Source: a virus
Virus record (IMG/VR): IMGVR_UViG_3300023184_008808
Location: 1 to 64,000 of that record
DNA: 64,000 nucleotides
Strand: one strand, 5' to 3'
Shown: positions 1-64,000 of the stretch, one piece after another
Position numbering within the stretch: the first letter of the stretch is position 1
Layout of the letters: each line of letters opens with the position of its first letter
The notes under the pieces: model-generated
Told to the model about the DNA's origin: nothing
Databases searched by the model: none
What the model saw: the letters and a program-made list of their open reading frames with translations, nothing else
Program-made: the position numbers and the translations under genes

Positions 1-175
1 TTCGCCTTCAGCACCTTCAGCACCTTCAGCACCTTCTTCACCTTCAGCACCTTCTTCACCTTCAGCACCTTCTTCACCTTCAGCACCTTCTTCACCTTCA
101 GTGCCTTCTTCACCTTCAGTGCCTTCTTCACCTTCAATGCCTTCTTCGCCTTCAATGCCTTCTTCGCCTTCAGCA
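1..175. repeat. 18-bp coding tandem repeat (ccttcttcaccttcagca variants) encoding EGEEGA/T/I
   Basis: Directly visible and in frame on the minus strand. Confidence 0.95.
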
Positions 176-855
176 TCGGCATGGTGACTAACTTCTCCTT
201 CTTCCTCTCCTTCTTCATCACCAACAGGAGGAGCTACCATTTCATTCAGTGCAAATCCAAGAAGTTTGCGAGCATATTTTTCATCATTTTCAAGAATTTT
301 GGCAATAACTTTGATGCCTTCAGGTTGAATGGCCATTGTTTCTAAAAAAGTATTAAATATTTTAGTTCGCTTCATTTCAAGAATAGAGTCTTTAATATAA
401 GCAACATTTGTTGAACAAACAATTGCTGCTTCTTTGATAACTTGAAAAGGACGGCTATCTTCTGTAAACCCTTCAAGTCTTTCTTTGCGAATTTTACTTG
501 TGAAAGTTGCTAAATCAAGATTGGAATTTTGTTCAAGCCATTCTTTTGTATTTTTTGGATAATTTCCAAGATCTTTCAATTTCAATGAAGGCTGATGACC
601 TTTATGAGAAATAACAAGCTTTTTATCGCCTTGGTGAGCAAATCCTTTTTCGCTTTTATTTGGATTTGGTGCGTTTTTACCGCCCTTATAAGGATTGGGC
701 TTGCCCATTTGACCAACACCGCCTGCATTATGAGGCATGTCGCCTTTTTCAGGGGCATCTTTTTCTGGTCCTTGATAATCAGGAATTATAGCCACTTTAG
801 GCTTTTTAACTTCCTTGGTTTTCTCAACATATTCTTGAAACGACATGTATCCCAT
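1..855 (-). CDS. Acidic-repeat protein, partial (runs off the window); probable virion internal protein
   Basis: Manual translation MGYMSFQEYVEK...; open to position 1; SD GGGAGA; C-terminal EGEEG(A/T/I) repeats; missing from the ORF track because no stop lies in the window. Confidence 0.85.
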   Translation of the reverse strand, partial: MGYMSFQEYVEKTKEVKKPKVAIIPDYQGPEKDAPEKGDMPHNAGGVGQMGKPNPYKGGKNAPNPNKSEKGFAHQGDKKLVISHKGHQPSLKLKDLGNYPKNTKEWLEQNSNLDLATFTSKIRKERLEGFTEDSRPFQVIKEAAIVCSTNVAYIKDSILEMKRTKIFNTFLETMAIQPEGIKVIAKILENDEKYARKLLGFALNEMVAPPVGDEEGEEEGEVSHHADAEGEEGIEGEEGIEGEEGTEGEEGTEGEEGAEGEEGAEGEEGAEGEEGAEGAEGAEGE

Positions 856-954
856 GATATTCTCCCAATTGTTCTGGCTTTTACATAATGTTGCCTATTA
901 ACCTATATAAGGGGGGTGTGTGCAAAAATATGAATAGGTTTTGCACAAAATATA

Positions 955-1305
955 GGGGCCGAACTAGTTTCGATTCGAAGGCTAGAGGTTCATGTGGCAT
1001 GCAGAGGTTCATCGAGAGGCCTCTTTAAAACTCGATGCGTCAATTAAATGGCGAATCTGTTCTTGCTATGGCTGCTTAATTAAAGCTGCCTTTGGACTGC
1101 GGGGGCGATGTGAGTAGCGCTCAAAAGTCCATTGTTAAATCTCACTAGTCTTTTGTTGCCAACTAACAATTGATGAAAATTAAGTTGGAAAAGCCTGAAG
1201 GGGATTTGCCTGATGTTCCTTGATGGTGTTTTTAAACAACAGGACAAGCATGTAGAGGCAGAGCTAAAGGATTCGAAGACTGCGGGGCGGTACCGCACGG
1301 CTCCA
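955..1305 (+). ncRNA. ssrA: tmRNA, one-piece; tag (A)GESVLAMAA at 1050-1079
   Basis: 5' GGGGCCG pairs with 3' CGGCTCC-A with a G3:U pair; T-arm TGCGG/CCGCA; tag ORF after TTAAAT ends in AA-stop; ~350 nt; CCA not encoded. Confidence 0.93.
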
Positions 1306-1371
1306 TTATTATTATTTGCCAATATTCTTTTATTGTTTTATCATGGTATAAAGACTTTTGGGTCATCTTCC

Positions 1372-2592
1372 ATGAAAATATCTATATTTACTCCAACTCA
1401 TAACACCAAGTATCTTTTTCGATTGTATGAAACAATTAAAGATCAAACATATCAAAACTGGGAATGGATTATAGTTCCTAATAATGGTGCTGTTGTAAAT
1501 TTACCTCAAGATTCTCGCATTAAAATTTTTGGCACTAACGATTCATCAAACATTGGCTTTTTAAAAAGTTTTGCTTGTGCCCAAGCTACAGGTGAAGTTT
1601 ATATAGAAGTCGATCATGATGATGAGCTTTTTCCTAATGCACTTGAAGAATGTGTAAACGCATTTAAAGATCCAACGATAGATTTTGTTTACAGCAATTG
1701 TTGCGATGTTCGTGAAAATTACACTCCTCGTTTCTTTGGAGAAGCATTTGGATGGATAAATCGTCCTTGTGTGTATAAGGGCCATCAGTTGGTTGAAATG
1801 GTAGCTTTTGATCCATTGCCAGCAGCTATAAGTCGTATTTGGTATGCTCCAAATCATTTTCGAGCATGGAGAGCAAGTTTTTATAAAAAAATTGGTGGAC
1901 ATGACACAAAGCTTGATGTTTTAGATGATCAAGATATTATTTGCAGAACATATATTCACGGAAAAATGCATCATATAAATAAACCTTTATATGTATATCA
2001 CATACATGATCAGAATACTTGTTATGGTGAAAAAAATGCTCGCATTCAAGAGATGACTCTTGAATTACATGATAAATATATTTATCAAATTGTAGAAAAG
2101 TGGTGTGATATTAACAATCTGAGAAAGATAGATCTTTGTGGTGGTCATAGCAAGCCACAGGGGTATGAAAGTGTTGATCTTGATAATGGTGATATCAAAG
2201 CTGATCTTAATCAGCATTGGCCTTTTGATGATGGTTCTGTCGGATTATTTCGTGCACATGATGCTTTGGAGCATCTTAGAGATAATGTCCACACTATGAA
2301 GGAAATTTACAGATGTTTAGCTCCAAATGGTTGGTTGCTTAGTTTGACTCCTAGCACAGATGGACGAGGTGCGTTTCAAGACCCTACTCATGTATCATTT
2401 TGGAACAGCAACAGTTTTTGGTATTATACTCGTGCTGAACAGGCAAAATATATTGGAACGCCGGTTAAATTTCAAACAGTTCGCATTAAGAATTTTTTTC
2501 CAAATCCTTGGTGTGAACAGCACAACATTGTTTATGTAAAAGCTGATTTGCTTAAATTTTTTGGTCGCACTCCGGGTGCTATTGAAATTTAA
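1372..2592 (+). CDS. GT2 glycosyltransferase fused to a class I SAM methyltransferase
   Basis: ISIFTPTHN, EVDHDD; C-terminal DLCGG...ALEHL...EIYRCLAPNG...DPTH; start moved downstream of the tmRNA. Confidence 0.85.
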   Translation: MKISIFTPTHNTKYLFRLYETIKDQTYQNWEWIIVPNNGAVVNLPQDSRIKIFGTNDSSNIGFLKSFACAQATGEVYIEVDHDDELFPNALEECVNAFKDPTIDFVYSNCCDVRENYTPRFFGEAFGWINRPCVYKGHQLVEMVAFDPLPAAISRIWYAPNHFRAWRASFYKKIGGHDTKLDVLDDQDIICRTYIHGKMHHINKPLYVYHIHDQNTCYGEKNARIQEMTLELHDKYIYQIVEKWCDINNLRKIDLCGGHSKPQGYESVDLDNGDIKADLNQHWPFDDGSVGLFRAHDALEHLRDNVHTMKEIYRCLAPNGWLLSLTPSTDGRGAFQDPTHVSFWNSNSFWYYTRAEQAKYIGTPVKFQTVRIKNFFPNPWCEQHNIVYVKADLLKFFGRTPGAIEI

Positions 2593-2682
2593 AAATAAAT
2601 GGTTTATATTGCGTTTTGATCAACAACCAAATAAGCAAGGTATTTATTGGCTTTGAAATTTCAACTATTGCGAAAGAAAAAG

Positions 2683-3615
2683 ATGACAAATAAAAGGCTT
2701 TATGACTTTGTGATTGAGAATGAAATAGATTCTCCAAAAGAAGATAAAATAACATCTTGTTGTCAATGGTCAACATCTGATGGAATTCATTTTATACCAA
2801 CTGCGCAAACAAAGCCTATTCTTACTCCGGGAACTTATGATATTCGGTTTAATCAAACTAACGGTCTTTATTTTGAAAAAGTTCCAGTGATAACAACTGG
2901 TCTTATTCGGTTTCCAGAAACTAATTCTGATAAAATCATTAGTGAAATCCAGAATTTTTGGGAACGGGAAAGTATTTTTCGTGAATACAAGTTGCACTAT
3001 AAGCGAGGAATTGTTCTTTATGGTCCTCCCGGTTCAGGTAAATCTTGTACGATTCAACTTGTGATGCAGGATGTTATTGAAAGAAATGGAGTTGTTATAA
3101 ATTTTACTAATCCTAGTCTTTTTTTGCAGGGTGTTCGAAAATTTCGTGAAATTCAACCTCATAGTCCTGTAGTTGTTTTGATGGAAGATATTGATTCAAT
3201 TTTAGAAATTCATAGCGAAAGTGAAGTTTTAAATGTTCTTGATGGTGTTAATCAAATTGATAAGGTTGTCTTTTTAGCTACAACAAATTATCCTGAAAAA
3301 TTAGGTGATAGAATAATCAACCGTCCTAGCCGATTTGATAAACGATTCAAAATTGGACCTCCGAATGAAGAAAGTAGGCGTTTATATCTTGTTCATATCA
3401 TGGGAGGTGAGGAAAAAATTGTTGAACTAAAAGTTAATCTTGAAAAATGGATTAAAGAAACTAAAGATTTTAGTTTGGCTCACCTTAAAGAATTGTTTAT
3501 TGCTGTCGTTATTCTTGGTGATTCTTATGATGATGCTCTTGAAGCACTTATTAAAATGAAAGAAGAAGATTTAAGTTCAAAAGATGATGAGCCTCGCATG
3601 GGTTTTGGTCTTTGA
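2683..3615 (+). CDS. AAA+ ATPase
   Basis: GPPGSGKS, MEDID, TTNYPE, RPSRFD. Confidence 0.9.
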   Translation: MTNKRLYDFVIENEIDSPKEDKITSCCQWSTSDGIHFIPTAQTKPILTPGTYDIRFNQTNGLYFEKVPVITTGLIRFPETNSDKIISEIQNFWERESIFREYKLHYKRGIVLYGPPGSGKSCTIQLVMQDVIERNGVVINFTNPSLFLQGVRKFREIQPHSPVVVLMEDIDSILEIHSESEVLNVLDGVNQIDKVVFLATTNYPEKLGDRIINRPSRFDKRFKIGPPNEESRRLYLVHIMGGEEKIVELKVNLEKWIKETKDFSLAHLKELFIAVVILGDSYDDALEALIKMKEEDLSSKDDEPRMGFGL

Positions 3616-3622
3616 GGTAAAT

Positions 3623-4138
3623 ATGAACGAACCAATTCTTTTGGCTAAAGAATACATTATTGTTATTGACACTGATACGCCATCTTTTGATTTTGCTCGT
3701 CCTTTGTGTGCATACTCCACTGGATATGAACATGAAGCCAATAAACTTCAAGATATGAGTGAACTTTTTTATGAAGAAACTAAATTAGAAGGAAAAAATC
3801 CTTTTGATGGATTTATTGAAGACCGTCTTGATGATGAGAATTTTTATTCGCCTTGTTCGGTGATGTTAAATAAAAATTATGGTTGTGATGGTAGTGGCAA
3901 CTATGCCATTTTAGATCAATCAAATTTTGCCAACTTCAATTATCCTGCTCCCCTGAGTGTAGGAATATTTTTTGCAAATGAACCAAACTCAGACCAACTT
4001 TCCATGATTAAAACACGAACTCAAAAGTTTTTTGAAAAAGTTTGGCCAGAAAAATCTGGTTCTAATCAAAAAGTTAAATTTGAGGGTATGCGTTTAATTA
4101 TTCAGACTAAATATGGTGAAGAAAAAGTCTTGGACTAG
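3623..4138 (+). CDS. hypothetical protein
   Basis: SD GAGGT; ORF. Confidence 0.7.
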   Translation: MNEPILLAKEYIIVIDTDTPSFDFARPLCAYSTGYEHEANKLQDMSELFYEETKLEGKNPFDGFIEDRLDDENFYSPCSVMLNKNYGCDGSGNYAILDQSNFANFNYPAPLSVGIFFANEPNSDQLSMIKTRTQKFFEKVWPEKSGSNQKVKFEGMRLIIQTKYGEEKVLD

Positions 4139-4189
4139 ATTCTTGTCTCCCAATAAGTTATTCTATTGTGATTATGGGAGCACAATATT

Positions 4190-6937
4190 ATGAGCAAGGA
4201 AAGATTTGAAAGCCTGTGTCTTCAGGCCCTGAAATCTCGTGGATTAGAACAAAATCTTCGTTACATCAAGCGATTAAAATGGGAAGTTGAGGAAATTCTT
4301 GGCAAAGAAAAGCAAGATTATTTTCTTGATCTTTATGACCGTAAAATTCGCTATCCTTATAACCAAAACAATCTTCTTGTGTGTTGGTTGCTTGGAATTG
4401 TTCCAGATTGTGATGTTGATAAAGAACCCAACAATGTTTTTACAGGCGACCTTCCTGATATTGATGTTGATTACATTCCTATCGTTCGTGATTACTTAAA
4501 AAATGTTTGGGCTCCAAAAACATTTGGCGAAGAATATGTCTGCAACATTGGCAATTACACTACCTTCGGCTTGAAAAATGCACTCATTGATATGGCTCGT
4601 GTAATTGATCAATCTCGTGATGAAGCTCAAGAAATCACTAAAAATCTTGACGCAAAAGATGATGAAGGCAAGCCTTTAAATTGGGATTCAGCAATTAAAC
4701 TATATCCTGAATTAAAAAAATACGCAGATGAACATCCTGAAGTAGTTGAAGCCGCCAAGATGATGGTTAATAGAAATCGTGGTATGGGAGTTCATGCTGG
4801 AGGTTTGATCATATCGAGTATACCTTTGCATGATCTTGTTCCACTTGTTAAGCGTAAAGACAGTCCTCAAGCAAGTTCTTGGGTCGAAGGTTTAAATGGT
4901 CAAGATTTACAACCAGTGGGTTTGGTAAAGTTTGATTTGCTTGTTATTTCAAATCTTTTACAAATTGCTCGTTGTTGTCAAATTATTAAAGAGCGTCATG
5001 GTTTGGAAGGTATTTGTAATATTGCAGGCGGTCCTGATTGGAGTGATGTATCTAAATGGCGAAATGATTCTAAAGCTTTAGAGATGGCAAATACAGGTGA
5101 TTTGAAATGTGTTTTCCAGTTTGATTCAGAGGGTATGCGTAGTTTGGTTCGTTCAGGTGGCGTTGATCGTTTTGAAGATTTGGTGGCTTATTCTGCTTTG
5201 TTTCGACCCGGATGTTTAAAGATGGGGATGGATAAGCGTTATATTGAACGCAAAAAAAATAGAGAATCATTTGAGCTTCATCCTTTGATGTACCCAATAT
5301 TAGATAAGACATATGGAGTTATGGTTTATCAAGAACAGATCATGCGGATTTTGCATGTTGTAGGCGATATCCCTTTAAAAGATTGCGAAGCTGTTCGTAA
5401 GGCAATTAGCAAGAAAAAGATTGAATCTTTTATCAAGTATAAAGAAATGTTTATTGTTAATGGACAGAAAAATTTAAGTGTTGACCAGAAAGCTGTTGAA
5501 GATTTGTGGGCTCAGGTCGAAGCTTTTTCTGAATATGGTTTTAATTTGAGTCATGCTGTCGCTTATACATATATTTCTATGCGGTTAATATGGCTTAAAG
5601 CTCATTATCCCCATGAGTTTTATGCTTCTATGCTCAGCTGCGAAACCTTGAGCGAAAAAATTAAAGACTACAAAATGGAAGCTAGGGTTCATGGTGTAGA
5701 CATGCATCGTCTAGATGTTAACAAGTCCAAAGTCAATTTTGATTTGCAAGATAAAATGATTTATTTTGGATTTAGCAATGTGCGAGGGATAGGGGAATCT
5801 CCAGCAAAGAAAATTGTAGCTAATCAGCCTTATTCTTCTTTTGAAGATTTTCTTATTCGTTGCGGAACAGATTCTTCCATGTTAAAGCCAATTATTGGTC
5901 TAAGATGTTTTCGAGATAGTGATCCAATTACACTTTGGAAATTTGCCGAACATTTTAAAGATTGTCTGAAAAAGGGAGAAGCAAAGCGAAAAAGATTTTA
6001 TGATTCTGTTTCAAGATACGAAGATGATTTTAAAGAACTTGTTCCTGATGAAACTGTGACTTTAGCCGATTTAAGTGGAGATATGCCTTTTGATGATTCT
6101 TATTGGAAGGACAAATACAACAAAGAAGAATTTATAGAAACAACGAAAGAGGTTGAATGTGAAGAGGGAGAAGGAAAGCCTCGAATCGTTGCCAAAGAAA
6201 TTGATACTGGTGATGATAATGTTGTTATTGAACAGGAAAAGACTGTTTATTTTAAGAATATTTTAGTAGTTAAGCAATGGAATCGTTGGAAAGCTCTTAG
6301 GCAATTGTGGATGCGTAGAAAGCGTACATTAGGAAGTGGGAATGATACTGCTCCAATCAATCTTCCTAAGTTGATTGATTTTAATCCTAATGAATATTCA
6401 ATTCCAAATGATTTGTTAAAACTATTTCGTGATCCCGTTGCTTGCGAACGAGAATATTATGGTTTTGCTTGGATTCATGAATTAGAACGAAGTCCAGATT
6501 ATCGAGGCAATCTTACATTTGACGCATTGAAAAATGACATTCATAATACTGTTGCCCCTGTAGAGGTTACTGTAAAGAAATGTTCCGTAGTAACAAGTAA
6601 AAAAGGAACAACTTATCGTCAGGTTCTGGCCGAAGATGTAACAGGACAGCAAAATAGAATCAATATTTGGGATGACGATTGGCAGCGTTGGCAACAAGAA
6701 TTTAAGGCTGATAACTTACTTAGATTGCGTCTACAGCCTCCCTCAGGTGGTTTCAATACTTTCACTTTAGAAAGCAATCAAAAAGGAAAGTATCGTGGAA
6801 TCAAAAGATATCCTGATAAAGCTCATGATCCTAGAGTATGGGTGATGCAGATGGGCAAAAAGGAAGAGGATAAATATCTTACCGATGAAGAGGCCCTCGA
6901 ACAATTTGATGATTGCATAATGGAAAATTCCAAATGA
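4190..6937 (+). CDS. dnaE: DNA polymerase III alpha subunit lacking the PHP domain
   Basis: PDIDVDY, HAGG, KFDLL, VFQFDS, YQEQIM, FNLSHAVAY, HhH VRGIG, OB fold. Confidence 0.93.
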   Translation: MSKERFESLCLQALKSRGLEQNLRYIKRLKWEVEEILGKEKQDYFLDLYDRKIRYPYNQNNLLVCWLLGIVPDCDVDKEPNNVFTGDLPDIDVDYIPIVRDYLKNVWAPKTFGEEYVCNIGNYTTFGLKNALIDMARVIDQSRDEAQEITKNLDAKDDEGKPLNWDSAIKLYPELKKYADEHPEVVEAAKMMVNRNRGMGVHAGGLIISSIPLHDLVPLVKRKDSPQASSWVEGLNGQDLQPVGLVKFDLLVISNLLQIARCCQIIKERHGLEGICNIAGGPDWSDVSKWRNDSKALEMANTGDLKCVFQFDSEGMRSLVRSGGVDRFEDLVAYSALFRPGCLKMGMDKRYIERKKNRESFELHPLMYPILDKTYGVMVYQEQIMRILHVVGDIPLKDCEAVRKAISKKKIESFIKYKEMFIVNGQKNLSVDQKAVEDLWAQVEAFSEYGFNLSHAVAYTYISMRLIWLKAHYPHEFYASMLSCETLSEKIKDYKMEARVHGVDMHRLDVNKSKVNFDLQDKMIYFGFSNVRGIGESPAKKIVANQPYSSFEDFLIRCGTDSSMLKPIIGLRCFRDSDPITLWKFAEHFKDCLKKGEAKRKRFYDSVSRYEDDFKELVPDETVTLADLSGDMPFDDSYWKDKYNKEEFIETTKEVECEEGEGKPRIVAKEIDTGDDNVVIEQEKTVYFKNILVVKQWNRWKALRQLWMRRKRTLGSGNDTAPINLPKLIDFNPNEYSIPNDLLKLFRDPVACEREYYGFAWIHELERSPDYRGNLTFDALKNDIHNTVAPVEVTVKKCSVVTSKKGTTYRQVLAEDVTGQQNRINIWDDDWQRWQQEFKADNLLRLRLQPPSGGFNTFTLESNQKGKYRGIKRYPDKAHDPRVWVMQMGKKEEDKYLTDEEALEQFDDCIMENSK

Positions 6938-7458
6938 ACGAAGAACTTATAATTGATGAAAAAAACTTTAGTCAATATTTTAGGGATTGCCGTATCAATC
7001 GCCCAGAACGAGGTGATGTTATGGCAAGGTATGTTGCTGTTGCTCAGTTAGTTGATGGGCAAATGAAGAAAAATCTTGTGGATTTGCTTTCCAATAAAGA
7101 TAAGGCTTATGCAGCTACTCAAGTAATGCGAAAACTTGGATGTGCTACTCAGAAAGATGCTATTCGAGTTTGTCGTGAAATGGCTGAAGATTTGAATAAT
7201 GGGCTATCATCAGAAGAAGTTGAAAAAAAGATTTATGAATATGAACTTGAGACTTTTTTTTATACAAAAAAAGAATATGTTCCATTAGATGATCCACACT
7301 GGTCTATTATTAGCCTTGTTAATCTTGATACATTTTTAGATGCGTCTAATCAGAAGCTTAGCATGAAGATGAGGGTCATGTCACCTGAAGAAACTCAGGA
7401 ACTTGCCCCAATCCAGTCTGATGAGACAGGAGCGGTTAAGGATGAAATTCAAGTTTAG
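6934..7458 (+). CDS. hypothetical protein
   Basis: ATGA overlap with the dnaE stop. Confidence 0.75.
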   Translation: MNEELIIDEKNFSQYFRDCRINRPERGDVMARYVAVAQLVDGQMKKNLVDLLSNKDKAYAATQVMRKLGCATQKDAIRVCREMAEDLNNGLSSEEVEKKIYEYELETFFYTKKEYVPLDDPHWSIISLVNLDTFLDASNQKLSMKMRVMSPEETQELAPIQSDETGAVKDEIQV

Positions 7459-8011
7459 TGAAAGCCAATGTGAATTGGTAGATTCGGCATATAAACCTCA
7501 GAAAGGTATGTTTGCTCAATGTAAACATTTTAAAGATGGAAGACATAAGATTGACCATTGGTGGTATTGCCGAGAAATTTTTCATAATGTACTTAAAAAT
7601 TTAAATATTTTCTTTTTTAGTCATGTTCGTGGACATGGTCAAGGTGTAGCTGCTTTTATAGCTAAAATAGAAAATATTATTGATGTGCAGCCTAGAACTG
7701 AAATGGGTCCTACGCAACAAAAGACTATTATGTGGATTAGGCCTAGTAAATGGTGGACTGATGTTGGTATGCGTAGATCTCTTTTTACCATTCTTCTTCG
7801 AGCAGGACAGGCATATAAAGTTTCTAAAGATAATTTTGATGAAGCGTCTCGTAGTTATAAATACTTAGAAGAAACTTTATATGCTTTTCACCGTTTTTTG
7901 AACGGTGGCACTAAGTATACTGGTCGTAAACGAGGATGGCATAAACAGTTCAATAAAATGAATTTAAGTAAAGAAGATGTTGATAAATTACTTATTAGCC
8001 CTCAAAAATGA
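7442..8011 (+). CDS. hypothetical protein, paralog of 34552-35211
   Basis: Shared CRE, RSLxTILxR, KDNFD and GW motifs. Confidence 0.75.
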   Translation: MKFKFSESQCELVDSAYKPQKGMFAQCKHFKDGRHKIDHWWYCREIFHNVLKNLNIFFFSHVRGHGQGVAAFIAKIENIIDVQPRTEMGPTQQKTIMWIRPSKWWTDVGMRRSLFTILLRAGQAYKVSKDNFDEASRSYKYLEETLYAFHRFLNGGTKYTGRKRGWHKQFNKMNLSKEDVDKLLISPQK

Positions 8012-8062
8012 ATAATCGATAAGTATATACATCAATATGCATTGCCATATAAAAGGAATACC

Positions 8063-8674
8063 ATGAACCAGTTTCGTCAGGATATAGAAGATTTTTCTAA
8101 AATTTGGGATAAAGCACTAGCGGATGGTGTTTTTGATGACGCCCCCAAAACTGCCCCTAGAGTGCTTGATCTCAGTAACGATAATAATACTGATTTTTTT
8201 GGACAAAATCTTAGTGCAGCTTATAACATTGATGCACCTTTAAATGAGGCTGATGTTAAAGCGTGGCGTGATTTGGCTAAAACTGCTGCTGATCATAGCC
8301 CTTATTTTAATCCTGTAAATGAAGAGCGTGAATACAGTAAAGGCGAAACTAAAAAGGCTTCAAAAAAGCTTGGTAGCACCTTTAATCCTGTATATCCAAA
8401 CACCATTAACAAAGATCAAGATTTGGGAACTCCTGTTAAGGTAACGCAAAATTGGGGTGTTGGTGGTAAAGAATTAAATGATCTTGAAGACTTAAAAAAA
8501 AGACTTCATGCACTTGAGATTAAGCTTAGTCAAGCTGGCATTTTGAAAATTCAAACCAACAAAAAGAAAAAAGATTCAGATGATAGCACCATTCAAAAAG
8601 GCATAAATGATTTAAAAAAACAAATCGATGATTTGAGTGATAAATTAAATGGCAACAGGAATGACGCAGACTAA
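8063..8674 (+). CDS. coiled-coil hypothetical protein
   Basis: SD AAGGA; C-terminal heptads. Confidence 0.7.
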   Translation: MNQFRQDIEDFSKIWDKALADGVFDDAPKTAPRVLDLSNDNNTDFFGQNLSAAYNIDAPLNEADVKAWRDLAKTAADHSPYFNPVNEEREYSKGETKKASKKLGSTFNPVYPNTINKDQDLGTPVKVTQNWGVGGKELNDLEDLKKRLHALEIKLSQAGILKIQTNKKKKDSDDSTIQKGINDLKKQIDDLSDKLNGNRNDAD

Positions 8675-8701
8675 TTTTAAGAATTTAAGCGACAATATTA
8701 A

Positions 8702-8741
8702 AAGGCTGTATCTACTAGATGTAGGTATAGCCTTAATTTTT
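8702..8741 (+). terminator. intrinsic terminator-like hairpin
   Basis: AAGGCTGTATCTA/TAGGTATAGCCTT followed by a T-run. Confidence 0.65.
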
Positions 8742-8839
8742 ATAATATAAAATACCAATCAAAATGATTTGATAATTTGAATTTAATGATGATCCCTCTA
8801 TGATTGAATATATCATTGAAACGAAAATAGGGGGGCAAA

Positions 8840-9373
8840 ATGTCAAATTTATCTAAGGCATCTCCAGATACTATTCAACTTTTATCCACAGTAAAATTAA
8901 AATATCATTCTCCCAGATTGGATGATTGTCAAATCGCTGTTTGTTTTGATGATGGCAAAGCATTTGTGAAGAATAAGTTGAATCTTGGGAAATTAAGCAA
9001 ATTTTCTGCTGCCGCCAAGTTGTGGCAAAAAGAAAAATATGATTTTTGTCTTGTTATTCCAATTGATCTTTGGATGAATGTTCTACAGGCTAATAGCCGA
9101 GAGGCTTATTTAGATTTAATGCTGACAAGATTGAATATGGAATATCTTCCAGAAACTGTTGAAGATAATGGCAAGAAGCAAAAAGTAGTTGATGATTTTG
9201 GCCGAATTCAGTATAGCAATATACCCAAAACGGATAAAGAAGGAAATGTAAAGTGGAAGATTGACTCACTTGATTTGGAAGTTTTTGCTAAAAATGTGAG
9301 TAGATATGGATTATGGCAGGAAGATTTATTTAAACTTCACGAAGCAATGACTGCTGCTGCTTCTAAAAAGTGA
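8840..9373 (+). CDS. phage putative-metallopeptidase-like protein lacking HExxH
   Basis: YDFCLVI, KWKI..LDLEVF..V.RYGLW pattern; LDLMLTR in place of DHELxH. Confidence 0.65.
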   Translation: MSNLSKASPDTIQLLSTVKLKYHSPRLDDCQIAVCFDDGKAFVKNKLNLGKLSKFSAAAKLWQKEKYDFCLVIPIDLWMNVLQANSREAYLDLMLTRLNMEYLPETVEDNGKKQKVVDDFGRIQYSNIPKTDKEGNVKWKIDSLDLEVFAKNVSRYGLWQEDLFKLHEAMTAAASKK

Positions 9374-9380
9374 GGACTTT

Positions 9381-9818
9381 GTGGGTCAGTCAAAAATCCT
9401 TGAGATTATATTGGTTGGCATGTGGCTCCTCATTGCCATAAATTTTTATTTTAAATATAAACCTTCTCAAAATGAGCCTGTTCCATTACCGCATGTTTTG
9501 GAAACTCCCGATATATCCACAAATTATAAAGGCAAAAGCTTTTTTGTGCGTCGTGTCAATGTTAATACAGGTAGTAGTTATGATTTTACTTTAAAGGACG
9601 AAGTCGTTACTCGTATTCTTGGCGAGCTTTCGGTTGCAGCAACTAAAGAATCTAGGCAAAAGATTATAGAACTTTTAAATCATACTGATTCTCCTCGAAT
9701 TATTTTGCGAGATCGTCGAAGTGATGGTAAATGGCTTGTTGATTTTTTTGTAGTAGAAAATGGAAATGAAATAAATGTTGCTGATTGGTTGAAGAAAAAT
9801 AAACTCGTTTATCAGTGA
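9381..9818 (+). CDS. membrane-anchored protein, degenerate thermonuclease (SNase)-like
   Basis: N-terminal TM; DGKWLVDFFV..INVADWLKKNKL resembles the SNase C-terminus. Confidence 0.55.
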   Translation: MGQSKILEIILVGMWLLIAINFYFKYKPSQNEPVPLPHVLETPDISTNYKGKSFFVRRVNVNTGSSYDFTLKDEVVTRILGELSVAATKESRQKIIELLNHTDSPRIILRDRRSDGKWLVDFFVVENGNEINVADWLKKNKLVYQ

Positions 9819-9835
9819 TGCTACTCTTATAAGTT

Positions 9836-10075
9836 ATGGATGAGAAAAAATTTATAATTCGTTGTTTAAAATGCCGTTGGCATCGATTTACATCTGGTCG
9901 AGCCGAAGACCTTACGGGTTTATACGAAATAAAAAATTGCACCAATTGTGGAAAGCCTCGTGAGTTTCGTTGTCTAAAATGCGGCAAACCAGCAAAAATG
10001 TTAAAAAGTCAAGGAAGTAGTAGTGGCACGACCACCAATGAAGGTGGTCCCGGCCATGTGATAAAGGGGGCTTGA
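9836..10075 (+). CDS. small zinc-binding protein
   Basis: Three CxxC motifs. Confidence 0.7.
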   Translation: MDEKKFIIRCLKCRWHRFTSGRAEDLTGLYEIKNCTNCGKPREFRCLKCGKPAKMLKSQGSSSGTTTNEGGPGHVIKGA

Positions 10076-10081
10076 TGTTTT

Positions 10082-11257
10082 ATGAAGTTTCTCAGTCAAT
10101 GTTTTCGTAATCAAGGTGATGGCAAGCTTTTGCCGAACGAAAAAATTCTTGATGATTTAAAATTTACTGTTTATAAATTCAATTCTCGTCCAAAACCTGT
10201 CGATAAAAATCGTATTCTTATAATTTCCTGTTTTTCAGAATTTGGTTGTGAATCTATTGCTTTAATGTATTGCATTCCACGGCTAATTGCTAAGAATCCG
10301 GGTGCGTACATAATTGCTGTTGGTTGGTATGGACGAGAATATCTTTATCGCCATCTTGTTGATGAGTTTTGGGAAATAGAAGAATCAGCTATGTGGCTTA
10401 GAGAATATAGCAATGCCTTCAACAGTACTTCCAAGAATTTGAAAAAAGCAGAAAAACTTTTAAGTCAGCATGGTTATGTTTATCCGGGTGTTAATTTAGG
10501 AATGTTGTGTGTTGGCACATTTTGCAAGAAGTGCCAACATGTATATGCTTCTCAAGAGGGTCAGCAACCAGTATGTCCTAATTGTAAATCAACGGATCAT
10601 GAGCAATCTCTTTTAGATAATCTTGTGCATTATCGAAGATTGGCTGTTCAGGTGCCTCGTCCATCCTTAAAAATGCAGCAAGTAGCAAGGAATTATTTGA
10701 AGCCAAATCCAGTGGGCATATTTGCTCGTGGTAGAACACTTTATGGTCGTAATTTACCATCAGAATTTTATGTAAAACTTATTGAGCGTTTAGAATTTCA
10801 GGGATACAATCCTATTTGGCTTGGAGAAAAACAAAGTGTTTTACCATGTCCTGTTTCTCACATTGTTGATTTTAGTCGTTTGCCCGAATCTAGAAATTTA
10901 GAATTAACATTGGCTATTATTTCTAATTTAAAATTTACAGTTCAATTTTGGACTGCAAGTACTCGTTTTGCTTCAATGATGGGAGTTCCTTGGATACTGT
11001 TTGAAAGTCCTGATCAAATTGGTGGTCGGGGACAAGAAGGTAAACGGATTATTTTGACAACTGATTACAACAAGAAAAAGTTGGTCATATCTAATTTTTG
11101 TGATGTGATAGAAAATCAAAATTCAGCATTGGATGTTGTAGATCGTGCAATTAAAGAAATACAGGAAGATAATTGGGATGATATTATGGGTTTAATTGAA
11201 TTTCCTGAACTTGTAAATCAAATTATTGAAAAACAAAAAGCTTGGAGGGCGATGTGA
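10082..11257 (+). CDS. GT-B (GT9/heptosyltransferase-like) protein with a zinc-ribbon insertion
   Basis: ILII..SEFG, LVDEFW, RNL..TLAIIS, ASMMGVP; CKKC...CPNC. Confidence 0.6.
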   Translation: MKFLSQCFRNQGDGKLLPNEKILDDLKFTVYKFNSRPKPVDKNRILIISCFSEFGCESIALMYCIPRLIAKNPGAYIIAVGWYGREYLYRHLVDEFWEIEESAMWLREYSNAFNSTSKNLKKAEKLLSQHGYVYPGVNLGMLCVGTFCKKCQHVYASQEGQQPVCPNCKSTDHEQSLLDNLVHYRRLAVQVPRPSLKMQQVARNYLKPNPVGIFARGRTLYGRNLPSEFYVKLIERLEFQGYNPIWLGEKQSVLPCPVSHIVDFSRLPESRNLELTLAIISNLKFTVQFWTASTRFASMMGVPWILFESPDQIGGRGQEGKRIILTTDYNKKKLVISNFCDVIENQNSALDVVDRAIKEIQEDNWDDIMGLIEFPELVNQIIEKQKAWRAM

Positions 11258-12396
11258 GTTCGTTAAATGATTTTTTAAAACGAGCAGCGGATCGTAATGG
11301 TTTTCGCAGAGATCGCTATGATGAAAGTAAAGTTCCAAATGATTTTAGTAATGTTTGTATATTGCCTTTTTTTGGTGATTTGCGTACCACGATGATTTTA
11401 TCGTCTTTTATTCTCAATCGTTTTCGTGAAGAAAATAAGGGTTCTAAATATTTTGTTCTTGCTTCATGGCCCGGATTGCAAGGGCTTTTCCCATATGTTG
11501 ATGAATATTGGTCAATTACTGATGAAGCTGTTTTTAAAAGATTTTATGATGGATCAGATGGCTTGCGTAATTGTTCAGATTTGGCTACGGTTTATATAAG
11601 AAATTTGAATGAGTTTTTTCGTGATGTTATAGATGTTTCTGATTTGCAGAAGATTTATCAAAATGGTTTTACAAATTATTTTTTTGATAAGTATAAGGAC
11701 ACCAAACGCTTTTGCCCATTTGTTCCTAGTTCTTCTGTTCTTGGCAAGGAATTTAATCGAGATTTAGCAGTTAGGGCAGGATATAAAGTTTTTTTACATC
11801 CAAGCATTTTTGCTAAATTTTGGCACAGCGGACGCAGTGAAAATATTAAGGTTAAGCGTGAATTTTATGTTGAATTGGTAAGAATGCTTTCATCTAAAAA
11901 CATTACACCTATAATTTGGCAAAATTTTTTGAGTTTTGATTTAACTGAATCTTGTTCTGAGCAGGCAATTATTTTTAAAGAACCAGATTTTATAAGAGCT
12001 ATGGCTGCTATGCGTGCTACTGGTTGTGTTTTAGATATATTTAATGGCTTATCTAGATATGCCCTTATGGCTCGCACTCCTTTTACTTGTGTTGATGAAC
12101 GCACAAGATATAACTCGACTAAAGAAAATGAAATTGATGATTTATGTGGCGAACTAATTCCTAAGCAATATATTTTTACATTTTCCACTATCTTAACAGA
12201 GGGGACACTTGCTAACTGGAATGCTGATGTTTTTCCATCTATTGCTAATCGATTGGAAAACTTTTTGCCAAACCTGAATCGTGACGAGTGGCCCTCAACG
12301 GCAGAGTCTCATGAGCTTGTGGCCTATGATAAACTAGTACGGATGCAGAAGCCGAAAAAGTTTGGAACTAGATTTATTAAAGTGATTCAAGACTGA
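11254..12396 (+). CDS. GT-B-like protein, paralog of the upstream gene
   Basis: FFGDL, PYVDEYW, ALMARTP; SD GGAGG before GTG. Confidence 0.55.
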   Translation: MSSLNDFLKRAADRNGFRRDRYDESKVPNDFSNVCILPFFGDLRTTMILSSFILNRFREENKGSKYFVLASWPGLQGLFPYVDEYWSITDEAVFKRFYDGSDGLRNCSDLATVYIRNLNEFFRDVIDVSDLQKIYQNGFTNYFFDKYKDTKRFCPFVPSSSVLGKEFNRDLAVRAGYKVFLHPSIFAKFWHSGRSENIKVKREFYVELVRMLSSKNITPIIWQNFLSFDLTESCSEQAIIFKEPDFIRAMAAMRATGCVLDIFNGLSRYALMARTPFTCVDERTRYNSTKENEIDDLCGELIPKQYIFTFSTILTEGTLANWNADVFPSIANRLENFLPNLNRDEWPSTAESHELVAYDKLVRMQKPKKFGTRFIKVIQD

Positions 12397-12406
12397 GGAA
12401 TTTTCA

Positions 12407-12691
12407 ATGGCTTGTCGAGTTGAACTTCGTAATTTATCGCATAATCCAAGTTGGCATGAGCGTGAAATTGCTTTTAAAAAGATGCACACTGCGTTTAAGA
12501 AGCAGGTTGCAGAAGCAGGTATTTTACATGATTATAAAGAACGGGAGTATTATGAAAGTCCCGGTCAATCTCGTAGGAGAAAGAATAAAGAGGCTGAAAA
12601 TCAGCGCTTAAAGGAAAAGCTCCGAGAGAATTTTCCTGAGCGTAGGAAGCCTAAGAAGGACAATAAGAAGAAAAATAAAAAGGAAGCTTAA
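12407..12691 (+). CDS. rpsU: ribosomal protein bS21
   Basis: FKKQVAEAGILHDYKEREYYESPGQSRRRK. Confidence 0.88.
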   Translation: MACRVELRNLSHNPSWHEREIAFKKMHTAFKKQVAEAGILHDYKEREYYESPGQSRRRKNKEAENQRLKEKLRENFPERRKPKKDNKKKNKKEA

Positions 12692-12955
12692 ATGACTGCA
12701 AAAAAAGGCACCATTATAAGCCTATCAATCGATTCTGAAATTCAGGATCGATTGAAGGTAGTGGCGAAGCGCAGAAATGTTAGCGTCTCAAAACTCGTGC
12801 GGGATGTTGTAGAAAAACATCTTCCCAAGGACGATGATGAGTTTGACACTATCATTTTTAAAATTCCACCTGAAATTAAAAAAGATGGAGATACACTTCG
12901 CAGCTGGATGAATCTTCGTGTTGAAGCAGTTGTAAAAGCTCTGACTCCATCTTAA
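12692..12955 (+). CDS. ribbon-helix-helix DNA-binding protein
   Basis: IISLSIDSEIQDRLKVVAKRRNVSVSKLVRDVV. Confidence 0.8.
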   Translation: MTAKKGTIISLSIDSEIQDRLKVVAKRRNVSVSKLVRDVVEKHLPKDDDEFDTIIFKIPPEIKKDGDTLRSWMNLRVEAVVKALTPS

Positions 12956-12963
12956 AATTTTAT

Positions 12964-13464
12964 ATGATTGATAAAAATACTGTTATTCAATTGGTTCCTG
13001 TTGACCTTTTGCCAAAAGCCATCGATGTTCCAACGGACGATCCGATGGCTATTTTCCGTCTTGCAACCAAGATGGAAAAGCTTTGTACCGAAGAAGATGG
13101 CATTGGATTGTCTGCTGTTCAAGTGGGCATTCCATGGAATTTTTTTATTTTACGCCGTGGCAGATATTATGAGTATTATCTCAATTGTGAATATACTGGT
13201 TTAGGCCCCAAGCAAAATTCTATTGAAGGGTGTCTTAGCTTAAAAAACACAGATGGTACATTGAAGCGTTTTGAATGTCAACGCTATGCTAAAATTCGTG
13301 TTAAGGGCAAGCAATTACGATTTACTAATGTTCCTGCCTTGGTCATAAGTGATTTTGATGAAGTGCAAGAAGGTTTGTATTCTGTTGTTTTTCAACATGA
13401 AATTGATCATGGCAATGACATTCTTATTTCCCAAATAGGCAAAGAAATAGAATTTATAAGGTGA
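12964..13464 (+). CDS. def: peptide deformylase
   Basis: GIGLSAVQVG, EGCLS, QHEIDH. Confidence 0.93.
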   Translation: MIDKNTVIQLVPVDLLPKAIDVPTDDPMAIFRLATKMEKLCTEEDGIGLSAVQVGIPWNFFILRRGRYYEYYLNCEYTGLGPKQNSIEGCLSLKNTDGTLKRFECQRYAKIRVKGKQLRFTNVPALVISDFDEVQEGLYSVVFQHEIDHGNDILISQIGKEIEFIR

Positions 13465-13467
13465 TTC

Positions 13468-13743
13468 ATGCTTAGTCTACAACAACTTGCAGATGTGTGT
13501 CTTGCTAATGATTCAGGTTCTAATAGATGTCGTTTTTTGCACCAAGATCCCAGTGAGCTCGCAAAGTTTTTTTGCTTAAAAATGAGTCCTAAAGCAAAAA
13601 TTATTGAACAAAGCGTTTCAGATTTTATTGTAGACAAAAAGCGTAGAGGGCAAGATCCTTATGCTGAGAATATGCCCCTTGGAGATAATTGCGAAGGATA
13701 CCCAGTTATGAGAAACATTTTGCAAGGCTACGATCAAGACTAA
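13468..13743 (+). CDS. Cys-rich hypothetical protein
   Basis: ORF in operon; SD AAGGTG. Confidence 0.65.
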   Translation: MLSLQQLADVCLANDSGSNRCRFLHQDPSELAKFFCLKMSPKAKIIEQSVSDFIVDKKRRGQDPYAENMPLGDNCEGYPVMRNILQGYDQD

Positions 13744-14234
13744 TTAACATATTTTTTTAACATTCCATAAACTTCTGAAGCAGTGTTGTTTCTTGCTGCT
13801 GATTTCAGTATATTTTCATTTAATACTGGGTTGTTAAACCTAGCAATCTCTTTTGCCATAATTTCGCAATTCTTTTCTCCTTGAACCGCCCGATGCCTAT
13901 ACCAGAAAAGAATCATTCCAATCACAATAATTGCAAATACAAAGATCAATGCTCCATCGCCTTGAATTATTTGAATTCCTGTGTTTTCATTTCTTGACAA
14001 TGCAGCATTGATGTTCAACATTCCATTTTGAATTTCTTTAAGTTTGCTGTTTTGGATACCAATTTCTTGACGAAGTTTTCCAATCTCTGCCATTACCCCA
14101 TTTTGATTATTCCGAATATCTTCAATATGGCCTTGTTGGTTATTGATTTTTTGTTGATTTCGGGGATTGAAATTGGCACATCCAGCAATACTCATAAAAA
14201 GTATTGCGATGCAAACGATTATTTTGTTTTTCAT
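13740..14234 (-). CDS. lipoprotein with coiled coil and a C-proximal TM helix (u-spanin-like topology)
   Basis: Lipobox IAG-C; TM ALIFVFAIIVIGMILFWY; SD GGAGG. Confidence 0.7.
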   Translation of the reverse strand: MKNKIIVCIAILFMSIAGCANFNPRNQQKINNQQGHIEDIRNNQNGVMAEIGKLRQEIGIQNSKLKEIQNGMLNINAALSRNENTGIQIIQGDGALIFVFAIIVIGMILFWYRHRAVQGEKNCEIMAKEIARFNNPVLNENILKSAARNNTASEVYGMLKKYVN

Positions 14235-14322
14235 TTTGCCTCCAATTGTATGTATTTACATTCGGTTATAATTGAGGTATATTCTTTTATCCCATATTTT
14301 ACCCTACGCTGGAGGATTTAGC

Positions 14323-14775
14323 GTGATGCGTCTCGACATGGATGAATTTGATGAAGTTGAGGAATTAGAAGAAGTAGCACAATCTGGGCAAGATTATAGT
14401 GAAAACTATGTTCCCCCCAAAGATGGAATTGTTCTTGATTTTGACAGGAATGGTTCTTTTTTAGCAAAATACTTTTTGCACAAATTTTTTAAAGATTATT
14501 CTTTGCATATTGGTGGATCTATTCCTCTTGACATGCTTTACACAGATAGACGCCTAAATAAAGTGCTTCATCTTTCTTTTGTAGAAGGTGTAGATCACGC
14601 TCATGCAGCATTTAGTAAATTGGGCGTAAAAGAATCAGATTCACATTCTGTACCTGATCATGTGATGTTAATCATTACTACTTTAGGAAAGTTATCAAAG
14701 GCAGGCATCCCACGATGTTATGCGGGTGGCATGTTGTGTTTATATCTTGAGTTGGTGGAAGGCATTGAATTTTAA
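14323..14775 (+). CDS. hypothetical protein
   Basis: SD GGAGGA before GTG/ATG. Confidence 0.7.
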   Translation: MMRLDMDEFDEVEELEEVAQSGQDYSENYVPPKDGIVLDFDRNGSFLAKYFLHKFFKDYSLHIGGSIPLDMLYTDRRLNKVLHLSFVEGVDHAHAAFSKLGVKESDSHSVPDHVMLIITTLGKLSKAGIPRCYAGGMLCLYLELVEGIEF

Positions 14776-15079
14776 TCCTGATTTAGCATTTGTGTCGAAG
14801 GCTTGGGAAAATTTAGAAGTTTCCAAGGAAAAGAAGTATTTGCTCAAGTACTTCGACACACCTGTTCAAGAAGCCTTTTTAAAATACTATCTTGTATTTG
14901 GCAATTACACTCATTTTTGCGACCATACAGGCTATTTTTGTCAGGTTCGTTGGCTTAAGTTGCTGTATGACAAATTTATTAAACTTGAAGCTCTTAAATC
15001 AAAAGCTAAACAAGAAATGGATTTTCATCTTTTAACACGGTTGGAAGATGGCAAGTTCATGATGACTAAACAAAAATAA
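14765..15079 (+). CDS. hypothetical protein
   Basis: ORF; start uncertain. Confidence 0.6.
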   Translation: MNFNPDLAFVSKAWENLEVSKEKKYLLKYFDTPVQEAFLKYYLVFGNYTHFCDHTGYFCQVRWLKLLYDKFIKLEALKSKAKQEMDFHLLTRLEDGKFMMTKQK

Positions 15080-15101
15080 ATTAAAGATCATACATATTTT
15101 T

Positions 15102-15326
15102 ATGTCACTTATATCCTACAAAGAATGGCGTCAAAAGATGTATGAAGCGAGTCCTACAACTCGTCTTCGTGCTGGCATTATGATGGGTAATTATCCCATG
15201 ACTGCAGCTGGCATGTCTCGTTCAACGCCTCATCCTGAATTCGTCAAAAAGGCTATCCAAACCTTTGGTAGCCCAGAACATCCTAAGAAATCCAAAAAGC
15301 ATAAAAAGCGTGATAAAAAAGGCTGA
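15102..15326 (+). CDS. small basic protein with a capsid-targeting-like N-terminus
   Basis: MSLISYKEW..YE; Lys-rich tail; TACATA 5 nt upstream. Confidence 0.7.
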   Translation: MSLISYKEWRQKMYEASPTTRLRAGIMMGNYPMTAAGMSRSTPHPEFVKKAIQTFGSPEHPKKSKKHKKRDKKG

Positions 15327-15329
15327 TTT

Positions 15330-15773
15330 ATGCTTTTATTTTCGGAATGGATTATAAATCGTCTAAATGAATCTAAGCGCAAGCTTGGCAAATCTCGCTC
15401 CACACCTTCTGCTCGCACTGATATTGATCGTTGGATTAAATCTGTAGAAGATTTAGCCAAAGATTTAGAAGAATTAAAAAAAATAAAGAAAAAGGTAAGT
15501 GAGCGCAAAAGATCTCAAGAACTCGTTAAGCGTGTTATGAAAGAACCTAAAAAAGAAAAAGACAAAGATAAAACAGAAAAGCCTAGTGAAGATCAAAAAT
15601 CAAAGCAGGAAGCCAAAGAAAAGACTAAAAATCTTAAGGTAGATTCTCAGTACAAACAAAAGTCTTTATTGACTTCCAAATCTGAGAATCCAACTACTAA
15701 AATACAAGGAAATGTTAAACGAGATGTCAATAAACAAGCAGAGCTTTATAAACGAGGAGGACAGTCAAAGTAA
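15330..15773 (+). CDS. Lys/Glu-rich protein with a capsid-targeting-like N-terminus
   Basis: MLLFSEWIINRLNE. Confidence 0.7.
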   Translation: MLLFSEWIINRLNESKRKLGKSRSTPSARTDIDRWIKSVEDLAKDLEELKKIKKKVSERKRSQELVKRVMKEPKKEKDKDKTEKPSEDQKSKQEAKEKTKNLKVDSQYKQKSLLTSKSENPTTKIQGNVKRDVNKQAELYKRGGQSK

Positions 15774-16080
15774 ATTATCAATTTACTTTTTCTTTGCCTT
15801 TTGGATTTGGATTGGTTTTGTTAGTTGCATAGACACTGCACTTTCACTTAAATATCGTGATCAATTGATACATGTCGAGGAAAATCCAATTGCTGTCTGG
15901 CTTTTGCAGATCGACGATGGCACTCTTGCTCAATTTGTTGCAATTAAAATGTTTGGCACGATAATTGTTTTAGGTTGTCTTATTACTTTATTGAATTTTC
16001 GTATAAAGTGGGGACTTACAATAGCCATTGTTCTTGCTATGTTTCAAGCTTGCTTGTTGGGTTATTTATTTCTCTTATAA
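15724..16080 (+). CDS. 3-TM membrane protein (DUF5658-like)
   Basis: D..LS...EENPIA.WLL; hydrophobic segments. Confidence 0.65.
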   Translation: MSINKQSFINEEDSQSKLSIYFFFAFWIWIGFVSCIDTALSLKYRDQLIHVEENPIAVWLLQIDDGTLAQFVAIKMFGTIIVLGCLITLLNFRIKWGLTIAIVLAMFQACLLGYLFLL

Positions 16081-16096
16081 TTATGTAAATGGGAGA

Positions 16097-16570
16097 ATGT
16101 TTATGTCAGGTGACATGTTACAAAAAATGAGCGATATGATCAGATTCCCTGATTATACTTCTGAAGAAAAAAATAAACATGCTAAAGAAATTCAAAAACA
16201 ACTGATTATCAAACCTGATAGTGCCAACACTTATATTGTCGTAACTGCTTTTGATACTGAAAATTCAAGTAATTTTGTTAATCGTTTAACTTGTCGCAAT
16301 GGCTTGCCTATTGGTGGTTATGTTTATGATGCTCAAAATGATTGTTATTTTGTAGAATGTGCTGATTTTTTAGTACTTGGTGCAATTCCAATTGCTTATG
16401 TTGCAAGTTTTGAAGGAGATGTTAATTGGAAGTCTAGAGTGCCAATATCTTCTTCGGTAATTAAAAAATATCTTAGTCCTTTGCAAAAACAAGAATTAAA
16501 GAATTTTCAAAAAAAATTTAAATCACCAAAATTTCGAATCAATTTCGTTCAAATGGTAGACCCAAATTGA
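16097..16570 (+). CDS. hypothetical protein
   Basis: SD GGGAG. Confidence 0.65.
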   Translation: MFMSGDMLQKMSDMIRFPDYTSEEKNKHAKEIQKQLIIKPDSANTYIVVTAFDTENSSNFVNRLTCRNGLPIGGYVYDAQNDCYFVECADFLVLGAIPIAYVASFEGDVNWKSRVPISSSVIKKYLSPLQKQELKNFQKKFKSPKFRINFVQMVDPN

Positions 16571-17013
16571 ACAAAAATAAAAATTATCCTTGGTCGCAAA
16601 TAGATCTAGATGATTTATGGATGGGGCTGGCTTTAATGATGGCTTGCCGCTCTCCTCTAGGTAATGCTTGTTTGCTTGTTGAAAGTGACAAATTGCTTTA
16701 TGTTGGTCTTGAAACTCATCCTAAATATAACTGCAATTCTAAGATGGCAATAGCAGCAGAAATTGATGCAATCATGAATTGTCCAATTTCTTATAGTGAT
16801 GCTTCTCTTTTTTTAACGACTACACCTTCTTCTGCTGGTTTAATGGCAATCGCTTCCATTTCTAAAGTACAAAGACTTGTTTATTTTGCCAAAAATAATT
16901 CTGATATTGAAAAAGATTTGACTAATAGTCCAATTCTTAGCAAATATCAAGGAAATTTGAATTGGTTAAGAGATTATGTTCGAAGTTTAGATTTATTAGG
17001 GCATAAGCCATAA
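16567..17013 (+). CDS. dCMP-deaminase-like protein lacking Zn ligands
   Basis: DDLWMGLALMMACRS; IAAEIDAI (for HAE); LFLTTTPSSAG (for PCxxC); VQRLVY. Confidence 0.7.
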   Translation: MNKNKNYPWSQIDLDDLWMGLALMMACRSPLGNACLLVESDKLLYVGLETHPKYNCNSKMAIAAEIDAIMNCPISYSDASLFLTTTPSSAGLMAIASISKVQRLVYFAKNNSDIEKDLTNSPILSKYQGNLNWLRDYVRSLDLLGHKP

Positions 17014-17021
17014 ATATCCTT

Positions 17022-17849
17022 ATGACATGTTCATCAACTGGTATTGGTTATTCATCTAGTTCCTCTACTACGGCTTGCCCCGACCAATATGGTTGTGTGT
17101 CTGGTGTTTGCCCAGACTTTGTTATTCGTAGACACGATACAAAACCTCAATTTAAAGTTAAGGTTGAAGATTGTGACGGCCCTCTTGATTTGGCCAATCT
17201 TGTTGTTGAAGCATCAATGTGGGCCAAGGCTAAATTAAAAACAGCTATGGATGATAATGATACTGTTTTAGCATTTGCTGATAATATTGGCTTTGGACAG
17301 GTTATGATTGGCGATATTCTCTTGATGGATCAAGGGCGTCTTCCCGAAAAAATGCTTGTAGTTTCTTTTGATGAAGTAAACAGGCTTATCCATGTACAGA
17401 GAGGTTATCATGGAACTCCGATTCAGACATGGAAGCGTGGTTCTTCTCTTCGCATATTAAAATTTACAAATGCTACAGCTAATGGTGAAATGTTATATCA
17501 AGATATTGTTGAACTTGATGGCACAATAAATAAAGATGTACTAATTGATAGTTTTCTTGTTTATGATTGGCATACTGCAGATACTTGTTTGCCCGGTTGT
17601 TATTATATCGAATTTAAATTGATGAAAATGACCCCTGTTTCACTTCATATGCAAAGCATAGTGCCAAGCGATCAAATTCCAAGTAACTTAGTGCCAAGTA
17701 ATGTTGTGCCAAGTTTTACAGATCCTAGTCTTACACCTTCAGATTTAAGTTGTGGCATAAGCCCTACTATTGAATGGATTCGTCGCTTCCCAGTCGATAC
17801 AGAAGGTTTCTTAATCAAAATCAATGATTCGCCTACAATCAATGATTAG
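17022..17849 (+). CDS. probable virion structural protein (BppU-like N-terminus)
   Basis: IRRHDTKP..V..DGPLDL, YDW..DT..PG.Y..EF; TAAATA upstream. Confidence 0.6.
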   Translation: MTCSSTGIGYSSSSSTTACPDQYGCVSGVCPDFVIRRHDTKPQFKVKVEDCDGPLDLANLVVEASMWAKAKLKTAMDDNDTVLAFADNIGFGQVMIGDILLMDQGRLPEKMLVVSFDEVNRLIHVQRGYHGTPIQTWKRGSSLRILKFTNATANGEMLYQDIVELDGTINKDVLIDSFLVYDWHTADTCLPGCYYIEFKLMKMTPVSLHMQSIVPSDQIPSNLVPSNVVPSFTDPSLTPSDLSCGISPTIEWIRRFPVDTEGFLIKINDSPTIND

Positions 17850-17938
17850 GTATATAATTATCTTGACATTTTTGATTTTTGGCTTAATACTTTAATCGTT
17901 TTGTTTGAGGCCATTTTAACCTTTTGTGAGTAGCAAGA

Positions 17939-18505
17939 ATGAATAACCCAAATTATGGTAGGCGTTTTTCAAGGGATCAGAATTTCAAAAGAGAAGATGA
18001 ACACAGGGTTAATTATAATATTCTTGTTCCACAAGTGCGAGTAATTAGAGGTGAAGAGCAGTTGGGGATTATGCCAACTGATGTGGCTCGTCGCATGGCT
18101 ATGGACGAAGGATTAGATCTTGTCGAAGTTGTTGCTACTGCAAAACCCCCTGTTTGTCGAATTATGGATTATAGTCGTTTTAAGTATGATCAAAACATAA
18201 AGAAAAAAGAAACTGCAAAAAAGCAACGAGAGGCCCAATCTCATTTAAAAGAAATTCGTCTTCGCCCATCTATTGCCGATCACGATACTGATATGAAAAT
18301 CACTCAAGCAAAAAAATTTATTGCTGAGGGCAACAAGGTTCAATTTAATCTTGAATTTCGTGGTGCTAGAGAACTAAGCCACAAAGAACAAGGATTTAGA
18401 GTAATGCAACGAGTGGTGGAGGCTTTGGCTGAATTTGCAAAATTAGATAGAGCTCCTGCTATGGAAGGCAGAAAAATAATATGTTCATTTTCTCCTAAGG
18501 CTTGA
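17939..18505 (+). CDS. infC: translation initiation factor IF-3
   Basis: VRVI.GEEQLGIM, GLDLVEV, PPVCRIMDY, KEIRLRP, FRG. Confidence 0.95.
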   Translation: MNNPNYGRRFSRDQNFKREDEHRVNYNILVPQVRVIRGEEQLGIMPTDVARRMAMDEGLDLVEVVATAKPPVCRIMDYSRFKYDQNIKKKETAKKQREAQSHLKEIRLRPSIADHDTDMKITQAKKFIAEGNKVQFNLEFRGARELSHKEQGFRVMQRVVEALAEFAKLDRAPAMEGRKIICSFSPKA

Positions 18506-18516
18506 TGGAGATTTTT

Positions 18517-19725
18517 ATGGTTAACGATCATCTGGTTGGCAAGATTCAAGATCTTCAGCAAGAATTTTTGCGCAGGCTTGGACAAAACCAAATCAGCATT
18601 ATGTCGTCGCCAACTCCTCAACTTTTAAGAAAGATTTTTGATGCAAACCATGATCTTCTCGAATATGCATTAGGTGACTTTGGTACTCGTCTCGGTCGAT
18701 ATACTCGTAGTATTGATATAGGTCATCCTGATGTAATTACAATTTTTGATGGCATATTTTGTGATGATCAAAAATTTTCCAAGTACTGTTTGGAACTTCT
18801 TAGACTTGCTGAATTTGCCCGTGGAAATGGTATGATTCATGTATTCCCTGATATTGGCAACCTTTTTGTTCGAGAAATGGTAAGTAAAACTGTCACCAAA
18901 AAACTTGATGGAACATATCAAACTCGTGCCCATGTTCGCCTTGTTAGAGATCAAGAAGAACGAGATTATATCCGCTTAAATAAGCGCATTCAATGTATTG
19001 ATTTACAAGCTGTTTATAAAAAAGGTGAAGAGTCTTGGAATTCTCAGCCTGATAATTTTAAGAAATTTCTTCGTTTTGATGCCGCATACGAAGAAGAAAT
19101 TAAGATTGCTCAAAAGAAAATGAAAAGATATCAGGAATTGGGATGCAATTCTCTAGCATCAGAAATTGAAAAATCAATTGAACTTTTCAAAGAAAATATG
19201 GATCAGGCTTATTATGGCTTCAATCGGATTACTATGACTAATGCAGCAATTATTCTTGCTAAATCTTTAGGTTATACATTTATAGATTCCTCAATTCAAA
19301 TTGCTTCTTCCTCAACAATTAAAATAAATCGTTCATTTTTTGGTACTTATAATTTTGATGTGAGTCGAAATGGATTTGCAATTTTAAATTTAGGTGATGA
19401 TGCTTTTGAATATAAGCCAAAAGTTTATCCTTTATACGAACTCATAGACATAGCTCCAACAGGTGTTTTGAAAACTATTCAATTACTTGAGCAGTTTCCA
19501 GAAGCAAATAATCGACCTATATTTGATCATTATGGAATAATTGTTCCTAGTATTCAATATAATCATGAATCAATTTATGATTATGATGGTCTAATTATTA
19601 GGCATAATACAATTGATGAAGCTGGAAAAGCTTTAGATAAAATACTTATCAAGAGAAAATATTTCTATCCTATTGTAGTTGGGGAGAAAGACGGAAAGTG
19701 TTTCTTTATTTGCTACTGGATATAG
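18517..19725 (+). CDS. hypothetical protein
   Basis: ~400-aa ORF; SD GGAG. Confidence 0.75.
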   Translation: MVNDHLVGKIQDLQQEFLRRLGQNQISIMSSPTPQLLRKIFDANHDLLEYALGDFGTRLGRYTRSIDIGHPDVITIFDGIFCDDQKFSKYCLELLRLAEFARGNGMIHVFPDIGNLFVREMVSKTVTKKLDGTYQTRAHVRLVRDQEERDYIRLNKRIQCIDLQAVYKKGEESWNSQPDNFKKFLRFDAAYEEEIKIAQKKMKRYQELGCNSLASEIEKSIELFKENMDQAYYGFNRITMTNAAIILAKSLGYTFIDSSIQIASSSTIKINRSFFGTYNFDVSRNGFAILNLGDDAFEYKPKVYPLYELIDIAPTGVLKTIQLLEQFPEANNRPIFDHYGIIVPSIQYNHESIYDYDGLIIRHNTIDEAGKALDKILIKRKYFYPIVVGEKDGKCFFICYWI

Positions 19726-19738
19726 AGAAGAGGTTGTT

Positions 19739-20059
19739 ATGGATTATTCAATAACGCAACAAGAAATTCTTGCTTTTGCCAAACAAATTTACACGGCTGG
19801 TTTTGGTGGATATCTTGATTTGTGTGACAATTGTTGCAGTAAAATGGTCGAAGAGTTTTTGGCAAATAAGAAAACTATAACGCCTCATACTACTTTAACA
19901 GTGCCTCAAAATAGTCTGCAGTCAGTTAGTATACCGAATATGTCGAATGCTTGGCAAAATATTCAGGTTTACAGTGCAGACTCAACATATGCGGCAAATA
20001 GCGTTTTGGTGACCGGTGGTCATCCGCAACAAGAGCAACAAGAGCAACAAGAAAGGTAG
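19739..20059 (+). CDS. hypothetical protein with QQE repeats at the C-terminus
   Basis: SD GAGGT. Confidence 0.65.
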   Translation: MDYSITQQEILAFAKQIYTAGFGGYLDLCDNCCSKMVEEFLANKKTITPHTTLTVPQNSLQSVSIPNMSNAWQNIQVYSADSTYAANSVLVTGGHPQQEQQEQQER

Positions 20060-20063
20060 ATCA

Positions 20064-20441
20064 ATGGCTAAGAGCAAAATTTTGACAACAACTTCTGATG
20101 TTTTTTCCCCTGAAATTCCAATTCTGGGACAGGGCAGTAAAACTCCAAAAATCAAGAATGTAAAGCCGTGTGGTTCGCAAGTTTTGGTTGAAATTCTTAC
20201 TCCTCAAGAAATGATGGGTACGGATTTGACCGTCACTAATAAAATTGATCTTAAAGTGCCTTTGCAAGGTTATGTTAGGGCAGTTGGTCCTTCTTTTAAG
20301 TCTGAAGATTATGGCTATAAAATTGGTGACAGGGTTCTTATCTCTGGAACTGGTGTCATGGCTCCTTTGTACGATGATTGTCATCGAGATCGATTTTTTA
20401 TGGAGCCCCATGCAATCAAGAGCGTTTTGGTTGAAGAATGA
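20064..20441 (+). CDS. groES: co-chaperonin GroES-like protein
   Basis: VKPCGSQVLVE, GYVRAVGP, KIGDRVLI. Confidence 0.8.
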   Translation: MAKSKILTTTSDVFSPEIPILGQGSKTPKIKNVKPCGSQVLVEILTPQEMMGTDLTVTNKIDLKVPLQGYVRAVGPSFKSEDYGYKIGDRVLISGTGVMAPLYDDCHRDRFFMEPHAIKSVLVEE

Positions 20442-21508
20442 ATAAATGCTATGAAGTCTTAGGAGTTCCTAAGACTGCCAGTCAAGAAGATATTCAAAAA
20501 GCCTATCGTCAAAAGGCTAAAGAGCATCACCCAGATAGAAATCCGGGTGATGCTGACGCACAGCGTCGATTTCGTGAAATACAAGAAGCTTACGACACTC
20601 TTAGCGACCCGATCAAAAGAAATCAATATGATCGTGTTGGCAATTCCATGCATTTTCGCAGTCATGGATCAGGATTTGATCCTACCATGAATCCATTTGC
20701 GGACATGATGAGTGAGATGTTTAAAAATCCAACTTTTCAAGGTCGCAATCTTCAAATGCGACTTGATGTTTCTTTTGAAGAAGCTTTTACAGGTTGTGTA
20801 AAAGAAGTAAACATAAAAGTTAAAAATCGTTGTGTAACTTGTAACGGTCATGGCCAAACGAGCACAGAATCTTGTTCTTTGTGTAGTGGGCAAGGATTTG
20901 TCAATGTAAATAATGCTCCTTTTGAGATTAGAACTGGTTGTCCAAACTGCAATTCCACAGGAAAAATAAATTTAAAACCTTGCTCTGACTGCAATAGCAC
21001 GGGCAATCTTCCCGGTTATCGTGAAAAGAAAATAAATATTCAAATTCCTTCTGGAATTGATAACGGTGCAGTTATTCGAATCAAAGCAGAAGGAGAAGAA
21101 TCTGTCCGAGGTGGTGGAAGACCGGGAGATTTACTTGTTCATATTGTAGTGCCTGAACATCCAATCTATCGTCGTCAAGGTGCTGATTTAATTGTTGATA
21201 TACCTGTATCATATGCAGAATTGGCATTAGGTTCAGAAATATCTTTACCTTATTTTCAAGGTGAAAAATTATCACTCAAAGTTCCTGCAGGTACTCAAAG
21301 CCATAGTAAACTAAAATTGACAGGAAAAGGTGGAGTGTTACCTAATGGTCTTATTGGCGATTTGATTGTTACTTTGAAGGTTGAAACCGTAAAAAATCCT
21401 GATGAAAATTATTTAAAAATACTTGAACAATTAGCCACTTTAGAAAAAAATCATGTTGATTCAAGAAGAGCAGCATGGCAGAAAAAAATAGATTCAACAA
21501 CTACATAA
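20438..21508 (+). CDS. dnaJ: chaperone DnaJ
   Basis: HPD J-domain, four CxxCxxxG repeats, C-terminal domains. Confidence 0.95.
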   Translation: MNKCYEVLGVPKTASQEDIQKAYRQKAKEHHPDRNPGDADAQRRFREIQEAYDTLSDPIKRNQYDRVGNSMHFRSHGSGFDPTMNPFADMMSEMFKNPTFQGRNLQMRLDVSFEEAFTGCVKEVNIKVKNRCVTCNGHGQTSTESCSLCSGQGFVNVNNAPFEIRTGCPNCNSTGKINLKPCSDCNSTGNLPGYREKKINIQIPSGIDNGAVIRIKAEGEESVRGGGRPGDLLVHIVVPEHPIYRRQGADLIVDIPVSYAELALGSEISLPYFQGEKLSLKVPAGTQSHSKLKLTGKGGVLPNGLIGDLIVTLKVETVKNPDENYLKILEQLATLEKNHVDSRRAAWQKKIDSTTT

Positions 21509-21539
21509 TGAATAGGAAAATGATCTCCAAGGAGCAAAG

Positions 21540-21743
21540 ATGAATAATCTAAATAACAAGTTTTTCTGGATAGTTATCGGATTAACATGTGTCATGCTGA
21601 CAGTTGGAATTGGCGGTAAGGTTTTTATGGATCGTGTAGTTGATGCTACAGTTGCTAGGTTAAAGAAGGAATATAGTCCTTCTCCTTATGGACCCGGCAT
21701 TGATCCTGATAAGATCGATATGTCTAAAATTAGCAAAAACTAA
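21540..21743 (+). CDS. small membrane protein
   Basis: One TM; SD AAGGAG. Confidence 0.7.
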   Translation: MNNLNNKFFWIVIGLTCVMLTVGIGGKVFMDRVVDATVARLKKEYSPSPYGPGIDPDKIDMSKISKN

Positions 21744-22087
21744 TTTACTTTACAATATTTTATTTGTGATGGCGTATCTGAATTATCTCCCGGCAATCTT
21801 ATCATATGAACTGTCATTATTTTGCCGATTTCAGGTTTGCCATCAATTCTTTTGTACTCATCTTTGTTGAAGAACATTTTAGAGCCATCATCAAGTTGCA
21901 CAAAAATAGGGTTGCGACGATGAATTAGAATTGCTATTTTTCCCTGTTTAACTGTTTTTGGTAGGCTTAAGTCCATATCTGGCATTTTGTAACTTTTAAC
22001 CCATGAAAACATACTTTCACTATAAATTGCACCAAATTTTTCTATGCAATCATTGATAGCGGTATATTCTTGAAAATTGTTGTACAT
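21740..22087 (-). CDS. hypothetical protein with a capsid-targeting-like N-terminus
   Basis: MYNNFQEY; TACATA upstream on the minus strand. Confidence 0.65.
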   Translation of the reverse strand: MYNNFQEYTAINDCIEKFGAIYSESMFSWVKSYKMPDMDLSLPKTVKQGKIAILIHRRNPIFVQLDDGSKMFFNKDEYKRIDGKPEIGKIMTVHMIRLPGDNSDTPSQIKYCKVN

Positions 22088-22131
22088 GCTTACTCTTGTA
22101 GTATGACCCCTTACAACTATGTAGTCTAAAT

Positions 22132-22431
22132 ATGGATAGAAAATACAATATCACTTCCGCTTCCACAATTCTTAATATGGTCTTTTCTTTTAAGGCTGAA
22201 GACAGCAATGATGTTCTTGTGGTTCAAGCTGGTGTTGATTCTTTTAATGAAAAAGTTTATTTTTTGGGAGATTTAATTGAAGGAATTGATTACGAGGAAT
22301 TAGAAAAAACTATTATAGATTATATAAGACCTCCTGATATCAATGTTCCAAAAATTCCTGATGTTGTTAAGCAAAAGATTGATGAAATAATTGAGAACAA
22401 ATATGACACAAGAGGTCTTTTTAACTCTTAA
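22132..22431 (+). CDS. hypothetical protein
   Basis: ORF. Confidence 0.6.
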   Translation: MDRKYNITSASTILNMVFSFKAEDSNDVLVVQAGVDSFNEKVYFLGDLIEGIDYEELEKTIIDYIRPPDINVPKIPDVVKQKIDEIIENKYDTRGLFNS

Positions 22432-22439
22432 GGATAATT

Positions 22440-22799
22440 ATGGGAAGTAATTCAACTGATAATATCAATTTTAAAGTCGTCACTCCTAACAGTGCTGGAG
22501 ATAGACCTAATTCTAAACTTTTCACTATGACTTTAGAAAAGGTCAACAAATGGCTTGATAATAAAAAGATTGATCCTAAGATAACAATTCAATTAAAAAA
22601 AATGGCTGCTGTTTATCCACAACAAGCTTTAGAAAATTGGGTGAAAAATTATAAACATCATTTGACCAATGCTCGTAAATCATTAAAATTGGCTGCACCA
22701 GAAAAAACTCCAGAATTAGGTGATGAATTACCCAAATCAAATTTGAGTGTTAATTCAATCCAATTAAATGAGGCTCCGAAAATAGATGAATTTGAATAA
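22440..22799 (+). CDS. hypothetical protein
   Basis: SD AAGGA. Confidence 0.65.
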   Translation: MGSNSTDNINFKVVTPNSAGDRPNSKLFTMTLEKVNKWLDNKKIDPKITIQLKKMAAVYPQQALENWVKNYKHHLTNARKSLKLAAPEKTPELGDELPKSNLSVNSIQLNEAPKIDEFE

Positions 22800-23235
22800 A
22801 ATTCCTGTTGAAATTGTTGCAGATTCACCAGATTTTATCCCTCAGTATAAAACATATGGCTCTGCTGCAGCAGATCTTGTTGCTAATATACCAAATGGCG
22901 AAATTAGTCTTCTCCCCGGTTGTAGCACAATTGTTGATGTTGGATTTTCTATGGCTTTACCAGTTGGTTGGGAAGCTCAAGTTCGTCCTCGTAGTGGGTT
23001 AGCTGCTGAATTTCAATTACAAGTAACCAATAGTCCGGGAACGATTGATAGTGATTATCGAGGAAGAGTTAAAGTAATTCTCAACAATGCAGGGCAGCGT
23101 TCAATCATTATAAAACATGGTGAACGATTTGCTCAAATTTGCATTAAGCCAGTTTTTATTTTTGATTGGCGACAAACTGAAAGTTTGCAAGTTACCGAGC
23201 GTGGCAAAGACGGCTTTGGTAGTACAGGCAAATAG
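22786..23235 (+). CDS. dut: trimeric dUTPase
   Basis: RPRSGLA, GTIDSDYRG, GERFAQ, RGKDGFGSTG. Confidence 0.96.
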   Translation: MNLNKIPVEIVADSPDFIPQYKTYGSAAADLVANIPNGEISLLPGCSTIVDVGFSMALPVGWEAQVRPRSGLAAEFQLQVTNSPGTIDSDYRGRVKVILNNAGQRSIIIKHGERFAQICIKPVFIFDWRQTESLQVTERGKDGFGSTGK

Positions 23236-23243
23236 GAGTAAAC

Positions 23244-23456
23244 ATGAAAGTATTTGCTATAATCAGTATCGCTAGGCAAGTAGATGGCGAGTATGTAGTT
23301 TGTAAGGTTGAAAAAGCATATAAAACGGCTGGTAAGGCGGATGAGGAGTCTAAAAAATTAGCTCGTAATTATGCTGAAACTATCGTTACACCTTCAGGTT
23401 CTATTCAATGCGTTTGTGAACGAGGTGTTTTTGAAATTGATGTTGATGAAACTTAA
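23244..23456 (+). CDS. hypothetical protein
   Basis: SD AGGAG. Confidence 0.7.
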   Translation: MKVFAIISIARQVDGEYVVCKVEKAYKTAGKADEESKKLARNYAETIVTPSGSIQCVCERGVFEIDVDET

Positions 23457-23491
23457 ACTAAGACACTATTTTAAGAAACAAGGAGATATTT

Positions 23492-24232
23492 ATGGCTGAA
23501 TCAAATAACATGGTGCACAACCCTTTAGAAGGGGAACGCCCCGAAATGACAATTAAACTTCACGAGAATTCTGAAGATCATATTTCAATTATTATTGTTC
23601 ATAAAGATCGACCTGAGTATTTAAATATTTGTCTTCAGTCAATTGCTGTTACATCTTTTAACAACAATTACGAAATCATTGTAGTCGATAATGGAAGTGG
23701 CAAAGAAAGCCAAGATTTTTTAAATGATATCGATGGTGAAGTAAAAGTTGTTCGCAATGATAAAAATCTTTATTGGTCAGCTGCTTGCAATAAAGGTGCT
23801 CAAGCCGCAGATAAAAATAGTAAATATTTTATTTTCATGCATTGCGATGTTGTTGTTTTGAATCCTGCATGGATTGATCTTCTTGTAAATGTCTCTGAAG
23901 CTCAACAAGCTGGAATGGTTGGAATTGACACCTCTTCTTATATGATGAGTGGTCAAAAAGTTGATTTCATGCAAGAATATGTGCTTCTATTTACAAAAGA
24001 ATGTTGGAATGATGTTGGACCTTGGCCAGAAACCTTGCCTCAGATTGGTCACAGCTTCATTTTGACCATGAAGGCCCAACAGCGTGGTCACAAGCCTCAA
24101 ATCATGAAGAATCAAATTGTGCATCACTATCGCAACTTTAGTCTAAATATTAGCGAATACGAACGCATGGTTGATCAAGCTATGACAAGTCTTCCGAAGC
24201 ATCTTTCGGAAATACAAAGTCGCCCAGTTTAA
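23492..24232 (+). CDS. GT2 glycosyltransferase
   Basis: ISIIIV, IIVVDNGS, ACNKG, FMHCD. Confidence 0.85.
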   Translation: MAESNNMVHNPLEGERPEMTIKLHENSEDHISIIIVHKDRPEYLNICLQSIAVTSFNNNYEIIVVDNGSGKESQDFLNDIDGEVKVVRNDKNLYWSAACNKGAQAADKNSKYFIFMHCDVVVLNPAWIDLLVNVSEAQQAGMVGIDTSSYMMSGQKVDFMQEYVLLFTKECWNDVGPWPETLPQIGHSFILTMKAQQRGHKPQIMKNQIVHHYRNFSLNISEYERMVDQAMTSLPKHLSEIQSRPV

Positions 24233-24702
24233 GATTTAGATTCAAGTTTTTTCATAAATTTGCTCCATTCATTATTCACCCAAATTATTGGTGGGTGAGT
24301 TGAATAATGGGCTGCATAAGCCATGGAAAATATTTCTTCGTCATTTTGCATCAAGGCTTTTTTCTGTGCTTTTTTGTCAAATTTAGCAATTTGTTGCTTT
24401 TTAGTTTTTTCAACAAGTTCAGACCATTCTTTTCTTAAATTTTTTGTCATCATATATTCATAAACTAAATGAGCTATTTCATGAAGTGTTGTGAACATGC
24501 GACTGTAGTTCCATGGTGCTGCAACCACAATTTTGTCGTGATGAATATAGCCAATATGTTGATTATCACCCTTTAAAGTATTTCCGGGCGTATATCTGAA
24601 TTTATAGCCATTAAGTAACTGCCTATGTTTTTCTGGAATCATATCCAGCATACGCTCTACATTTTTGCTTTCTTCAGTTTCTAAGAAAAGTTTGAAGTTC
24701 AT
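24229..24702 (-). CDS. zincin-like metallopeptidase with a capsid-targeting-like N-terminus
   Basis: HEIAH...EEIFS; MNFKLFLE. Confidence 0.7.
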   Translation of the reverse strand: MNFKLFLETEESKNVERMLDMIPEKHRQLLNGYKFRYTPGNTLKGDNQHIGYIHHDKIVVAAPWNYSRMFTTLHEIAHLVYEYMMTKNLRKEWSELVEKTKKQQIAKFDKKAQKKALMQNDEEIFSMAYAAHYSTHPPIIWVNNEWSKFMKKLESKS

Positions 24703-24802
24703 CGTGCACTCCAGAGTTCAATCTTACTTATAAATGCTTGTAGATAATCAATCTCAACAATTAAATAAACAGTCAGGTATAAATAGATAAAAGAGGTGAA
24801 TC

Positions 24803-26362
24803 ATGGATAGTATTCTTAATTTTCCAAATGGATCAAAAACTGGCCCCTTAGAAGTAAATGTTACATCAGGTTTAGTTGGAATTTTATCTGGAAACATATC
24901 AATTTATACGGCAAGTGGTGCAGTAAGTCAGGGAAATCCTTTGCCAGTTGATATTGGTGGTGGCACCGTAAATATCAATGTCGCATCAGGTACAAATTTA
25001 AATGTTTCTGTTACATCAGGACAATTTTCAATTTTGTCTGGCAAAGTAAGTGTTTCTTCTGGAAACACTTCTCTTTATACATCTAGTGGAACAATTGGTC
25101 AGACAAATCCTCTTCCAGTTTCAATTTCATCAGGAGCATTTTCAAACAATATTGTTCCAATTAGTTTTGCAACAGGAACAACAGATGCGTTTGGAAGACT
25201 GAGAGTAAGCAATCCATTCACTCTTTTTGATAGTCAACATCGCTATCAAATTAGCGATAAGTGGAATTATCAAACTACAACTGGTGGTTCAACTTTCTAT
25301 GATGTAAACGGTAGTCTAGTCAACTTGAACACAAGTTTGACTTCTGGGTCTCAAGTAATTGCTGAGACAAAAAGAGTAATGCCTTATCAGCCCGGAAAAT
25401 CATTGCTTATTTACAGTACATTTACAATGTCGTCTGCTCAAAACAATTTGAGACAAAGAATAGGTTATTTTGGAGAACAGAACGGAATTTATTTTGAAGT
25501 AGATGGAACATCAATCAATTTTGTTAAAAGAAGTTATGTTAATGGAAGTGTTGTAGAAACTAAAGCTACAAGACTTTCAGGAGATGGTTGGAATGTAGAT
25601 AACTTAGATGGAAATGGGCCTAGCGGTTATAATATTTCAGATTATAGCAGTTCTTTTATTTTCTTTATTGAGATTGAGTGGCTTGGCGTTGGAGATGTTC
25701 GTGTTGGGTTTATTCTTAATGGAGCTTATGTTCCATGTCATGTTTTCAAGCATACTCCAGCAGGTGATAGCCCAATAAGTGGAACATATATGACAACTGC
25801 TTGTTTGCCTTTGAGAGCAGAAATTACAAACAAAGGCCCAATTACTTCTTCAGGTAATTTGAAGCAAATTTGCAACAGTGTTATTTCAGAAGGTGGATAT
25901 GAAGGATTTAGCAGGCGTTATAATGCCGATTTGGGAACAAGTCCTAAAAACCTTGTGAATGCAGATCAATTGTATCCAATTGTTTCTATTCGTCTTGCTT
26001 CAGGAAGATTGGATTCAATTGTTGTTCCATCAAATTTGAATGCAATTGTCACAAGTAATCAAGATATACAATATAGGATTGTTTTAAATCCAACTTTAGT
26101 TGGTGCTTCTTGGCAGACACATTATCAAGGAAATGTTCAATATGATACTTCTGCTACATCTTTAGCGAGTGGTAGTGGAACTAATGTTGTTGGTGGTTAT
26201 GTTAACAAACAAGGTTCTCTTGATATTACTAGCATAAATCAATTCAATTTTCAAATTGGAAGACTTCTTGATGGAACAAGTGAGATTTTGACTATTGCCA
26301 TGGCAGGAACATCAGCAAACACGAAAGTTTTGGCTGATCTATCATGGTTTGAGATTATTTGA
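24803..26362 (+). CDS. virion structural protein (Ser/Gly/Thr-rich)
   Basis: DAFGRLRVSNPFTLFDS, YQPGKS, EWLGVG; TATAAATA upstream. Confidence 0.75.
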   Translation: MDSILNFPNGSKTGPLEVNVTSGLVGILSGNISIYTASGAVSQGNPLPVDIGGGTVNINVASGTNLNVSVTSGQFSILSGKVSVSSGNTSLYTSSGTIGQTNPLPVSISSGAFSNNIVPISFATGTTDAFGRLRVSNPFTLFDSQHRYQISDKWNYQTTTGGSTFYDVNGSLVNLNTSLTSGSQVIAETKRVMPYQPGKSLLIYSTFTMSSAQNNLRQRIGYFGEQNGIYFEVDGTSINFVKRSYVNGSVVETKATRLSGDGWNVDNLDGNGPSGYNISDYSSSFIFFIEIEWLGVGDVRVGFILNGAYVPCHVFKHTPAGDSPISGTYMTTACLPLRAEITNKGPITSSGNLKQICNSVISEGGYEGFSRRYNADLGTSPKNLVNADQLYPIVSIRLASGRLDSIVVPSNLNAIVTSNQDIQYRIVLNPTLVGASWQTHYQGNVQYDTSATSLASGSGTNVVGGYVNKQGSLDITSINQFNFQIGRLLDGTSEILTIAMAGTSANTKVLADLSWFEII

Positions 26363-26657
26363 TTTATAATTTTTTAAAACTTTTATCATATGCTTTTTAT
26401 AACTTTAGGGTTTATTTGATTGCCTTAAATAAAAAGCCGTATTAAGTCTTTAAAATAGTATAGTTGATGAATCGACCTTGATTGACGAAAAGCTTTGAGA
26501 GGCAGCAATTCTCAACTATCATTAAATAATTAGCGGTGGTTGAAAAACTAGCTTACAAATAATTTTGTTTGGTGCATTATTGATAATCCCTTGGTGCAAG
26601 CTACGGGATTCTTTCTTTTCATTTACAAAATAATATAGTTCTAACTCTAAATAAGGC

Positions 26658-27392
26658 ATGTCTAAGCAAAGATCTAAATCTGCCAAATCTTCCAAGGTTG
26701 AAAAACCAACAAATCAACCTTCATCTGGAAAGAGACAGCCTTTTCATTTGGAATTCCTTAACCAAGCACAAAAAATGGCTTGGGCAGCCTTTGATCAACA
26801 CGATGTGTTGTTTTTATTGGGTTCGCCCGGAACAGGTAAGAGTCATCTTGCTTGTGCTTTTGCCATAAGTGAAATTCTTGCTAAAAAGAAAAAGAAAATT
26901 GTTTTGACTCGCCCAATTGTTGAAGCTGGCGAGTCTCTTGGTTATTTGCCCGGAACTTTTGAAGAAAAAGTTAATCCATATATGTTGCCACTTTTTGATT
27001 GTATGGATCGTTGTTTGGGCACTGAAGGTCCGCAAAGAGAAATAGTAAATAAAAGTGTGGAATTAGCTCCTATTGCATACATGAGGGGACGCACTTTCCA
27101 CGATGCTGTTTGTATTTTTGACGAAGCTCAAAATGCAACATTTAATCAATTGAAATTGTTTCTCAGTCGCTTTGGACAAAATAGTAAAGTTATCATTACT
27201 GGAGATCCTTTTCAAAGTGATTTAAGGCCTCAAGATCGTGCTCTTATGCAGATAGTTGATAAACTTTCATCGTTAAAAGGAATTGGAATAATTAACTTTA
27301 AAGCAAGTTCTATCGTGCGTCATCCGCTGATTGGAGCTATTATGGAAAAATTAGAAGGAAAAAAGGAGGAAGATGGCACTTGTAGTTCCTAA
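26658..27392 (+). CDS. phoH: PhoH-family ATPase
   Basis: GSPGTGKS, LTRP, LGYLPG, YMRGRTF, DEAQN, GDPFQSD. Confidence 0.95.
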   Translation: MSKQRSKSAKSSKVEKPTNQPSSGKRQPFHLEFLNQAQKMAWAAFDQHDVLFLLGSPGTGKSHLACAFAISEILAKKKKKIVLTRPIVEAGESLGYLPGTFEEKVNPYMLPLFDCMDRCLGTEGPQREIVNKSVELAPIAYMRGRTFHDAVCIFDEAQNATFNQLKLFLSRFGQNSKVIITGDPFQSDLRPQDRALMQIVDKLSSLKGIGIINFKASSIVRHPLIGAIMEKLEGKKEEDGTCSS

Positions 27393-27789
27393 TGAGGGAG
27401 AAATTGAACTCCTTAAAAAAGTTTTAATTAACACTACAGACACAGAAGATTTTCTTTTGCGTTTGTACAATAATAATTACGCACCAGATGAAAACAGTAC
27501 ATTGACTAGCTTTACAGAGGCTGGTTTTACAAATTATTCTGAGAAAACAATTACTCGGGGTGATTGGAGCAATCCTCCAACTATGGACCCACTGAATAAG
27601 GCTCAATGTCAAGTTACAGTTCAATCTTGGACATGTGGTTTGACTGGCAATACTGTTTACGGCTATTACATTGTTGGTAGTGTTTCGGGTAAAATTCTTT
27701 GGGCTGAACAATTCAATGTGGCAAGGGTTTTAGCTGATGGTGACATTTTAAATGTGACACCTATCTTTAATCTCAGCAGCGCCAACTAA
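27373..27789 (+). CDS. probable virion structural protein
   Basis: LRLYNNN..P...FTEA.F..Y, TVYGYY, LWAEQF; beta-rich. Confidence 0.65.
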   Translation: MALVVPNEGEIELLKKVLINTTDTEDFLLRLYNNNYAPDENSTLTSFTEAGFTNYSEKTITRGDWSNPPTMDPLNKAQCQVTVQSWTCGLTGNTVYGYYIVGSVSGKILWAEQFNVARVLADGDILNVTPIFNLSSAN

Positions 27790-27811
27790 AAATCATTCAT
27801 ATTTTTATATT

Positions 27812-27845
27812 ATCCCCGATTTCAATATTCGGGGATTTACTTTTT
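27812..27845 (+). terminator. intrinsic terminator
   Basis: ATCCCCGA/TCGGGGAT followed by a T-run. Confidence 0.7.
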
Positions 27846-27864
27846 ACTGGTCTACATACCATAT

Positions 27865-29601
27865 ATGACCACATATAACGAGTTGATGTCTGGTGGAATA
27901 GAGAATGGCGATACTGCACTCGTATTTGCTGTATTTAATAATGAATTGATATCGGGCGGGATAGAAAGTGGCGATACTGCACTTGTATTTGCTGTATTTA
28001 ATACAGACATGAGTGCTAGTGGCCTTTTGGCAAATGGTTCTGCTATAGTTAGTTGTGAAATTAACTTTGCCTCTTCTAGTGGAATTGAAATTGGCGGAGA
28101 AGCAATAGTTATAGAAAGAATGGTTTACCGCTCTGATGGTGGTCCTATTCTTACTGGCGGTGCATCTAGTTTTGTTCTTAGATTGTATTTTGAACAGCAA
28201 ATCAATTGGAATGTTAATCAAAATATTTTTGTTGACCAAAATTTTTCTTGGGTAACTGGACTTCCGCCTTTTCGTTGGTGGCGTGTACAGGGATCTTGTA
28301 ATTATCCAACAGCAGCTGGAAGTGGATTGCCTACAGGAGATCAATTTCCCGGCGGTCTTGATGTCATGGGCATAGAAACTGATGATGTTAAGTGTGTTGG
28401 TGCAATTGGAAAGCAACAATTTATTCAGCAGATTCTTGCAAGAACAGCATCAGAAGTTTGTGAAGAGCTAAGAAAAAGTAAGCTAGATTGGCAAATAGTT
28501 GGAATGAAAAGATGGAGTCGCCCTGCTGATCCTTCTGTTGTTCAAGCACAAGAGCAAGCTGGAATAGCTGATTATGGGAATAAATTGGAAGATGTGCCAT
28601 ATCAAACTTTGCCTGCATGTATTGAATTTACTTTTCAAACCAAAGCCATCACTCATATTCGTGCCACGACAATTTTAATTGATAGTTTGTACTTTTATGC
28701 AGGTTCAGGTACTATAAGAACTAGTGGTGCTGCTGATACTGATATTTTAAGTGGCGGAACTACTCCAACTGTTGCGTCGTTTAATTATGTTAGCAATGGT
28801 CAAATTATTGAGACTGGTGGATCAGCAATAGTAATAAGTTCTGTGGATGTTGATCACATTACCGAAATGTTGGTGACAACAACAATTGAAGAAAATGTTG
28901 TTTTTACAATTCAAGATAATTTGCCATCAATTATACCGCCATCAAATTCTACTGCTACAGGTTGTGCAACTTGTGGTGCAATGCCTTTACAAATTTTCTT
29001 GCAAAATAATTTGAACAATCCAAGTATTTTATATAATTTCTTGCAACGCAATGGTTATACTTTCCCTAATATTATCACGATGAATTATAATGCTAGACTT
29101 GAAACATGGGTTTCTCAATTGCATTATGCTGGAATTTCTGATAATGAGTCTTGGAGATTTAGCTTTGAAATGGGATGTGTGACTGAATATGGTGCTGAAA
29201 GTACAGGAACTCCTGCCATTAAGTTTGCAATTAGCATAATGAAAAAAAATATTGATACAAATACAGATTATGATACACGAATTATTGTTTTGTTTCCTTC
29301 AATAGAATTTTGTAGCACTATCAATAACTTTCTTGAGGATTTTCCTTTTTCAATTGATATAAAAGCCTTTTTTGTAAATGCTCCAAATTCTATTGCACCA
29401 ATTACAGTGTTGGTGTATGATAAAATAGGCATTTTTAGTTCAACTTATTGGGCATCTAATCCAAACCTTAATTTAAGGTTATCGAGCACAAGTAGTTCTA
29501 CAATAGAAGAAAAGCTTGATATTACTTCATTTTTACCTAAGCAAAATACTTTAATAGCACAGGGGTTAAATATCGCTGAGGCTGCGATTCAATTGGAGTA
29601 A
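27865..29601 (+). CDS. probable virion structural protein with an N-terminal 21-aa tandem duplication
   Basis: NELxSGGIExGDTALVFAVF occurs twice; TACATA upstream. Confidence 0.65.
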   Translation: MTTYNELMSGGIENGDTALVFAVFNNELISGGIESGDTALVFAVFNTDMSASGLLANGSAIVSCEINFASSSGIEIGGEAIVIERMVYRSDGGPILTGGASSFVLRLYFEQQINWNVNQNIFVDQNFSWVTGLPPFRWWRVQGSCNYPTAAGSGLPTGDQFPGGLDVMGIETDDVKCVGAIGKQQFIQQILARTASEVCEELRKSKLDWQIVGMKRWSRPADPSVVQAQEQAGIADYGNKLEDVPYQTLPACIEFTFQTKAITHIRATTILIDSLYFYAGSGTIRTSGAADTDILSGGTTPTVASFNYVSNGQIIETGGSAIVISSVDVDHITEMLVTTTIEENVVFTIQDNLPSIIPPSNSTATGCATCGAMPLQIFLQNNLNNPSILYNFLQRNGYTFPNIITMNYNARLETWVSQLHYAGISDNESWRFSFEMGCVTEYGAESTGTPAIKFAISIMKKNIDTNTDYDTRIIVLFPSIEFCSTINNFLEDFPFSIDIKAFFVNAPNSIAPITVLVYDKIGIFSSTYWASNPNLNLRLSSTSSSTIEEKLDITSFLPKQNTLIAQGLNIAEAAIQLE

Positions 29602-29604
29602 TTT

Positions 29605-29952
29605 ATGGAATTTTATTTACTTTGTGCGGTTTTGCTTGTTAGTTTAATTTGTTTAACTTTAACTTTTTTTCTTTCAATCTATGTGGTAAGATCCATGGAC
29701 AGGACTACGATGATGATTCGTGATTTATCATCTATTATTTCTGAGCCTTTGGCCACACAAGCATTGACAAATTCAGATGTGGAGTCACAAGTTAAGACTT
29801 GGGATCAAAAATACGAGGAAGATCTTGAAATGATTCAGCGACGAATTCGTCAAGCTTCTGGTCTTACTGATTTGCGGGATGGCACCTCGTATAATACCCC
29901 TCCTGCTCCCAATTCTCAAGCAGCTGAAGGCCTTAAAATTGTAGATCGTTGA
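29605..29952 (+). CDS. membrane protein
   Basis: N-terminal TM; SD GGAG. Confidence 0.7.
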   Translation: MEFYLLCAVLLVSLICLTLTFFLSIYVVRSMDRTTMMIRDLSSIISEPLATQALTNSDVESQVKTWDQKYEEDLEMIQRRIRQASGLTDLRDGTSYNTPPAPNSQAAEGLKIVDR

Positions 29953-29965
29953 GTTGGCATAAAGG

Positions 29966-30991
29966 ATGAGCCAAATGCGTAGCAGTTCCGTAAAATACCG
30001 CAACTTAAATAGTTCTAGGCGTTTTGGTGTTGAAATTGAAATGGGTCATGAGATTAAGAAGAAACAGGTTCAAGTCCTTCTCAACAAACATTCACTTTAT
30101 CCTACAGTTATAACAAGATATGCTCTTAGTTCTAATAATTTATATTGGCATGTTAAAGATGATGCTACTTGCGGGATTCATGGAAGATATGGCCCAAAAG
30201 GTGTAGAAATAGCTTCTTATATTGGATCTGGCATAGGTGATATTGATCATATTTCTAATACGGCTGAAAAACTAGCTCAATCAGGATGTCGAGTTAATGA
30301 CAATTGTGGTTTGCACATTCACGCCGAGGTGCTTGATTTAACTCCTGCTCAAATTGGGGTTGTTATGGCACATTGGATTAAATTTGAACATTTATTAAGT
30401 TTGGCTTTGCCTGTTCGTCGTAGAAACAATGAATTTTGTCGTTACACTATTCATCCTTGTGCTTCTAGTGCTGATTACTGTGGTAAAATTGTACGACAAG
30501 AAACTTATGATGCAATTTCTTTTTGCAATATGATTATGCCTCAAAATATTGCAATTTATGATAATCATGATCGTAGGATAAATCTGAATCTTGTTAATTT
30601 GGCTCGTAGTTTGTTTCACAAAAACTCTTATCGAAGAACCATGGAACTTCGTTGGCCAGAAGGAACTCTTGATGCCAGAGATATTCGTTGTTGGCTACAT
30701 CTTTTTTTAAGTTTTATTGAAAACACAAAGAATCGTTCTATGCCAAAGAATTTGTATTCTTGCGATCTTGATGAAGGATTGTCTTATCTTGGAATGAATC
30801 ATGAACGAGGCAAATTTATTATTTTAAGTCAGGGTCTTTTTGAAACAAAAACTTGGTTTCTTGAAAGAATTTTAAAATTTTACAAAGAAAATGTGGACTT
30901 TTCTCATAATCCAATTTATGCTGCATCGGTTGCTATTAGCACTCAAAAGGCTTTACGAAAGATGTGGCATCCTGTTCGCAAATACAATTGA
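29966..30991 (+). CDS. amidoligase (COOH-NH2 ligase) family protein
   Basis: RFGVEIE, GVEIAS, CGLHIH, TMELR. Confidence 0.85.
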   Translation: MSQMRSSSVKYRNLNSSRRFGVEIEMGHEIKKKQVQVLLNKHSLYPTVITRYALSSNNLYWHVKDDATCGIHGRYGPKGVEIASYIGSGIGDIDHISNTAEKLAQSGCRVNDNCGLHIHAEVLDLTPAQIGVVMAHWIKFEHLLSLALPVRRRNNEFCRYTIHPCASSADYCGKIVRQETYDAISFCNMIMPQNIAIYDNHDRRINLNLVNLARSLFHKNSYRRTMELRWPEGTLDARDIRCWLHLFLSFIENTKNRSMPKNLYSCDLDEGLSYLGMNHERGKFIILSQGLFETKTWFLERILKFYKENVDFSHNPIYAASVAISTQKALRKMWHPVRKYN

Positions 30992-31066
30992 AAAGCTTTG
31001 AAATGTGTATATAATTTAACAACTGAATTACTTTAACTTACTTTCAACATTACCAAGGAACTTTAA

Positions 31067-31600
31067 ATGACTACTGCAAATTACCATAATCTTGTATTGA
31101 ATAATGTTTCTATGGCCAAAAAAATGGCTCGATCTCGCAAGAGATCTACTTATAATATAACTTTTGATGAATTGGAATCAGCTGCAATGCTTGGCCTTGT
31201 TCAAGCAGCCAATTCTTATGGAGATCAAGAAAAAGATCTTTTTCCTCGTTATGCTAAATTTCGCATTTATGGTGCTATGAATGATTATCTTAGGGAACTT
31301 GGTTGGGGACCTAGAAATAAATGGTTGAATCGAGATTTTAATTTTTGTATTGAAGAAATACCTGAGGTTATTGTTGATCGTGATACTAATGATTTTTTTG
31401 ACATATTGTTAGAATGTTTGCCTGTCAACCATCGAGTCATGATGAAAAGATACTATATTGATGGTGACAAAATCACTAAAATTTCTAATGATTTTAAACT
31501 TGCAGAATCAAGAATTTCACAAATACTTACAAATTCTAGATTAAAGCTGCAAGAGGTATGGGAAGATAGGCGTTATGAATTGTGGAAATTGGTAGCTTAA
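31067..31600 (+). CDS. sigma-70 family factor (FliA/WhiG-like)
   Basis: DELESAAMLGLVQAA, YAKFRIYGAMNDYLR, ESRISQI. Confidence 0.88.
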   Translation: MTTANYHNLVLNNVSMAKKMARSRKRSTYNITFDELESAAMLGLVQAANSYGDQEKDLFPRYAKFRIYGAMNDYLRELGWGPRNKWLNRDFNFCIEEIPEVIVDRDTNDFFDILLECLPVNHRVMMKRYYIDGDKITKISNDFKLAESRISQILTNSRLKLQEVWEDRRYELWKLVA

Positions 31601-31618
31601 ATAAGGTAGGAGAGCGCT

Positions 31619-32533
31619 ATGAATGCTTTAGTCATTTTATTAGGTTTACTTTTGACTCCTGATCAAAAATCTGTGAAGTCTCCCATTATTACACCTGATT
31701 TAAATCCTTCAAAACAAGAAGTTGAGCCTTCTGTTATAGAAGCACCACTTGAAGATCCAGAGCTTAAAAATCTTGAATGGAATCGTTATGTCACTAAGAA
31801 TTTTACAATTCTTAGCATTGACAATGAACGAGGTAAGTTGCTTGCTGAAAACATTGAGGCCATGAAAGCTTCTGCTTTAGTTAGATGGGGTTTTCCAGAT
31901 GTAACTTTCACAAAAGAATGTCGAGTATTTTGTGTTCCTTCTTACAGTTTGTTAAAGAAATTTTTTAATATTAACTCTGGTCGTGTTCAAAGTCGCAAGG
32001 ATTTAAATGTAATTTGGTTTGTGCTTGATGATAAACCTAGTAAAGCTATTTTGCCTTTGATAACTCAAATTGCTTTGAATGAATATGAAATTGCTCAAAA
32101 GACTATTTTGCCTTTTTGGTTTAAGCGTGGGGCTTTTATTTTGAATGGCCCTGTTGCAGACATTCGTCAAGAATTAACCAATTTTAATGATATTGCTCGT
32201 AAAGAGCAGTTTACTCATACGGCTGAACAAATGCTTGTTAGCACCGAAGAAGAATATAACAAGCAAAGTGCCGAAAACAAAAAGATATATGATGAGCAGG
32301 CCGTTTGTTTGTGTCTGCTTTTACGCAAAGAGTTTGGAGAAGTAAAGTTGCAGGGTTTTTTAAGAATTCTCTCTCGTAATAAACCTGATATTGCAATAGC
32401 TGTTGTTTATTTTTTCAAAGATTTGGCTAGCTTAGATAAAAGCTATGTTAGATTCATGAAAGATTTATCTGCGGATATTGTGCGAAATGAAACTCCTGAT
32501 TCTTATTTGATAATTACACCCGTTCAGAAGTAA
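31619..32533 (+). CDS. secreted peptidase-MA-like protein lacking HExxH
   Basis: Signal peptide; TKNFTI, ILPLITQIAL, LPFWFKRG, YDEQA. Confidence 0.55.
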   Translation: MNALVILLGLLLTPDQKSVKSPIITPDLNPSKQEVEPSVIEAPLEDPELKNLEWNRYVTKNFTILSIDNERGKLLAENIEAMKASALVRWGFPDVTFTKECRVFCVPSYSLLKKFFNINSGRVQSRKDLNVIWFVLDDKPSKAILPLITQIALNEYEIAQKTILPFWFKRGAFILNGPVADIRQELTNFNDIARKEQFTHTAEQMLVSTEEEYNKQSAENKKIYDEQAVCLCLLLRKEFGEVKLQGFLRILSRNKPDIAIAVVYFFKDLASLDKSYVRFMKDLSADIVRNETPDSYLIITPVQK

Positions 32534-32541
32534 GGAGCAAC

Positions 32542-32841
32542 ATGTTTTTGCTTTTATCTTGGCTTATATTTGGTTTACTTGTTGGTTGGATTTCTAAGAA
32601 GCTTCATCCGGGCGATGACCCAGTTGGTTTTATTCCTACAGTTGGAATTGGTGTTGCTGGTTCATTCATAGGAGGAGCAATCAATTGGTTGCTTGGAATG
32701 GGTAGTCAACCTTTTCAGGCATCAGGTTTAATTATGTCAATTCTTGGAGGCATCGTGGCTTGTGCCGTTTGGCGTTGGTATAATTTGAAGTTTTCTGAAA
32801 ATGGTCCTAAAAGTTTTTTTACAGGCAAGTCACTCCGTTAA
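32542..32841 (+). CDS. GlsB/YeaQ/YmgE family membrane protein
   Basis: WLIFGLLVGWISK.LHPG, GVAGSFIGG. Confidence 0.88.
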   Translation: MFLLLSWLIFGLLVGWISKKLHPGDDPVGFIPTVGIGVAGSFIGGAINWLLGMGSQPFQASGLIMSILGGIVACAVWRWYNLKFSENGPKSFFTGKSLR

Positions 32842-32866
32842 ATTATCTGAGAGCAAGGAAAGTTGA

Positions 32867-33088
32867 ATGCTCGACCCCAAAGTTGTTGAAAAGTTGAAAG
32901 AAAAATATCCTAATCTTCACCCTTTGCTTTTTCACAGGTCAGTTGAAAGAGCAAAGAGTAATGGTGATCTTTTTGATATTCTTGATACAGTTCCTGAAAA
33001 ATATCCTGTGCGATGGTGTGAGCGTGAATGCCGTTGGATAGAGGTTAATGATCTTTATTTATTAGATGATTTTGAACAACTCCAGTAG
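32867..33088 (+). CDS. hypothetical protein
   Basis: SD AAGGA. Confidence 0.65.
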   Translation: MLDPKVVEKLKEKYPNLHPLLFHRSVERAKSNGDLFDILDTVPEKYPVRWCERECRWIEVNDLYLLDDFEQLQ

Positions 33089-33099
33089 TAACATTACCT

Positions 33100-33753
33100 A
33101 TGCGACTCTATGAAGAATATTTGCAGCGACATGGCATCGTTGATGTTCCATTGGTGCATCACTCTTCTTATTCCAGTATTTTTTTAAATTTACCTCATAG
33201 CTTAGATTTGCAAAATCTTTCTATATGGGAATCTATTCACAATAACACTAATGTTCGTGCTGGATTTTTAGAAGTTGTTTGGAGTAAATCAGAAAATCGT
33301 CCGGGGCGTTATAATTTAGGATTTTATTATATCGGTCATGATTCTTATTATAATGGAAACATAAGATTTAAATATCATAAGGTAGTTGAATTGCTATGGG
33401 ACGAATATGAGTTTTACATTTTCAATCTTGTAAACTCATTGAACTCTTCTCATTTGTTTCATAGTGAAAGCAAGGCAATATTAGCTGGTTGGGAGTTGTT
33501 TGTGCATGGTTGTGATTACTTTTTCTCTCAACAAAGCGGAGATTTAAAATATCTTTTGTTTCACAGCTTAGATAAAGAAAATGATGAATCCTATAGATTG
33601 GGTTACATCAATGAAGTATTGCGTAGAATTTATAATTCTCAACCTTTGTTAGTAAGATATTGGGAAGAAGAAATTTTGAATCGTATACGCAATCAGTCTG
33701 AATGGTTGATAAAATTGATTGAATTAAAATGCAAAAAAAATACGCACCAGTAA
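33100..33753 (+). CDS. hypothetical protein
   Basis: ORF. Confidence 0.65.
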   Translation: MRLYEEYLQRHGIVDVPLVHHSSYSSIFLNLPHSLDLQNLSIWESIHNNTNVRAGFLEVVWSKSENRPGRYNLGFYYIGHDSYYNGNIRFKYHKVVELLWDEYEFYIFNLVNSLNSSHLFHSESKAILAGWELFVHGCDYFFSQQSGDLKYLLFHSLDKENDESYRLGYINEVLRRIYNSQPLLVRYWEEEILNRIRNQSEWLIKLIELKCKKNTHQ

Positions 33754-34547
33754 GAGTTAAAAATCCCTCAGCTAAGAATGTCTTAATTCGATTGTTGCAA
33801 GGACAACAACTTAATCTTGTATTTGATAAACCTAATTTTTTAGAATATAAAATTGATATTGCAGGATCTTTTCTTGCTGTGGATGATATTATTCAAATAA
33901 ATTCTGGTTGGGTTGCAAATATAACTCAAAAAAATCAAGATGTTAATTTGGAAAGCGCTTTATTTTTGGGCGAAATAAGTTTATACAATAATGACAATAT
34001 AAAAAGTTCTAGCTTGTGTGTTGTAACCAATGCATCGAACAATGATGTTCTGCGAATAGTTAATCCTACAGACTGCAACATTAGTGTTGAGCCTCATCAA
34101 GTTCTTGAAGTTGTGTTTAAAGGAAAAAGTTTGACAGAGCGTTGGGTGCCATTTCCAAGTGGCAAAGAAATGGTTCTTGAACAAATTCAGCATTCATTTA
34201 ACAAGTCTTGCAACATTAAAAATTTTGATCTAATATTTGAAGAAACTCATCGATTCAGATTTAATGCTGCAAGTATTGAATATTTGTCTGAAAAACCAGT
34301 AGGAAAATATGATGGCGGCAATTTATTTTTTACAGGCTTTGGTCGAAATTGTACGCTTGGTATTACATGTTCTTGGAAAGGAAAAGGACAACTTTATAAT
34401 GCACTTTTGTTGCCAAAACATATTGGATCAACATCTCCTTTTAAAGGATGGGGTCGCATTAAAAAGTGTTTGCATTCTGAAGTTACTTTGTGCAAAATAG
34501 ATTGTCCATCTATAGAAACAGGTTGTGTTATATTAACATCAGGATAA
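33729..34547 (+). CDS. hypothetical protein
   Basis: ORF. Confidence 0.65.
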   Translation: MQKKYAPVRVKNPSAKNVLIRLLQGQQLNLVFDKPNFLEYKIDIAGSFLAVDDIIQINSGWVANITQKNQDVNLESALFLGEISLYNNDNIKSSSLCVVTNASNNDVLRIVNPTDCNISVEPHQVLEVVFKGKSLTERWVPFPSGKEMVLEQIQHSFNKSCNIKNFDLIFEETHRFRFNAASIEYLSEKPVGKYDGGNLFFTGFGRNCTLGITCSWKGKGQLYNALLLPKHIGSTSPFKGWGRIKKCLHSEVTLCKIDCPSIETGCVILTSG

Positions 34548-34551
34548 ATTT

Positions 34552-35211
34552 ATGAAAATTGAATTTTTACCTGATAGGAATATAACGCTTGTTTATTGTT
34601 CTCCCCCTATTGGTAACTTTGGTCTTGAACATTTTGATGGTCACATTACAGTTTGGGATCATTGTCGTGAACAATTTGCTGTTAAATATACAGAAAAAAT
34701 TGCTGGTTTTTACATGTCTCACAATCAGGGCGTGGGAAATAATATTGCTCGTTTTTTAACGAAATTTGAGCGTATTGTAAAGACTAGTGGTCGTTATAAA
34801 AATATGAAATATAGTAAATTTGCCAAAACAAATAATCCTTTGATTATTTACATTGAACCAAGTGATTTTTGGCGGAACTGTTATTTCAAGCGTTCTCTTC
34901 TTACAATTCTTGTTCGTTGTGGAATGAATTATGATTTTAAAAAAGACAATTTTGATGACGCTCTTTTTAGTGTAGATTATAAAGAATCAACCTATCTTAA
35001 AGAAACCAAGCCTGCTGTTTTGCGATTTATGTTTGGATTTACACACTATAACGGTGTTGTTCCTCCATTTCTTGAAACAACTGTTTTAAAACATGGTTGG
35101 CGTGAAGAGTTTCAAAAACTTGATGAAACAGCTATTCGCAATCGTTTAATTTTGCCTCCCGGAATTAAAAAGCAACCTAATATTGTTGGTGCAGAATCGC
35201 TTTGGGTTTAG
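34552..35211 (+). CDS. hypothetical protein, paralog of 7442-8011
   Basis: HCRE, KRSLLTILVRCG, KDNFDD, HGW. Confidence 0.75.
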   Translation: MKIEFLPDRNITLVYCSPPIGNFGLEHFDGHITVWDHCREQFAVKYTEKIAGFYMSHNQGVGNNIARFLTKFERIVKTSGRYKNMKYSKFAKTNNPLIIYIEPSDFWRNCYFKRSLLTILVRCGMNYDFKKDNFDDALFSVDYKESTYLKETKPAVLRFMFGFTHYNGVVPPFLETTVLKHGWREEFQKLDETAIRNRLILPPGIKKQPNIVGAESLWV

Positions 35212-35238
35212 CCTTCCTAGATATGGTAGGAGGTAACC

Positions 35239-35724
35239 ATGAGCGATCAATTAGAAGCATTGGCCAGAAAACCAAAAATTGAAGAATCTATTCCTATTTG
35301 GATTAAGATTTTTGGTGGTTCTATTGTAAGTGTCCTTTTTCTTTGCATAATTACTGTTGTTGGATATGTGGTCAATAATCTAAATAGCTTGCAAATTCAA
35401 ATCAATACCCTTACTTCACAAATGATAACTAAAGATGAAAATACGGCACAACACAAGGTTATGTGGGACACTTTTATGGGGCAAATTAAAACCACACAAG
35501 ATACGCTCGCACCAGTTAAAGAACGAGTTAGCACCTGTGAACAACTTGCTAAAGAAAGGCAAGTAGCAGTAGAAAAAATTGAAGCTAGGCAGATTTTTCA
35601 GGAAAAATCGATAGAAACTTTAAATTTTCAATTGCGGGAAGAAATTAAATCTTTGCAAAAAGATTTACAACTTTTGCGTGAGCGTTTGGCATCTATTGAA
35701 GGTAAGATAGCTGAAAAGAAATAA
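35239..35724 (+). CDS. TM plus coiled-coil protein
   Basis: One TM then long heptads; TAGATA and SD GGAGGT upstream. Confidence 0.75.
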   Translation: MSDQLEALARKPKIEESIPIWIKIFGGSIVSVLFLCIITVVGYVVNNLNSLQIQINTLTSQMITKDENTAQHKVMWDTFMGQIKTTQDTLAPVKERVSTCEQLAKERQVAVEKIEARQIFQEKSIETLNFQLREEIKSLQKDLQLLRERLASIEGKIAEKK

Positions 35725-35735
35725 GGGGTTCTGTT

Positions 35736-36533
35736 TTGAAAAATAGCGGACAATGGTTTTTTACAGCAGATACACATTTTGGACATGCAAACATCATTAA
35801 GTATTGCAAACGCCCATTTTTGAACCGTGACCAGTTAGATCTTTGTGATCTTATCAATTCTGGAACAATTCCTCATACAGATTTAACAGTGACAACTTCG
35901 GTTGTTAATGCTATGGATGATTTTATTCTCCATAGCATTAACTCTACAGTTGATAAAGATGATAACTTAGTGATCATAGGTGATTTCTGCTTTTCTAAAT
36001 CTAATCAAATTTTAGAGATAACTCGTAATTATCGTAATCGCATTAAATGTAAAAATGTTTTTTTAGTATTTGGAAATCATGATCATCGAGATGCTTGCCG
36101 TGAGGTATTTACTAACTGTTATGATAACTATTTATTTAAAATTGATGGACATCTAATTTTCACTACTCATTATCCTTGCAGATCATGGGATCGTGCTAGT
36201 CATGGTAGTTGGTGTCTTTATGGTCATGTGCATAATAAGTTTCATCCTTTTGATAACGGCAGGCTAATGCCTTATGATAATGCTGTTCTTCAAGAGGGAT
36301 TTAGCTCAATATTAAAAAGACATAACATTCATGAAAGTGCAATTATTGTAAATGATCTTCTTGCTGCCGTGGCAAGTCTGAACGGATCGGAACTAACTCT
36401 TGATGTGGGAGTTGATAATGTTCGAGAAGGAGTGCCTTTTGGCACACCATGGGGCATGATCGATTTGCGTATTTATATGCAACAAAAGCAACAAGCATGG
36501 CTGTTAAGAAAAAATCGCAATTATAAAAATTAG
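35736..36533 (+). CDS. calcineurin-like metallophosphoesterase
   Basis: DTHFGH, GDF, GNHD, GHVH, DVGVD. Confidence 0.9.
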   Translation: MKNSGQWFFTADTHFGHANIIKYCKRPFLNRDQLDLCDLINSGTIPHTDLTVTTSVVNAMDDFILHSINSTVDKDDNLVIIGDFCFSKSNQILEITRNYRNRIKCKNVFLVFGNHDHRDACREVFTNCYDNYLFKIDGHLIFTTHYPCRSWDRASHGSWCLYGHVHNKFHPFDNGRLMPYDNAVLQEGFSSILKRHNIHESAIIVNDLLAAVASLNGSELTLDVGVDNVREGVPFGTPWGMIDLRIYMQQKQQAWLLRKNRNYKN

Positions 36534-36539
36534 TTTTGC

Positions 36540-36568
36540 TTTACAACCAAACTTATTTTGAATATAAT
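36540..36568 (+). promoter_or_regulatory. sigma70-like promoter
   Basis: TTTACA-17-TATAAT. Confidence 0.7.
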
Positions 36569-36605
36569 CATGGTGTTTCGATAATTAAAACCATGAAGTT
36601 TAATC

Positions 36606-37181
36606 ATGCAGTCTTTTTCTTTAGTTATAATCCCTGTTGCTCCGAAAGCACAAGATTATATGCATCTTGCTGAAAAGTTTGCTTATATATTTTGCTTGCC
36701 ACAGGATCGAAGGAATATCAAAGATTCTGAATTTTATTCATTGGCTTGTGTATGGCTATGTCGTGCAGTAAAAAAATACACTCATAGTAAGGGTGATTTT
36801 GAAAGTTATGCTGGAATGACTATTAGAAATGGTTTGATAAGTCACATCAGATATTTAAATCGTAAAAGGCGTAATAAAAAATCTGCTCATCTTGCAGATT
36901 TTCAATTAGATAATTTAGTTGATCACAGTAAAAGTGAACTTGATCAGCATTTAGATGAAGAAGTTAATACTAGACTTGTGGATTTTGTTTTAAAAACCCA
37001 TAAGAAAGAAACAGATCAAGATAGGGATGATAAAGAGTTGATGTTAGATATTTATTATCGTGGTAAAACTGTTTTTGATCTCGCAAAGGAACATTCATGC
37101 ACTCGCATGACTATTTACAACAGGATTCAAAGAATTGTCAATAAGATTCGCCAATGGTATTCAGTAGCAGGCAAAAATTGA
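36606..37181 (+). CDS. sigma-70 family factor
   Basis: LCRAVKKY...FESYA..IRN; region 4 LAKEHSCTRMTIYNRI. Confidence 0.8.
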   Translation: MQSFSLVIIPVAPKAQDYMHLAEKFAYIFCLPQDRRNIKDSEFYSLACVWLCRAVKKYTHSKGDFESYAGMTIRNGLISHIRYLNRKRRNKKSAHLADFQLDNLVDHSKSELDQHLDEEVNTRLVDFVLKTHKKETDQDRDDKELMLDIYYRGKTVFDLAKEHSCTRMTIYNRIQRIVNKIRQWYSVAGKN

Positions 37182-37290
37182 TGTTGATTTTCAATGTTTA
37201 GCCTGTTTATAAAATCACTCTGGTGCAAGAGTGATGTAGCATAGGGGCAAGGTGCACCACTTGTTCCAAGTTTGTTGGAGATAAACTTTT

Positions 37291-37635
37291 ATGAACAGGA
37301 TGTTGTTGGGATTGGCTTTGATGTTTGGTCTTGCTTCCGTCAGTGAAGGTGCGCCTTTTCGCATTTTTAATCGGAATGCAACGAAAAATGATTCTTCTCG
37401 TCCTGTGATAAGTGTTTTCTTGGGTTCGGCCCAAGCTGCAGCTAATCACATGGCTTCTATGTGCCGAATGGGGCATTTTGGCAATCCGACAGGCGGGTAT
37501 GAAGGAGTTGGTATGGGTTCATCTCCTCAATCAGCTATTAGTGCTTGTTGCTATTATGGTAAACGCCCACTTCGTGATTCTGGTGTTGCACAAGGATCTA
37601 ACGGAATGTGGTACGCCTGCTGTCGTTACAATTAA
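37291..37635 (+). CDS. secreted Cys-rich protein (truncated CAP-like)
   Basis: Signal peptide; MGH.G...YEGVG, CCYY, GVAQG.NG.WYACCRY. Confidence 0.7.
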   Translation: MNRMLLGLALMFGLASVSEGAPFRIFNRNATKNDSSRPVISVFLGSAQAAANHMASMCRMGHFGNPTGGYEGVGMGSSPQSAISACCYYGKRPLRDSGVAQGSNGMWYACCRYN

Positions 37636-37653
37636 CGATAAGGCATAATTCTT

Positions 37654-37709
37654 GGATGGACAAACCACTCTGGCAGGAAACACATTGTGTGTTGGTGGTT
37701 TGTTCATCC
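37654..37709. repeat. 15-bp inverted repeat (RNA hairpin) downstream of the gene
   Basis: GGATGGACAAACCAC/GTGGTTTGTTCATCC. Confidence 0.75.
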
Positions 37710-37942
37710 TTGTTTTATTCTTGAATAAAATTTTGATTTTAAATTAAAGAAATATGGAGATCAATAAGTGGCTGAAGATAGAGTAAAGTGTGGAAGATTG
37801 ATGTATAAACGCAAGCAGAGATAAAAGTCAAAAAGAAAAAGAAAATGTAATGGTTTGGCTAAGAGTGCCTTTTTAACCCTTTTCTTTTTTCTTTTGGCAA
37901 TTTACAATTGTACAAGATTACTTTTAATTTAAGGATTGTTTT

Positions 37943-38752
37943 ATGAATCCTATTTTTTCTGTTGAACAAAAGGTTATATTTAGAAATCAAGATGTTGTCA
38001 TTAAAGCTGTCGGCAAATGTGCTGATGGTAAGCCCAAATATTATTGCAATATGGGTTTGGTAGGCCTTGGGATGTGGATTCCTGAATCTCAATTGCAAAG
38101 TGGCAATTCTCAAGGTCCGCCAATTGTTTCTTTCAACAGGCGCATGCCTCACCTATGTATTGTTGATAATTTTTATAAAAACCCTGATGAAATCAGGGCT
38201 TTGGCATTAGAGCAACATTATGAGGCTGACATTCGTTTTTATAAAGGAAAGCGAACTAAAGATCGTTTTCTTTGGCCATTCTTAAAGGAAGAATTTGAGC
38301 GCATTCTTGGTCGTCCTATTGTTGATTGGTTAAACCAGCCTGCAAATGGCTGTTTCCAAATTACTGGTTATGATGATCCGCTTGTTTATCATAGTGATAA
38401 TCAAAGTTATGCTGCTGCTATTTATCTAACTCCTCATGCACCAGTTAGTGCTGGAACTAGTTTTTGGCAAGATAAAAAACATCATGCTCGTCGGCCAACC
38501 GATCACCCGATGGAATATGATCGTTATCCAGATGATGAAACTCGCAAACAAGTTTACCTAGAAGTTTACACAGAATATAATATTACACACCCAGATAACT
38601 GGGAACTTGTGGATAAGGTGGGAGCAGTTTATAATCGTCTTGCTATTTGGGATGCTCAAATGATTCATTCGGCAAGCACTTATGAAGGGTTGCCCAGTGA
38701 TGCTGTTGATAAATCAAGATTGGTTCAATTGTTTTTTTTCACTGTAAAGTAA
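37943..38752 (+). CDS. 2OG-Fe(II) oxygenase-like protein (DUF6445-like)
   Basis: IVDNFY.NPD, HSD, AAAIYLTP, GTSF, YNRL, IHSA, RLVQLFFF. Confidence 0.8.
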   Translation: MNPIFSVEQKVIFRNQDVVIKAVGKCADGKPKYYCNMGLVGLGMWIPESQLQSGNSQGPPIVSFNRRMPHLCIVDNFYKNPDEIRALALEQHYEADIRFYKGKRTKDRFLWPFLKEEFERILGRPIVDWLNQPANGCFQITGYDDPLVYHSDNQSYAAAIYLTPHAPVSAGTSFWQDKKHHARRPTDHPMEYDRYPDDETRKQVYLEVYTEYNITHPDNWELVDKVGAVYNRLAIWDAQMIHSASTYEGLPSDAVDKSRLVQLFFFTVK

Positions 38753-38758
38753 TATGTC

Positions 38759-38791
38759 AAAGCCTCTTCAAAATGAAGGGGCTTTATTTTT
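38759..38791 (+). terminator. intrinsic terminator
   Basis: AAAGCCTCTTCA/TGAAGGGGCTTT. Confidence 0.7.
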
Positions 38792-38805
38792 AGGTTTAAA
38801 TTTTT

Positions 38806-39168
38806 ATGAGTAATTCTCAAAAGTTTGCAAATACTATTGAATCTCTTATGCACGCCATGGCTGAGGATATAGTGAAAGAGAGATTGGTTGATGTGTTGAA
38901 AAATATTGATTGGAGTCGAGAAATTGAAAAACGCATTGATCTTTATAGTCTTATTTGTGACAAGATAGATTTAATTGAATTGGTTAAAAATGAAGTTGAT
39001 TGGGAAAAGTTGGCCCATGAACAATTGATGCCAAAAGCTTTAGTCCAATTTCGCTCACTACATGAACTTTCGATGGTAAAATCTGTTGTTGAAAAATCAC
39101 AAGTGTCAATTGCTCGTAAGCATAATACTTTTTGGAAGCGGTTGTGTTGGTTTTTTAGAGGGGTCTGA
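38806..39168 (+). CDS. hypothetical protein
   Basis: ORF ending FWKRLCWFFRG. Confidence 0.65.
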   Translation: MSNSQKFANTIESLMHAMAEDIVKERLVDVLKNIDWSREIEKRIDLYSLICDKIDLIELVKNEVDWEKLAHEQLMPKALVQFRSLHELSMVKSVVEKSQVSIARKHNTFWKRLCWFFRGV

Positions 39169-39169
39169 T

Positions 39170-39277
39170 ATGACTTCTGTTGAAGAATGGCAGATTACTG
39201 TCATATTAGTTGGAATTATAGTAATTGGTCCTTTGGCTTATATTTGTCTTTTAAAAAAGTGGTTTGGTGAAGAGTAA
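39170..39277 (+). CDS. small TM protein
   Basis: SD GAGGGG; hydrophobic core. Confidence 0.55.
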   Translation: MTSVEEWQITVILVGIIVIGPLAYICLLKKWFGEE

Positions 39278-39284
39278 ATATTTT

Positions 39285-39397
39285 AGAGCATTCGTGCTTC
39301 GATGCCACCAATGACCATCAGTGCAGTCTAGGATGACCTCTAGCTTAAATTGTGAGAGCCTCGGCTCAAAACATGCTGATAGAGGTGGATCTTTTTT
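39285..39397 (+). ncRNA. candidate structured ncRNA
   Basis: TAAATA upstream; UUCG hairpin; CCTCTA/TAGAGG stem with an inner GAGC/GCTC hairpin; T-run at the end. Confidence 0.45.
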
Positions 39398-39417
39398 GAT
39401 TGTTTAGTTTTTTTGAT

Positions 39418-39525
39418 ACACAAGCTGCTGAAGTTTTATTTTTCTCAGCGTGAGAGTTTGTTTGCTTATTGATTTGTTTTCTTTGATTTTTATGCTCACA
39501 CGGGATGCCATATCCCAGCTTGTGT
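39418..39525. ncRNA. candidate four-way-junction RNA
   Basis: 10-bp closing stem ACACAAGCTG/CAGCTTGTGT enclosing three hairpins. Confidence 0.45.
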
Positions 39526-39721
39526 TTAATTTTTAATGTCTTTTTAGTTAAAAAAATAAAAAATCATGTATATAATTTTGATGAACTGTTTTTAAAACAG
39601 CATCATTTTTTAAATTTGATAACTAAATTTGATAGCAGAATACTAAATTTTAAAAGCAAAAAACTGCTATAATTAGACCTTGTATAACTTATAGTTAATA
39701 TTATTTTAAAGACGAAAGTCG

Positions 39722-39760
39722 AAAAATCCTTTGGCGACATAGAGCACCAAAGGATTTTTT
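39722..39760. terminator. bidirectional terminator-like hairpin
   Basis: AAAAATCCTTTGG/CCAAAGGATTTTT. Confidence 0.65.
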
Positions 39761-39789
39761 ATTTGATTCACCATACTATTTTTTGTCAT

Positions 39790-39860
39790 GCCCTTTTAGT
39801 TAAATGGTATAACGGCTGACTTGTAATCAGCGGTTGCCAGTTCGATTCTGGCATAGGGCT
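39790..39860 (+). tRNA. tRNA-Thr(UGU)
   Basis: Anticodon arm GCTGA-CTTGTAA-TCAGC; T-arm GCCAG-TTCGATT-CTGGC; one U-U mismatch in the acceptor stem; CCA not encoded. Confidence 0.9.
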
Positions 39861-39872
39861 TAAAATTTAATC

Positions 39873-39901
39873 TCTACAATCAAACAAAACTGTGGTATGA
39901 T
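39873..39901 (+). promoter_or_regulatory. sigma70-like promoter upstream of clpS
   Basis: TCTACA-17-TATGAT with an extended TG. Confidence 0.55.
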
Positions 39902-39976
39902 ATACTTGCAGATGGCATGAGGCCCTTAATTAGCAATATAAAAATTTAATCAAATCCACACGGAGTTGTATGGGCC

Positions 39977-40288
39977 ATGAATACTGCAACAATTGAAGAA
40001 ACTGAAACAATAGTAAAAAAACAACCACCTTACAATCTTATTCTTTTAAATGATGATGATCATACGGAAAGTTATGTAATTAGTATGTGCATGAAGCTTT
40101 TTGGATATTCCAAAACAAAAGGTAAAAATATTGCCCTAGAGGTTCATAATACTGGTCGTTCAATCATATACACTGGATCATTTGAAGTTGTGGAATTAAA
40201 ACAAGAGCAAGTTCATTCTTTTGGTCGAGATATATTTGTCATGCGTTGTAAGGGAAGCATGACAGCAGTTATTGAAAAAGTTGTTTAA
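39977..40288 (+). CDS. clpS: Clp protease adaptor ClpS
   Basis: PPYNLILLNDDDHT, EVHNTGR. Confidence 0.92.
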   Translation: MNTATIEETETIVKKQPPYNLILLNDDDHTESYVISMCMKLFGYSKTKGKNIALEVHNTGRSIIYTGSFEVVELKQEQVHSFGRDIFVMRCKGSMTAVIEKVV

Positions 40289-40395
40289 ATGCGTCTAAAT
40301 AACGAATTTATAATTCTTATTTATTGAAAATTTTATGTTTTGATTCTGAAAAACTAATCTTATAATAGCATATTGATCTTTATTGAAGAGGCAGT

Positions 40396-40638
40396 ATGAT
40401 TTATTCAAAGTTAGTTGAAGCATTCACCATGTTTATTGGTGCAATTATAGTGCTTCTTATTTGTTTTGGTCTCTTTGGATGGCTTATTCAAATTTTGTGG
40501 AATGAGTGTCTTGTTCCAGCAGTCTCTATTTGTCAGCCAATTTCATTCTTTCAATCCATTGGTTTGATTTGCTTGTTGCACCTATTGACAAAACTTGCAT
40601 ATTTAGATTTGAAAAATCAACCTAAGAAAGAAGAGTGA
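40396..40638 (+). CDS. membrane protein
   Basis: Two TMs; LWN...P...ISFFQSIGL. Confidence 0.7.
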   Translation: MIYSKLVEAFTMFIGAIIVLLICFGLFGWLIQILWNECLVPAVSICQPISFFQSIGLICLLHLLTKLAYLDLKNQPKKEE

Positions 40639-40760
40639 TGTATATTTTTTTAAATTCAAATGTTTTTTTTATGCATCTTTTGATTATTGCAGGTCTTGTT
40701 TTTTTTTGCTCTTTAATTATTTGGATTATTGATTTGTTTCAAAAACATGAAGAAGATTAA
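40638..40760 (+). CDS. small TM protein (40 aa)
   Basis: TGATG coupling; hydrophobic stretch; manual call. Confidence 0.4.
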   Translation: MYIFLNSNVFFMHLLIIAGLVFFCSLIIWIIDLFQKHEED

Positions 40761-40910
40761 ATTATATGCAATCAATTGTTAAAAAAGCATATAATTTAAA
40801 GATGAATGAGATAATAAAATATAAATAGCTATTTTATATGATTAAAAATAAAAGTCTTTTGAACCTCAAATCAAATCCTAAAAACCTTAAATCTTGCTCT
40901 ATATAAATTT

Positions 40911-41348
40911 ATGAATCGTCTTCATAAATTTATTGAATATGCATCGCTAAGAGACTCTGAATCTCAAGATTTAGTCTTTGAAGATTTTAGATCAAAAACA
41001 CCTCTGTACCCTATGGGATACGGGGGCATTGGTCTTTATCCGTTATCTTGGTTTATTCCTTATTCTGCAGATGCAATTCTTTATATAACTCAAGATGAGC
41101 GTTTGTATTGCAATGGTGATGGGCCTCCTTTTGATATTAGGCACATACCCGGTCATGAGCAATACGGAGACAAAATAAATAATGGCGAAAAAAAGCCTTT
41201 TGATATTACAGACCTACCGGGCAAACCAGTAAAGCCTAAAGGCACACCTCTTCCCGGCGTTGTCAAACCTTATACTAATTTTGTTAAACTTGTAACTAAT
41301 GTACGCTCATATATTGATAAGAAAAAGTGGAAAATGCCACCTGCATAA
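40911..41348 (+). CDS. hypothetical protein with a capsid-targeting-like N-terminus
   Basis: MNRLHKFIEY; TATATA 5 nt upstream. Confidence 0.7.
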   Translation: MNRLHKFIEYASLRDSESQDLVFEDFRSKTPLYPMGYGGIGLYPLSWFIPYSADAILYITQDERLYCNGDGPPFDIRHIPGHEQYGDKINNGEKKPFDITDLPGKPVKPKGTPLPGVVKPYTNFVKLVTNVRSYIDKKKWKMPPA

Positions 41349-41379
41349 ATGAAAAATTATGGTTGTAATTGGAGTTTTT

Positions 41380-43143
41380 ATGTTTAATTTTATTGATTTT
41401 CTGCATGAGCGTGATGACAATCTTTATATGAATTTTTTTGATATAATTATTGAACGCTCTGAATCAGAAATTGAAAATATTCAACCAAAAGATGGGCATT
41501 GGAAGAAGATTCAATCGGGCTTTGGTGAATATGTTTTCAATGTTGAAGGTGACGATTGTGTAATCTATGGCGTAAAGAATGACCCTTGTTATAAAGTTAC
41601 CATTTCAGGCAATGATAATGATCACAACTATGGTGTAAGTATTGCTTTTACTCGTGGAAGCAGTTATTCTGATTATCGTGGAGAATTTGGTTCTAAGGTA
41701 TTTGATGGTGTTCATAAGGCGATTTATGAATATATCAAGCAAAATAAGCCAATAGCTTTAAATTGGTCACCAATATCACGCACTTCTGTAAATCCTGTAA
41801 CTGGTGCAATTACAAATCCAGAAGCTCGTTCTAAAGCTTATGAAATTTGGTCGATAAAATCTTTATTCCCAGAAAAATATGTTTCTTTTAAGCCTAATCT
41901 TTGGATTAGTAGAGAACTATATGACAAGTTTTATGTGCCCCAAGGATTTCCAGCAGTTCCCAAAGATTTAACTTCCGAATCTACTCCGGGAAATAAGAAT
42001 AAATTTCTTAAAAAGATGCGTGAGGAACATAATAATCCTGAAAATCGTCAAGCCAGAGTTCGAGCTTCTGATGCTGTTGATCAATATAGGGCAACTCGTG
42101 AGCGAGAAGAAGCAGAAAGACAGCGTCAAGAAGAGCAACGGCGGTTAGATCAAATGATTAGTGATCCTAATCATAATCCAAATAATTTAGCAGTTGGCTC
42201 AAATGTTTATCTTGATATTGATGAAAATAATTATCGCACTAAAAGTTTAAATAGTAATTTCTATACTTCTTATGAACTTAGAAATCATAAAAATTATTTT
42301 GAAGATTACAACAGTGACAAATGTAAAATATTAAATTTCAAAATTAAAAAATTTGATGATAAGTTTTTTTTGGTTTCTACAATTAAATTTGCAGCAAATT
42401 TAAATGATAACTATGAATTTGATGTTTTAGTTGGAGATTTAAAAAAATATAGTTCAGAACATGAAGAAGAGTTTAAACTCAAAGCTAAAGAAGAGTTGCA
42501 AAAATTTATTGATGATGCGAGATACAATCCTAACAATTTTAAAGTTGGTTCAAAAGTTATTATGCAGCAACATGCAATGGCAGGTTTTGTTCAGCCTTTG
42601 TTGGGTGCAGTTGGTACGATAGAAAAAATATCATTTGATTATGATAGAGATTATTTATACGCAGATATTATTTGGAATTCTGATGAATCATTAACTGACA
42701 TTGCTCGTCGAACAATTTCTCAATTTCCTAAAGCAACCAAAATGAATATTTCTCAGGGAAGACTTCTATTGGCTACACCACAAAACATTGAAAAATTAAA
42801 AAACGATATTGAACAAAAAGATCAACAACTTCAAGTACGGCGTCAAGAAGAAGAAGAGCGTCGTCGTCGTCAAGAAGAAGAGGAAAAGCGTCGTCGGGAA
42901 GAAGAAGAACGCTTTCAGCAACGCTCTGCTACTCGTGCAGAACGAGGAGCTCAAATAGATACTCTTGGTTTTTCTGTTGGTCAACAGGTTACTGTGACGG
43001 CTGGGCCTCATGCTGGCAAGAGTGGTCAAATTCGTGAATTTAGAAGAATGGAAACAACATCTGGATCTCCATCAACTGTAGCTATAATAATAAGTAACAA
43101 TACTCCATTTATTGTTAACACTAGACTTCTAAGGGCTAATTAA
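41380..43143 (+). CDS. multidomain protein with E/R-rich helices and KOW/SH3-like repeats
   Basis: MFNFIDFLHE; NPNN.xVGS.V twice; C-terminal FSVGQQVTVTAGPHAGKSGQI. Confidence 0.75.
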   Translation: MFNFIDFLHERDDNLYMNFFDIIIERSESEIENIQPKDGHWKKIQSGFGEYVFNVEGDDCVIYGVKNDPCYKVTISGNDNDHNYGVSIAFTRGSSYSDYRGEFGSKVFDGVHKAIYEYIKQNKPIALNWSPISRTSVNPVTGAITNPEARSKAYEIWSIKSLFPEKYVSFKPNLWISRELYDKFYVPQGFPAVPKDLTSESTPGNKNKFLKKMREEHNNPENRQARVRASDAVDQYRATREREEAERQRQEEQRRLDQMISDPNHNPNNLAVGSNVYLDIDENNYRTKSLNSNFYTSYELRNHKNYFEDYNSDKCKILNFKIKKFDDKFFLVSTIKFAANLNDNYEFDVLVGDLKKYSSEHEEEFKLKAKEELQKFIDDARYNPNNFKVGSKVIMQQHAMAGFVQPLLGAVGTIEKISFDYDRDYLYADIIWNSDESLTDIARRTISQFPKATKMNISQGRLLLATPQNIEKLKNDIEQKDQQLQVRRQEEEERRRRQEEEEKRRREEEERFQQRSATRAERGAQIDTLGFSVGQQVTVTAGPHAGKSGQIREFRRMETTSGSPSTVAIIISNNTPFIVNTRLLRAN

Positions 43144-43160
43144 AATTTGGAGATTTTTCT

Positions 43161-43913
43161 TTGAACAGACCTTTGCTTATATTGAGCATGCCAAATTGTG
43201 GTTCAGACTGGCTTGTATCTACTATTCAGAAAAGCAATCTAGATTTAATTTATAATAGAGAATTTTTCAATCCAGCCGTTAATATTCAACACAGAGATGT
43301 TATTAAGCAAGCATTTGGTAGTGAGTATGTTGGCAATTATAAAAATATAGCACATTTTGATTATGAATCTTGTGACAAGGTTTTTAAACAAACTTGGGAA
43401 AAGACAAATTTTAATTTTACAAAAGAAAATTATTCAGCGTTTAAGATTCCTTATTTTTTTGATAAATTCTTTTGTTTTGCTTTTATTCGAGATGTTAGAC
43501 AATCTCTTCCGGGATCTCGTACCATACAAGTTTCTTCTTGGTATGATGCAATTTATCAATCTATGTTGTGTAATTTAGATAGTTTGTCCGATTGGATTAA
43601 AGATGCCATAAAAAAATTCACAAGTGAAAATCGTTCAACTTATGAAGAAAATGTGTTTGCTTTTTTGTTGTATCAAAAAATATTAGTTGAAATGTGCAAA
43701 GTTCATGGAATCACCGTTATAGAGTACAAAAATCTCATGCAATTTGATCGTGATAAATTAACTGACTATTTAAAGATTTTTGAAAATTATCTCAATGTTA
43801 AATCATGGGTTAATCATATAGTTAGCAGTCGAAAAAATCATAGACGGAATTTTAATTCAACTAATGGTGAATGGATTTTACAAAAATTTTCTGATTTAAA
43901 GTGTGGAACATGA
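43161..43913 (+). CDS. sulfotransferase-like P-loop protein
   Basis: LILSMPNCGSDWL...EFFNP, IEYKNL. Confidence 0.55.
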   Translation: MNRPLLILSMPNCGSDWLVSTIQKSNLDLIYNREFFNPAVNIQHRDVIKQAFGSEYVGNYKNIAHFDYESCDKVFKQTWEKTNFNFTKENYSAFKIPYFFDKFFCFAFIRDVRQSLPGSRTIQVSSWYDAIYQSMLCNLDSLSDWIKDAIKKFTSENRSTYEENVFAFLLYQKILVEMCKVHGITVIEYKNLMQFDRDKLTDYLKIFENYLNVKSWVNHIVSSRKNHRRNFNSTNGEWILQKFSDLKCGT

Positions 43914-44314
43914 GCGTAAAGCAAGTTATTGTGTGGCGACATGATTTAAATTGTCGAATGGGTAAAAAAATGGCACAGGCTGGACATGCAGCTTTGGCTG
44001 ATTTTTTTTCTAGCTTTCAAAATCATGTTGATGCTTATGGAAATGTTTCATTTCAAATGACCGCAGAGCAATTTGAATGGTATCTTAATAATCGAAAAAA
44101 GATAGTTCTTAGGGTTGATAGTGAATCAGATTTATTGCTTCTAAAGCAACGAGGCGAAGAAATGGGGCTTCCTGTTTATTTGATCACAGACGATGGTTTG
44201 ACCGAATGGGAAAATCCTACCAATACTTGTTTAGCTATTGGGCCTGCCAATGAAGCTGCAATAGATTTATTGACTGGAGAAAACGGACCCTTAGGAAAAT
44301 TAAAACTATTATAG
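43910..44314 (+). CDS. pth2: peptidyl-tRNA hydrolase, Pth2 family
   Basis: KQVIV.R.DL, GKKMAQAGHA, KKIVL, D.GLTE, TCLAIGP. Confidence 0.92.
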   Translation: MSVKQVIVWRHDLNCRMGKKMAQAGHAALADFFSSFQNHVDAYGNVSFQMTAEQFEWYLNNRKKIVLRVDSESDLLLLKQRGEEMGLPVYLITDDGLTEWENPTNTCLAIGPANEAAIDLLTGENGPLGKLKLL

Positions 44315-44324
44315 GAATGCTTAT

Positions 44325-44822
44325 ATGTATTTTTATTTCCCGCAAATGTTAAAAGCTGATCAATGTGATATGTTGAATCAGTTTGCTTTTGAAAAATTGA
44401 AAAACAACCAGATGGAATGTGAGTCTCAAAAAGAATGTCTTGGTAGATCATATGGAATTGGAGGCTTGCCTCCATTCGAAGGACTTCTTCATCAATTAAC
44501 ACCAATCATAGAAAACGCAACAGGCATTAAGGGATTAGAGGCTCAAAACTCTTTTGTAAGATTTTATTTTAATGGTGGAAAAATGCTCCGCCATGTAGAT
44601 CGTGCAGGTTTAGATATAACATTGTCTCTTTGCACTTATAGTAACATTGAAAAGCCATGGCCTTTATATTTTGAGGTTGATGGAAAAATTGCTTCAGTGA
44701 ATACTCAGGTAGGAGATGGAGTTATGATAGCTGGTACTAAAATGCATCACTGGCGTGATGATTTGATTTGCAATGAAGATCAGTTTGTTATTCAATCTTT
44801 TTATCACTGGCGCATACCTTAA
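44325..44822 (+). CDS. 2OG-Fe(II) oxygenase
   Basis: RHVDR, WPLY, GDG, HWR. Confidence 0.8.
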   Translation: MYFYFPQMLKADQCDMLNQFAFEKLKNNQMECESQKECLGRSYGIGGLPPFEGLLHQLTPIIENATGIKGLEAQNSFVRFYFNGGKMLRHVDRAGLDITLSLCTYSNIEKPWPLYFEVDGKIASVNTQVGDGVMIAGTKMHHWRDDLICNEDQFVIQSFYHWRIP

Positions 44823-44883
44823 TACGGTAAAAAAGCTTGTAATACTCCTGACATAAATCAATAAATATGTCAATGGAGGTTTT

Positions 44884-45495
44884 GTGATAGCTAACCGTAA
44901 AGTGCTCGTTCTCAATAAATCGTGGCAACCGGTTTCGGTTGTCACATTAGAAAAAGCCCTTTCTAAATTGCTTGCAACATATTCAGATGGCACGCCTAAA
45001 GCCAAAATAATTGATGCTGTTCATGATTTTGCTAATTACACTTGGGAAGATTGGAGTAAATTAAAGCCATCTGAAAATGAATTAAAAATTCGTACAGTAA
45101 CTGCAGTCTTTCGAGTTCCTGAAATTATACAATATACAAAATACAATCGTCCTCCAATGCATCGAGTGAGCTATAACCGTCGAACAATATATCGTCGTGA
45201 CAATTATACATGTCAATATTGTGGTAAATCTAAGAATACGAATGAAATATCTCTTGATCATGTTATTCCAAGATGTCAAGGTGGTTTAACATGTTGGGAA
45301 AATATTGTTGTAGCGTGTACTGATTGCAATTCTCGCAAAGCAGGTCGAACCCCAGAGCAAGCAAGAATGAAGCTGCTCAAAAAGCCTATTCGTCCAAAAT
45401 ACAATTTTTTAATTGAAGATATAAGGGTTGATAGTTGGCAAACTTTTATAGGCGAAGCTTATTGGAATTGTGAATTAGAAAACGATATGGACTAG
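44884..45495 (+). CDS. HNH endonuclease
   Basis: RDNYTCQYCG, DHVIPR, CTDCNSRK. Confidence 0.92.
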   Translation: MIANRKVLVLNKSWQPVSVVTLEKALSKLLATYSDGTPKAKIIDAVHDFANYTWEDWSKLKPSENELKIRTVTAVFRVPEIIQYTKYNRPPMHRVSYNRRTIYRRDNYTCQYCGKSKNTNEISLDHVIPRCQGGLTCWENIVVACTDCNSRKAGRTPEQARMKLLKKPIRPKYNFLIEDIRVDSWQTFIGEAYWNCELENDMD

Positions 45496-45587
45496 ATTAT
45501 TTTAACATTTTAGATTATATTCTTTAAGTTGTTTGTTTTTATTTTTAAAACGCAATTGGCGTTTGGCAACTTTTTGGATATTTGATC

Positions 45588-46760
45588 ATGACATCTTTTA
45601 TCACGATTGCAGCATCTTTGGTTGGATTATTTGCTTTCGTTCGTTACATCATTCTTGTTGAGGTGCGTGTTGATAGTAATACATACAAAATGATTTATGA
45701 TTATTTTTTAAATGAATCTAAATTTATTGTTACCGAAGAATTCACAACAAAAGTGCGTCATCCAATTCAATATACAATAATTAGCATGTCTAAAAAAGCA
45801 CCGTGGTTTTATCTTAGTCATAACGAGCGTTTAATGCAAGCTGGTTGGCAATCTAAAGATTTTGTAACTGTTATTACATGTATGCGTTGGAACTATAACA
45901 CTTTAAGGCATTTTCTTAATGTTACTTTGAAAGAAATTGCTCTTGCCACAAATGGCGTTCCTGTTCAAATTTTATTGCCCTATCATGCTGATAAAATTGG
46001 TGCTCTTAAGAATCAAGCTCCAGAACCTATTGTTGATTCTTTTTTGTGGAAAGATATTGATGAAGAGGTTTCTCAAGTGGTTGCTGGAAAACGACAAAAA
46101 ACTGGAGCTTTGTTGTATGGCCCTCCGGGAAATGGAAAGACCAGTTTGGTTAAGTATCTTTGTACTAAATATCGATTGCCGATCATGATTTTTACTTTAG
46201 ATCCTCAATGGAACAATCATGATTTGCTTTTAGTTTTTTCTAACATTCCTCCAAATTGCATAGTTTTAATGGAAGACTTTGACAATTATTTCAAAGGCCG
46301 AGAATGTCTTTTTGGTGGTTCAGAAAAGAACATGGTGCGTTTCACTTATGATGTTATTTTGAATGGACTAGATGGTGTTTTTAACTCATACGAAGGTGTA
46401 ATCTTCATCATGACAGTTAACAACATTGATCATGTTGATGCGGCACTTAAGGATCGCCCTAGTCGTTTTAAATATACAAAGAACTTTGGCAATCCTTCGT
46501 TGGAAGTGAGAAGAAAATTACTGAATGGAGATTGGGCAGATAAATCAGAAGGTCTTAATCTTGATCAAATATTTCGCTTGCAAGAATATCAACGAGATGG
46601 CCACAGCTTTGTTGAATCCATGCGTAGATTAGAGCAAGAGTTAACTCCGCTTATTGAGCAAAAAGCTAAAAGCATTTATGAAAAAAGACTTTCTTTAGGT
46701 ATTGATGGCACAGCAAATGAAGATTGGGTTAATGCTGAAAAAGAACTCACATTAAAGTAA
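45588..46760 (+). CDS. membrane-anchored AAA+ ATPase with a DUF2934-like C-terminus
   Basis: N-terminal TM; GPPGNGKT, MEDFD, RPSRF; EDWVNAEKEL. Confidence 0.85.
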   Translation: MTSFITIAASLVGLFAFVRYIILVEVRVDSNTYKMIYDYFLNESKFIVTEEFTTKVRHPIQYTIISMSKKAPWFYLSHNERLMQAGWQSKDFVTVITCMRWNYNTLRHFLNVTLKEIALATNGVPVQILLPYHADKIGALKNQAPEPIVDSFLWKDIDEEVSQVVAGKRQKTGALLYGPPGNGKTSLVKYLCTKYRLPIMIFTLDPQWNNHDLLLVFSNIPPNCIVLMEDFDNYFKGRECLFGGSEKNMVRFTYDVILNGLDGVFNSYEGVIFIMTVNNIDHVDAALKDRPSRFKYTKNFGNPSLEVRRKLLNGDWADKSEGLNLDQIFRLQEYQRDGHSFVESMRRLEQELTPLIEQKAKSIYEKRLSLGIDGTANEDWVNAEKELTLK

Positions 46761-47655
46761 AGTCTATTGATTCAATTTCAAGAAGTGATTTCGGAAAAGA
46801 ATCACCATTTGCAAATTCTGGATTTGTGCTTTTCATCCATTTCTCTTTGATGCGCTTTTGAATTGTTGGATTTTGAATGAAGAAGAATTCTACATCACGC
46901 TTATTTATGTTTTCTCTAAGAATGCTAAGTCCTGCATCGGCAAAAAGTTTTTTATATGATTGAATTGGGTCAAAAAGTTTTTGCACTGGTTGAGTTTTTA
47001 TGCCCATTTTGAGCAATTCTTCTTCATTAAATACAAGATGTATAAATGCTTTGTTGAGATCTTTATAAGCATGTGCTCCATTGCGACTACACCAAGGGTG
47101 ACAACGCACAAAAACTCTTCCGCTTTCACTTTTTATTGATTTAATTTTATTGAAGTTAATATTTTCACAATGATCAATCACATCATTTAAAATGATGACA
47201 TCATATGGCCCCATGTCAATCACATCTTGCCAATTGGTTGTATATTTTAAACAATCCATTTTTTCAAAATCATTCCATTTATTATCTTTAAGATCAAATC
47301 CAATTGCCATTTGAGGAAAGAAAAGATTCGCTATAACAAATGGCAAATACCCAGAGCCAGTTCCAAAATCTAAAACTTTTTTATCTATAATATCAGATGT
47401 AACAAGAGTGCTGATAATATTGGAAGCTTGATTTACTTTATCTTCAAAGCTATTTTGGTTAATAAAATCAGCATCAACGGCTTCTGGCCAATCTTTTGAT
47501 TTGCAAAGAATTCTAAGTTCTGTTATTTCTCGTAATCTATCCTCTTCGTTTTCAGGATTTTTTTGAAACACTCCTTTAGTTTCAGCTAAATTTTTCATAA
47601 AAGCAAGCATGCTTTCAAGCTGAGAGATAAAGGTGTTTATTGTTTTGATTTCCAT
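46747..47655 (-). CDS. class I SAM methyltransferase
   Basis: VLDFGTGSG, YDVIILNDVIDH. Confidence 0.85.
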   Translation of the reverse strand: MEIKTINTFISQLESMLAFMKNLAETKGVFQKNPENEEDRLREITELRILCKSKDWPEAVDADFINQNSFEDKVNQASNIISTLVTSDIIDKKVLDFGTGSGYLPFVIANLFFPQMAIGFDLKDNKWNDFEKMDCLKYTTNWQDVIDMGPYDVIILNDVIDHCENINFNKIKSIKSESGRVFVRCHPWCSRNGAHAYKDLNKAFIHLVFNEEELLKMGIKTQPVQKLFDPIQSYKKLFADAGLSILRENINKRDVEFFFIQNPTIQKRIKEKWMKSTNPEFANGDSFPKSLLEIESIDFTLM

Positions 47656-47715
47656 GTTTTTGTTCTCTGTTACTTATCTTAAATTATAGTTTGTTTAATA
47701 TGAATCGGGGTAGTT

Positions 47716-48246
47716 GTGGAAGATTTTCGTATTTCTTCGCCTTTTGTGTTGTCTGTTGTTTTTGATCTTACATCTCAACGAGAAGCAGGCGGTAAAAAGT
47801 ATTTTGATATAATCGTTCAAAAACTTAGGGAATTTACCACAAATGGCTCACAAAACATTGTTTATGTAGCGCATCCAGATAATAAAATGCCTCGAAATGC
47901 TTCGGAAAGTCATGCTCAATTGATTCAATATGTTGAGCCAGTTTCTAGGTCAATGAGAGATGAAATCAGGAGAGCAGTAACTACTATTGGTGAATATTCA
48001 GATGATGTTCGCAAACGAGTTATTTTTTTTACAGATAGATATAAATCTACTATGAGTTCACAGTTTTTGTCTGGTTTTTTGGAGAACAAAGGAAGACACT
48101 ATGATTGTGATATCATTCTTTGTGCAGTGGGAAATTATGCTGATTACAAAAATTTAGAATCTTTGGCTTCTAAAAATGATGCAAAAGCAATAAAAGTCGT
48201 CACTGAAGAGCAAATCATCAATTTTTTAAAGAGGCTTGAAGACTAA
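47716..48246 (+). CDS. vWA-like protein (degenerate MIDAS)
   Basis: VVFDLTS, VIFFTD, AVG, LESLA. Confidence 0.5.
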   Translation: MEDFRISSPFVLSVVFDLTSQREAGGKKYFDIIVQKLREFTTNGSQNIVYVAHPDNKMPRNASESHAQLIQYVEPVSRSMRDEIRRAVTTIGEYSDDVRKRVIFFTDRYKSTMSSQFLSGFLENKGRHYDCDIILCAVGNYADYKNLESLASKNDAKAIKVVTEEQIINFLKRLED

Positions 48247-49025
48247 TGGCAGATATAGTAGCAATAAATCGAACTGTAGTTGCAGACAGTTTTAATATGC
48301 AGCCTGTTGAAATTATCATCCCTTTTTATAATCAGTCTACTAAAGTGGTGAATTTGATTCAGGATATTTTTTTGACTGTTCAGCGGAATCGTTATTTGAT
48401 AACTTTGGTTGATGATGGATCTAAAAATCCAGATTTTATTAAGCAGTTAGAAGAAAAGAAAATTCCCGGTCTTCGCTTTATCATTCATGAAAAAAATAGT
48501 GGTTTTGGTGCCGCTGTTAACAATGCTTTAAGATATCCTTTTAGTGATAATATAAACTGGGTTTGCATACTTCATTCTGATGTGCGAATTAGTGATGCTA
48601 ATTGGCTTTACAATCTTGGCACTTCGATGAATAAATTAAAAAGTAAAGGTGTAAAAATGATAGCACCTTTAACAAACAACCCGGTTGTAGACAATCCATT
48701 GTTGAAAGCAGATAAGGCAACTTATAAGGATGATATTATTTTGACTGAAGGATTTTTACCATTTTACTGTGTTTTTGCTCATAGACAATTGTTTAACACT
48801 GTTGGTTTATTGCCCGAATACCCATATGCAGGTGTGGAGGTCGAAGTTTATGCTAAGGCCATGAAGGAAAAGGGTTTTTTTCAAGCTGTTTGTAATTCTA
48901 GTTGGGTTCAGCATGAGGGTCGTGGAACACTTAAACATTTAGATAACAATAAAAAGGTGCAAGAAATATTGCGAAAAGTAAAAGAGTCTAAGCTTGAAAA
49001 GCCTGAAAATAAAGCACAAGAATAG
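48246..49025 (+). CDS. GT2 glycosyltransferase
   Basis: IIIPFYN, LVDDGS, NSGFGAAVN, LHSD. Confidence 0.85.
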   Translation: MADIVAINRTVVADSFNMQPVEIIIPFYNQSTKVVNLIQDIFLTVQRNRYLITLVDDGSKNPDFIKQLEEKKIPGLRFIIHEKNSGFGAAVNNALRYPFSDNINWVCILHSDVRISDANWLYNLGTSMNKLKSKGVKMIAPLTNNPVVDNPLLKADKATYKDDIILTEGFLPFYCVFAHRQLFNTVGLLPEYPYAGVEVEVYAKAMKEKGFFQAVCNSSWVQHEGRGTLKHLDNNKKVQEILRKVKESKLEKPENKAQE

Positions 49026-49063
49026 TATATAATATGAGTTAAGCTTATAAAGGAGACACTCTC

Positions 49064-49219
49064 ATGCGCTGCAAAAAAGATGACGGAACATATACAATGA
49101 CTACTTGGAAATATTTCACAGCCCAATGTACTCGCAATCAACAGGCTTTAGGCATTTGCTCCGGTACTTCAGGTGCTTTTGTACCTGCAATTACCGTTTG
49201 TCTTCAAAGACTGTTCTAA
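49064..49219 (+). CDS. 51-aa Cys-containing protein
   Basis: Manual call MRCKKDDG...; SD AAGGAG; TATATA upstream; terminator downstream. Confidence 0.65.
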   Translation: MRCKKDDGTYTMTTWKYFTAQCTRNQQALGICSGTSGAFVPAITVCLQRLF

Positions 49220-49247
49220 TATAGAATAAAATGCCCCAATTACCTAG

Positions 49248-49278
49248 ACGACCTACTTTAAAGTAGGTCGTTTTTTTT
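49248..49278 (+). terminator. intrinsic terminator
   Basis: ACGACCTACTT/AAGTAGGTCGT followed by a T-run. Confidence 0.8.
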
Positions 49279-49393
49279 GTTTCTAGTTGATCTTGATTTT
49301 GTTTTATTTTTAGATTAGGGTTTGCTATCTTTTGGTTTGCTTGACCAAAATTGCTTTTTTCATTTTAAATCATCAAGCGAAAGGATTTGTAAG

Positions 49394-49591
49394 ATGTTGC
49401 TTTTAAAGCGCAGAATCGATCAAAGCATTATGGTGGGGGATATGAAAGTTACCGTTATAAAGATAACTCAGAACGAAGTCATGTTGGGAATTGATGGTGA
49501 TAGACGAGTAATTGTTCATCGTAAAGAAATTTACGATAAAATTCAAAAGGAAAACAATGTCAAAACCGAGAAGTTGCCCGCACTGTCATGA
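49394..49591 (+). CDS. csrA: carbon storage regulator CsrA (copy 1)
   Basis: MLLLKRRIDQSIMVG...V.LGI...VHRKEIY. Confidence 0.88.
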   Translation: MLLLKRRIDQSIMVGDMKVTVIKITQNEVMLGIDGDRRVIVHRKEIYDKIQKENNVKTEKLPALS

Positions 49592-49910
49592 AATTTTACC
49601 AATCAGCAATGGCTTTACTTTTGACCATACATTGAACCTAGTTTGTTCCTCTTGTAGCAAAGTTGTTTATCAAGCTCAACAGGTGTCAATCTCAAGGAAT
49701 GAGGGTTTAAATAGTGATTTCAATAATAACGCAGATATACAACTATCTGAACAAGGAGCTTTTTGCAGGGAGTTTGTCCTCACCTCAAATTCAATATCGA
49801 ATGAATCGCAAATATGCGATGCGGTGGGAGAGCGAGACGAACATCTTGCACATAGGGGCCGATTTCATCGATTTAAATCTTATAAACACTGGAATCTTCT
49901 TAATCCATGA
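49557..49910 (+). CDS. zinc-ribbon protein
   Basis: CPHC...CSSC; SD AAGGA; 3' part overlaps the next gene. Confidence 0.55.
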   Translation: MSKPRSCPHCHEILPISNGFTFDHTLNLVCSSCSKVVYQAQQVSISRNEGLNSDFNNNADIQLSEQGAFCREFVLTSNSISNESQICDAVGERDEHLAHRGRFHRFKSYKHWNLLNP

Positions 49911-50346
49911 AATGGTTCATATCTTAAATAAAAATAAGAACATTGTTGATGTTTCTGCCAACCAATATCACAAATTGGAATTTGCTTCTGTTGCAGCAAA
50001 CCTTGGATTCTATGTTTTGCGACACAAAACTCAAGGCTGGAGCATCACTCAAACAAATATACCTTCTTCTTTAAAAGAGGATCATATTGATCCTGTTCCA
50101 GAAAAATTAAATAAACTTATCTTTGTTCTTAAAAATATTCCAGTTAGTGTAAAGAATTTTGAAAAACAAATGAAGAATTTTATTGATTTAAGGAATCAAT
50201 CTAAGCCAATAAAGTCTTTCTTTTTAAAATACCAATGTCAATGTCCTCCGCCATATAACAGCATTCGATCTGGCCGTCGCCCAGATAGTCCAAATGCTCC
50301 TGAAGTTTTTTGTAAAAAATGTCAATCTGACTTTGTTTGTTCTTAG
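49714..50346 (+). CDS. SprT-like metalloprotease
   Basis: YNYLNKELF, HEMVH, YHK..F, CQC...CKKC. Confidence 0.8.
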   Translation: MISIITQIYNYLNKELFAGSLSSPQIQYRMNRKYAMRWESETNILHIGADFIDLNLINTGIFLIHEMVHILNKNKNIVDVSANQYHKLEFASVAANLGFYVLRHKTQGWSITQTNIPSSLKEDHIDPVPEKLNKLIFVLKNIPVSVKNFEKQMKNFIDLRNQSKPIKSFFLKYQCQCPPPYNSIRSGRRPDSPNAPEVFCKKCQSDFVCS

Positions 50347-50699
50347 TGAATGCTAGCTTCTGGATCAAATCGTTTTATGATTTTTATGTAAATGATATAC
50401 AAAAGAATAGTAGTAATGGTAAATTCAAGGAAACTGCCAATGAATTTACCAATTTCAAAGTCCATACCATTAGTCGGGCTAAAAATTAACAGTCTCCAAT
50501 CGCCGCCAGTTGCTGTTACTGTAAATTTTATGATTGGCATGATGATAGATTCAGAGATTGCCGTCACAAATTTTTGCATAGAATTTGCCATGATTAGTGC
50601 AAGAGCCATGGCAAACAAGTTTTTACCAAAGGCAAATTTCTTGTAATCGTTAAATTCTTGCTGAATTTTCTCGGTGTTTACAAACTTTTTTTCTTCCAT
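50343..50699 (-). CDS. mscL: large-conductance mechanosensitive channel-like protein
   Basis: KKFAFGKNLFAMALALIM, IIMPII, IGKFIGS. Confidence 0.8.
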   Translation of the reverse strand: MEEKKFVNTEKIQQEFNDYKKFAFGKNLFAMALALIMANSMQKFVTAISESIIMPIIKFTVTATGGDWRLLIFSPTNGMDFEIGKFIGSFLEFTITTILLYIIYIKIIKRFDPEASIH

Positions 50700-50720
50700 G
50701 TTTTATTTACGACAGACAGC

Positions 50721-50880
50721 TTTACAAAAAATAACTTCTTAGGTAAGATCACTTCATGTAATCGTCCAGAGCGAGGTGATGGAGCCTCGCTGTCTGACAC
50801 GCCGCCTGTTTAGGCGTCAAATTTACCTTTGGAGTGTTTCCAAGGGAGTTTCGTGTGTCCATTCGTTAAGGATAACAAGT
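50721..50880 (+). promoter_or_regulatory. sigma70-like promoter and structured GGA-rich 5' leader
   Basis: TTTACA-17-TAAGAT; three hairpins, the first with an ATGGA loop. Confidence 0.65.
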
Positions 50881-52128
50881 ATGATGAAGAATATTGATTC
50901 GCAAGATTTCCCAATGCAGCGTTTACCTCAAGGATGTAAACATTTATATGGAAATCTTTTCATGGTTCCTTTTAGTGCCATCAAAACCCCTGATGCAAAA
51001 GAATCATCAGAAGGTTCATATAAATTTAAAAATCCTCGAATGTTGGTAGAACGGGGACAAGCAGATTTGCTTGATAAAAAGCTTTGTAAAGATTTACGGG
51101 ATAGTATCAAACATCGAACTTTGCTTAATCCACTCGTTTGTCGTTGGGTTGAAGATGGCGAAAAGCTTGTTCCAATGATCCTTGGTGGAGATCGTCGTTA
51201 TCGTTCCCTTGATTATCTTATTCGCAAAAAAGAAGAAGTTACTGATCCACGAGGTGTTTCCGTTGAAAATGGAACATGGACTTATCAGAAAATTACAGCT
51301 GATCAAGCTTATGAATATGTTCTGTGCCAAGTTTTTGCAGTCAGTGATGATCTTGAAGCTCTTGCCCTTTCTTGGGCAGAGAACAAGACTCGTATTAACT
51401 TGACAGATGGTCATGAAATTGCAGAAGTCATTAAATTGCGTGAAGCTAATGCTACTGATGGTCAAATTCTTGACATTTTACAACAAGACCAAAAATGGCT
51501 TGCAGAAACTGATCGTTTGATCGATGGTCTTGATTCAAATAGTCTTGCCGATCTTTTGGAAGGTCGAATTGATCGTGGTTCTGCTGAGGAACTCGTCAAA
51601 ATTGAAGATGTCGAAATGCGTAATCAAGTTCGAACTATGGCTACCGAGGCTGCTGCCGAAACTTGTGAACGCAAAATTGAGCGAATTAAGAAAAAAATGG
51701 ATAAGTCTATGGAAGCCTTAGAATTGGCAGAAGGCTCTGTAGCCTTTGCTTCTAGTGAAGAAGACTTAAATGATGCAAATAACGACCTTTCTCTTGCAAA
51801 GGCAGATGTTCGTAAATTAACTGACAAAGCTAAAGAAGTTCGTCCTGTAGCAACAGCTAAGCATATTAGAAGTGCCGCAGAACAAATGGGTGGCAGTACT
51901 CCTCGAAAAAGGGCTAAAACTGAATCTGCTTCTAAATTAAAAGGTTTAAGTATTAAAAAAGGTGTTGAATATATCAACGGTTTAATTCGAAATAATGGTT
52001 CTTGTCATAGTGGGACTTTTAAAGCTCATATTGATGCTTTGCGTTTAGTTAACAAATTGTTAACTGAAAATGTTTTGACAGGAAATGATGATTGGGAAAG
52101 CACTTTGCGTAATCACTACGGAAAGTAA
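50881..52128 (+). CDS. ParB N-terminal domain protein with coiled coil
   Basis: NPR, LRDSIK..LLNPL, GDRRYR, AENKTR. Confidence 0.8.
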   Translation: MMKNIDSQDFPMQRLPQGCKHLYGNLFMVPFSAIKTPDAKESSEGSYKFKNPRMLVERGQADLLDKKLCKDLRDSIKHRTLLNPLVCRWVEDGEKLVPMILGGDRRYRSLDYLIRKKEEVTDPRGVSVENGTWTYQKITADQAYEYVLCQVFAVSDDLEALALSWAENKTRINLTDGHEIAEVIKLREANATDGQILDILQQDQKWLAETDRLIDGLDSNSLADLLEGRIDRGSAEELVKIEDVEMRNQVRTMATEAAAETCERKIERIKKKMDKSMEALELAEGSVAFASSEEDLNDANNDLSLAKADVRKLTDKAKEVRPVATAKHIRSAAEQMGGSTPRKRAKTESASKLKGLSIKKGVEYINGLIRNNGSCHSGTFKAHIDALRLVNKLLTENVLTGNDDWESTLRNHYGK

Positions 52129-52148
52129 TTAAGTTTTTTAAAAAATAT

Positions 52149-52187
52149 AAGATAAAGCTCGGTTTTAATATCGAGCTTTATCTTTTT
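52149..52187 (+). terminator. intrinsic terminator
   Basis: AAGATAAAGCTCG/CGAGCTTTATCTT. Confidence 0.8.
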
Positions 52188-52211
52188 GTTTTTTAAGGCA
52201 TACATAATTTA

Positions 52212-52523
52212 ATGATCCAAGTTTGTCCGCATTGCGGCTACCAACTTCAGCATATCTTAAAAGATGGGCTCACAAATTGCTCCCATTGCAATCAGGTTTT
52301 TGATTCTAGCGATTTAAATCAATTATTATCAGCAGCTTGGCATATTCGTCGTCAAAATTGGTCTCTTGAGCAATTAAAATGGCATTTAAAAATAGACGAT
52401 GCTCTAGCTATACTTGTTTATACATTTGTTTCTGATCATGGCTATACTCACGAAGAGTTTTTAAATTTATTGAAAAAACTCGGAGTAGCACATAAGTCAT
52501 ATATCAAATATAACAACGAATAA
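52212..52523 (+). CDS. zinc-ribbon protein
   Basis: CPHC, CSHC; TACATA 5 nt upstream. Confidence 0.7.
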   Translation: MIQVCPHCGYQLQHILKDGLTNCSHCNQVFDSSDLNQLLSAAWHIRRQNWSLEQLKWHLKIDDALAILVYTFVSDHGYTHEEFLNLLKKLGVAHKSYIKYNNE

Positions 52524-52571
52524 AAGAAACCCCTATAAAAGGGGTTATATTATCAATATAAATTTAAAAAA

Positions 52572-52793
52572 TCATGCTGTTTCTGCTGAAATTTGCCCAA
52601 TAGGAGCACGAGGGTCAATCTCGATGTTATTTCCTTCAAGTTCTGAACGCAACACAGTGATCTTTTTATCAGCTTCAATGCCTATTCTGACCTTGTTGCG
52701 ATTATCAATACGGACCACGGTGATTTTGATATCTTCCATGCCGGGGCCTTTAAGAATAATCGTTTCATCCTTTTTTCGACTTAGTACGAGCAT
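52572..52793 (-). CDS. csrA: carbon storage regulator CsrA (copy 2)
   Basis: MLVLSRKKDETI...KVRIGIEA...VLRSEL. Confidence 0.92.
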   Translation of the reverse strand: MLVLSRKKDETIILKGPGMEDIKITVVRIDNRNKVRIGIEADKKITVLRSELEGNNIEIDPRAPIGQISAETA

Positions 52794-53021
52794 TTTACTT
52801 CCTTTCGTGCCTGATTCCTTGAGCCAAGCTGTACTCACTATCTAAGGAGTTAGTTATCGATTTTTTTTATTGATATGGACAGTATTTTTATTTTTTGCTA
52901 TACAATCAAAGTAAATAGGCGTTTAATAATATTGATGACTCATCGGGAGAGTTATCAAATGTGTTGTTAGTATTTGTCCGTGACTAACAGCATTTCAGGT
53001 ACGGACGGGAATAGGTGCAAT

Positions 53022-53483
53022 ATGTCTCAGTGGCAAAATCAGTTGAATGCGTTGAAGATTGAGATCGAAACTAAGTCAAAGCAATTGGCTCTTATTGAGC
53101 AGTTAATTGCTTTGGAAGCTAAACATACTCATGGTGAGGATGTAAAGGATCTTCCTGTTTTTGGTGCTACTGCTAATGATAGTGACGAAGATAATGAGAA
53201 GACCAGCAAGCGACGAGTTGCTAATCTTTCAAAGCTTCGCCGAGAACTTTCTGATAATGAAAAGAATATGAAGCTTCCTTCACTTCTTATTATGCTTGGT
53301 CAGCAAAACGCTGGTCGTTCTGTCACTTATAAAGAGCTTGCCGAAATGGTGCAAGAATCTGGATATTCAACCGAGTCGAAGAATTTTAGCAACATGGTTT
53401 ATCAGAGCTTACAAAAGCTTGTTAATCGTGGTTTTTATACAAAGAATGATGAAACTCGTGAATATCAATATGTTGGAAAATAA
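53022..53483 (+). CDS. coiled-coil plus winged-helix DNA-binding protein
   Basis: TYKELAEMV..GY.T.SKNF.NMVYQSL.KL..RG. Confidence 0.7.
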   Translation: MSQWQNQLNALKIEIETKSKQLALIEQLIALEAKHTHGEDVKDLPVFGATANDSDEDNEKTSKRRVANLSKLRRELSDNEKNMKLPSLLIMLGQQNAGRSVTYKELAEMVQESGYSTESKNFSNMVYQSLQKLVNRGFYTKNDETREYQYVGK

Positions 53484-53518
53484 TTACCTTTTTAACCTTT
53501 TTAATGAGGAAGTGTCAT

Positions 53519-53890
53519 ATGGAAAATTCAGAAAAGAAAATCATAAAAACACATTTTGTTAGAGATGTCTTGGAAAGGATCGGGGCTTTTGATAAAAATT
53601 GCCCTGATGATTGGCGTCAACAGGTAATTCAAGCTTTACAGAATGAAGGAATCCAAATGCATCCTAATGCCATATATGGGGTGCGTCAGAGGGCTATGAA
53701 CAAGATGAAGCAATTGCATCGAGTTTTGAGCCGAAAAAAACAACATGGTCAAGATGCTTTGTTTGATTCTCGAAATTCTAAACAGCTTACAATTGCTGAT
53801 TTACTTGCGTTTCAGCAATTTTCTAAAAGTTTTGGTGGAATTGATAAGGTTAAAAATGCCATTAGAGCTATGGAGGCTTTAATTCAATAA
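53519..53890 (+). CDS. hypothetical protein of a planctomycete-like (possibly nucleoid-associated) family
   Basis: C-terminal LTIADLL...FGGIDKVKNAIRAM. Confidence 0.65.
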   Translation: MENSEKKIIKTHFVRDVLERIGAFDKNCPDDWRQQVIQALQNEGIQMHPNAIYGVRQRAMNKMKQLHRVLSRKKQHGQDALFDSRNSKQLTIADLLAFQQFSKSFGGIDKVKNAIRAMEALIQ

Positions 53891-53912
53891 TTTTAACCTA
53901 AAACAATTAAAT

Positions 53913-53940
53913 AAAGGGCGCTCTTTGAGCGCCTTTTTTT
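53913..53940 (+). terminator. intrinsic terminator
   Basis: GGCGCTC/GAGCGCC followed by a T-run. Confidence 0.85.
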
Positions 53941-54029
53941 ATTTTTAGGCACTATTTAAATATTGGCGTGTATTTATTTTAGATTTTTTGGTATAGTACT
54001 TTCGTTCAACATGTCTTTTTGAGGTTAGC

Positions 54030-55301
54030 ATGAGTAAAAAGAAAAGCCCAGTCTGTGATTACTGTGGCAAACCCAGTTCTCAGGTTGGCCTATTAGTAGA
54101 AAGTCCTGTCTCTGATAAAGAACAAAATGGACGACCTGCTGGTGGTAAGGTTTATATTTGTGGCAGTTGTGTTGATATATGCCAAACTATGGTTGTTCAA
54201 AAGATGAAATCTCCTTCTTTAACATTTATTTCTAATCATATTCCTTCTCCCAAGCAAATTGTTGCTTATCTTGATAAGTCTATCATTGGACAAGATAGTG
54301 CTAAAAAAGCTTTGGCTGTAGCCATTACAAATCATTACAAAAGACTTCAAGATAATAATTTAGATCGGGATGATGATCTTTTTGCTGATGTTACTCTTGA
54401 AAAAAGCAATATTCTTCTCATCGGTCCAACTGGTTGTGGCAAAACATCTCTTGCTCGCACATTAGCACACATATTAAAAGTTCCATTTGCAATTGGTGAT
54501 GCAACCACATTGACAGAGGCGGGTTATGTTGGCGAAGATGTAGAAAATCTTGTTTTAAAATTATTACGAGAGGCAGATTTTAAAGTTGAATTGGCTCAAA
54601 CTGGAATTATTTTTTTAGATGAGTTAGACAAAATTGGTAAAACTTCACAAAATGTTTCGATTACTAGAGATGTAAGCGGTGAAGGAGTTCAACAAGCTTT
54701 GTTGAAAATGCTTGAAGGCACAACTTGTAATGTTCCACCGGGAGGGGGCAGGAAACATCCCGAACAACAATACATTCAAATTGATACAACAAACATTTTA
54801 TTTATTTGTGGCGGTGCTTTTGTTGGTCTCGATGAGATTATTCGTCGTCGTATTGGCAAAGCCACCATGGGTTTTAATCCCTCTGCAAAAAAAGATGAAA
54901 ACGAATGGATTTTGGAATATGTAACCGAGGACGATCTTATTGAGTATGGTCTTATTCCTGAAATTATTGGTCGTCTTCCTGTTATTACTCCTTTGAAGGG
55001 TCTTGATGAAGAAGCGATGATTAAGATATTGACTGAACCAAAAGATGCTTTAGTCAAACAATATCAGAAAATGTGTCATAAAGATAATGTTAAACTAATG
55101 TTTACAAACGAGGCATTGTCTTTGATTGCTAAAAAGGCTATAGATAAAGGCACTGGAGCTCGTGGTCTCAGAAGCGTCATGGAAAGTTTCATGATAGAAA
55201 TTATGTACCATTTATCAGATCATGATGGAGAAAGCGTTGTAGTAACAAAAGAAGTCGTTGAAGGTGGAACAGCTATTTTTACAAAAAATAGAGCAGCTTA
55301 A
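54030..55301 (+). CDS. clpX: ATP-dependent Clp protease ATPase ClpX
   Basis: C4 zinc domain, [28 protein letters not shown] loop, GARGLR. Confidence 0.97.
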
Positions 55302-55315
55302 CTCTGGTATCTTAA

Positions 55316-55966
55316 ATGACGCAAATATTGAGACTCATCGGTGATTGTCATGGGAAGATGTATGAATATTTAAATATTGCTAAAGAAGCTGATTTCTCTA
55401 TCCAATTAGGTGATTTAGGATTCAGATATGATTTGCTTACAAAACTTTCCTCTGACAGTCACAAAGTTTTAGGTGGAAATCATGATAATTATGAAAAAAT
55501 AAATAATATATTTGTTAATCAGACATCTCATTTTCTTGGTGATTATGGTTTGCATGTAGTGCCCGGTGAAGCTCCTATTTATTTTGTAAGGGGCGGGCAT
55601 AGTATTGATAAAGAATATAGGAAAATTGGTATAGATTGGTGGCCTGACGAGCAGCTATCTTATGTCAAGATGGTAGAAGCTTTGGATGCGTACATAGCAT
55701 CCAAGCCGCAAATTGTAATTTCTCATGAATGTCCGAAGAGAATTATACCTGAGGTAAGTACTTTGTCCTTGTGGAAAGGCAATCCTATACCTCCCAGTGC
55801 AACTTCTCTTATGCTGGACTATATGTTTGATGTTTATAAACCAAAGTATTGGTTTTTTGGTCATCATCACAAAAGTTGGCAGGCAACAGTAGAAGGAACA
55901 AATTTTATTTGTTTAGATGAGTTAGAAGAATATGACATCTTTTTGTCTAACCCTTTGGGAAATTAG
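55316..55966 (+). CDS. metallophosphoesterase
   Basis: GDCHG, GD, GNHD, GHHH. Confidence 0.88.
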   Translation: MTQILRLIGDCHGKMYEYLNIAKEADFSIQLGDLGFRYDLLTKLSSDSHKVLGGNHDNYEKINNIFVNQTSHFLGDYGLHVVPGEAPIYFVRGGHSIDKEYRKIGIDWWPDEQLSYVKMVEALDAYIASKPQIVISHECPKRIIPEVSTLSLWKGNPIPPSATSLMLDYMFDVYKPKYWFFGHHHKSWQATVEGTNFICLDELEEYDIFLSNPLGN

Positions 55967-55971
55967 GAAAC

Positions 55972-56577
55972 ATGGATTATAAAGTTGCAACTTATTTCAG
56001 TTCAGAAAATTGGGAATCTCAAGGCCTTAATTGGCTTAGAACTGCAAAATCGCTTTCACTTACTGGATATATTATAGGATATAATCTTTCTGAAGAAGCC
56101 ACATCTAAGATTAGTCAATTAGGTTTTATTTGTCTTCCTCTTAAAGAAGATGAAAACAATCGTGTGAAAATTTTTCAAAAGTTTATTTCACAATTGAAGC
56201 CTCAAGAGCGTTGTATGTGGCTTACTCCTAGTCTTTTGCCTAAAGCTAACTTTGAAACAGAGTCAGATTTAGTTTGTGAATTAACTAAATCTGATATTTT
56301 TAATCTTACAGAGCCTGTAACAAATTTATATGATCGTGCTGCAATGATTGAATCTTTGCGTGAAAAAATTGAAAAAAAATATTCTGGTTATTTTTCAACT
56401 CGATATGTTCTTGCAACCAGTGAATTCTGGCATGGATTTTTAGGTTGTTTGCAATATATGCAAGAAAAAAGTTATTTTGATGCTAATACATCAACAGAAG
56501 AACTGATTCTGAATTTTTTTACTGCTTTTGCCAATCGGTTTACTGTTGAGGTGAAAGACTATGATTCAGTTATTTGA
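55972..56577 (+). CDS. hypothetical protein
   Basis: SD AGGA. Confidence 0.65.
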   Translation: MDYKVATYFSSENWESQGLNWLRTAKSLSLTGYIIGYNLSEEATSKISQLGFICLPLKEDENNRVKIFQKFISQLKPQERCMWLTPSLLPKANFETESDLVCELTKSDIFNLTEPVTNLYDRAAMIESLREKIEKKYSGYFSTRYVLATSEFWHGFLGCLQYMQEKSYFDANTSTEELILNFFTAFANRFTVEVKDYDSVI

Positions 56578-56782
56578 TAATGCAACCAGTTTTGAGAAGC
56601 ATCGTTTAATGCTTACTTTTAGATATTTTGGCTTAAGCTTTAATCTAATTTTGGCAGAAGCTTTATTGCGTTTGGATCGTAAATTTCAAATAGATTCCTT
56701 GTGTCCTTTGCCACAAGACGAATTAAGCAAGAAACTTTTAGAGATTTATAGTTACTACTATAAAACATGTTCTTCCAAATGA
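56561..56782 (+). CDS. hypothetical protein
   Basis: Overlap-coupled ORF. Confidence 0.55.
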   Translation: MIQLFDNATSFEKHRLMLTFRYFGLSFNLILAEALLRLDRKFQIDSLCPLPQDELSKKLLEIYSYYYKTCSSK

Positions 56783-56889
56783 TGTATGAACTAGGTTCTT
56801 TTGTATTTTTTATAATAGCCGTAGGTTTATCATGTCTCACAATTATGTGTCTGACTGATATGGCCTCTTATGGCAGGAGAGACGAATGA
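56782..56889 (+). CDS. small TM protein
   Basis: Manual call; overlaps flanking stop and start codons. Confidence 0.45.
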   Translation: MYELGSFVFFIIAVGLSCLTIMCLTDMASYGRRDE

Positions 56890-57317
56890 CTATGCTTTTG
56901 TTTGTTTATGGTACATTAAAAAACGGTCATGTACGCAATAATGCGTTAGATCAATGTCGTTATTTGGGAACAGCAATAACTGTTTCAAAATATGGAATGT
57001 ACCATTATGGTGGATTCCCAGCAGTAATTGATGAATCTTGCCCCAGTGCTCGTTCAGGAATGTCTTTAGATACCAAAATTCATGGCGAATTATGGGAAGT
57101 AGGACACGATGATCTTATAAGTTTAGATCGCATAGAAGGTGTAGATTCTAATTTATTTAATCGTAAACTTATTGATCTTGAAAGCGTTACTTTATTTCGT
57201 CATCCTCTTTCTAAAGAAGTTTGGTCTTTGTTAGAGAACAAAAAAGCAGAAGCATATCTTTTTATGCAAGATTTGCGTGGATCTGCTCAGCTTAATGGTT
57301 TTTGGCCAAGAAAATAA
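56886..57317 (+). CDS. gamma-glutamylcyclotransferase (AIG2-like)
   Basis: FVYGTLK, GELWEV, LDRIEG. Confidence 0.9.
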   Translation: MTMLLFVYGTLKNGHVRNNALDQCRYLGTAITVSKYGMYHYGGFPAVIDESCPSARSGMSLDTKIHGELWEVGHDDLISLDRIEGVDSNLFNRKLIDLESVTLFRHPLSKEVWSLLENKKAEAYLFMQDLRGSAQLNGFWPRK

Positions 57318-57337
57318 TTATTATGTAGAGGGGTGAT

Positions 57338-57706
57338 ATGGAATTTTTAGGTTTTAATGGTGGCCTCATTATTGGGGCTTTGCTTGCTTCTATTATTTAT
57401 TTTTTTCATCGTCTTTCTCTTCTCCGATCTCTTCGTCAAGCGGAATCAAGATCGGTTATGGCTGATTTGGAGCTTGCAACTACTGCACAGTTAAAAAAAG
57501 AATTAAGAAATCGTCCCAATAATCCATTTGTTTATGTAACACCAATTACTGAAAAATTTATGCAAGGTGTTCAAGTTGAATTTAATGCTATAAATGCTTA
57601 TAATGCGGTTTCAATGCTTCATTTGGCAACAATGCTTATTCGTAATGAGATGAAGAACAAAGGATTGGAAGTTCCAGATCTTCCTATTTATTTTTCAGAA
57701 GACTGA
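57338..57706 (+). CDS. membrane protein
   Basis: N-terminal TM; SD GAGGGG. Confidence 0.65.
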   Translation: MEFLGFNGGLIIGALLASIIYFFHRLSLLRSLRQAESRSVMADLELATTAQLKKELRNRPNNPFVYVTPITEKFMQGVQVEFNAINAYNAVSMLHLATMLIRNEMKNKGLEVPDLPIYFSED

Positions 57707-57713
57707 GGTTTCT

Positions 57714-58856
57714 ATGTTTGTTAAAAAAGCGAAGATTTGTCTTAACACAATGGTTGCAAATGAGTCACACATAATTATTCGCATGTTGGAGTCTTGTTAT
57801 AAATATATTGATTATTGGGTTATTCAAGATAATGGATCTACAGATGGCACTCAAGATTTGATTGAAAATTTTTTTAATCAAAAGAATATACCCGGATTTC
57901 TTTATTCCACTCCATGGAATTTTCCCGGCATCAATCGTGATCACGCTCTTCAAACATGTTTGAGTCATGATCATGGTTGTGATTGGATTCTTAGAATCGA
58001 TGCTGACGAAGCTCTTGTTGTAGATGATGCTTTTGATTGGTCTATTCTCGATAACAAAAGCGTTCAAAGCTTTCAAATTTTTGCTCAACAAAATAATTTT
58101 AATTATTATCGTTGTTGGCTATGGAACTCTAAATTACCGTGGCGCTTCAAGCATGATAAACGCCATGAAACAATTTATTTAGATCAGCAAAATATTGGCG
58201 AAAGTTTTCAACGAGTTAATTTACCTACTAGTTTTCGTCATATTGTTTACAGTGATGGCCAGACATGGCGTAACACAACAAAGTTTTTTACTGATGCGTT
58301 AGAGTTAGAAAAAGATTTGTTGAATCAAAAGAGCATGGCCACAGATCTTTATCATCTTTTTTATTTGGCTAAAAGTTATCGTGATGCCGCTTTTGATTTT
58401 CGAAGTACATTTCCTTTTGGTGAGGATCAATTGATTGAATGTTGTCGGCGATCTATTTTTTATTTTAAAAAACATTTAGACTTAACCCATCAATTTCATG
58501 AATTTAAAAAGCCTAAATTTTGGGATGAAACTGCTTATGTTTGTATGGTATTTATTGGTGAGCTATATGATCGTTTAAAAGACGACACAAGCGCTTTATA
58601 CTACTATTCTAATGCAGAACAGTTTTGCGATAGACGCAATGAACATTTGGTAAAACAAGCAGAATTATACAGTCGCAATGGAGATCGTATCAATTTTTTT
58701 GCATGTACTTCTCGTTTGATAAATGAAAAAAAACTTAACCCCTGTCCAGAATTAAGTTTTTTCGTTAATAACATGGCATATGTTAATACTGGAAATTACA
58801 TTAACGATTTGCACACATTAGCTTGCATGTTGAACAACACACTTACAGCCAACTAA
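57714..58856 (+). CDS. GT2 glycosyltransferase with a TPR-like C-terminus
   Basis: ICLNTMVANE, DNGSTDGT, IDADE, HE, FYLAKSY. Confidence 0.88.
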   Translation: MFVKKAKICLNTMVANESHIIIRMLESCYKYIDYWVIQDNGSTDGTQDLIENFFNQKNIPGFLYSTPWNFPGINRDHALQTCLSHDHGCDWILRIDADEALVVDDAFDWSILDNKSVQSFQIFAQQNNFNYYRCWLWNSKLPWRFKHDKRHETIYLDQQNIGESFQRVNLPTSFRHIVYSDGQTWRNTTKFFTDALELEKDLLNQKSMATDLYHLFYLAKSYRDAAFDFRSTFPFGEDQLIECCRRSIFYFKKHLDLTHQFHEFKKPKFWDETAYVCMVFIGELYDRLKDDTSALYYYSNAEQFCDRRNEHLVKQAELYSRNGDRINFFACTSRLINEKKLNPCPELSFFVNNMAYVNTGNYINDLHTLACMLNNTLTAN

Positions 58857-58944
58857 TTTTAAATATTTTTTAAAATCTTGCATGTTGTTTGGGTGCATCA
58901 AAATGAGGGTATATACTCCTTATAAGTAATGAGGAGTATATTTA

Positions 58945-59895
58945 ATGAACCATGATTTAAATCAGCGTGCTCAAAAGCTTGTTCAGACAACTATTCGTTG
59001 TTTTCATCATTCTTCTTTTGATGATGTTAAAGAACACAAGTCTATTACAGCTGAAATTCCAGAATTTGAAGCGTTTCAAAAAGGTATAAGTAAAATTCTT
59101 AAAATTCGTTCTGGTAAGGTCAATCCTGAAATGCTTCCTTGTTATGAAAGTCCTCTTTTAAATTTCGCACAAGAGCAACATCTTTTTCGAAAAATGAATT
59201 ATTACAAGTATAGAGCTAAAACTATTATTGCTTCTATCAATTATGATGATCCTTGTTATCAAAAAATTAAAAACGCTGAAAATTTTATTGAAAAGTCTAT
59301 CGAGGTACGCAATCAAATTGCACAATCAAACTTTAGACTTGCAACTCAGATTATGAAACATCGCATGAGTTTTAACAAAGAATTATATCAAAGTGATTTA
59401 ATGCTTTCAGATGCTTATTTTGATGTTCTAAAAGCTGTTGATTACTTTAATTGGACTTTAGGATATCGCTTTAGCACATACGCTACATGGGTTATAAAAA
59501 AGAATTATTTTAGGGATGCTAAATTAAAAGCAAATCTTTCAGAAAAATTCAACAGTCTTGACGATCAAAATGCAGATATGATTGAAGGTCGTAGTTCTGG
59601 CATAGAAGAGGAAAAGGCTCACATTACTCGTCAAAAGCTTATCTTTAAACTGATTGGAGTAATGGTTAGGGAAAATCTTGGAACTGATCGTGTGCGACAA
59701 GCTTTTGTTTTAGAAAACTATTACGGCGTTAATGGTCGTGATAGAAAGACTCTTGAGCAAATTAGCGAAGAGATTGGCGTCACCAAGGAAAGAGTTAGAC
59801 AATTAAAAGAAAAAGGTCTCGAATGGATTAGAGAACGAGTGACGCAACTAGATCTTGATTATGATAATGATGCCCCAGAGGAAAGCTTGTTTTAG
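58945..59895 (+). CDS. RpoD/SigA-like sigma-70 factor
   Basis: PLL..EQHLFRKMNY, NFRL, KAVDYFN..GYRFSTYATW, TLEQI...GVTKERVRQ. Confidence 0.92.
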   Translation: MNHDLNQRAQKLVQTTIRCFHHSSFDDVKEHKSITAEIPEFEAFQKGISKILKIRSGKVNPEMLPCYESPLLNFAQEQHLFRKMNYYKYRAKTIIASINYDDPCYQKIKNAENFIEKSIEVRNQIAQSNFRLATQIMKHRMSFNKELYQSDLMLSDAYFDVLKAVDYFNWTLGYRFSTYATWVIKKNYFRDAKLKANLSEKFNSLDDQNADMIEGRSSGIEEEKAHITRQKLIFKLIGVMVRENLGTDRVRQAFVLENYYGVNGRDRKTLEQISEEIGVTKERVRQLKEKGLEWIRERVTQLDLDYDNDAPEESLF

Positions 59896-59932
59896 ACTTT
59901 AAAAAGTCAACAGCATTGATATAATAGCCCCT

Positions 59933-61069
59933 ATGTTCACTTTAAAAGAAGCCTACGAAGCTCTTGTTGACAGAACTGAATTTGCTGTTAAGCAAACTAA
60001 GGATACTGTTTGTTTTGATTATATAATTGTTCTTTCTGACTCTTTTTTGCCAGAAGACAATAGTGAAGAGGCTAAGCGAAAAGCATGGATTCGTCGCAAT
60101 ATGCGAGGAGTTACTTTTTGCTTGCATACGCAAGAAATATTATCATTACCTTTGCACAAGTTTTATAACTTGAATCAAAATCCTCAGTCAGCTTTTCACT
60201 TATACCAAAATCAACAAGCTACTATTTATGAAAAATTAGATGGTAGCATGATTCATTTTTATTTGCTTAAAGGTGATTTAGTAGCATCAACATGTCGCTC
60301 TATAGATACAGTTCAAGCCAAAGAAGCTTTGTCTATAGCACAAAACAATACTAAGCTTAAAAATGAAATTTTAGAGTCTATACAAAATGGATTGACTCCT
60401 ATATTTGAATTTGTATCTCCTAAAAATCAAATTGTTGTTCAGTATAATCAACAACGACTTGTTTATCTTATTTCTAGAAATCGTAAAACTGGTAAATATA
60501 TTTTTGAAGATAAGTATTCTGATAAGGCCAAGGTTTTCAATATTGCTTTTCCTTATATTTTTGATTTTTTAAACATAAAAGAATTTGAAGGATATGTTTG
60601 TCATTTTGAAAATGGCGAAATTCTTAAGTTAAAAACTCCTTGGTATGTTGAACGACACCGTGCTGTAGATTTTTTGATTAAGCCTCTTTATAAGCTTTAT
60701 GAAGTTGCTCTCGATGGCTATATGGATGATATTATTGGTTTAGCTGCCGATTCTTATAAACATAAATTAACTTTAATTCATGATGAAGTTCAAAAAGATA
60801 TATTGAACCATAAAAAAGAAATACAAAACAATTTTGATAATTTAATTATTTCATTGGGCACACAACATCAGTCTTTAAATGACAGGCTACAAGATAAAGC
60901 TCACAGAAAAAAGTTTGTTCAGTGTGTAAAGGATTCTAAGCAAGACATATCAATCATGATGTGTCTATATCAAGGGCAAGAATTTGATAAAATACTGAAG
61001 AAAAAGCTTCTTGAAAATTATACTGCACAATATAAAGTAAAAATTTGGGAAGACAATAATTTTAAATAA
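59933..61069 (+). CDS. T4 Rnl1-like RNA ligase
   Basis: RGVTF, KFYN, EKLDGS, FEF...NQIVV.Y, EGYV, KLKTPWY. Confidence 0.9.
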   Translation: MFTLKEAYEALVDRTEFAVKQTKDTVCFDYIIVLSDSFLPEDNSEEAKRKAWIRRNMRGVTFCLHTQEILSLPLHKFYNLNQNPQSAFHLYQNQQATIYEKLDGSMIHFYLLKGDLVASTCRSIDTVQAKEALSIAQNNTKLKNEILESIQNGLTPIFEFVSPKNQIVVQYNQQRLVYLISRNRKTGKYIFEDKYSDKAKVFNIAFPYIFDFLNIKEFEGYVCHFENGEILKLKTPWYVERHRAVDFLIKPLYKLYEVALDGYMDDIIGLAADSYKHKLTLIHDEVQKDILNHKKEIQNNFDNLIISLGTQHQSLNDRLQDKAHRKKFVQCVKDSKQDISIMMCLYQGQEFDKILKKKLLENYTAQYKVKIWEDNNFK

Positions 61070-61082
61070 ACTTTAGTTCTGC

Positions 61083-61111
61083 TTTACAATCAAAATTACA
61101 AATGGTAATAT
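61083..61111 (+). promoter_or_regulatory. sigma70-like promoter
   Basis: TTTACA-17-TAATAT with TG. Confidence 0.65.
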
Positions 61112-61201
61112 TGCTCTGCCAAAGAAATTCAGTCTGGCCTCACATAGAGTGGTAGGGTTAGTTTCTACTGAATTGATTGGTTTAATTGGAGTTGATATAT
61201 T

Positions 61202-62077
61202 ATGCCGACTAATCGTTCTGGCATTCGTGGTGTGCGTGTTACCTCTACTGCTTCTCAAGTTCTTGATGAACTGACTAATTTAGTTCCTCAAAAGAATCCT
61301 GAGACCAAGAAGCCAGTTGAGTGGCAACTGCCTCTTACCCCAGAAGCTCAATCTTTGGCTAATAATTGGGCTGATGCCAAAGAGCTTTCTGATCCAATTG
61401 TCAAAAGATTAGAAAAAGAGCGCAATGAATTCAATGCTTATGCTTTGCGTATCGTTGCTGAGCGTATTTTGAAATTTAAAAGTAAGCCTAGCAATCCATT
61501 AGTAATTACCAAACGAGCAGATGGAAAAGATGATCATAAATTTAAGTGGCTTTTTTGCGACAGTTTGAGTTTAGATTTTCCTGCTGTTCCTGAAGGTGTC
61601 GCTGTTCGTGATCATCACATTAAAGTTTTTGAAGATCATGGATTGCATCCTGTAGATGCCGCATCCTTGGTTGACAATGAATTAGATTTTTGTCCGGTTG
61701 TTGGATTCAAGTCGTTTAGCGAACTTCTTGATGGAATTTATAAAAATCGAGATTTTGTCGAATCTTCAACTGAGCAGAAAGCTGCTGGCATGAAACTGCG
61801 TGATCTTGTGAAGTGGGATGGCAGCGGTCCTGTTCCGCAACCCTTGACTGCAGAGGAAAAAAATCTGGTATTAGAGCGAAGTTCTAATACAAAAGTTAAG
61901 GCAGGTTTTTTGAACAGGGTTGCTAATTATTGTAGGTCGTTGGATCAAATCATGGCTGTTTTCAAGCTTATACAGCCCAAGATTTATCCCTCTTATTTAG
62001 ATTATGCCTCTAGCGATGACGCTGCTGGCAAGCTAGCTAGGAAGAAAGATGCTTTGAACGGCATTTTCGGCTTATAA
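61202..62077 (+). CDS. hypothetical protein
   Basis: Own promoter; SD GGAG. Confidence 0.75.
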   Translation: MPTNRSGIRGVRVTSTASQVLDELTNLVPQKNPETKKPVEWQLPLTPEAQSLANNWADAKELSDPIVKRLEKERNEFNAYALRIVAERILKFKSKPSNPLVITKRADGKDDHKFKWLFCDSLSLDFPAVPEGVAVRDHHIKVFEDHGLHPVDAASLVDNELDFCPVVGFKSFSELLDGIYKNRDFVESSTEQKAAGMKLRDLVKWDGSGPVPQPLTAEEKNLVLERSSNTKVKAGFLNRVANYCRSLDQIMAVFKLIQPKIYPSYLDYASSDDAAGKLARKKDALNGIFGL

Positions 62078-62091
62078 TTTAGCTGAGTATT

Positions 62092-62135
62092 AGAATGGAA
62101 TCCGATATGGTAATTTTCATATCGGATTCCATTCT
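62092..62135. repeat. perfect 18-bp inverted repeat
   Basis: AGAATGGAATCCGATATG/CATATCGGATTCCATTCT with an 8-nt loop. Confidence 0.85.
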
Positions 62136-62154
62136 TTACATATGGAGGCAAAAT

Positions 62155-62718
62155 ATGTTGCGAGATGATTTGTTGGATTGTAAAACTCTTGAAGAAAAAT
62201 CTAAAATAATTTGGCAGCATTACGAAAAGCGTAAATTAGATAGTAATTTAGAACCCAACTGGACACACGCTGCTTATGATTTAGTTCTTCGCTACAACGA
62301 AAATCCTTCTGCTTTAAAGAACGAAGAATCAAGCGTTCTTAAAGAGTTGATTTACAGTCACGAAATGCTTGATGGTACTGAAGTTCAGTCTTTTCCTCAC
62401 ATTCCTCGTAGTCCTGTTCGTATCATGCATGATGGTTGGAAAATTGGAACTCCTACATGGATTTTCATGGGCAGAAGTCTTAATTTTAATTTAATTCGTT
62501 CTTTGGGCAATGACTGGATTGCAGTTGGTCGTGAAGTTCCAGCAGATCTTTGTCATCTTTTTGATCCAACCATGCCCAAAATTGCTTGGATCGCTTACAA
62601 CATCAATGATCAAATGGGACTCAATGCTCAAACAGCCAATTGTATCGGCCCAGCTTTATATTTTAATGAACTTATTGAAGCATTGGAGAAACAAACCAAG
62701 AAGAAATTTTCGATCTAA
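62155..62718 (+). CDS. hypothetical protein
   Basis: TACATA and SD GGAGG upstream. Confidence 0.7.
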   Translation: MLRDDLLDCKTLEEKSKIIWQHYEKRKLDSNLEPNWTHAAYDLVLRYNENPSALKNEESSVLKELIYSHEMLDGTEVQSFPHIPRSPVRIMHDGWKIGTPTWIFMGRSLNFNLIRSLGNDWIAVGREVPADLCHLFDPTMPKIAWIAYNINDQMGLNAQTANCIGPALYFNELIEALEKQTKKKFSI

Positions 62719-62750
62719 ACAATAAGTGTTTTTTATGGTAAAATATTTCC

Positions 62751-63422
62751 ATGGAAATAAAATATAATTTTAAAGGCCGTCTAAAAGTAAATGCTTATAA
62801 ATCCATGGATTGTGATGTACAAATGCATGTAAGCGTTCTTGAAGATGATCCTTGGGAATCTTTGGCTGATAAGAATAAACTCAATACTATTTATCCTATT
62901 GATCAATATGTGGATGGCATTAGAGTGGCTGGTGAATTGTCTTTTTTTGATCAGATCAGTTCTCCTATGAAAATTAGTCGTGGAACTGGTGCTGGCATGA
63001 GTGAAAGCGTTGAGTTGGAGCTTTATTACTCTGACGAGCCAAATATTACGAGTCGAATTAAAATTGTTTTTCTTGAAAAAACTGCTACTATTCGCATACA
63101 AGGAAACTACAACGAAAATAAAATATATTGGCAATTTTGCATTATTGGTACGCCATTGGCTGATGGCATGAATATTTTTCCAGATGATTTTACCGGTAGC
63201 AATACACTAAAAGTTTATTCTTGCAACGACTTTAGAGGCGTTTGGCCTTACCCTGTTTCTTCAATAATAGTAGCTTCAAATGTCAAAGAAGCTAAGAGAA
63301 TATTGTTGCATGAATTGAATCGTGCTGGTATTCCTATTGAAGATTCTGGTCATTTTACTTTCATCAAACTTGATTTGTCGAAGTCGGGTTGTTTTATTCT
63401 TAACGATGGCAAGGTGTTATAA
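62751..63422 (+). CDS. hypothetical protein
   Basis: ORF; extended -10 TGGTAAAAT 6 nt upstream. Confidence 0.65.
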   Translation: MEIKYNFKGRLKVNAYKSMDCDVQMHVSVLEDDPWESLADKNKLNTIYPIDQYVDGIRVAGELSFFDQISSPMKISRGTGAGMSESVELELYYSDEPNITSRIKIVFLEKTATIRIQGNYNENKIYWQFCIIGTPLADGMNIFPDDFTGSNTLKVYSCNDFRGVWPYPVSSIIVASNVKEAKRILLHELNRAGIPIEDSGHFTFIKLDLSKSGCFILNDGKVL

Positions 63423-63423
63423 A

Positions 63424-63615
63424 ATGAATATTACAATTGATGTAACAGATTTAACCGAAGCTATTTTAGATTTTTTTTCACATGGAGATCAAGTTTTAAT
63501 CGTAAACCAAGGTGTATTTACCAATATGCATATTCGTCTTTTTGATGATATTTTTTTGGTAAAAAATGTTTCTAATGGTCGTGAGCGTCAACTTCTGACA
63601 ATAAAGAAACTCTAA
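63424..63615 (+). CDS. hypothetical protein
   Basis: ORF. Confidence 0.5.
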   Translation: MNITIDVTDLTEAILDFFSHGDQVLIVNQGVFTNMHIRLFDDIFLVKNVSNGRERQLLTIKKL

Positions 63616-63621
63616 TAATGT

Positions 63622-64000
63622 ATGTCATATTCTAAAAAGATTTTGGTTAGCAAGCGTCTAAAAGGACCCGGATTTATTGCAAATCCGTCTAGCGTTGTTT
63701 ATGTGTTCAGAAACACTCTTAAAGGTTCTATAGGTGTTTGTCTTAGCGGTGAAAATATTGGCCCTTTAAATAAGTCCAATATGAGGGACATTCTTAACGC
63801 TCCGCCAGACATTTTTGTGCGAGCCAAAGAAATAATCATTGGTGGTGATATTGAATTTCCTATTTATTTAGGTGGACCAAATCGCACTGAAGGTCTTTAT
63901 TTCCTTCACGGATATCCTGAATTTGCAAATGTCACCAAGTTAGATCATGTTCCTGAAAAAGTTAAAAACAATAAAATTAAAAAGGATTCTGTTGCTGCTG
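63622..64000 (+). CDS. YqgE/AlgH (DUF179)-like protein, partial
   Basis: Manual translation: SVVYVF...GSIGVCL...PIYLGGP...LYFLHG; runs off the window. Confidence 0.7.
   Translation, partial: MSYSKKILVSKRLKGPGFIANPSSVVYVFRNTLKGSIGVCLSGENIGPLNKSNMRDILNAPPDIFVRAKEIIIGGDIEFPIYLGGPNRTEGLYFLHGYPEFANVTKLDHVPEKVKNNKIKKDSVAA

Follow-up and report, generated by a model that had tools for sequence, protein, structure and literature searches.

The 64,000-nucleotide stretch analysed here (the window; positions 1 to 64,000 of IMG/VR record IMGVR_UViG_3300023184_008808) is best read, with a probability of roughly 70%, as part of a one-fifth fragment of a ~430-kb freshwater phage, most likely infecting Planctomycetota, whose long-held and colinear helper genes partner host machines. 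Each helper would complement a large host machine, as the part that is cheap, limits the rate or confers specificity, and the set would be at least partly of host-phylum origin and long carried by the lineage. The eleven genes listed in an earlier note on this DNA (tmRNA, bS21, peptide deformylase, IF3, GroES, DnaJ, tRNA-Thr, ClpS, Pth2, ClpX and an Rnl1 ligase) were found to be real on profile, covariance-model and motif evidence, the GroES gene alone scoring below its Pfam cut-off and being backed by orthologues and fold. The set would be laid out as the tmRNA, a ~10 kb block with bS21, peptide deformylase (PDF), IF3 and a coupled GroES-like/DnaJ pair, and a later part with tRNA-Thr, ClpS, Pth2 and a CsrA gene adjoining ClpX, together with Rnl1 in some members. 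The partnerships with host proteins proposed below, and their benefit to the phage, are predictions from sequence comparison.

Viral nature, likely host and relatives

The contig is viral rather than cellular, as supported by its GC content, a structural gene and synteny. Its GC content is 34.8%, against 47-71% in Planctomycetota loci, and one strand carries almost all genes. The product of 24803..26362 (plus strand, as are all features below unless stated) is a virion structural protein (phrog_1645, E 1e-102) that shares 40-43% identity with structural proteins from cyanophages and from HMO-2011. The contig also shares its gene order with phage records of 340-570 kb, and terminal repeats occur in two of these records. 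An origin as a cellular chromosome fragment was one of the refuting conditions named in the earlier note. Planctomycetota homologues are indeed the closest for several genes, but a fragment of a Planctomycetota chromosome, or a chimaeric assembly, carrying these genes as ordinary housekeeping copies is extremely improbable given the base composition, the structural protein, the single-strand gene layout, the colinearity with phage records, the solitary clpX without a ClpP-family gene anywhere in the 90 kb searched, and the separate clade formed by viral ClpX proteins.

CheckV estimated the completeness of the IMG/VR record at 21%, corresponding to a full genome of ~430 kb. The source is probably a giant freshwater phage with a Planctomycetota host. 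A DUF1559/N_methyl gene at genome positions 64297-65400 was counted towards this host, as were the tag type of the tmRNA and the ClpS similarity to Blastopirellula given below, and the top cellular ClpX matches were from Planctomycetota (53-57% identity). The phylogeny that the earlier note had proposed has been run on ClpX: 24 viral ClpX formed one clade (SH-aLRT 99), which joined Planctomycetota against other phyla (SH-aLRT 100). The findings point to phages that infect Planctomycetota, for which few viruses are known.

We have compared the contig with 18 ClpX-bearing relatives, eight of them at least 90% complete; since they were chosen by having ClpX, all frequencies among them are conditional on that gene. 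The gene order was colinear, with the tmRNA followed by bS21-PDF-IF3-GroES/DnaJ and then by ClpS, Pth2 and ClpX. The genes described earlier as a dispersed toolkit are largely a colinear block that was inherited, rather than a set scattered ad hoc. The search for additional toolkit members found none, most neighbouring ORFs having no PHROGs or Pfam match. An ATE_N match at genome positions 67824-68516 was weak (20 bits, below the cut-off) and was not accepted as an N-degron-making transferase.

SmpB, ClpP-family genes, Cpn60 (GroEL) and HSP70 (DnaK) were absent from all 90,159 bases searched (~21% of the genome), in agreement with the earlier report that SmpB, ClpP, GroEL and DnaK are missing from the window; since 79% of the genome lies outside the contig, this absence cannot be read for the present phage itself, which weighs against our main explanation. 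For the lineage, the counts in the 18 relatives indicate from gene content that helpers occur without their cores: DnaJ was present in 17 relatives versus none for GroEL and none for DnaK, SmpB was present in three, no Clp_N ATPase accompanied ClpS, and ClpP-like proteins were only divergent. The earlier proposal that the helpers plug into host cores is thus partly supported by these comparisons, although some relatives carry SmpB or divergent ClpP-like peptidases.

tmRNA, ClpX and their candidate partners

The tmRNA gene (ssrA, 955..1308) matched Rfam RF00023 with 79 bits against a gathering score of 47 and over its full length (model positions 1-374), whereas ARAGORN did not detect it with default or relaxed settings. 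The 5' GGGGCCG of the acceptor stem pairs with the 3' CGGCUCC, which yields the G3:U70 pair of alanine identity, and the terminal CCA is not encoded. The tag frame (GGC..GCU GCU UAA) translates to GESVLAMAA followed by a stop, and was kept in nine relatives although the nucleotides vary. Tags of this ...AMAA type are also found among Planctomycetota. Since the phage tag shares this host-type LAMAA ending, the altered tag specificity suggested in the earlier note is not supported. We have also considered, and rejected, that the tmRNA is a mere attP remnant of a host ssrA, as it extends over the full length, carries a tag of its own and occupies the same place in relatives. The phage tmRNA would be charged by the host AlaRS, append a tag with a host-type ...[LM]AA degron and, in most relatives, use the host SmpB.

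Among the 18 relatives, SmpB was found in three (G002, G003 and G010), compared with a full-length tmRNA in nine. The two were often unpaired, with tmRNA lacking SmpB in G008, G012 and G013 and the reverse in G003, and only one of the eight relatives at least 90% complete encoded SmpB. In G002, the nearest large relative, smpB lies ~95 kb beyond clpX, that is, past the end of the present contig; the presence of SmpB in three relatives including this one counts against the main explanation.

The clpX gene (54030..55301) encodes an unfoldase scoring 559 bits against NF003745 (cut-off 359) and 544 against TIGR00382 (cut-off 371). All the expected motifs were present, namely the C4 zinc-binding domain, the GYVG pore-1, pore-2 and RKH loops, Walker A and B, and the MGF docking loop. 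The four zinc-finger cysteines were invariant in the alignment, and the pore loops and the [IM]GF ClpP-docking loop were conserved across the phage clade. The pore-1, pore-2, RKH and IGF-type loops of Planctomycetota cellular ClpX, which share 53-57% identity over the full length, match those of the phage protein. The zinc-binding domain of the phage protein differs by a 12-residue insertion (V27-G38), which separates one Cys pair from the other and occurs only in the phage clade.

With the pore loops and the MGF loop kept, ClpX should dock on a ClpP ring, which would most likely be that of the host. No canonical ClpP was found among the 18 relatives. Eight of them encode divergent ClpP-like peptidases (~200-aa ORFs in which Ser and His motifs occur) that scored only 65-81 bits and had a head maturation protease as best PHROG match. 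From these matches they could be either ClpX partners or prohead proteases, and as possible ClpX partners they also stand against the main explanation.

These observations bear on a reading in which SmpB and a ClpP-type peptidase of the phage's own are encoded in the missing four fifths of the genome, and the pairs tmRNA-SmpB and ClpX-ClpP would form self-contained, phage-only circuits. The three SmpB-bearing relatives, the position of smpB in G002 and the ClpP-family ORFs of eight relatives are compatible with it. We nevertheless regard it as rather unlikely, since SmpB is scarce in the near-complete relatives and commonly unpaired with tmRNA, the ClpP-like proteins score low and have a head maturation protease as best PHROG match, and G001 and the present contig, ~180 kb together, contain neither SmpB nor ClpP-family genes. 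The lack of GroEL and DnaK in 18/18 relatives also argues against such self-sufficiency.

A second possibility is that ClpX works with no peptidase at all and serves virion assembly, or the remodelling of replication complexes, as an unfoldase or translocase acting on its own. That ClpX can remodel MuA and other complexes by itself is well established. The absence of canonical ClpP from all relatives fits this role, and a translocase or assembly function of phage ClpX and ClpA has been suggested (Iyer et al. 2021, PMC7824862). It appears unlikely, as the whole phage clade retains the [IM]GF docking loop, a conservation that would be difficult to account for if ClpP were not a partner.

It is also conceivable, although we hold this as quite doubtful, that ClpX of the phage clade is an unfoldase that has been retargeted, docking on host ClpP but selecting phage-defined substrates, so that host proteolysis would be rewired rather than boosted. 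This idea builds on the conserved zinc-finger insertion and on the adjoining, very conserved CsrA gene. Such substrates could include proteins of host defence or housekeeping, or else chains that carry the tag of the phage tmRNA; this tag and those of the host have the ...AMAA degron in common and differ only in the residues before it. A link between the insertion and these preceding tag residues has been discarded for want of a clear correlation: the ClpX of G004 and G012 have no insertion, yet their tmRNA tags are similar. The CsrA-family translational regulator is a divergent neighbour of clpX (52572..52838, minus strand; PF02599, 55 bits) and showed 65-90% identity across the clade in the synteny comparison. 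A second CsrA-family protein is encoded at 49322..49591 (PF02599, 55 bits).

The ClpS gene (39977..40288) encodes an N-degron adaptor of a Planctomycetota-type subfamily. It scored 67 bits against PF02617 (gathering score 23) and below the cut-offs of all NCBIfam equivalog models. The protein shares 48% identity, and a C-terminal motif, with a Blastopirellula paralogue. In the alignment, N25, D26 and H57 correspond to N34, D35 and H66 of E. coli ClpS and are kept, while the gatekeeper (M40 in E. coli) corresponds to E31 in the phage protein and to Val in four relatives, a variation that counts against the main explanation. ClpS was present in four of the 18 relatives, and no Clp_N ATPase was found in those four. 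The candidate host genomes encoded both ClpS and Clp_N ATPases (5/5), and the phage ClpS would hand N-degron substrates to host ClpA/ClpC.

Folding and translation helpers

The gene at 20016..20441, with a likely start at ATG 20064, encodes a divergent co-chaperonin of the GroES/Cpn10 type. Its score against Pfam Cpn10 (20.6-20.7 bits) was just below the gathering score of 21.1, and a sequence search of the PDB gave nothing useful. Nine of 12 orthologues matched Cpn10 at E 0.01 or better (best 2e-6). We have therefore relied on these orthologues and on an AF2 model (pLDDT 76), for which the best 34 Foldseek matches listed had probabilities of 0.99-1.00 and were GroES/Cpn10 or T4 gp31 chains (1g31, 2cgt), except for a ClpP-complex chain at rank 33. 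The orthologues and the modelled fold identify the product as GroES-like. The gene overlaps the start of dnaJ by 4 bases. Most of the 18 relatives have a GroES-like gene, which immediately precedes dnaJ in 11 of 15, an arrangement compatible with translational coupling of the pair.

The dnaJ gene (20438..21508) encodes a type I DnaJ, in which a J domain with HPD, four CxxCxGxG repeats and a C-terminal domain could be read. PF00226, PF00684 and PF01556 were all matched above their cut-offs; the TIGR02349 score (305 bits) was below the equivalog cut-off of 377. With its HPD intact, DnaJ may drive host DnaK, and the GroES-like protein may cap host GroEL in the manner of T4 gp31.

Four further genes encode translation factors. 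Ribosomal protein bS21 (12407..12691; TIGR00030, 43.1 bits versus 28.95) has a basic C-terminal tail and was found adjoining PDF in 12-13 of the 18 relatives. PDF (12964..13464; PF01327, 61 bits versus 22.8) has a short C-terminus and retains the three catalytic motifs (GIGLSAVQ, EGCLS and QHEIDH), for which a PDB alignment was made; its scores against the NCBIfam equivalogs were below cut-off, and it was present in 14/18 relatives. IF3 (17939..18505; TIGR00168, 169 bits versus 60), found in 15/18, comprises IF3_N and IF3_C. Pth2 (43901..44314), a peptidyl-tRNA hydrolase of the archaeal/eukaryotic type, scored 92.6 bits against PF01981 (cut-off 23) and 82.5 against TIGR00283 (cut-off 82), aligned to archaeal Pth2 (PDB 1wn2) and occurred in 12/18 relatives. 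A tRNA-Thr (UGU) was detected at 39790..39860 by ARAGORN and Rfam, and ACA accounts for 36% of the phage Thr codons. The RNA ligase (59933..61069; PF09511, 62 bits versus 28) is of the T4 Rnl1 type. Its KLDGS aligned with KEDGS of T4 Rnl1 (PDB 2c5u), in agreement with the KxDG motif, and its TIGR02308 score of 104 bits was below the cut-off of 242. Together, IF3, bS21, PDF, Pth2, tRNA-Thr (UGU) and Rnl1 would sustain initiation, maturation and the tRNA pool, and such sustained translation would serve an AT-rich phage genome in a GC-richer host.

Some of these genes could instead form a dedicated counter-defence kit against translation-arrest defences such as anticodon nucleases and mRNA interferases, with ribosome rescue, tRNA repair and degradation of defence proteins via ClpX/ClpS. 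T4 Rnl1 reseals tRNA cut by PrrC, and the phage ligase is of the same type; the targets of tmRNA and Pth2 are complexes that have stalled or dropped off, and the ClpX insertion could alter substrate choice. We judge such a dedicated kit improbable, as no healing kinase/phosphatase partner was identified, Rnl1 lies within 10 kb of clpX in only one of the 14 relatives compared, no defence target is known, and the most conserved members (DnaJ, IF3, PDF and bS21) are general translation or folding factors.

Comparison with described phages

This helper-gene arrangement has already been described for giant phages, of which the present phage is a further example, and our findings do not overturn current views. 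Iyer, Anantharaman, Krishnan, Burroughs and Aravind (2021, PMC7824862) reported jumbo phages with HSP10 but no HSP60, ClpS, DnaJ-domain co-chaperones, ClpX/ClpA and BCS1-like AAA+ proteins, and proposed that phage helpers recruit host HSP60, ClpAP and HSP70. The helper types are the same here and the host-recruitment idea is already theirs; the present lineage differs in being uncultured and tied to Planctomycetota, in its ClpX with a zinc-finger insertion, and in a DnaJ that is near-universal (17/18) instead of sporadic and coupled to a GroES-like gene. Al-Shayeb et al. (2020, PMC7162821) found IF3, bS21, peptide deformylase, tmRNA and SmpB in genomes above 200 kb and read them as redirecting host translation. 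ClpX, ClpS, DnaJ, GroES and Pth2 were not treated there, nor was the pattern of having tmRNA or SmpB but rarely both.

What the 18 relatives add is that giant phages retain the small partner (DnaJ, GroES-like, ClpS, tmRNA, ClpX), whereas the large core (DnaK, GroEL) is always missing. The pairs of interest join a phage protein to a host one: ClpX to ClpP, DnaJ to DnaK, and the GroES-like protein to GroEL. The ClpX insertion is a concrete structural difference that might change substrate choice. T4 gp31, whose chains were among the fold matches, likewise comes from a phage, has the GroES fold and caps host GroEL; the present protein differs in keeping a weak Cpn10 sequence similarity, in its N-terminal extension and in its coupling to dnaJ. 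Bacillus phage G (PMC12484599) is also a giant phage with ClpX (50% identity) and tmRNA, but there ClpP adjoins ClpX and the tag does not end in AA, whereas clpX is solitary in the present lineage. The best GenBank match of the ClpX was in an uncultured 595-kb phage record (LR756511.1, 56% identity).

Contig origin and gene identities

The contig (90,159 bases), an IMG/VR virus record with a CheckV completeness of 21%, encodes a virion structural protein (phrog_1645, E 1e-102), which shares 40-43% identity with structural proteins from cyanophages and phage HMO-2011. Its GC content is 34.8%, versus 47-71% in Planctomycetota loci, one strand carries nearly all of its genes, and colinearity is seen with phage records that are 340-570 kb long. 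The contig is thus part of a huge phage, and the possibility of a cellular chromosome fragment, raised in an earlier note made from the sequence alone, can be set aside. Both contig ends fall in collagen-like Gly-X-Y repeat genes (window 1-855, minus strand, and contig 89197-90159), which is probably why the assembly broke there. Several studies have produced lake and freshwater metagenomes that contain near-identical DNA, and the public runs listed for it include no RNA run.

Rfam, ARAGORN, Pfam and NCBIfam confirmed the genes that the earlier note had listed in the window, with GroES being supported by its orthologues and fold. The full-length tmRNA (955-1308, plus strand) was missed by ARAGORN and detected by Rfam with 79 bits (gathering score 47). 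Its acceptor stem contains the G3:U70 pair required by alanyl-tRNA synthetase and has no encoded CCA. The listed start of a glycosyltransferase/methyltransferase fusion ORF (1213-2592) overlaps the tmRNA 3' end; translation probably begins instead at the ATG of 1372 (MKISIF...). ARAGORN and Rfam were concordant for tRNA-Thr(UGU) at 39790-39860. The Thr codon ACA stands at 36% in the phage versus 1-18% in most sampled Planctomycetota loci, and the tRNA fits the codon-compensation role usual for phage tRNAs.

Pfam and NCBIfam identified bS21 (12407-12691), peptide deformylase (PDF, 12964-13464), IF3 (17939-18505), a complete type I DnaJ (20438-21508), ClpS (39977-40288), Pth2 (43901-44314) and an Rnl1-type RNA ligase (59933-61069), while ClpX (54030-55301) reached 559 bits, where the equivalog cut-off is 359. 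Alignments to PDB sequences backed the catalytic motifs of PDF, Pth2 and Rnl1, and the HPD motif and four zinc-finger repeats of DnaJ were read in its sequence. The least secure call was the GroES-like protein (20016-20441, plus strand), whose 20.6 bits lie slightly below the Pfam cut-off of 21.1. When its orthologues from relatives were gathered into an alignment (A1), 9 of 12 matched Cpn10. Its AlphaFold model (pLDDT 76) had as best PDB fold matches GroES/Cpn10 chains and T4 gp31, the textbook example of a phage co-chaperonin acting on host GroEL.

Helper genes and core machines in the relatives

SmpB, ClpP, Cpn60 (GroEL) and HSP70 (DnaK), which the earlier note had found missing from the window, were equally not found in the 90,159 bases of the contig. 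As these represent ~21% of the genome, with 79% outside the search, such absences say little, which led us to search 18 relatives picked via ClpX (8 at least 90% complete, 2 with terminal repeats) over their entire records. DnaJ was present in 17 of the 18, IF3 in 15, PDF in 14, bS21 in 12-13, Pth2 in 12, a full-length tmRNA in 9, a ClpP-family protein in 8, ClpS and Clp_N in 4 each and SmpB in 3; Cpn60 and HSP70 were found in none (0/18 for both).

The Clp_N matches (G007:C1:209600-209959; G014:C1:212122-212511; G008:C1:133750-133902; G012:C1:145014-145169) are small stand-alone repeat proteins of 170-318 aa without an AAA module, and ClpS is absent from all four phages bearing them. The near-complete records G008, G012 and G013 have a tmRNA without SmpB, the complete G003 has SmpB without a tmRNA, and both occur together only in G010. 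The ClpP-family matches are divergent (65-81 bits, ~200 aa); their best PHROG match is a head maturation protease, and they lie outside head-gene neighbourhoods. Among five candidate host genomes, ClpS and Clp_N-bearing ATPases were found in all and Pth2 in only one.

For DnaJ/DnaK, GroES/GroEL and ClpS/ClpA, having the small partner without its large core thus characterises the lineage, and the pattern mostly holds for tmRNA/SmpB. The proposal that the phage parts plug into host core machines is reasonable, each host-partner pairing being one that we infer; the search beyond the window favoured it for GroEL and DnaK, whereas SmpB in three relatives and the divergent ClpP-family proteins in eight weigh against it.

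Gene order and host phylum

The helper genes follow one conserved order in the relatives: tmRNA; ~11 kb later bS21, a small RHH gene and PDF; IF3; GroES-like/DnaJ; and ClpS, Pth2 and ClpX. The toolkit had been described as dispersed, which this single order does not support. The GroES-like and DnaJ genes overlap by 4 bases; in 11 of the 15 relatives examined the GroES-like gene immediately precedes dnaJ, and the bS21-to-dnaJ block (~10 kb) is kept even where the relatives' ClpX is only 55% identical. The gene set is an old one passed on by vertical descent and no recent grab-bag. Rnl1 was found within 10 kb of clpX in one relative only, out of 14. The most conserved clpX neighbour is a divergently oriented CsrA homologue (52572-52838, minus strand), 65-90% identical across the clade and exceeding the conservation of ClpX itself. 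A second CsrA-family translational regulator is encoded at 49322-49591 (plus strand).

Phylogenies had been suggested as a check, and for ClpX they placed the viral proteins in a single clade (29 sequences with FastTree; 24 with IQ-TREE, SH-aLRT 99) that groups with Planctomycetota ClpX to the exclusion of all other phyla (support 100). Planctomycetota supply the nearest cellular ClpX, which are 53-57% identical along their full length. The phage ClpS and a ClpS paralogue from Blastopirellula share 48% identity as well as an unusual C-terminal CKGSMxAxIE tail. From gene phylogeny only, we infer a putative host in the Planctomycetota. This is supported by a DUF1559 gene with a prepilin-type N-terminal methylation motif (152 bits; contig 64297-65400, minus strand; L220:297-1400 in the locus of this genome) located just beyond the window, the family being greatly expanded in that phylum.

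Features of ClpX, ClpS and the tmRNA

The phage ClpX clade keeps pore-1 (GYVG), pore-2, the RKH loop, the Walker motifs and the [IM]GF ClpP-docking loop, which argues for a ClpP partner. An insertion of ~12 residues (V27-G38, containing EQNGRPAG; window 54108-54143; AlphaFold pLDDT 80-88) separates the two Cys pairs of the zinc-binding domain, through which adaptors and some substrates are bound. The phage clade conserves this insertion, which Planctomycetota and other cellular ClpX lack; the four Cys are invariant (alignment A2). In ClpS, the pocket equivalents of E. coli N34, D35 and H66 are kept, as are, from our reading of the alignment, the acidic and basic residues contacting ClpA; the gatekeeper Met is Glu in the window phage and Val in relatives.

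The tag frame of the window tmRNA reads GESVLAMAA-stop. The phage tags (GESVLAMAA, GETVYAMAA, DEVSYAMAA, GEVSYAMAA, DETVHALAA, DETVLSLAA, VEAPLQMAA, GETPAYRMAA, VEPELRMAA, GKNSYAMAA) end in the same type of degron as those of Planctomycetota (GNTNYAMAA, ANNNYAMAA, AENHLAMAA, ..AQLAMAA, AEDNLALAA, ANTQYALAA, AENNTLVLAA), with differences confined to upstream residues. The phage tag would therefore feed the same proteolytic route and define no new one, which gives no support to an altered tag specificity. No clean link between the upstream residues and the ClpX insertion was found among the phage tags compared. Three further relatives have ~140-nt tmRNA-like RNAs that matched the tmRNA model end to end with 47-55 bits (L090:1501-1640 from G007; L091:1501-1635, minus strand, from G011; G010:C1:325378-325520). 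They retain the G3:U70 acceptor stem and the T-arm but lack pseudoknots and a recognisable tag frame, and could be tag-less mini-tmRNAs made of the tRNA-like domain alone.

This kind of helper-gene set is already known from giant phages. Huge phages with IF3, bS21, PDF, tmRNA and SmpB have been described (Al-Shayeb et al. 2020, PMC7162821), ClpP-ClpX is known from phage G together with a tmRNA (PMC12484599), and Iyer et al. 2021 (PMC7824862) reported phage HSP10 without HSP60, ClpS, DnaJ co-chaperones, ClpX/ClpA and, in jumbo phages, BCS1-like AAA+ proteins, proposing the recruitment of host HSP60, ClpAP and HSP70. What is added here is the Planctomycetota link, the ClpX zinc-finger insertion, the near-universal coupled GroES-like/DnaJ pair with DnaK/GroEL in no relative, and the occurrence of tmRNA or SmpB in relatives, rarely of both together.

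The window encodes two more classical AAA ATPases (PF00004; 2647-3615 and 45582-46760), the second of which, judged from its sequence, looks similar to BCS1. Four weak sigma-70-like factors (window 31067-31600, 36606-37181 and 58945-59895; contig 85978-86982, minus strand) match region 2 and/or region 4, mostly close to or under the Pfam cut-offs. The ORFs at 7403-8011 and 34552-35211 have a clear motif in common (RSLFTILLRAGQAYKVSKDNFDEA and RSLLTILVRCGMNYDFKKDNFDDA) and are paralogues from a family without a Pfam match. An Amidoligase_2 family protein (29966-30991) and a gamma-glutamyl cyclotransferase-like (GGACT) protein (56886-57317) could together belong to a system that modifies peptides or metabolites; the GGACT gene follows clpX as one of its conserved neighbours.

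Follow-up and report, generated by a model that had tools for sequence, protein, structure and literature searches.

Late promoters of phage T4 are read with the gp55 sigma factor, the gp33 co-activator and the gp45 sliding clamp. In the T4 genome the box is not start-adjacent, with 3 cases of TATAAATA-N3-7-ATG versus 4 in the control, and 12 of TAAATA-N4-6-ATG versus 15. The T4 late box, TATAAATA, spans positions -13 to -6 and is followed by an A/T-rich segment (PMC2988020). An ATAAATA late motif upstream of structural genes has been predicted for the jumbo phages CBB and GAP32, which also encode multiple sigma factors (PMC5259590). A homologue of gp55 is present in CBB (E 1e-20), and TAAATA-N4-6-ATG is not in excess in the CBB genome (8 versus 35 in the control). 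Leaderless middle and late transcripts are made by the Thermus phages phiYS40 and Lalka27a, whose host commonly uses leaderless mRNAs, and nearly all phage transcripts there are leaderless, with other -10 sequences (TAGGGT; extended -10). Phage P23-45 of Thermus also makes leaderless middle and late transcripts. A fourth relevant class is that of sigma-28 (FliA) promoters, with the consensus TAAAGTTT-n11-GCCGATAA (PMC2859248) and a -10 element at -15 to -8 (PMC12784957).

The window analysed here, a stretch of 64,000 nt, is part of a 90-kb contig that samples about 21% of the genome of a huge freshwater phage. It was compared with five related contigs (G001–G005), and a wider clade set of 17 contigs was searched for gp55; these contigs are fragments, 5–57% complete (most ≤40%), of freshwater phage genomes of roughly 0.4 Mb. 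The hexamer TAnATA corresponds to the last six bases of TATAAATA, and full or 7/8 octamers are found at 24778, 17009 and 26646. As in T4, a lone box lies close to the predicted start point, with A/T-rich sequence downstream, before genes for virion and head-internal proteins; as in CBB and GAP32, a very large phage encodes several sigma factors and has a motif like that of T4 late promoters ahead of structural genes. Unlike in T4, the third base of the box is free in the clade, an A/T element is positioned upstream of it (in T4 late promoters nothing is conserved around -35), and a search of the clade contigs, which are fragments, detected no homologue of gp55. In contrast to the Thermus phages, the box is fused to the start of only about 7–20% of genes, alongside many strong SDs. 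This layout was absent from the genomes of T4, CBB, S-RIM12 and HMO-2011.

TAnATA boxes fused to start codons

The first-pass annotation had listed seven SD-less sites in the window where TAnATA precedes an ATG by 4–6 nt, and all seven are present exactly as described. They are given here with a terminator that precedes one of them:

15091..15096 (+), TACATA box, 5 nt 5' of ATG 15102; 74-aa gene 15102-15326, without SD
17009..17016 (+), CATAAATA box (7/8 of TATAAATA), 5 nt before ATG 17022; 275-aa gene 17022-17849
26646..26653 (+), TCTAAATA box, 4 nt before ATG 26658; PhoH-like gene 26658-27392
27853..27858 (+), TACATA box, 6 nt before ATG 27865; 578-aa gene 27865-29601
40900..40905 (+), TATATA box, 5 nt before ATG 40911; 145-aa gene 40911-41348, N-terminus MNRLHKFIEY
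50704..50709 (-), TAAATA box, 4 nt before ATG 50699; MscL-like gene 50343-50699 (PF01741)
52149..52194 (+), intrinsic terminator, 15-pair stem and T tail; 6 nt separate it from the next box
52201..52206 (+), TACATA box, 5 nt before ATG 52212; 103-aa zinc-ribbon gene 52212-52523

Two further start-fused boxes lie on the contig outside the window, one of them that of 74765, where the upstream gene ends on the TAA of the box; the same is seen at 17022 with gene 16567-17013. Upstream of the 27865 box lie a CCCCG-N11-CGGGG hairpin and a T-rich run, though the hairpin was not accepted in a terminator scan.

The start-fused TAnATA layout exceeds chance. TAnATA-N4-6-ATG strings occur 30 times on both strands of the contig, and in 9 of them the ATG is the first one of a gene call. 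Over 134 starts, the spacer profile is 2, 6 and 1 at 4, 5 and 6 nt, with none at 1–3 or 7–9 nt; other positions average about 0.8. Shuffling the upstream regions with dinucleotides preserved (n = 1000), the composition-matched comparison that had been proposed, gave a mean of 1.14, and none of the 1000 reached the observed 9, even when any 3-wide spacer window was permitted. The excess repeats in four of the five relatives, with 8, 10, 11 and 16 sites observed in G001–G004 versus 0.8–1.6 expected, and when contig and relatives are pooled (598 genes) spacers of 4, 5 and 6 nt hold 21, 23 and 12 boxes versus a baseline of about 4. Overall, the start-fused box is found at roughly one in every 10 to 15 genes. 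In a motif-agnostic 6-mer test over positions -50 to -1, TAAATA, TACATA, TATATA and TAGATA ranked just below SD variants in the list of enriched words; A/T-rich control hexamers were flat, without a positional peak.

The layout is also conserved, the box being retained 4–7 nt before the ATG in 16 of 17 orthologue comparisons in which the flanks are about 35% identical. At 15102, orthologues in G001 and G002 carry TAAATA+4, and at 17022 orthologues keep CATAAATA+5 though the register of the stop codon differs. A TAAATA core (TCTAAATA, TATAAATA or TTAAATA) stands at +4/5 in all 12 related PhoH loci, with diverged flanks. Orthologues of 27865 have TAAATA+6 (G002), TACATA+5 (G005) and TAAATA+6 (L012), and those of 52212 have TAAATA+5 (G001) and ATAAATA+7 (G005). 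The box of 40911 is at +5 in all of G001–G005, two miscalled starts having been corrected. The MscL-like gene, which is divergent from the gene at 50776/50881, has no orthologue among the related contigs.

Predicted promoter anatomy and start point

The pooled sites share features beyond the hexamer. TAAATA is the box in 35 of 55 sites, the spacer to the ATG is 81% A/T with only 6% G, and 51 of 55 have C or T at -1. An SD match is absent at 53 of the 55 sites, the other two having weak 4-mer matches, and 55 of 56 box genes start with ATG versus 84% of genes whose SD match covers 5 nt or more. An A/T-only pentamer lies 18–14 nt upstream of the box in 33 of 56 sites, compared with 6–15 sites at offsets at least 3 positions away and with 13% for boxes within genes. 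The upstream neighbour is divergent for 40% of box genes, and in G004 one palindromic TATATA is common to two divergent genes 15 nt apart. Median folding energy over +1 to +36 is -1.4 kcal/mol versus -2.5 for SD-led genes (p 0.008), but the box genes have a lower GC content there as well.

We favour, with some confidence, a reading in which TAnATA would be the -10-type box of a phage-specific, T4-late-like promoter class, with the consensus (C/T)(A/C)TAAATA, an A/T-rich spacer and often an A/T-only element about 14–18 nt upstream, recognised by the host RNA polymerase with a sigma factor supplied by the phage. If the box occupies -13 to -6 as in T4, a 5-nt spacer sets +1 on the A of the ATG; boxes 4–6 nt before the ATG would thus have transcription begin on that A or within one base of it. 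The 5' end of the start-fused messages is most likely the start codon itself, with no ribosome-binding leader, and, having no SD, these messages would be translated by the leaderless (5'-AUG, 70S-type) route. This route is not strictly needed, since about 42% of called genes lack an SD (four clade contigs, crude SD caller); SD-less translation from longer transcripts is feasible, and the absence of an SD is by itself not diagnostic.

The same box placed further upstream would yield short SD-bearing leaders. The first-pass list of SD-led genes preceded by the hexamer holds throughout, with the full TATAAATA at 24803. Five of these genes are:

24778..24785 (+), perfect TATAAATA, 17 nt before ATG 24803; virion structural protein 24803-26362, SD leader
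31598..31603 (+), TAAATA box, 15 nt before ATG 31619; SD begins about 5 nt past the box
35218..35223 (+), TAGATA box, 15 nt before ATG 35239; box-N4-SD arrangement as at 31619
44862..44867 (+), TAAATA box, 16 nt before GTG 44884; HNH/endonuclease VII-like gene, SD-led
14249..14258 (-), overlapping TAAATA/TACATA boxes, 14–18 nt before ATG 14234, SD-led

The hexamer lies 12–18 nt before the start at 31619, 35239, 44884, 62155 and 14234 (-), and 30–48 nt upstream at 21540, 49064, 22087 (-), 52793 (-) and 855 (-). It is conserved upstream of SD-led 24803, 31619, 44884, 14234 (-) and 21540. At 24803, (T)ATAAATA or TTAAATA is found in 6 of 6 contigs at a varying distance from the ATG, while the boxes of 31619, with differing leader lengths, and of 44884 are retained in G001, G002 and G005. 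Conservation at variable distance from SD-led starts argues for a signal in the DNA that works regardless of how far away the ATG lies.

The earlier reading of these sites as late-promoter boxes with leaderless starts is partly supported. The positional statistics, orthologue conservation, A/T-rich spacer, pyrimidine at -1, ATG starts, geometry and terminator are in agreement with a T4-late-like box. The upstream A/T element, the four sigma-70-family genes and the lack of a gp55 match in these fragments are departures from T4.

Candidate readers and competing explanations

Three of the four sigma-70-family genes of the contig, two of them small and FliA/SigH-like, are listed here with two genes for translation proteins:

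31067..31600 (+), small sigma-70-family protein, 177 aa, region 2 and weak region 4; candidate box reader
36606..37181 (+), second small sigma-70-family protein, 191 aa, region 2 and C-terminal HTH; nearest to SigH/FliA
58945..59895 (+), RpoD/RpoS-like sigma factor, 316 aa, regions 2 and 4
17939..18505 (+), phage IF3, both domains
12407..12691 (+), phage ribosomal protein bS21

The gp55-like late sigma that the first-pass annotation had proposed to look for was not found in the contig or in the 17 clade contigs (about 1.5 Mb of related sequence, in fragments), with a model that detected the gp55 proteins of T4, S-RIM12 and CBB. Neither phrog_234 nor phrog_12791 had a match in the contig itself (G000), and phrog_234 matched only sigma-70 proteins in G001–G016. 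A clamp-loader-like ATPase is encoded on the contig.

It is conceivable, at somewhat less than even chances, that the box is part of a two-element promoter read by a phage sigma-70-family factor with region 4, either the 177-aa FliA-like or the 191-aa SigH-like protein, and not by a gp55/gp33/clamp system; leaderless starts would still be possible. Besides the four sigma genes and the missing gp55, this is suggested by the A/T element, which sits where a sigma-28 upstream element would (8 nt, N11, 8 nt), and by the best solved relatives of the 177-aa sigma, FliA and WhiG (FliA, E about 1e-8). However, the box is unlike the sigma-28 -10 sequence GCCGATAA, and sigma-28 geometry would put the start 2–3 nt inside the coding sequence, so that the ATG is lost from the transcript. 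The region-4 matches of both small sigmas are weak (E 0.008–0.03), and a gp55-type factor may lie elsewhere in the genome, as only 21% is sampled.

We consider it unlikely that the signal acts at the RNA level, with UAnAUA 4–6 nt before the AUG recruiting the ribosome or marking the start, independently of an SD, on longer ordinary transcripts (protein S1 or a phage-modified ribosome, say, might use it as an A/U-rich site). The spacing would indeed suit a ribosome-binding signal, an SD is missing from many genes here, bS21 and IF3 are phage-encoded, and one third of the sites are tight junctions within apparent operons, the box overlapping the end of the upstream gene at about 30%. Yet the same box is conserved 10–45 nt upstream of strong-SD genes, a second positioned A/T element lies about 25–30 nt before the ATG, the box has the sequence of a known promoter class, and a terminator stands directly upstream of the 52212 site. 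No RNA signal is known to require a fixed U at positions 1 and 5. An A at -3 is typical of Bacteroidota start contexts, but it is absent here as a pattern, being found at only 2 of the 9 contig sites.

Still less credence is due to the earlier proposal that phage IF3 and bS21 specifically retune host ribosomes for mixed leaderless and SD-led messages. IF3, bS21 and the box layout do co-occur in one genome, and leaderless translation responds to IF3 dosage; however, raised IF3 inhibits it (PMC9031893), and phiYS40, whose middle and late mRNAs are leaderless, reportedly decreases IF3 and increases IF2 (PMC3594737), while the phage studied here encodes an IF3 gene. Moreover, that gene has a sigma-70-type promoter match of its own (TTGACA-17-AATACT at 17863-17891) and not a TAnATA box, and we found no positional or regulatory link between the IF3/bS21 genes and the box genes.

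Lastly, it is highly improbable that the pattern merely follows from base composition and the packing of genes (intergenic DNA that is A/T-rich and in which TAnATA is about 5 times commoner, TAA stops near starts as at 17022 and 74765, and cassettes of tandem paralogues with similar 5' ends, present in G003 and G004), as the shuffles never reached the observed count, the control hexamers are flat, the 55 sites represent 34 unrelated protein clusters, the box persists where the stop codon moves, the enrichment extends to TACATA and TAGATA, which contain a C or a G, and at the two thirds of sites with gaps above 10 nt to the upstream gene the box cannot include its stop codon.

Box genes with capsid-targeting-like N-termini and their probable timing

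The proteins that the box genes encode also bear on the T4-late-like reading of the box. T4 internal proteins carry the capsid-targeting sequence MKTYQEFIAE, and many box genes of the clade have similar N-termini of the form M-x-(x)-F/Y-x-x-F/W/Y-L/I-x-x-E, such as MKTFYQFI or MNFKEWL. When genes were matched to a pattern derived from T4 ipI, ipII and ipIII, the box was present in 23 of 41 genes with capsid-targeting-like N-termini versus 32 of 557 others (odds ratio 21, p 7.5e-16). The internal-protein genes of T4 are SD-led, whereas the capsid-targeting-like genes of the clade often have a start-fused box instead. These peptides occur on otherwise unrelated clade proteins, for which head packaging and cleavage are putative. 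A T4 gp21-type prohead protease (PF03420) is encoded in G003 (E 3e-28) and G006 (E 2e-37), with none on the window's own 21% fragment.

The box class is probably late, as it is concentrated on genes with capsid-targeting peptides and precedes a virion structural gene. The late assignment made in the first-pass annotation thus gains from the enrichment of head-internal-type proteins, but within the window the majority of genes with the box (PhoH, MscL, the zinc ribbon and genes of unknown function) are not typically late by function. In G003 the core head genes are SD-led and have no boxes, so 'late' does not equal 'leaderless'. A clade-wide programme, in which an SD-led channel and a late leaderless channel for many head-packed or injected proteins would be served by a phage sigma and balanced by IF3 and bS21 as infection proceeds, appears a long shot.

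The window also contains an SD-led gene with a capsid-targeting-like N-terminus:

24229..24702 (-), 157-aa gene, T4 capsid-targeting-like N-terminus MNFKLFLETEE, SD-led here

In G002 and G005, the SD of its orthologues is preceded by TAGATA.

Spacing of the TAnATA box before SD-less start codons

The source record is a single IMG/VR virus contig of 90,159 bp (G000; 35% G+C), whose first 64 kb form the window; its CheckV completeness of 21% implies a genome of approximately 430 kb. Near-identical DNA was found in 20 DNA sequencing runs, most of them from freshwater or lake water and one marine; no RNA run was listed. The contig encodes PhoH-like, IF3, bS21 and MscL proteins, a ClpX-like ATPase, an Rnl1-type RNA ligase and tRNA-Thr, as well as a virion structural protein common to cyanomyophages and HMO-2011. 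Genes were predicted with a purpose-written codon-usage caller (135 genes, 92% coding density) that takes the first start codon of a frame unless a strong Shine-Dalgarno (SD) sequence marks a later one, and start calls are thus independent of the motif.

The first-pass annotation had pointed to TAnATA hexamers (boxes) lying 4-6 nt before ATGs that lack an SD, and every site that it named is present in the sequence. TAnATA-N4-6-ATG occurs 30 times on the contig, and in nine cases the ATG is the first of a called gene; these nine box genes are the seven listed in that annotation together with the minus-strand genes starting at 72985 and 74765, beyond the window. Before 134 starts, the hexamer is found 2, 6 and 1 times at spacers of 4, 5 and 6 nt, never at 1-3 or 7-9, and about 0.8 times per position elsewhere. 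Dinucleotide-preserving shuffles of the upstream regions gave 1.14 ± 1.08 occurrences, and none of 1000 reached nine even when any 3-wide window was allowed, so that the proposed positional enrichment is borne out. A motif-blind 6-mer test recovered TAAATA (19 versus 5.2 expected) and TACATA (8 versus 1.2), as well as TATATA and TAGATA, ranking just after SD words, and A/T-rich control hexamers displayed no positional peak. In a test of exact 5-mers by position, SD words dominated and the degenerate box was not resolved; upstream gap length did not separate box genes from SD-led genes.

Relatives were collected through the protein encoded at 24803 (19 IMG/VR loci) and through DnaE, and five related contigs (G001-G005) were taken whole. 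A search for related loci with the 27865 protein alone returned none, and megablast of 24803-29601 against cultured phages gave no match. The same spacer peak was present in four of the five contigs (8, 10, 11 and 16 genes versus 0.8-1.6 expected; 0/1000 shuffles), and the fifth carries two box genes versus 0.4 expected. Pooled over 598 genes, spacers of 4, 5 and 6 nt were counted 21, 23 and 11-12 times over a baseline near 4, with 34 unrelated protein clusters among the 55 sites. A crude count of TAAATA-N4-6-ATG versus the reversed pattern gave 15-21 versus 2 in G002, G003, G004 and the more distant relative G006, and 10 versus 4 on G000. The arrangement is thus confirmed on G000 and replicated in its relatives.

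Six of the nine box genes have orthologues; of 17 comparisons, 16 have the box 4-7 nt before the ATG, in upstream flanks that are only about 35% identical and in which the middle base of the box and the spacer sequence vary freely. At 17022 the box is kept although the upstream stop codon of the relatives sits in a different register. SD-led genes also retain it: the virion protein gene at 24803 is preceded by a perfect TATAAATA here, and each of the five relatives has (T)ATAAATA or TTAAATA at a distance of 13-45 nt from the ATG; the boxes before 31619, 44884, 14234 (minus strand) and 21540 are likewise conserved at distances that differ between relatives.

The box as a probable promoter and the predicted transcription start

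The box of 52212 follows 6 nt after the end of an intrinsic terminator with a 15-pair stem, and 40% of box genes have a divergent upstream neighbour. In addition, 33 of 56 sites have an A/T-only pentamer at 18-14 nt 5' of the box, compared with 6-15 at offsets at least three positions away and with 13% of boxes located inside genes.

Upstream A/T element (examples in the window)
15073-15077 and 26630-26634: roughly AAATT, AATTT or AAAAT, at a fixed distance from the box; lacking in T4 late promoters

Conservation among orthologues, the variable distance before SD-led genes, the terminator and divergent contexts and the upstream element all argue for a signal in DNA rather than in RNA. We thus consider it probable that the box is a promoter, a reading well supported by sequence and comparison.

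In the T4 late promoter, an 8-bp TATA box starting at -13 is followed by an A/T-rich segment, and nothing is conserved at -35 (PMC2988020). Placed on this scale, TAnATA would occupy -11 to -6, and a 5-nt spacer would set +1 on the A of the ATG. The box-to-ATG spacers are 81% A/T, and a pyrimidine directly precedes the ATG at 51 of 55 box sites, versus 57% of SD-led genes; a pyrimidine at -1 followed by a purine at +1 is the usual start context. Start codons are ATG in 55 of 56 box genes, compared to 84% of genes whose SD match is 5 nt or longer. Orthologues of box genes are conserved from residue 1, the zinc-ribbon cysteines of 52212 begin at residue 5 and the MscL domain at residue 16, indicating that these ATGs are real starts that must be on the transcript. 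If the box is a -10 element, the only start points that keep the ATG are its A or a base adjoining it, and box geometry therefore makes transcription starting at the ATG the likelier arrangement, with less assurance than the promoter itself. Box genes are predicted to have slightly weaker 5' structure, a difference confounded by their lower GC.

Other start contexts were considered. The 'TATG' context of phiKZ late genes (PMC5312081) was rejected, as A is found at -2 in just 11 of 55 sites. A general leaderless sigma-70 programme was also rejected, since TATAAT (up to one mismatch) has no peak 5-8 nt before starts and TATATAAT is not enriched (8 versus 5.3). Alongside this lack of a general peak for TATAAT-like hexamers, two individual extended -10-like matches were noted, TGATATAAT 7 nt before the SD-less ATG of the Rnl1-type RNA ligase at 59933 (59916-59935 with the ATG), and TGGTAAAAT 6 nt before the SD-less ATG at 62751 (62735-62753 with the ATG); both genes are possibly leaderless from a host-type promoter.

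Two further layouts were observed. In G004, divergent genes at 9665 (minus strand) and 9681 (plus strand) are 15 nt apart, with a single palindromic TATATA between them that lies 4-5 nt from either ATG and from which both would be leaderless. Two genes, at 31598-31618 and 35218-35238, have the common layout box-N4-(A)GGAG(G), a box-to-SD distance of 4 that is found in nine genes of the clade, and the predicted start point would be the first SD base.

Candidate readers of the box, IF3 and bS21

A gp55-like late sigma factor, for which the first-pass annotation had recommended looking, was not found in G000 or in 16 related contigs (approximately 1.5 Mb, all fragments): HMMs phrog_234 and phrog_12791 gave no match in G000, and phrog_234 matched only sigma-70 proteins in G001-G016, with control values of 2.5e-70 for T4, 1.3e-71 for S-RIM12 and 1.4e-20 for CBB. 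Multisubunit RNA polymerase domains PF00562 and PF00623 were absent from G000-G010, although phiKZ-type enzymes may escape Pfam. G000 does carry four sigma-70-family genes, all with orthologues in related contigs.

Sigma-70-family genes of G000
31067-31600: 177 aa, region 2 and weak region 4; best solved relatives FliA and WhiG
36606-37181: 191 aa, nearest SigH and FliA
58945-59895: 316 aa, RpoD/RpoS-like
85978-86982, minus strand: 334 aa, beyond the window

The upstream A/T element occupies the position of the upstream element of sigma-28 promoters, whose consensus is TAAAGTTT-n11-GCCGATAA (PMC2859248), yet the -10 sequence is unlike the box. Moreover, with the sigma-28 -10 element at -15 to -8 (PMC12784957), RNA of box genes would start inside the coding sequence. 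We thus keep the reading of a T4-like box, which is possibly recognized by one of the small phage sigmas. Directly 5' of the RpoD/RpoS-like gene, an inverted repeat of about 10 bp (TATATACTCCT ... AGGAGTATAT; 58909-58944) would pair the SD AGGAG and may exert translational control. Some 200 nt 5' of tRNA-Thr (39790-39860), at 39569-39595, a copy of TATATAAT stands 4 nt before an ORF of four codons; it may serve the tRNA region as a promoter.

It had also been proposed that phage IF3 and bS21 retune host ribosomes for these messages. Both genes are real, and no link between them and the box genes was found. A sigma-70-type match, TTGACA-17-AATACT (10/12; 17863-17891), lies 47 nt upstream of the IF3 start, which has no box, a weak hint at expression from a host-type, perhaps early, promoter. 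Raised IF3 inhibits leaderless translation (PMC9031893), and in the Thermus phage phiYS40, with leaderless middle and late mRNAs, IF3 is lowered and IF2 raised (PMC3594737). Such retuning thus lacks support and, taken simply, goes against what is known; we regard it as very unlikely. The nearest IF3 clusters are from Bacteroidota and Spirochaetota, a weak lead to a possible host.

Capsid-targeting N-termini, timing and known systems

Many mutually unrelated box genes start with M-x-(x)-F/Y-x-x-F/W/Y-L/I-x-x-E, such as MNFKEWL, MKTFYQFI and MTTFKQFLE. In T4, internal proteins ipII and ipIII start MKTYQEFIAE and ipI starts MKTFKEF, and this capsid-targeting peptide is conserved among internal proteins that otherwise differ widely (PMC3012670).

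T4 capsid-targeting-like N-termini
24229-24702, minus strand; also 74765 (minus strand, beyond the window) and many genes of G001-G005: MNFKLFLETEE, MNFAEFFRFIE and MKTFYQFI, among others

With a search pattern built on the T4 peptide, a box at 4-6 nt was found in 23 of 41 pattern genes versus 32 of 557 others (odds ratio 21, p 7.5e-16), and several of the remaining pattern genes carry close variants of it. The occurrence of such N-termini on unrelated proteins suggests that head-internal or ejected proteins are numerous. A prohead protease of the T4 gp21 type is also encoded by G003 and G006. These features, and the perfect box preceding the virion protein gene, support a late, particle-building class. 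In G003, the operon of core head genes has SD leaders and no boxes, and the box genes of the window (PhoH, MscL, zinc ribbon and unknowns) are not obviously late; late timing is thus plausible and favoured by a narrow margin.

T4 has no excess of TAAATA-N4-6-ATG over the reversed pattern (12 versus 15) and just three TATAAATA-N3-7-ATG, nor is there an excess in jumbo phage CBB (8 versus 35), cyanophage S-RIM12 (5 versus 10) or HMO-2011 (3 versus 2). Leaderless programmes are documented in Thermus phages, with P23-45 reportedly described as a precedent by Berdygulova and colleagues in 2011; leaders in phiKZ and AR9 are long. Earlier work on the jumbo phages CBB and GAP32 predicted T4-like late motifs (PMC5259590). 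Both elements are known separately, and our literature search returned no paper that brings leaderless starts together with a T4-type late box.

If transcripts proved to begin at the ATG, T4-type late promoters would here drive leaderless mRNA production systematically, a programme unreported for T4, cyanophages or cultured jumbo phages, and with a layout absent from T4, S-RIM12, CBB and HMO-2011. It would provide a simple rule for recognizing late genes and genuine start codons in huge phages that have not been cultured, the co-occurring peptide would flag probable head-internal or ejected proteins, and the clade would be a natural system for how a phage carrying IF3 and bS21 handles leaderless and SD-led messages together.

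G003 also holds a tandem array of eight genes (42448-57195; 188-725 aa), each with TAAATA 4-6 nt before the ATG and an MNFK, MRFK or MTTF start; three are close paralogues.

Follow-up and report, generated by a model that had tools for sequence, protein, structure and literature searches.

Two csrA genes of a huge freshwater-lake phage carry conserved CsrA-type sites and may be autoregulated or cross-regulated

Does a phage that encodes two CsrA proteins direct them at its own messages, or only at those of its host? The question is raised by a gene module (Table 1) in a fragment of a huge or giant freshwater-lake phage, whose host is probably a member of the Planctomycetota. The DNA analyzed here (the window) is a 64-kb stretch of a 90-kb record with an estimated completeness of ~21%. 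The synteny of the module is kept in at least 14 huge-phage contigs, with sizes up to 381 kb. No match to the phage DNA was found among GenBank phages by blastn, nor in the viral contigs scanned with a single ParB-like or winged-helix-like (wHTH) protein, and the relatives used below came via alignments. Contigs of the same phage (>99% identity) were present in four lake metagenomes; they carried six SNPs, only one of them within a leader, and hence not enough variation to test for covariation. Rfam detected only one tmRNA and one tRNA in the window. In what follows the CsrA-type binding motif of leaders is written A(N)GGA, and SD stands for the Shine-Dalgarno sequence.

Table 1. Features of the csrA module, in coordinates of the window
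Feature	Position	Strand	Remark
Module order			csrA-1, Zn-ribbon, SprT-like, mscL, ParB-like, Zn-ribbon, csrA-2, winged-helix, ClpX (gene content)
csrA-1 translation-initiation hairpin	49371..49396	+	RNAfold MFE
csrA-1	49394..49591	+	65 aa, canonical VHRxEIY type
Promoter-like TTTACA-17-TAAGAT, upstream of ParB-like gene	50721..50749	+	consensus scan only
ParB-like leader hairpin 1	50770..50791	+	8-bp stem, one G-U pair, loop GAUGGA
ParB-like leader hairpin 3	50826..50846	+	CCUUUGGA-GUGUU-UCCAAGGG
ParB-like SD mini-hairpin	50865..50876	+	GUUA-AGGA-UAAC
ParB-like gene	50881..52128	+	415 aa; start 50881 fits alignment consensus
csrA-2	52572..52793	-	73 aa, phage lineage of CsrA
Two CsrA-type sites, csrA-2 leader	52800..52821	-	sequence
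wHTH leader hairpin	52932..52958	+	10-bp stem, one G-U pair, loop AUCGGGA
wHTH leader second stem	52975..53010	+	TGTCCGT (52975-52981) pairs with ACGGACG (53001-53007), then GGGA
Coiled-coil + wHTH protein gene	53022..53483	+	153 aa

Both csrA genes are genuine members of the CsrA family, as a sequence-only reading of this DNA had held. Pfam PF02599 (cut-off 27) was matched by csrA-1 with 55.8 bits over positions 1-53 of 53, and by csrA-2 with 55.9 bits over positions 1-47 of 53. Both matched PHROG 9500, 'CsrA-like regulator', and a whole-genome scan of the 90-kb record revealed exactly two copies and no third. According to Mercante et al. 2006, RNA binding by CsrA is reportedly carried out by residues of the N-terminal strand and around R44, namely L2, L4, R6, R7, V40, V42, R44 and I47 (E. 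coli numbering). Upon alignment to CsrA/RsmA chains of the PDB, csrA-1 retains L2, L4, R6, R7, V40, V42, H43, R44 and I47; csrA-2 retains L2, L4, R6, V42 and R44, and carries the conservative substitutions R7K, V40I and I47L, plus H43L. Most likely, both products work as repressors of translation that bind GGA.

The csrA-2 product has a GPGM insertion in a loop, VLRSEL instead of VHRxEIY, and a conserved C-terminal tail, RAPIGQISAETA. Its 52-aa core is almost invariant across 29 relatives, and 712 relatives were found at E <= 1e-5. At syntenic phage loci csrA-2 is 71-88% identical, whereas the ParB-like protein is only 40-57% identical. Whether the tail might serve the neighbouring ClpX as a degron of the ssrA type was considered, and the idea dropped, since the tmRNA tag of the phage (GESVLAMAA) is unlike RAPIGQISAETA. 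In sequence, the two paralogues resemble two cellular CsrA types of Planctomycetota: csrA-1 orthologues share up to 78% identity with cellular Planctomycetaceae CsrA, and csrA-2 shares 55-66% with the VLR-type CsrA of Planctomycetales, in a comparison set that is biased because it was picked by the pattern MLVLSRKKD.

Because GGA is the normal SD core of this phage, with CAAGGA preceding many genes, a GGA 'site' that overlaps an SD is uninformative alone. The sequence-only reading had put its weight on GGA in hairpin loops. Among 80 intergenic hairpins of the 90-kb genome with stems of at least 6 bp, GGA lay in the loop of 6; in the same hairpins the loop triplets TCC, AGG and GGT occurred 5 times each, and GAA and AAG 6 times each. 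SD-in-loop mini-hairpins were likewise not enriched genome-wide (18/74, with 15.7 ± 3.4 expected). The hairpins are real, yet looped GGA within this single genome is indistinguishable from background, the outcome that the sequence-only reading had itself named as refuting, and the excess of looped GGA or SD loops across leaders that would mark a phage-wide CsrA regulon was not observed.

This background would be expected if the phage CsrAs were directed solely at host mRNAs, in takeover or anti-defence, and if the GGA motifs and small hairpins close to phage start codons were ordinary SD, translation-tuning or mRNA-stabilizing structures that are read by no CsrA. The usual CAAGGA context of SDs in this genome, the likeness of both paralogues to CsrA types of the host phylum, and the published proposals for phage CsrAs, which concern host manipulation (PMC8450108), all agree with such a view. 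We regard it as possible, although on the unlikely side; what it leaves unexplained is found in three individual leaders.

The first is the leader of csrA-2, which carries two A(N)GGA sites, one of them in a weak hairpin, as had been proposed. Site 1 is CAAGGA at 52821-52816 (GGA 52818-52816) and site 2 is the SD, AAAGGA, with GGA at 52802-52800, the starts of the two GGA being 16 nt apart. The upstream AAGGA sits in the weak hairpin GCUUGG-CUCAAGGAA-UCAGGC, and the folding of the leader is no better than that of dinucleotide shuffles (z +0.40). In 15 of 26 non-redundant orthologous leaders the SD GGA has another A(N)GGA upstream of it, at a distance of 10-17 nt, compared with 2.85 ± 1.58 in shuffles (0 of 1000 reached 15) and with 4 of 55 leaders in eight control gene groups; since orthologous leaders share descent, these counts, like those given below for the other genes, overstate independence. 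An SD GGA at -17 to -6 is present in 26/26 leaders, and the interval from -60 to -15 holds 26 GGA when 13.1 ± 3.1 are expected. The recurring upstream motif is CA(A/U)GGA, in agreement with the SELEX core CARGGA. No second GGA was present within 30 nt upstream in 7 of the 26 leaders. Such a layout of two sites, one of which is on the SD, is what self-repression by CsrA would call for, and its conservation supports the proposed csrA autoregulation. In cellular Planctomycetota, csrA leaders have a second GGA at 10-17 nt in 19 of 74 cases, a raw count from GC-rich genomes that is given no weight here.

Of the CsrA-type hairpins considered, the one that is best conserved by sequence comparison lies in the start region of csrA-1, which the sequence-only reading had overlooked. 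Its loop AGGA, which is the SD, is held by an inner stem, GCGAA/UUUGU, and the outer stem, CAUC/GAUG, takes in the AUG. Because the stems of orthologues lie at different offsets (the alignment is ungapped), conservation was judged by a shuffle test. The SD GGA was found within a hairpin loop in 10 of 13 non-redundant leaders, with stems of 4-7 bp and ten different stem sequences, against 2.75 ± 1.44 in shuffles, and 0 of 400 shuffles reached 10. All 13 leaders have an SD GGA at -17 to -6.

The third leader is that of the ParB-like gene, whose product matched ParB_N weakly (18.4 bits, short of the cut-off) and has 95 homologues with 40-64% identity, many of them with a precomputed PF02195 assignment. 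The putative promoter would yield a leader of ~125 nt. Here the SD lies in the loop of a mini-hairpin, and SD-in-loop hairpins were found in 10 of 21 orthologous leaders with about six stem types, four leaders having a CAUC/GGUG stem in common. Shuffles gave 3.51 ± 1.66, and 0 of 400 reached 10. The ParB-like gene is hence a possible third local CsrA target, through the hairpin at 50865-50876. An excess of GGA in the ParB leaders (20 vs 10.3) was discounted, part of it being due to upstream coding GYEF codons, uncertain start codons and a repeat in the relative L008/L009, whose GGA-dense stretch is a tandem (ACGG)n repeat.

The control leaders of wHTH, ClpX, mscL and p53519 were at background for the GGA and SD-loop features. 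An action on host mRNAs alone does not explain why csrA-2 leaders retain another A(N)GGA at a distance that could be bridged, nor why SD-loop hairpins persist with differing stems at csrA-1 and ParB, when neighbouring genes of the module show neither feature.

In the version of the sequence-only reading the long GGA-loop hairpins at 50770-50791 and 52932-52958 would be high-affinity anchors from which a CsrA dimer bridges to the SD, and the regulon would comprise three genes. Every motif it listed was found in the DNA, at the positions it gave. In the ParB-like leader, GCGAGG-TGATGGAG-CCTCGC (50771-50790) is lengthened by RNAfold to 8 bp, with -15.2 kcal/mol and z -3.06 against dinucleotide shuffles. 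The wHTH hairpin, TTGATGACTC-ATCGGGA-GAGTTATCAA, has -11.3 kcal/mol and z -3.70, and only -7.7 on the antisense strand. Both hairpins are thus significantly stable and strand-specific, with G-U pairs that favour sense over antisense, and the folding of the two long leaders also surpasses that of dinucleotide shuffles (z -2.76 and -3.04). The loops hold AUGGA and GGGA. Each leader has 3 GGA upstream of the SD zone, a number reached in 6 of 81 leaders (mean 0.70 per 100 nt), two of which flank the tmRNA gene; in the ParB-like leader further GGA lie at 50832, 50845 and in the SD, AAGGA (50868-50872). A hairpin site combined with an SD site also has a precedent in glgC (PMC7652899).

Neither hairpin nor loop motif, however, is retained in orthologous leaders. 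The ParB hairpin was absent from the leaders compared, a set without the closest relatives, P0002-P0006 (58-64% identical); a metagenome scan gave no ParB-like relative closer than 57%. In orthologous wHTH leaders the hairpins have other loops, and GGA is not in excess (7 observed vs 9.7 expected). CsrA ligands do not typically have stems as long as 8-10 bp, GGA falls in a 6-7 nt loop by chance in ~4-5% of cases, and its count equals that of control triplets. The GGA motifs of hairpin 3 in the ParB-like leader are found within its stem or next to it, outside the loop, and a natural variant, a lake strain with 50847 A>G (one contig, depth 3.5), abolishes the third GGA of this leader. The dense GGA of the L008/L009 leader, being repeat-derived, also argues against anchors. 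From these results we consider anchoring by the long hairpins decidedly unlikely: the ParB-like leader is kept as a candidate target for its SD hairpin and not for the upstream one, and in the wHTH leader the hairpin and the second pairing are present but the GGA loop is not conserved.

The same inverted repeats could instead be DNA operators, the 10-7-10 repeat at 52932-52958 being bound by the winged-helix protein and the repeats before ParB being parS-like. The wHTH protein belongs to no Pfam or PHROG family. Its AlphaFold model shows a helix at 2-36 followed by an H-H-E-H-H-E-E C-terminal domain (pLDDT >= 81), i.e., a predicted coiled coil plus winged helix, which would suit an operator-binding protein; in the fold search the model had only weak PDB matches, to winged-helix domains (E >= 0.013), and the assignment is correspondingly weak. 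Because relatives conserve a promoter, TTTACA-17-TAATAT, the wHTH mRNA probably starts just upstream of the hairpin, which would lie at or near its 5' end. The repeat is therefore located at the presumed transcription start, where the divergent csrA-2/wHTH promoters lie, and at this place relatives too carry inverted repeats, of different sequences. Against operators, the stems contain G-T pairs, which are mismatched in duplex DNA, sense RNA folds beat antisense (-29.6 vs -18.5 and -43.9 vs -36.3 kcal/mol), and the spacers in relatives range from 7 to 16 nt. We find this explanation very improbable.

The reading that we prefer, and to which we give an even chance, is that the phage CsrA genes are autoregulated or cross-regulated, with ParB as a possible third target and host mRNAs as the likely main ones. 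On each csrA mRNA the ribosome-binding site would itself hold a CsrA-type site. The csrA-1 message would present its SD GGA in a short hairpin's loop, the AUG being paired as well, in the outer stem; csrA-2 would offer two A(N)GGA sites in single-stranded form, of which one is the SD, at a 16-nt spacing that falls in the range that one CsrA dimer could bridge. When free CsrA is high the sites would be occupied and the 30S subunit blocked, with negative autoregulation, or cross-regulation between csrA-1 and csrA-2, as the outcome. The ParB-like gene, whose SD about half of the relatives likewise place in the loop of a small hairpin, may be a third local target. The analysis establishes the identity of the genes, their residues, the motifs and the conservation of these; that CsrA would bind and repress, and whether the phage or the host protein would read a given site, is inferred. 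Host mRNAs are probably the main clients, since the two paralogues parallel two CsrA types of Planctomycetota cells.

A bolder version is that the clade runs a two-CsrA circuit of its own, independent of the host Csr system, in which a phage-specific csrA-2 with two linear sites and a host-like csrA-1 with an SD hairpin would, through these differently built sites, regulate each other and ParB, and so set the timing of replication or partition functions during infection. We think this unlikely.

Taken alone, the locus is a further example of known phenomena, since phage CsrA and CsrA self-repression are already documented. The clade provides three short conserved RNA targets, namely the csrA-1 SD hairpin, the two-site leader of csrA-2 and the ParB SD hairpin, that bear on whether phage-borne CsrA acts on phage mRNAs. 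The pair of paralogues is well suited to asking how a global regulator of the host is copied and rewired by a virus, and the locus enlarges the scant evidence on viruses that infect Planctomycetota.

In E. coli, CsrA represses its own translation via binding sites, the SD among them (Yakhnin et al. 2011, reviewed in PMC7652899). Phage csrA-2 is alike in that its sites include the SD and their spacing lies within the 10-63 nt that a CsrA dimer bridges (PMC7652899). The E. coli csrA leader has four sites, whereas that of phage csrA-2 has two and csrA-1 a single SD hairpin. E. coli also has a sigma-S-type transcriptional feedback and the CsrB/C sponge; in the 90-kb phage record no sponge was found, every 150-nt window with at least 6 GGA being mostly or wholly coding. 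In the FliW-CsrA switch of Bacillus and Campylobacter, B. subtilis FliW contacts CsrA at its extended C-terminus, and csrA-2 has a conserved C-terminal extension, but the 90-kb record has no FliW (PF02623). Hence neither antagonist of a complete Csr/Rsm system, a CsrB/RsmZ-type sponge or FliW, was found in this ~21% complete record.

The SD hairpins are closer to the RsmE-hcnA and SELEX ligands (PDB 2jpp family), in which a short hairpin over the SD carries ANGGAN in its loop (PMC7652899); RsmE (2jpp) was among the PDB sequence matches of both phage CsrAs. SELEX ligands mostly have <= 4 base pairs in the stem and the core CARGGA (PMC7652899), and the 4-5 bp stems and 4-8 nt loops of the phage hairpins fit typical CsrA ligands (PMC7652899). 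Like RsmE-hcnA, csrA-1 (GCGAA-AGGA-UUUGU) and ParB (GUUA-AGGA-UAAC) combine a short stem with the SD GGA in the loop. Unlike it, the phage loops are often of 4-5 nt instead of hexaloops and are without the flanking ACA...GU consensus, and the csrA-1 outer stem also pairs the start codon.

For homologues of CsrA/RsmA in phages and plasmids, IMG/VR contigs included, a role in manipulating the post-transcriptional control of the host has been proposed (Campa et al. 2021, PMC8450108), and gp28 of phage PTXU04 is a phage CsrA homologue (Adler et al. 2025, PMC11879866); knock-down of one phage CsrA homologue gave smaller plaques (PMC8450108 / PMC11879866). Documented here are conserved CsrA-type sites on mRNAs of the phage itself, which were not examined in PMC8450108 and PMC11879866. 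The present locus also differs from the known phage CsrAs in having two divergent paralogues in one conserved huge-phage module, and a csrA-2 lineage with a near-invariant core, a loop insertion and a C-terminal tail of its own.

The sequence-only reading had proposed two csrA genes, and both were confirmed. Their products scored 55.8 bits (csrA-1) and 55.9 bits (csrA-2) against the Pfam CsrA model (cut-off 27), both matched PHROG 9500 ('CsrA-like regulator'), and they share 37% identity. Set against CsrA/RsmA/RsmE chains of known structure, csrA-1 has retained every classic RNA-contact position; in csrA-2, R44 and the N-terminal strand are preserved, alongside conservative substitutions and H43L. 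Neither a third csrA nor a GGA-dense non-coding stretch was found in the 90-kb record. The csrA-2 tail RAPIGQISAETA (52575-52610, minus strand) is kept across much of its phage lineage, which suggests a putative protein partner. This tail is comparable to the CsrA C-terminus contacted in Bacillus by FliW, a protein for which no gene was found in the 90-kb record. A Zn-ribbon ORF starts inside the csrA-1 3′ end (35-nt overlap) with its own AAGGA Shine-Dalgarno sequence (SD), and its open frame overlaps the SprT-like (HExxH) gene by 197 nt. Among relatives, the Zn-ribbon is conserved over the first ~40 residues only, and the SprT gene lies in a different frame; the actual product is probably ~50 aa.

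Genes and RNA features of the window
Feature	Position (strand)	Description
tmRNA	955-1308	tRNA-Thr likewise in the window
csrA-1	49394-49591 (+)	CsrA
Zn-ribbon ORF	49557-49910	
SprT-like gene	49714-50346	
ParB-leader long hairpin	50770-50791	8-bp stem, loop GAUGGA
ParB-like SD hairpin	50865-50876	GUUA-AGGA-UAAC
ParB-like gene	50881-52128 (+)	
csrA-2	52572-52793 (-)	CsrA
wHTH-leader long hairpin	52932-52958	10-bp stem, loop AUCGGGA
wHTH	53022-53483 (+)	winged-helix-like gene
clpX	54030-55301	

The virus record is linear (90,159 bp, 34.8% GC), the window being its first 64 kb, and its completeness is estimated by CheckV at 21%, a figure that would put the whole genome at some 400 kb. The phage sequence is present at >99% identity in freshwater/lake metagenome contigs from several studies. 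The apparent tmRNA tag, read off the Rfam alignment, is GESVLAMAA, with a canonical ClpX-type ending, and the same genome carries a phage clpX. Alignment-based scans gave 14 IMG/VR loci at first and more later. For the ParB-like protein 95 relatives were found, at 40-64% identity and on contigs as long as 600 kb; for csrA-2 there were 712 at E <= 1e-5. The conserved gene order is csrA-1, Zn-ribbon, SprT-like, mscL (minus strand), ParB-like, Zn-ribbon, csrA-2 (minus strand), winged-helix, p53519 and ClpX. The csrA-2 proteins are 71-88% identical between phages that share 40-57% identity in ParB, and 29 aligned relatives hardly vary over a core of 52 residues.

Orthologous leaders (the regions 5′ of the start codons) were compared after dropping those at least 80% identical. 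The SD GGA of csrA-1 is looped in a 4-7-bp hairpin in 10 of 13 leaders, against 2.75 ± 1.44 in shuffles (0/400 reached 10); the leaders are not fully independent of one another, which bears on this and on every other leader count set against shuffles. The ten stems have ten different sequences, and in several folds, including that of the window (CAUC/GAUG), the AUG is also paired. For the ParB-like gene an SD hairpin was observed in 10 of 21 leaders, with about six stem types (shuffles 3.51 ± 1.66; 0/400 reached 10). The csrA-2 leader of the window is unstructured (z +0.40 vs shuffles). An AAAGGA-type SD is present in 26/26 csrA-2 leaders, and in 15 of the 26 the nearest GGA, usually within CA(A/U)GGA, lies 10-17 nt upstream of it (shuffles 2.85 ± 1.58; 0/1000 reached 15). 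This spacing was found in 4 of 55 control leaders from eight gene groups and in 1 of 33 of the window genome's own leaders. Between -60 and -15, the csrA-2 leaders hold 26 GGA, where 13.1 ± 3.1 are expected. The wHTH, ClpX, mscL and p53519 (a neighbour gene) leaders were at background level in the GGA-count, spacing and SD-loop tests. Of the proposed local CsrA regulon with autoregulation, conserved candidate CsrA sites at csrA-2 and, less strongly, the ParB-like gene were retained, but wHTH was not; the start region of csrA-1 adds a further conserved candidate site. Within the ParB-like coding region (codons 14-20), a hairpin GTTTAC-CTCAAGGAT-GTAAAC (50921-50941) has a loop that nearly matches the one in the csrA-2 leader, CUCAAGGAA; it may be a CsrA site early in the coding sequence, or the likeness may be a chance product of the conserved PQGCKH codons.

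A phage-wide regulon of looped GGA found no support in the frequency comparison that the sequence-only reading had itself suggested. GGA is looped in 6 of 80 intergenic hairpins (stems of at least 6 bp), as are GAA and AAG (6 each), and TCC, AGG and GGT reach 5 each; the looped GGA content of these hairpins is nothing special. Genome-wide, SD-in-loop mini-hairpins showed no excess (18/74, with 15.7 ± 3.4 expected), and many genes of this genome have CAAGGA as their normal SD context. Upstream of the SD zone, GGA occurs at 0.70 per 100 nt (81 leaders), and the three each in the ParB-like and wHTH leaders are rare. A textbook CsrA-type hexaloop, TTGTTG-CAAGGA-CAACAA (33792-33809), lies ~80 nt before a GTG at 33879, possibly within a longer ORF (33729-34547).

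Every motif quoted for the leaders was found in its place, and the long hairpins of the ParB-like and wHTH leaders fold more stably than their shuffled versions (z -3.06 and -3.70, respectively), as do the whole leaders (z -2.76 and -3.04). Because, with G-U pairs, the sense strands fold more stably than the antisense strands, structure at the RNA level is favoured over DNA palindromes. The folding was thus upheld, but neither hairpin has a counterpart in the orthologous leaders compared, which come from relatives other than the closest. The relatives' wHTH leaders carry hairpins just 3′ of a conserved TTTACA-17-TAATAT promoter, with other sequences and with loops lacking GGA, and their ParB leaders vary in length and content. 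The csrA-2/wHTH intergenic region (52840-52935) holds back-to-back promoters conserved in relatives: the wHTH-facing one reads TATACA-17-TTTAAT in the window, and the csrA-2-facing -10 element, TTAATAT-like in relatives, is TAGATA there, some 46-51 nt upstream of the ATG, gene and transcription starts being predicted ones. In one lake metagenome contig (depth 3.5), 50847 A>G turns GGGA into GGGG, and the third ParB-leader GGA is lost. Two contigs of a related phage (L008/L009, ~5930-5990) have a tandem (ACGG)n, TTGACGGACGGACGGACGCATAGACGGATCG, in the ParB leader, with 7 GGA in ~100 nt of a 34% GC genome.

A scan across genomes that used csrA-2 patterns as its seed, a choice that biases the comparison set, gave 523 cellular relatives, and nearly all of the 80 kept were from Planctomycetota MAGs. 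Among 79 of these proteins, VHRxE(V/I) was found in 66 and V(L/I)RxEL in 9. Identity to VHR-type cellular CsrA reaches 78% among the csrA-1 orthologues (52% for the window's csrA-1), and csrA-2 is 55-66% identical to V(L/I)RxEL-type CsrA of a 2.7-Mb Planctomycetales contig. Though seed-biased, the cellular set agrees with a Planctomycetota host and a phage that would have copied both host CsrA types. The sole 92% cellular match to the csrA-2 of the phage lineage is on a Neisseriaceae-binned MAG contig (L017; RXKI01000134.1, 13.7 kb), probably a mis-binned phage contig.

Phage CsrA genes, including those in IMG/VR, have been described (Campa et al. 2021; PMC8450108), and knock-down of phage csrA gave small plaques in a study whose authors state that its phage role was previously untested (PMC11879866). 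The present comparison puts numbers, across the clade, behind CsrA-type sites on the mRNAs of the phage's own csrA and ParB genes, and it speaks against the two conspicuous long hairpins. We infer that the leader sites are bound by a CsrA, of phage or host, and that this represses translation; the ParB-like gene is a possible additional target, and the main clients are probably host mRNAs. CsrA binds GGA, preferring loops of short hairpins, mostly of <=4 pairs; its SELEX core is ACARGGAUGU, one dimer bridges sites 10-63 nt apart, and CsrA over the SD excludes the ribosome, which is how, in E. coli, CsrA represses translation of its own mRNA (PMC7652899). With CsrA placed over the csrA SD sites, the most likely function would be negative auto- or cross-regulation of csrA-1 and csrA-2, a reading to which we give about equal belief and doubt. 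It is favoured because the conserved csrA-1, csrA-2 and, less strongly, ParB features match the reviewed CsrA site geometries (PMC7652899), whereas the 8-10-bp hairpins of the window are unlike them.
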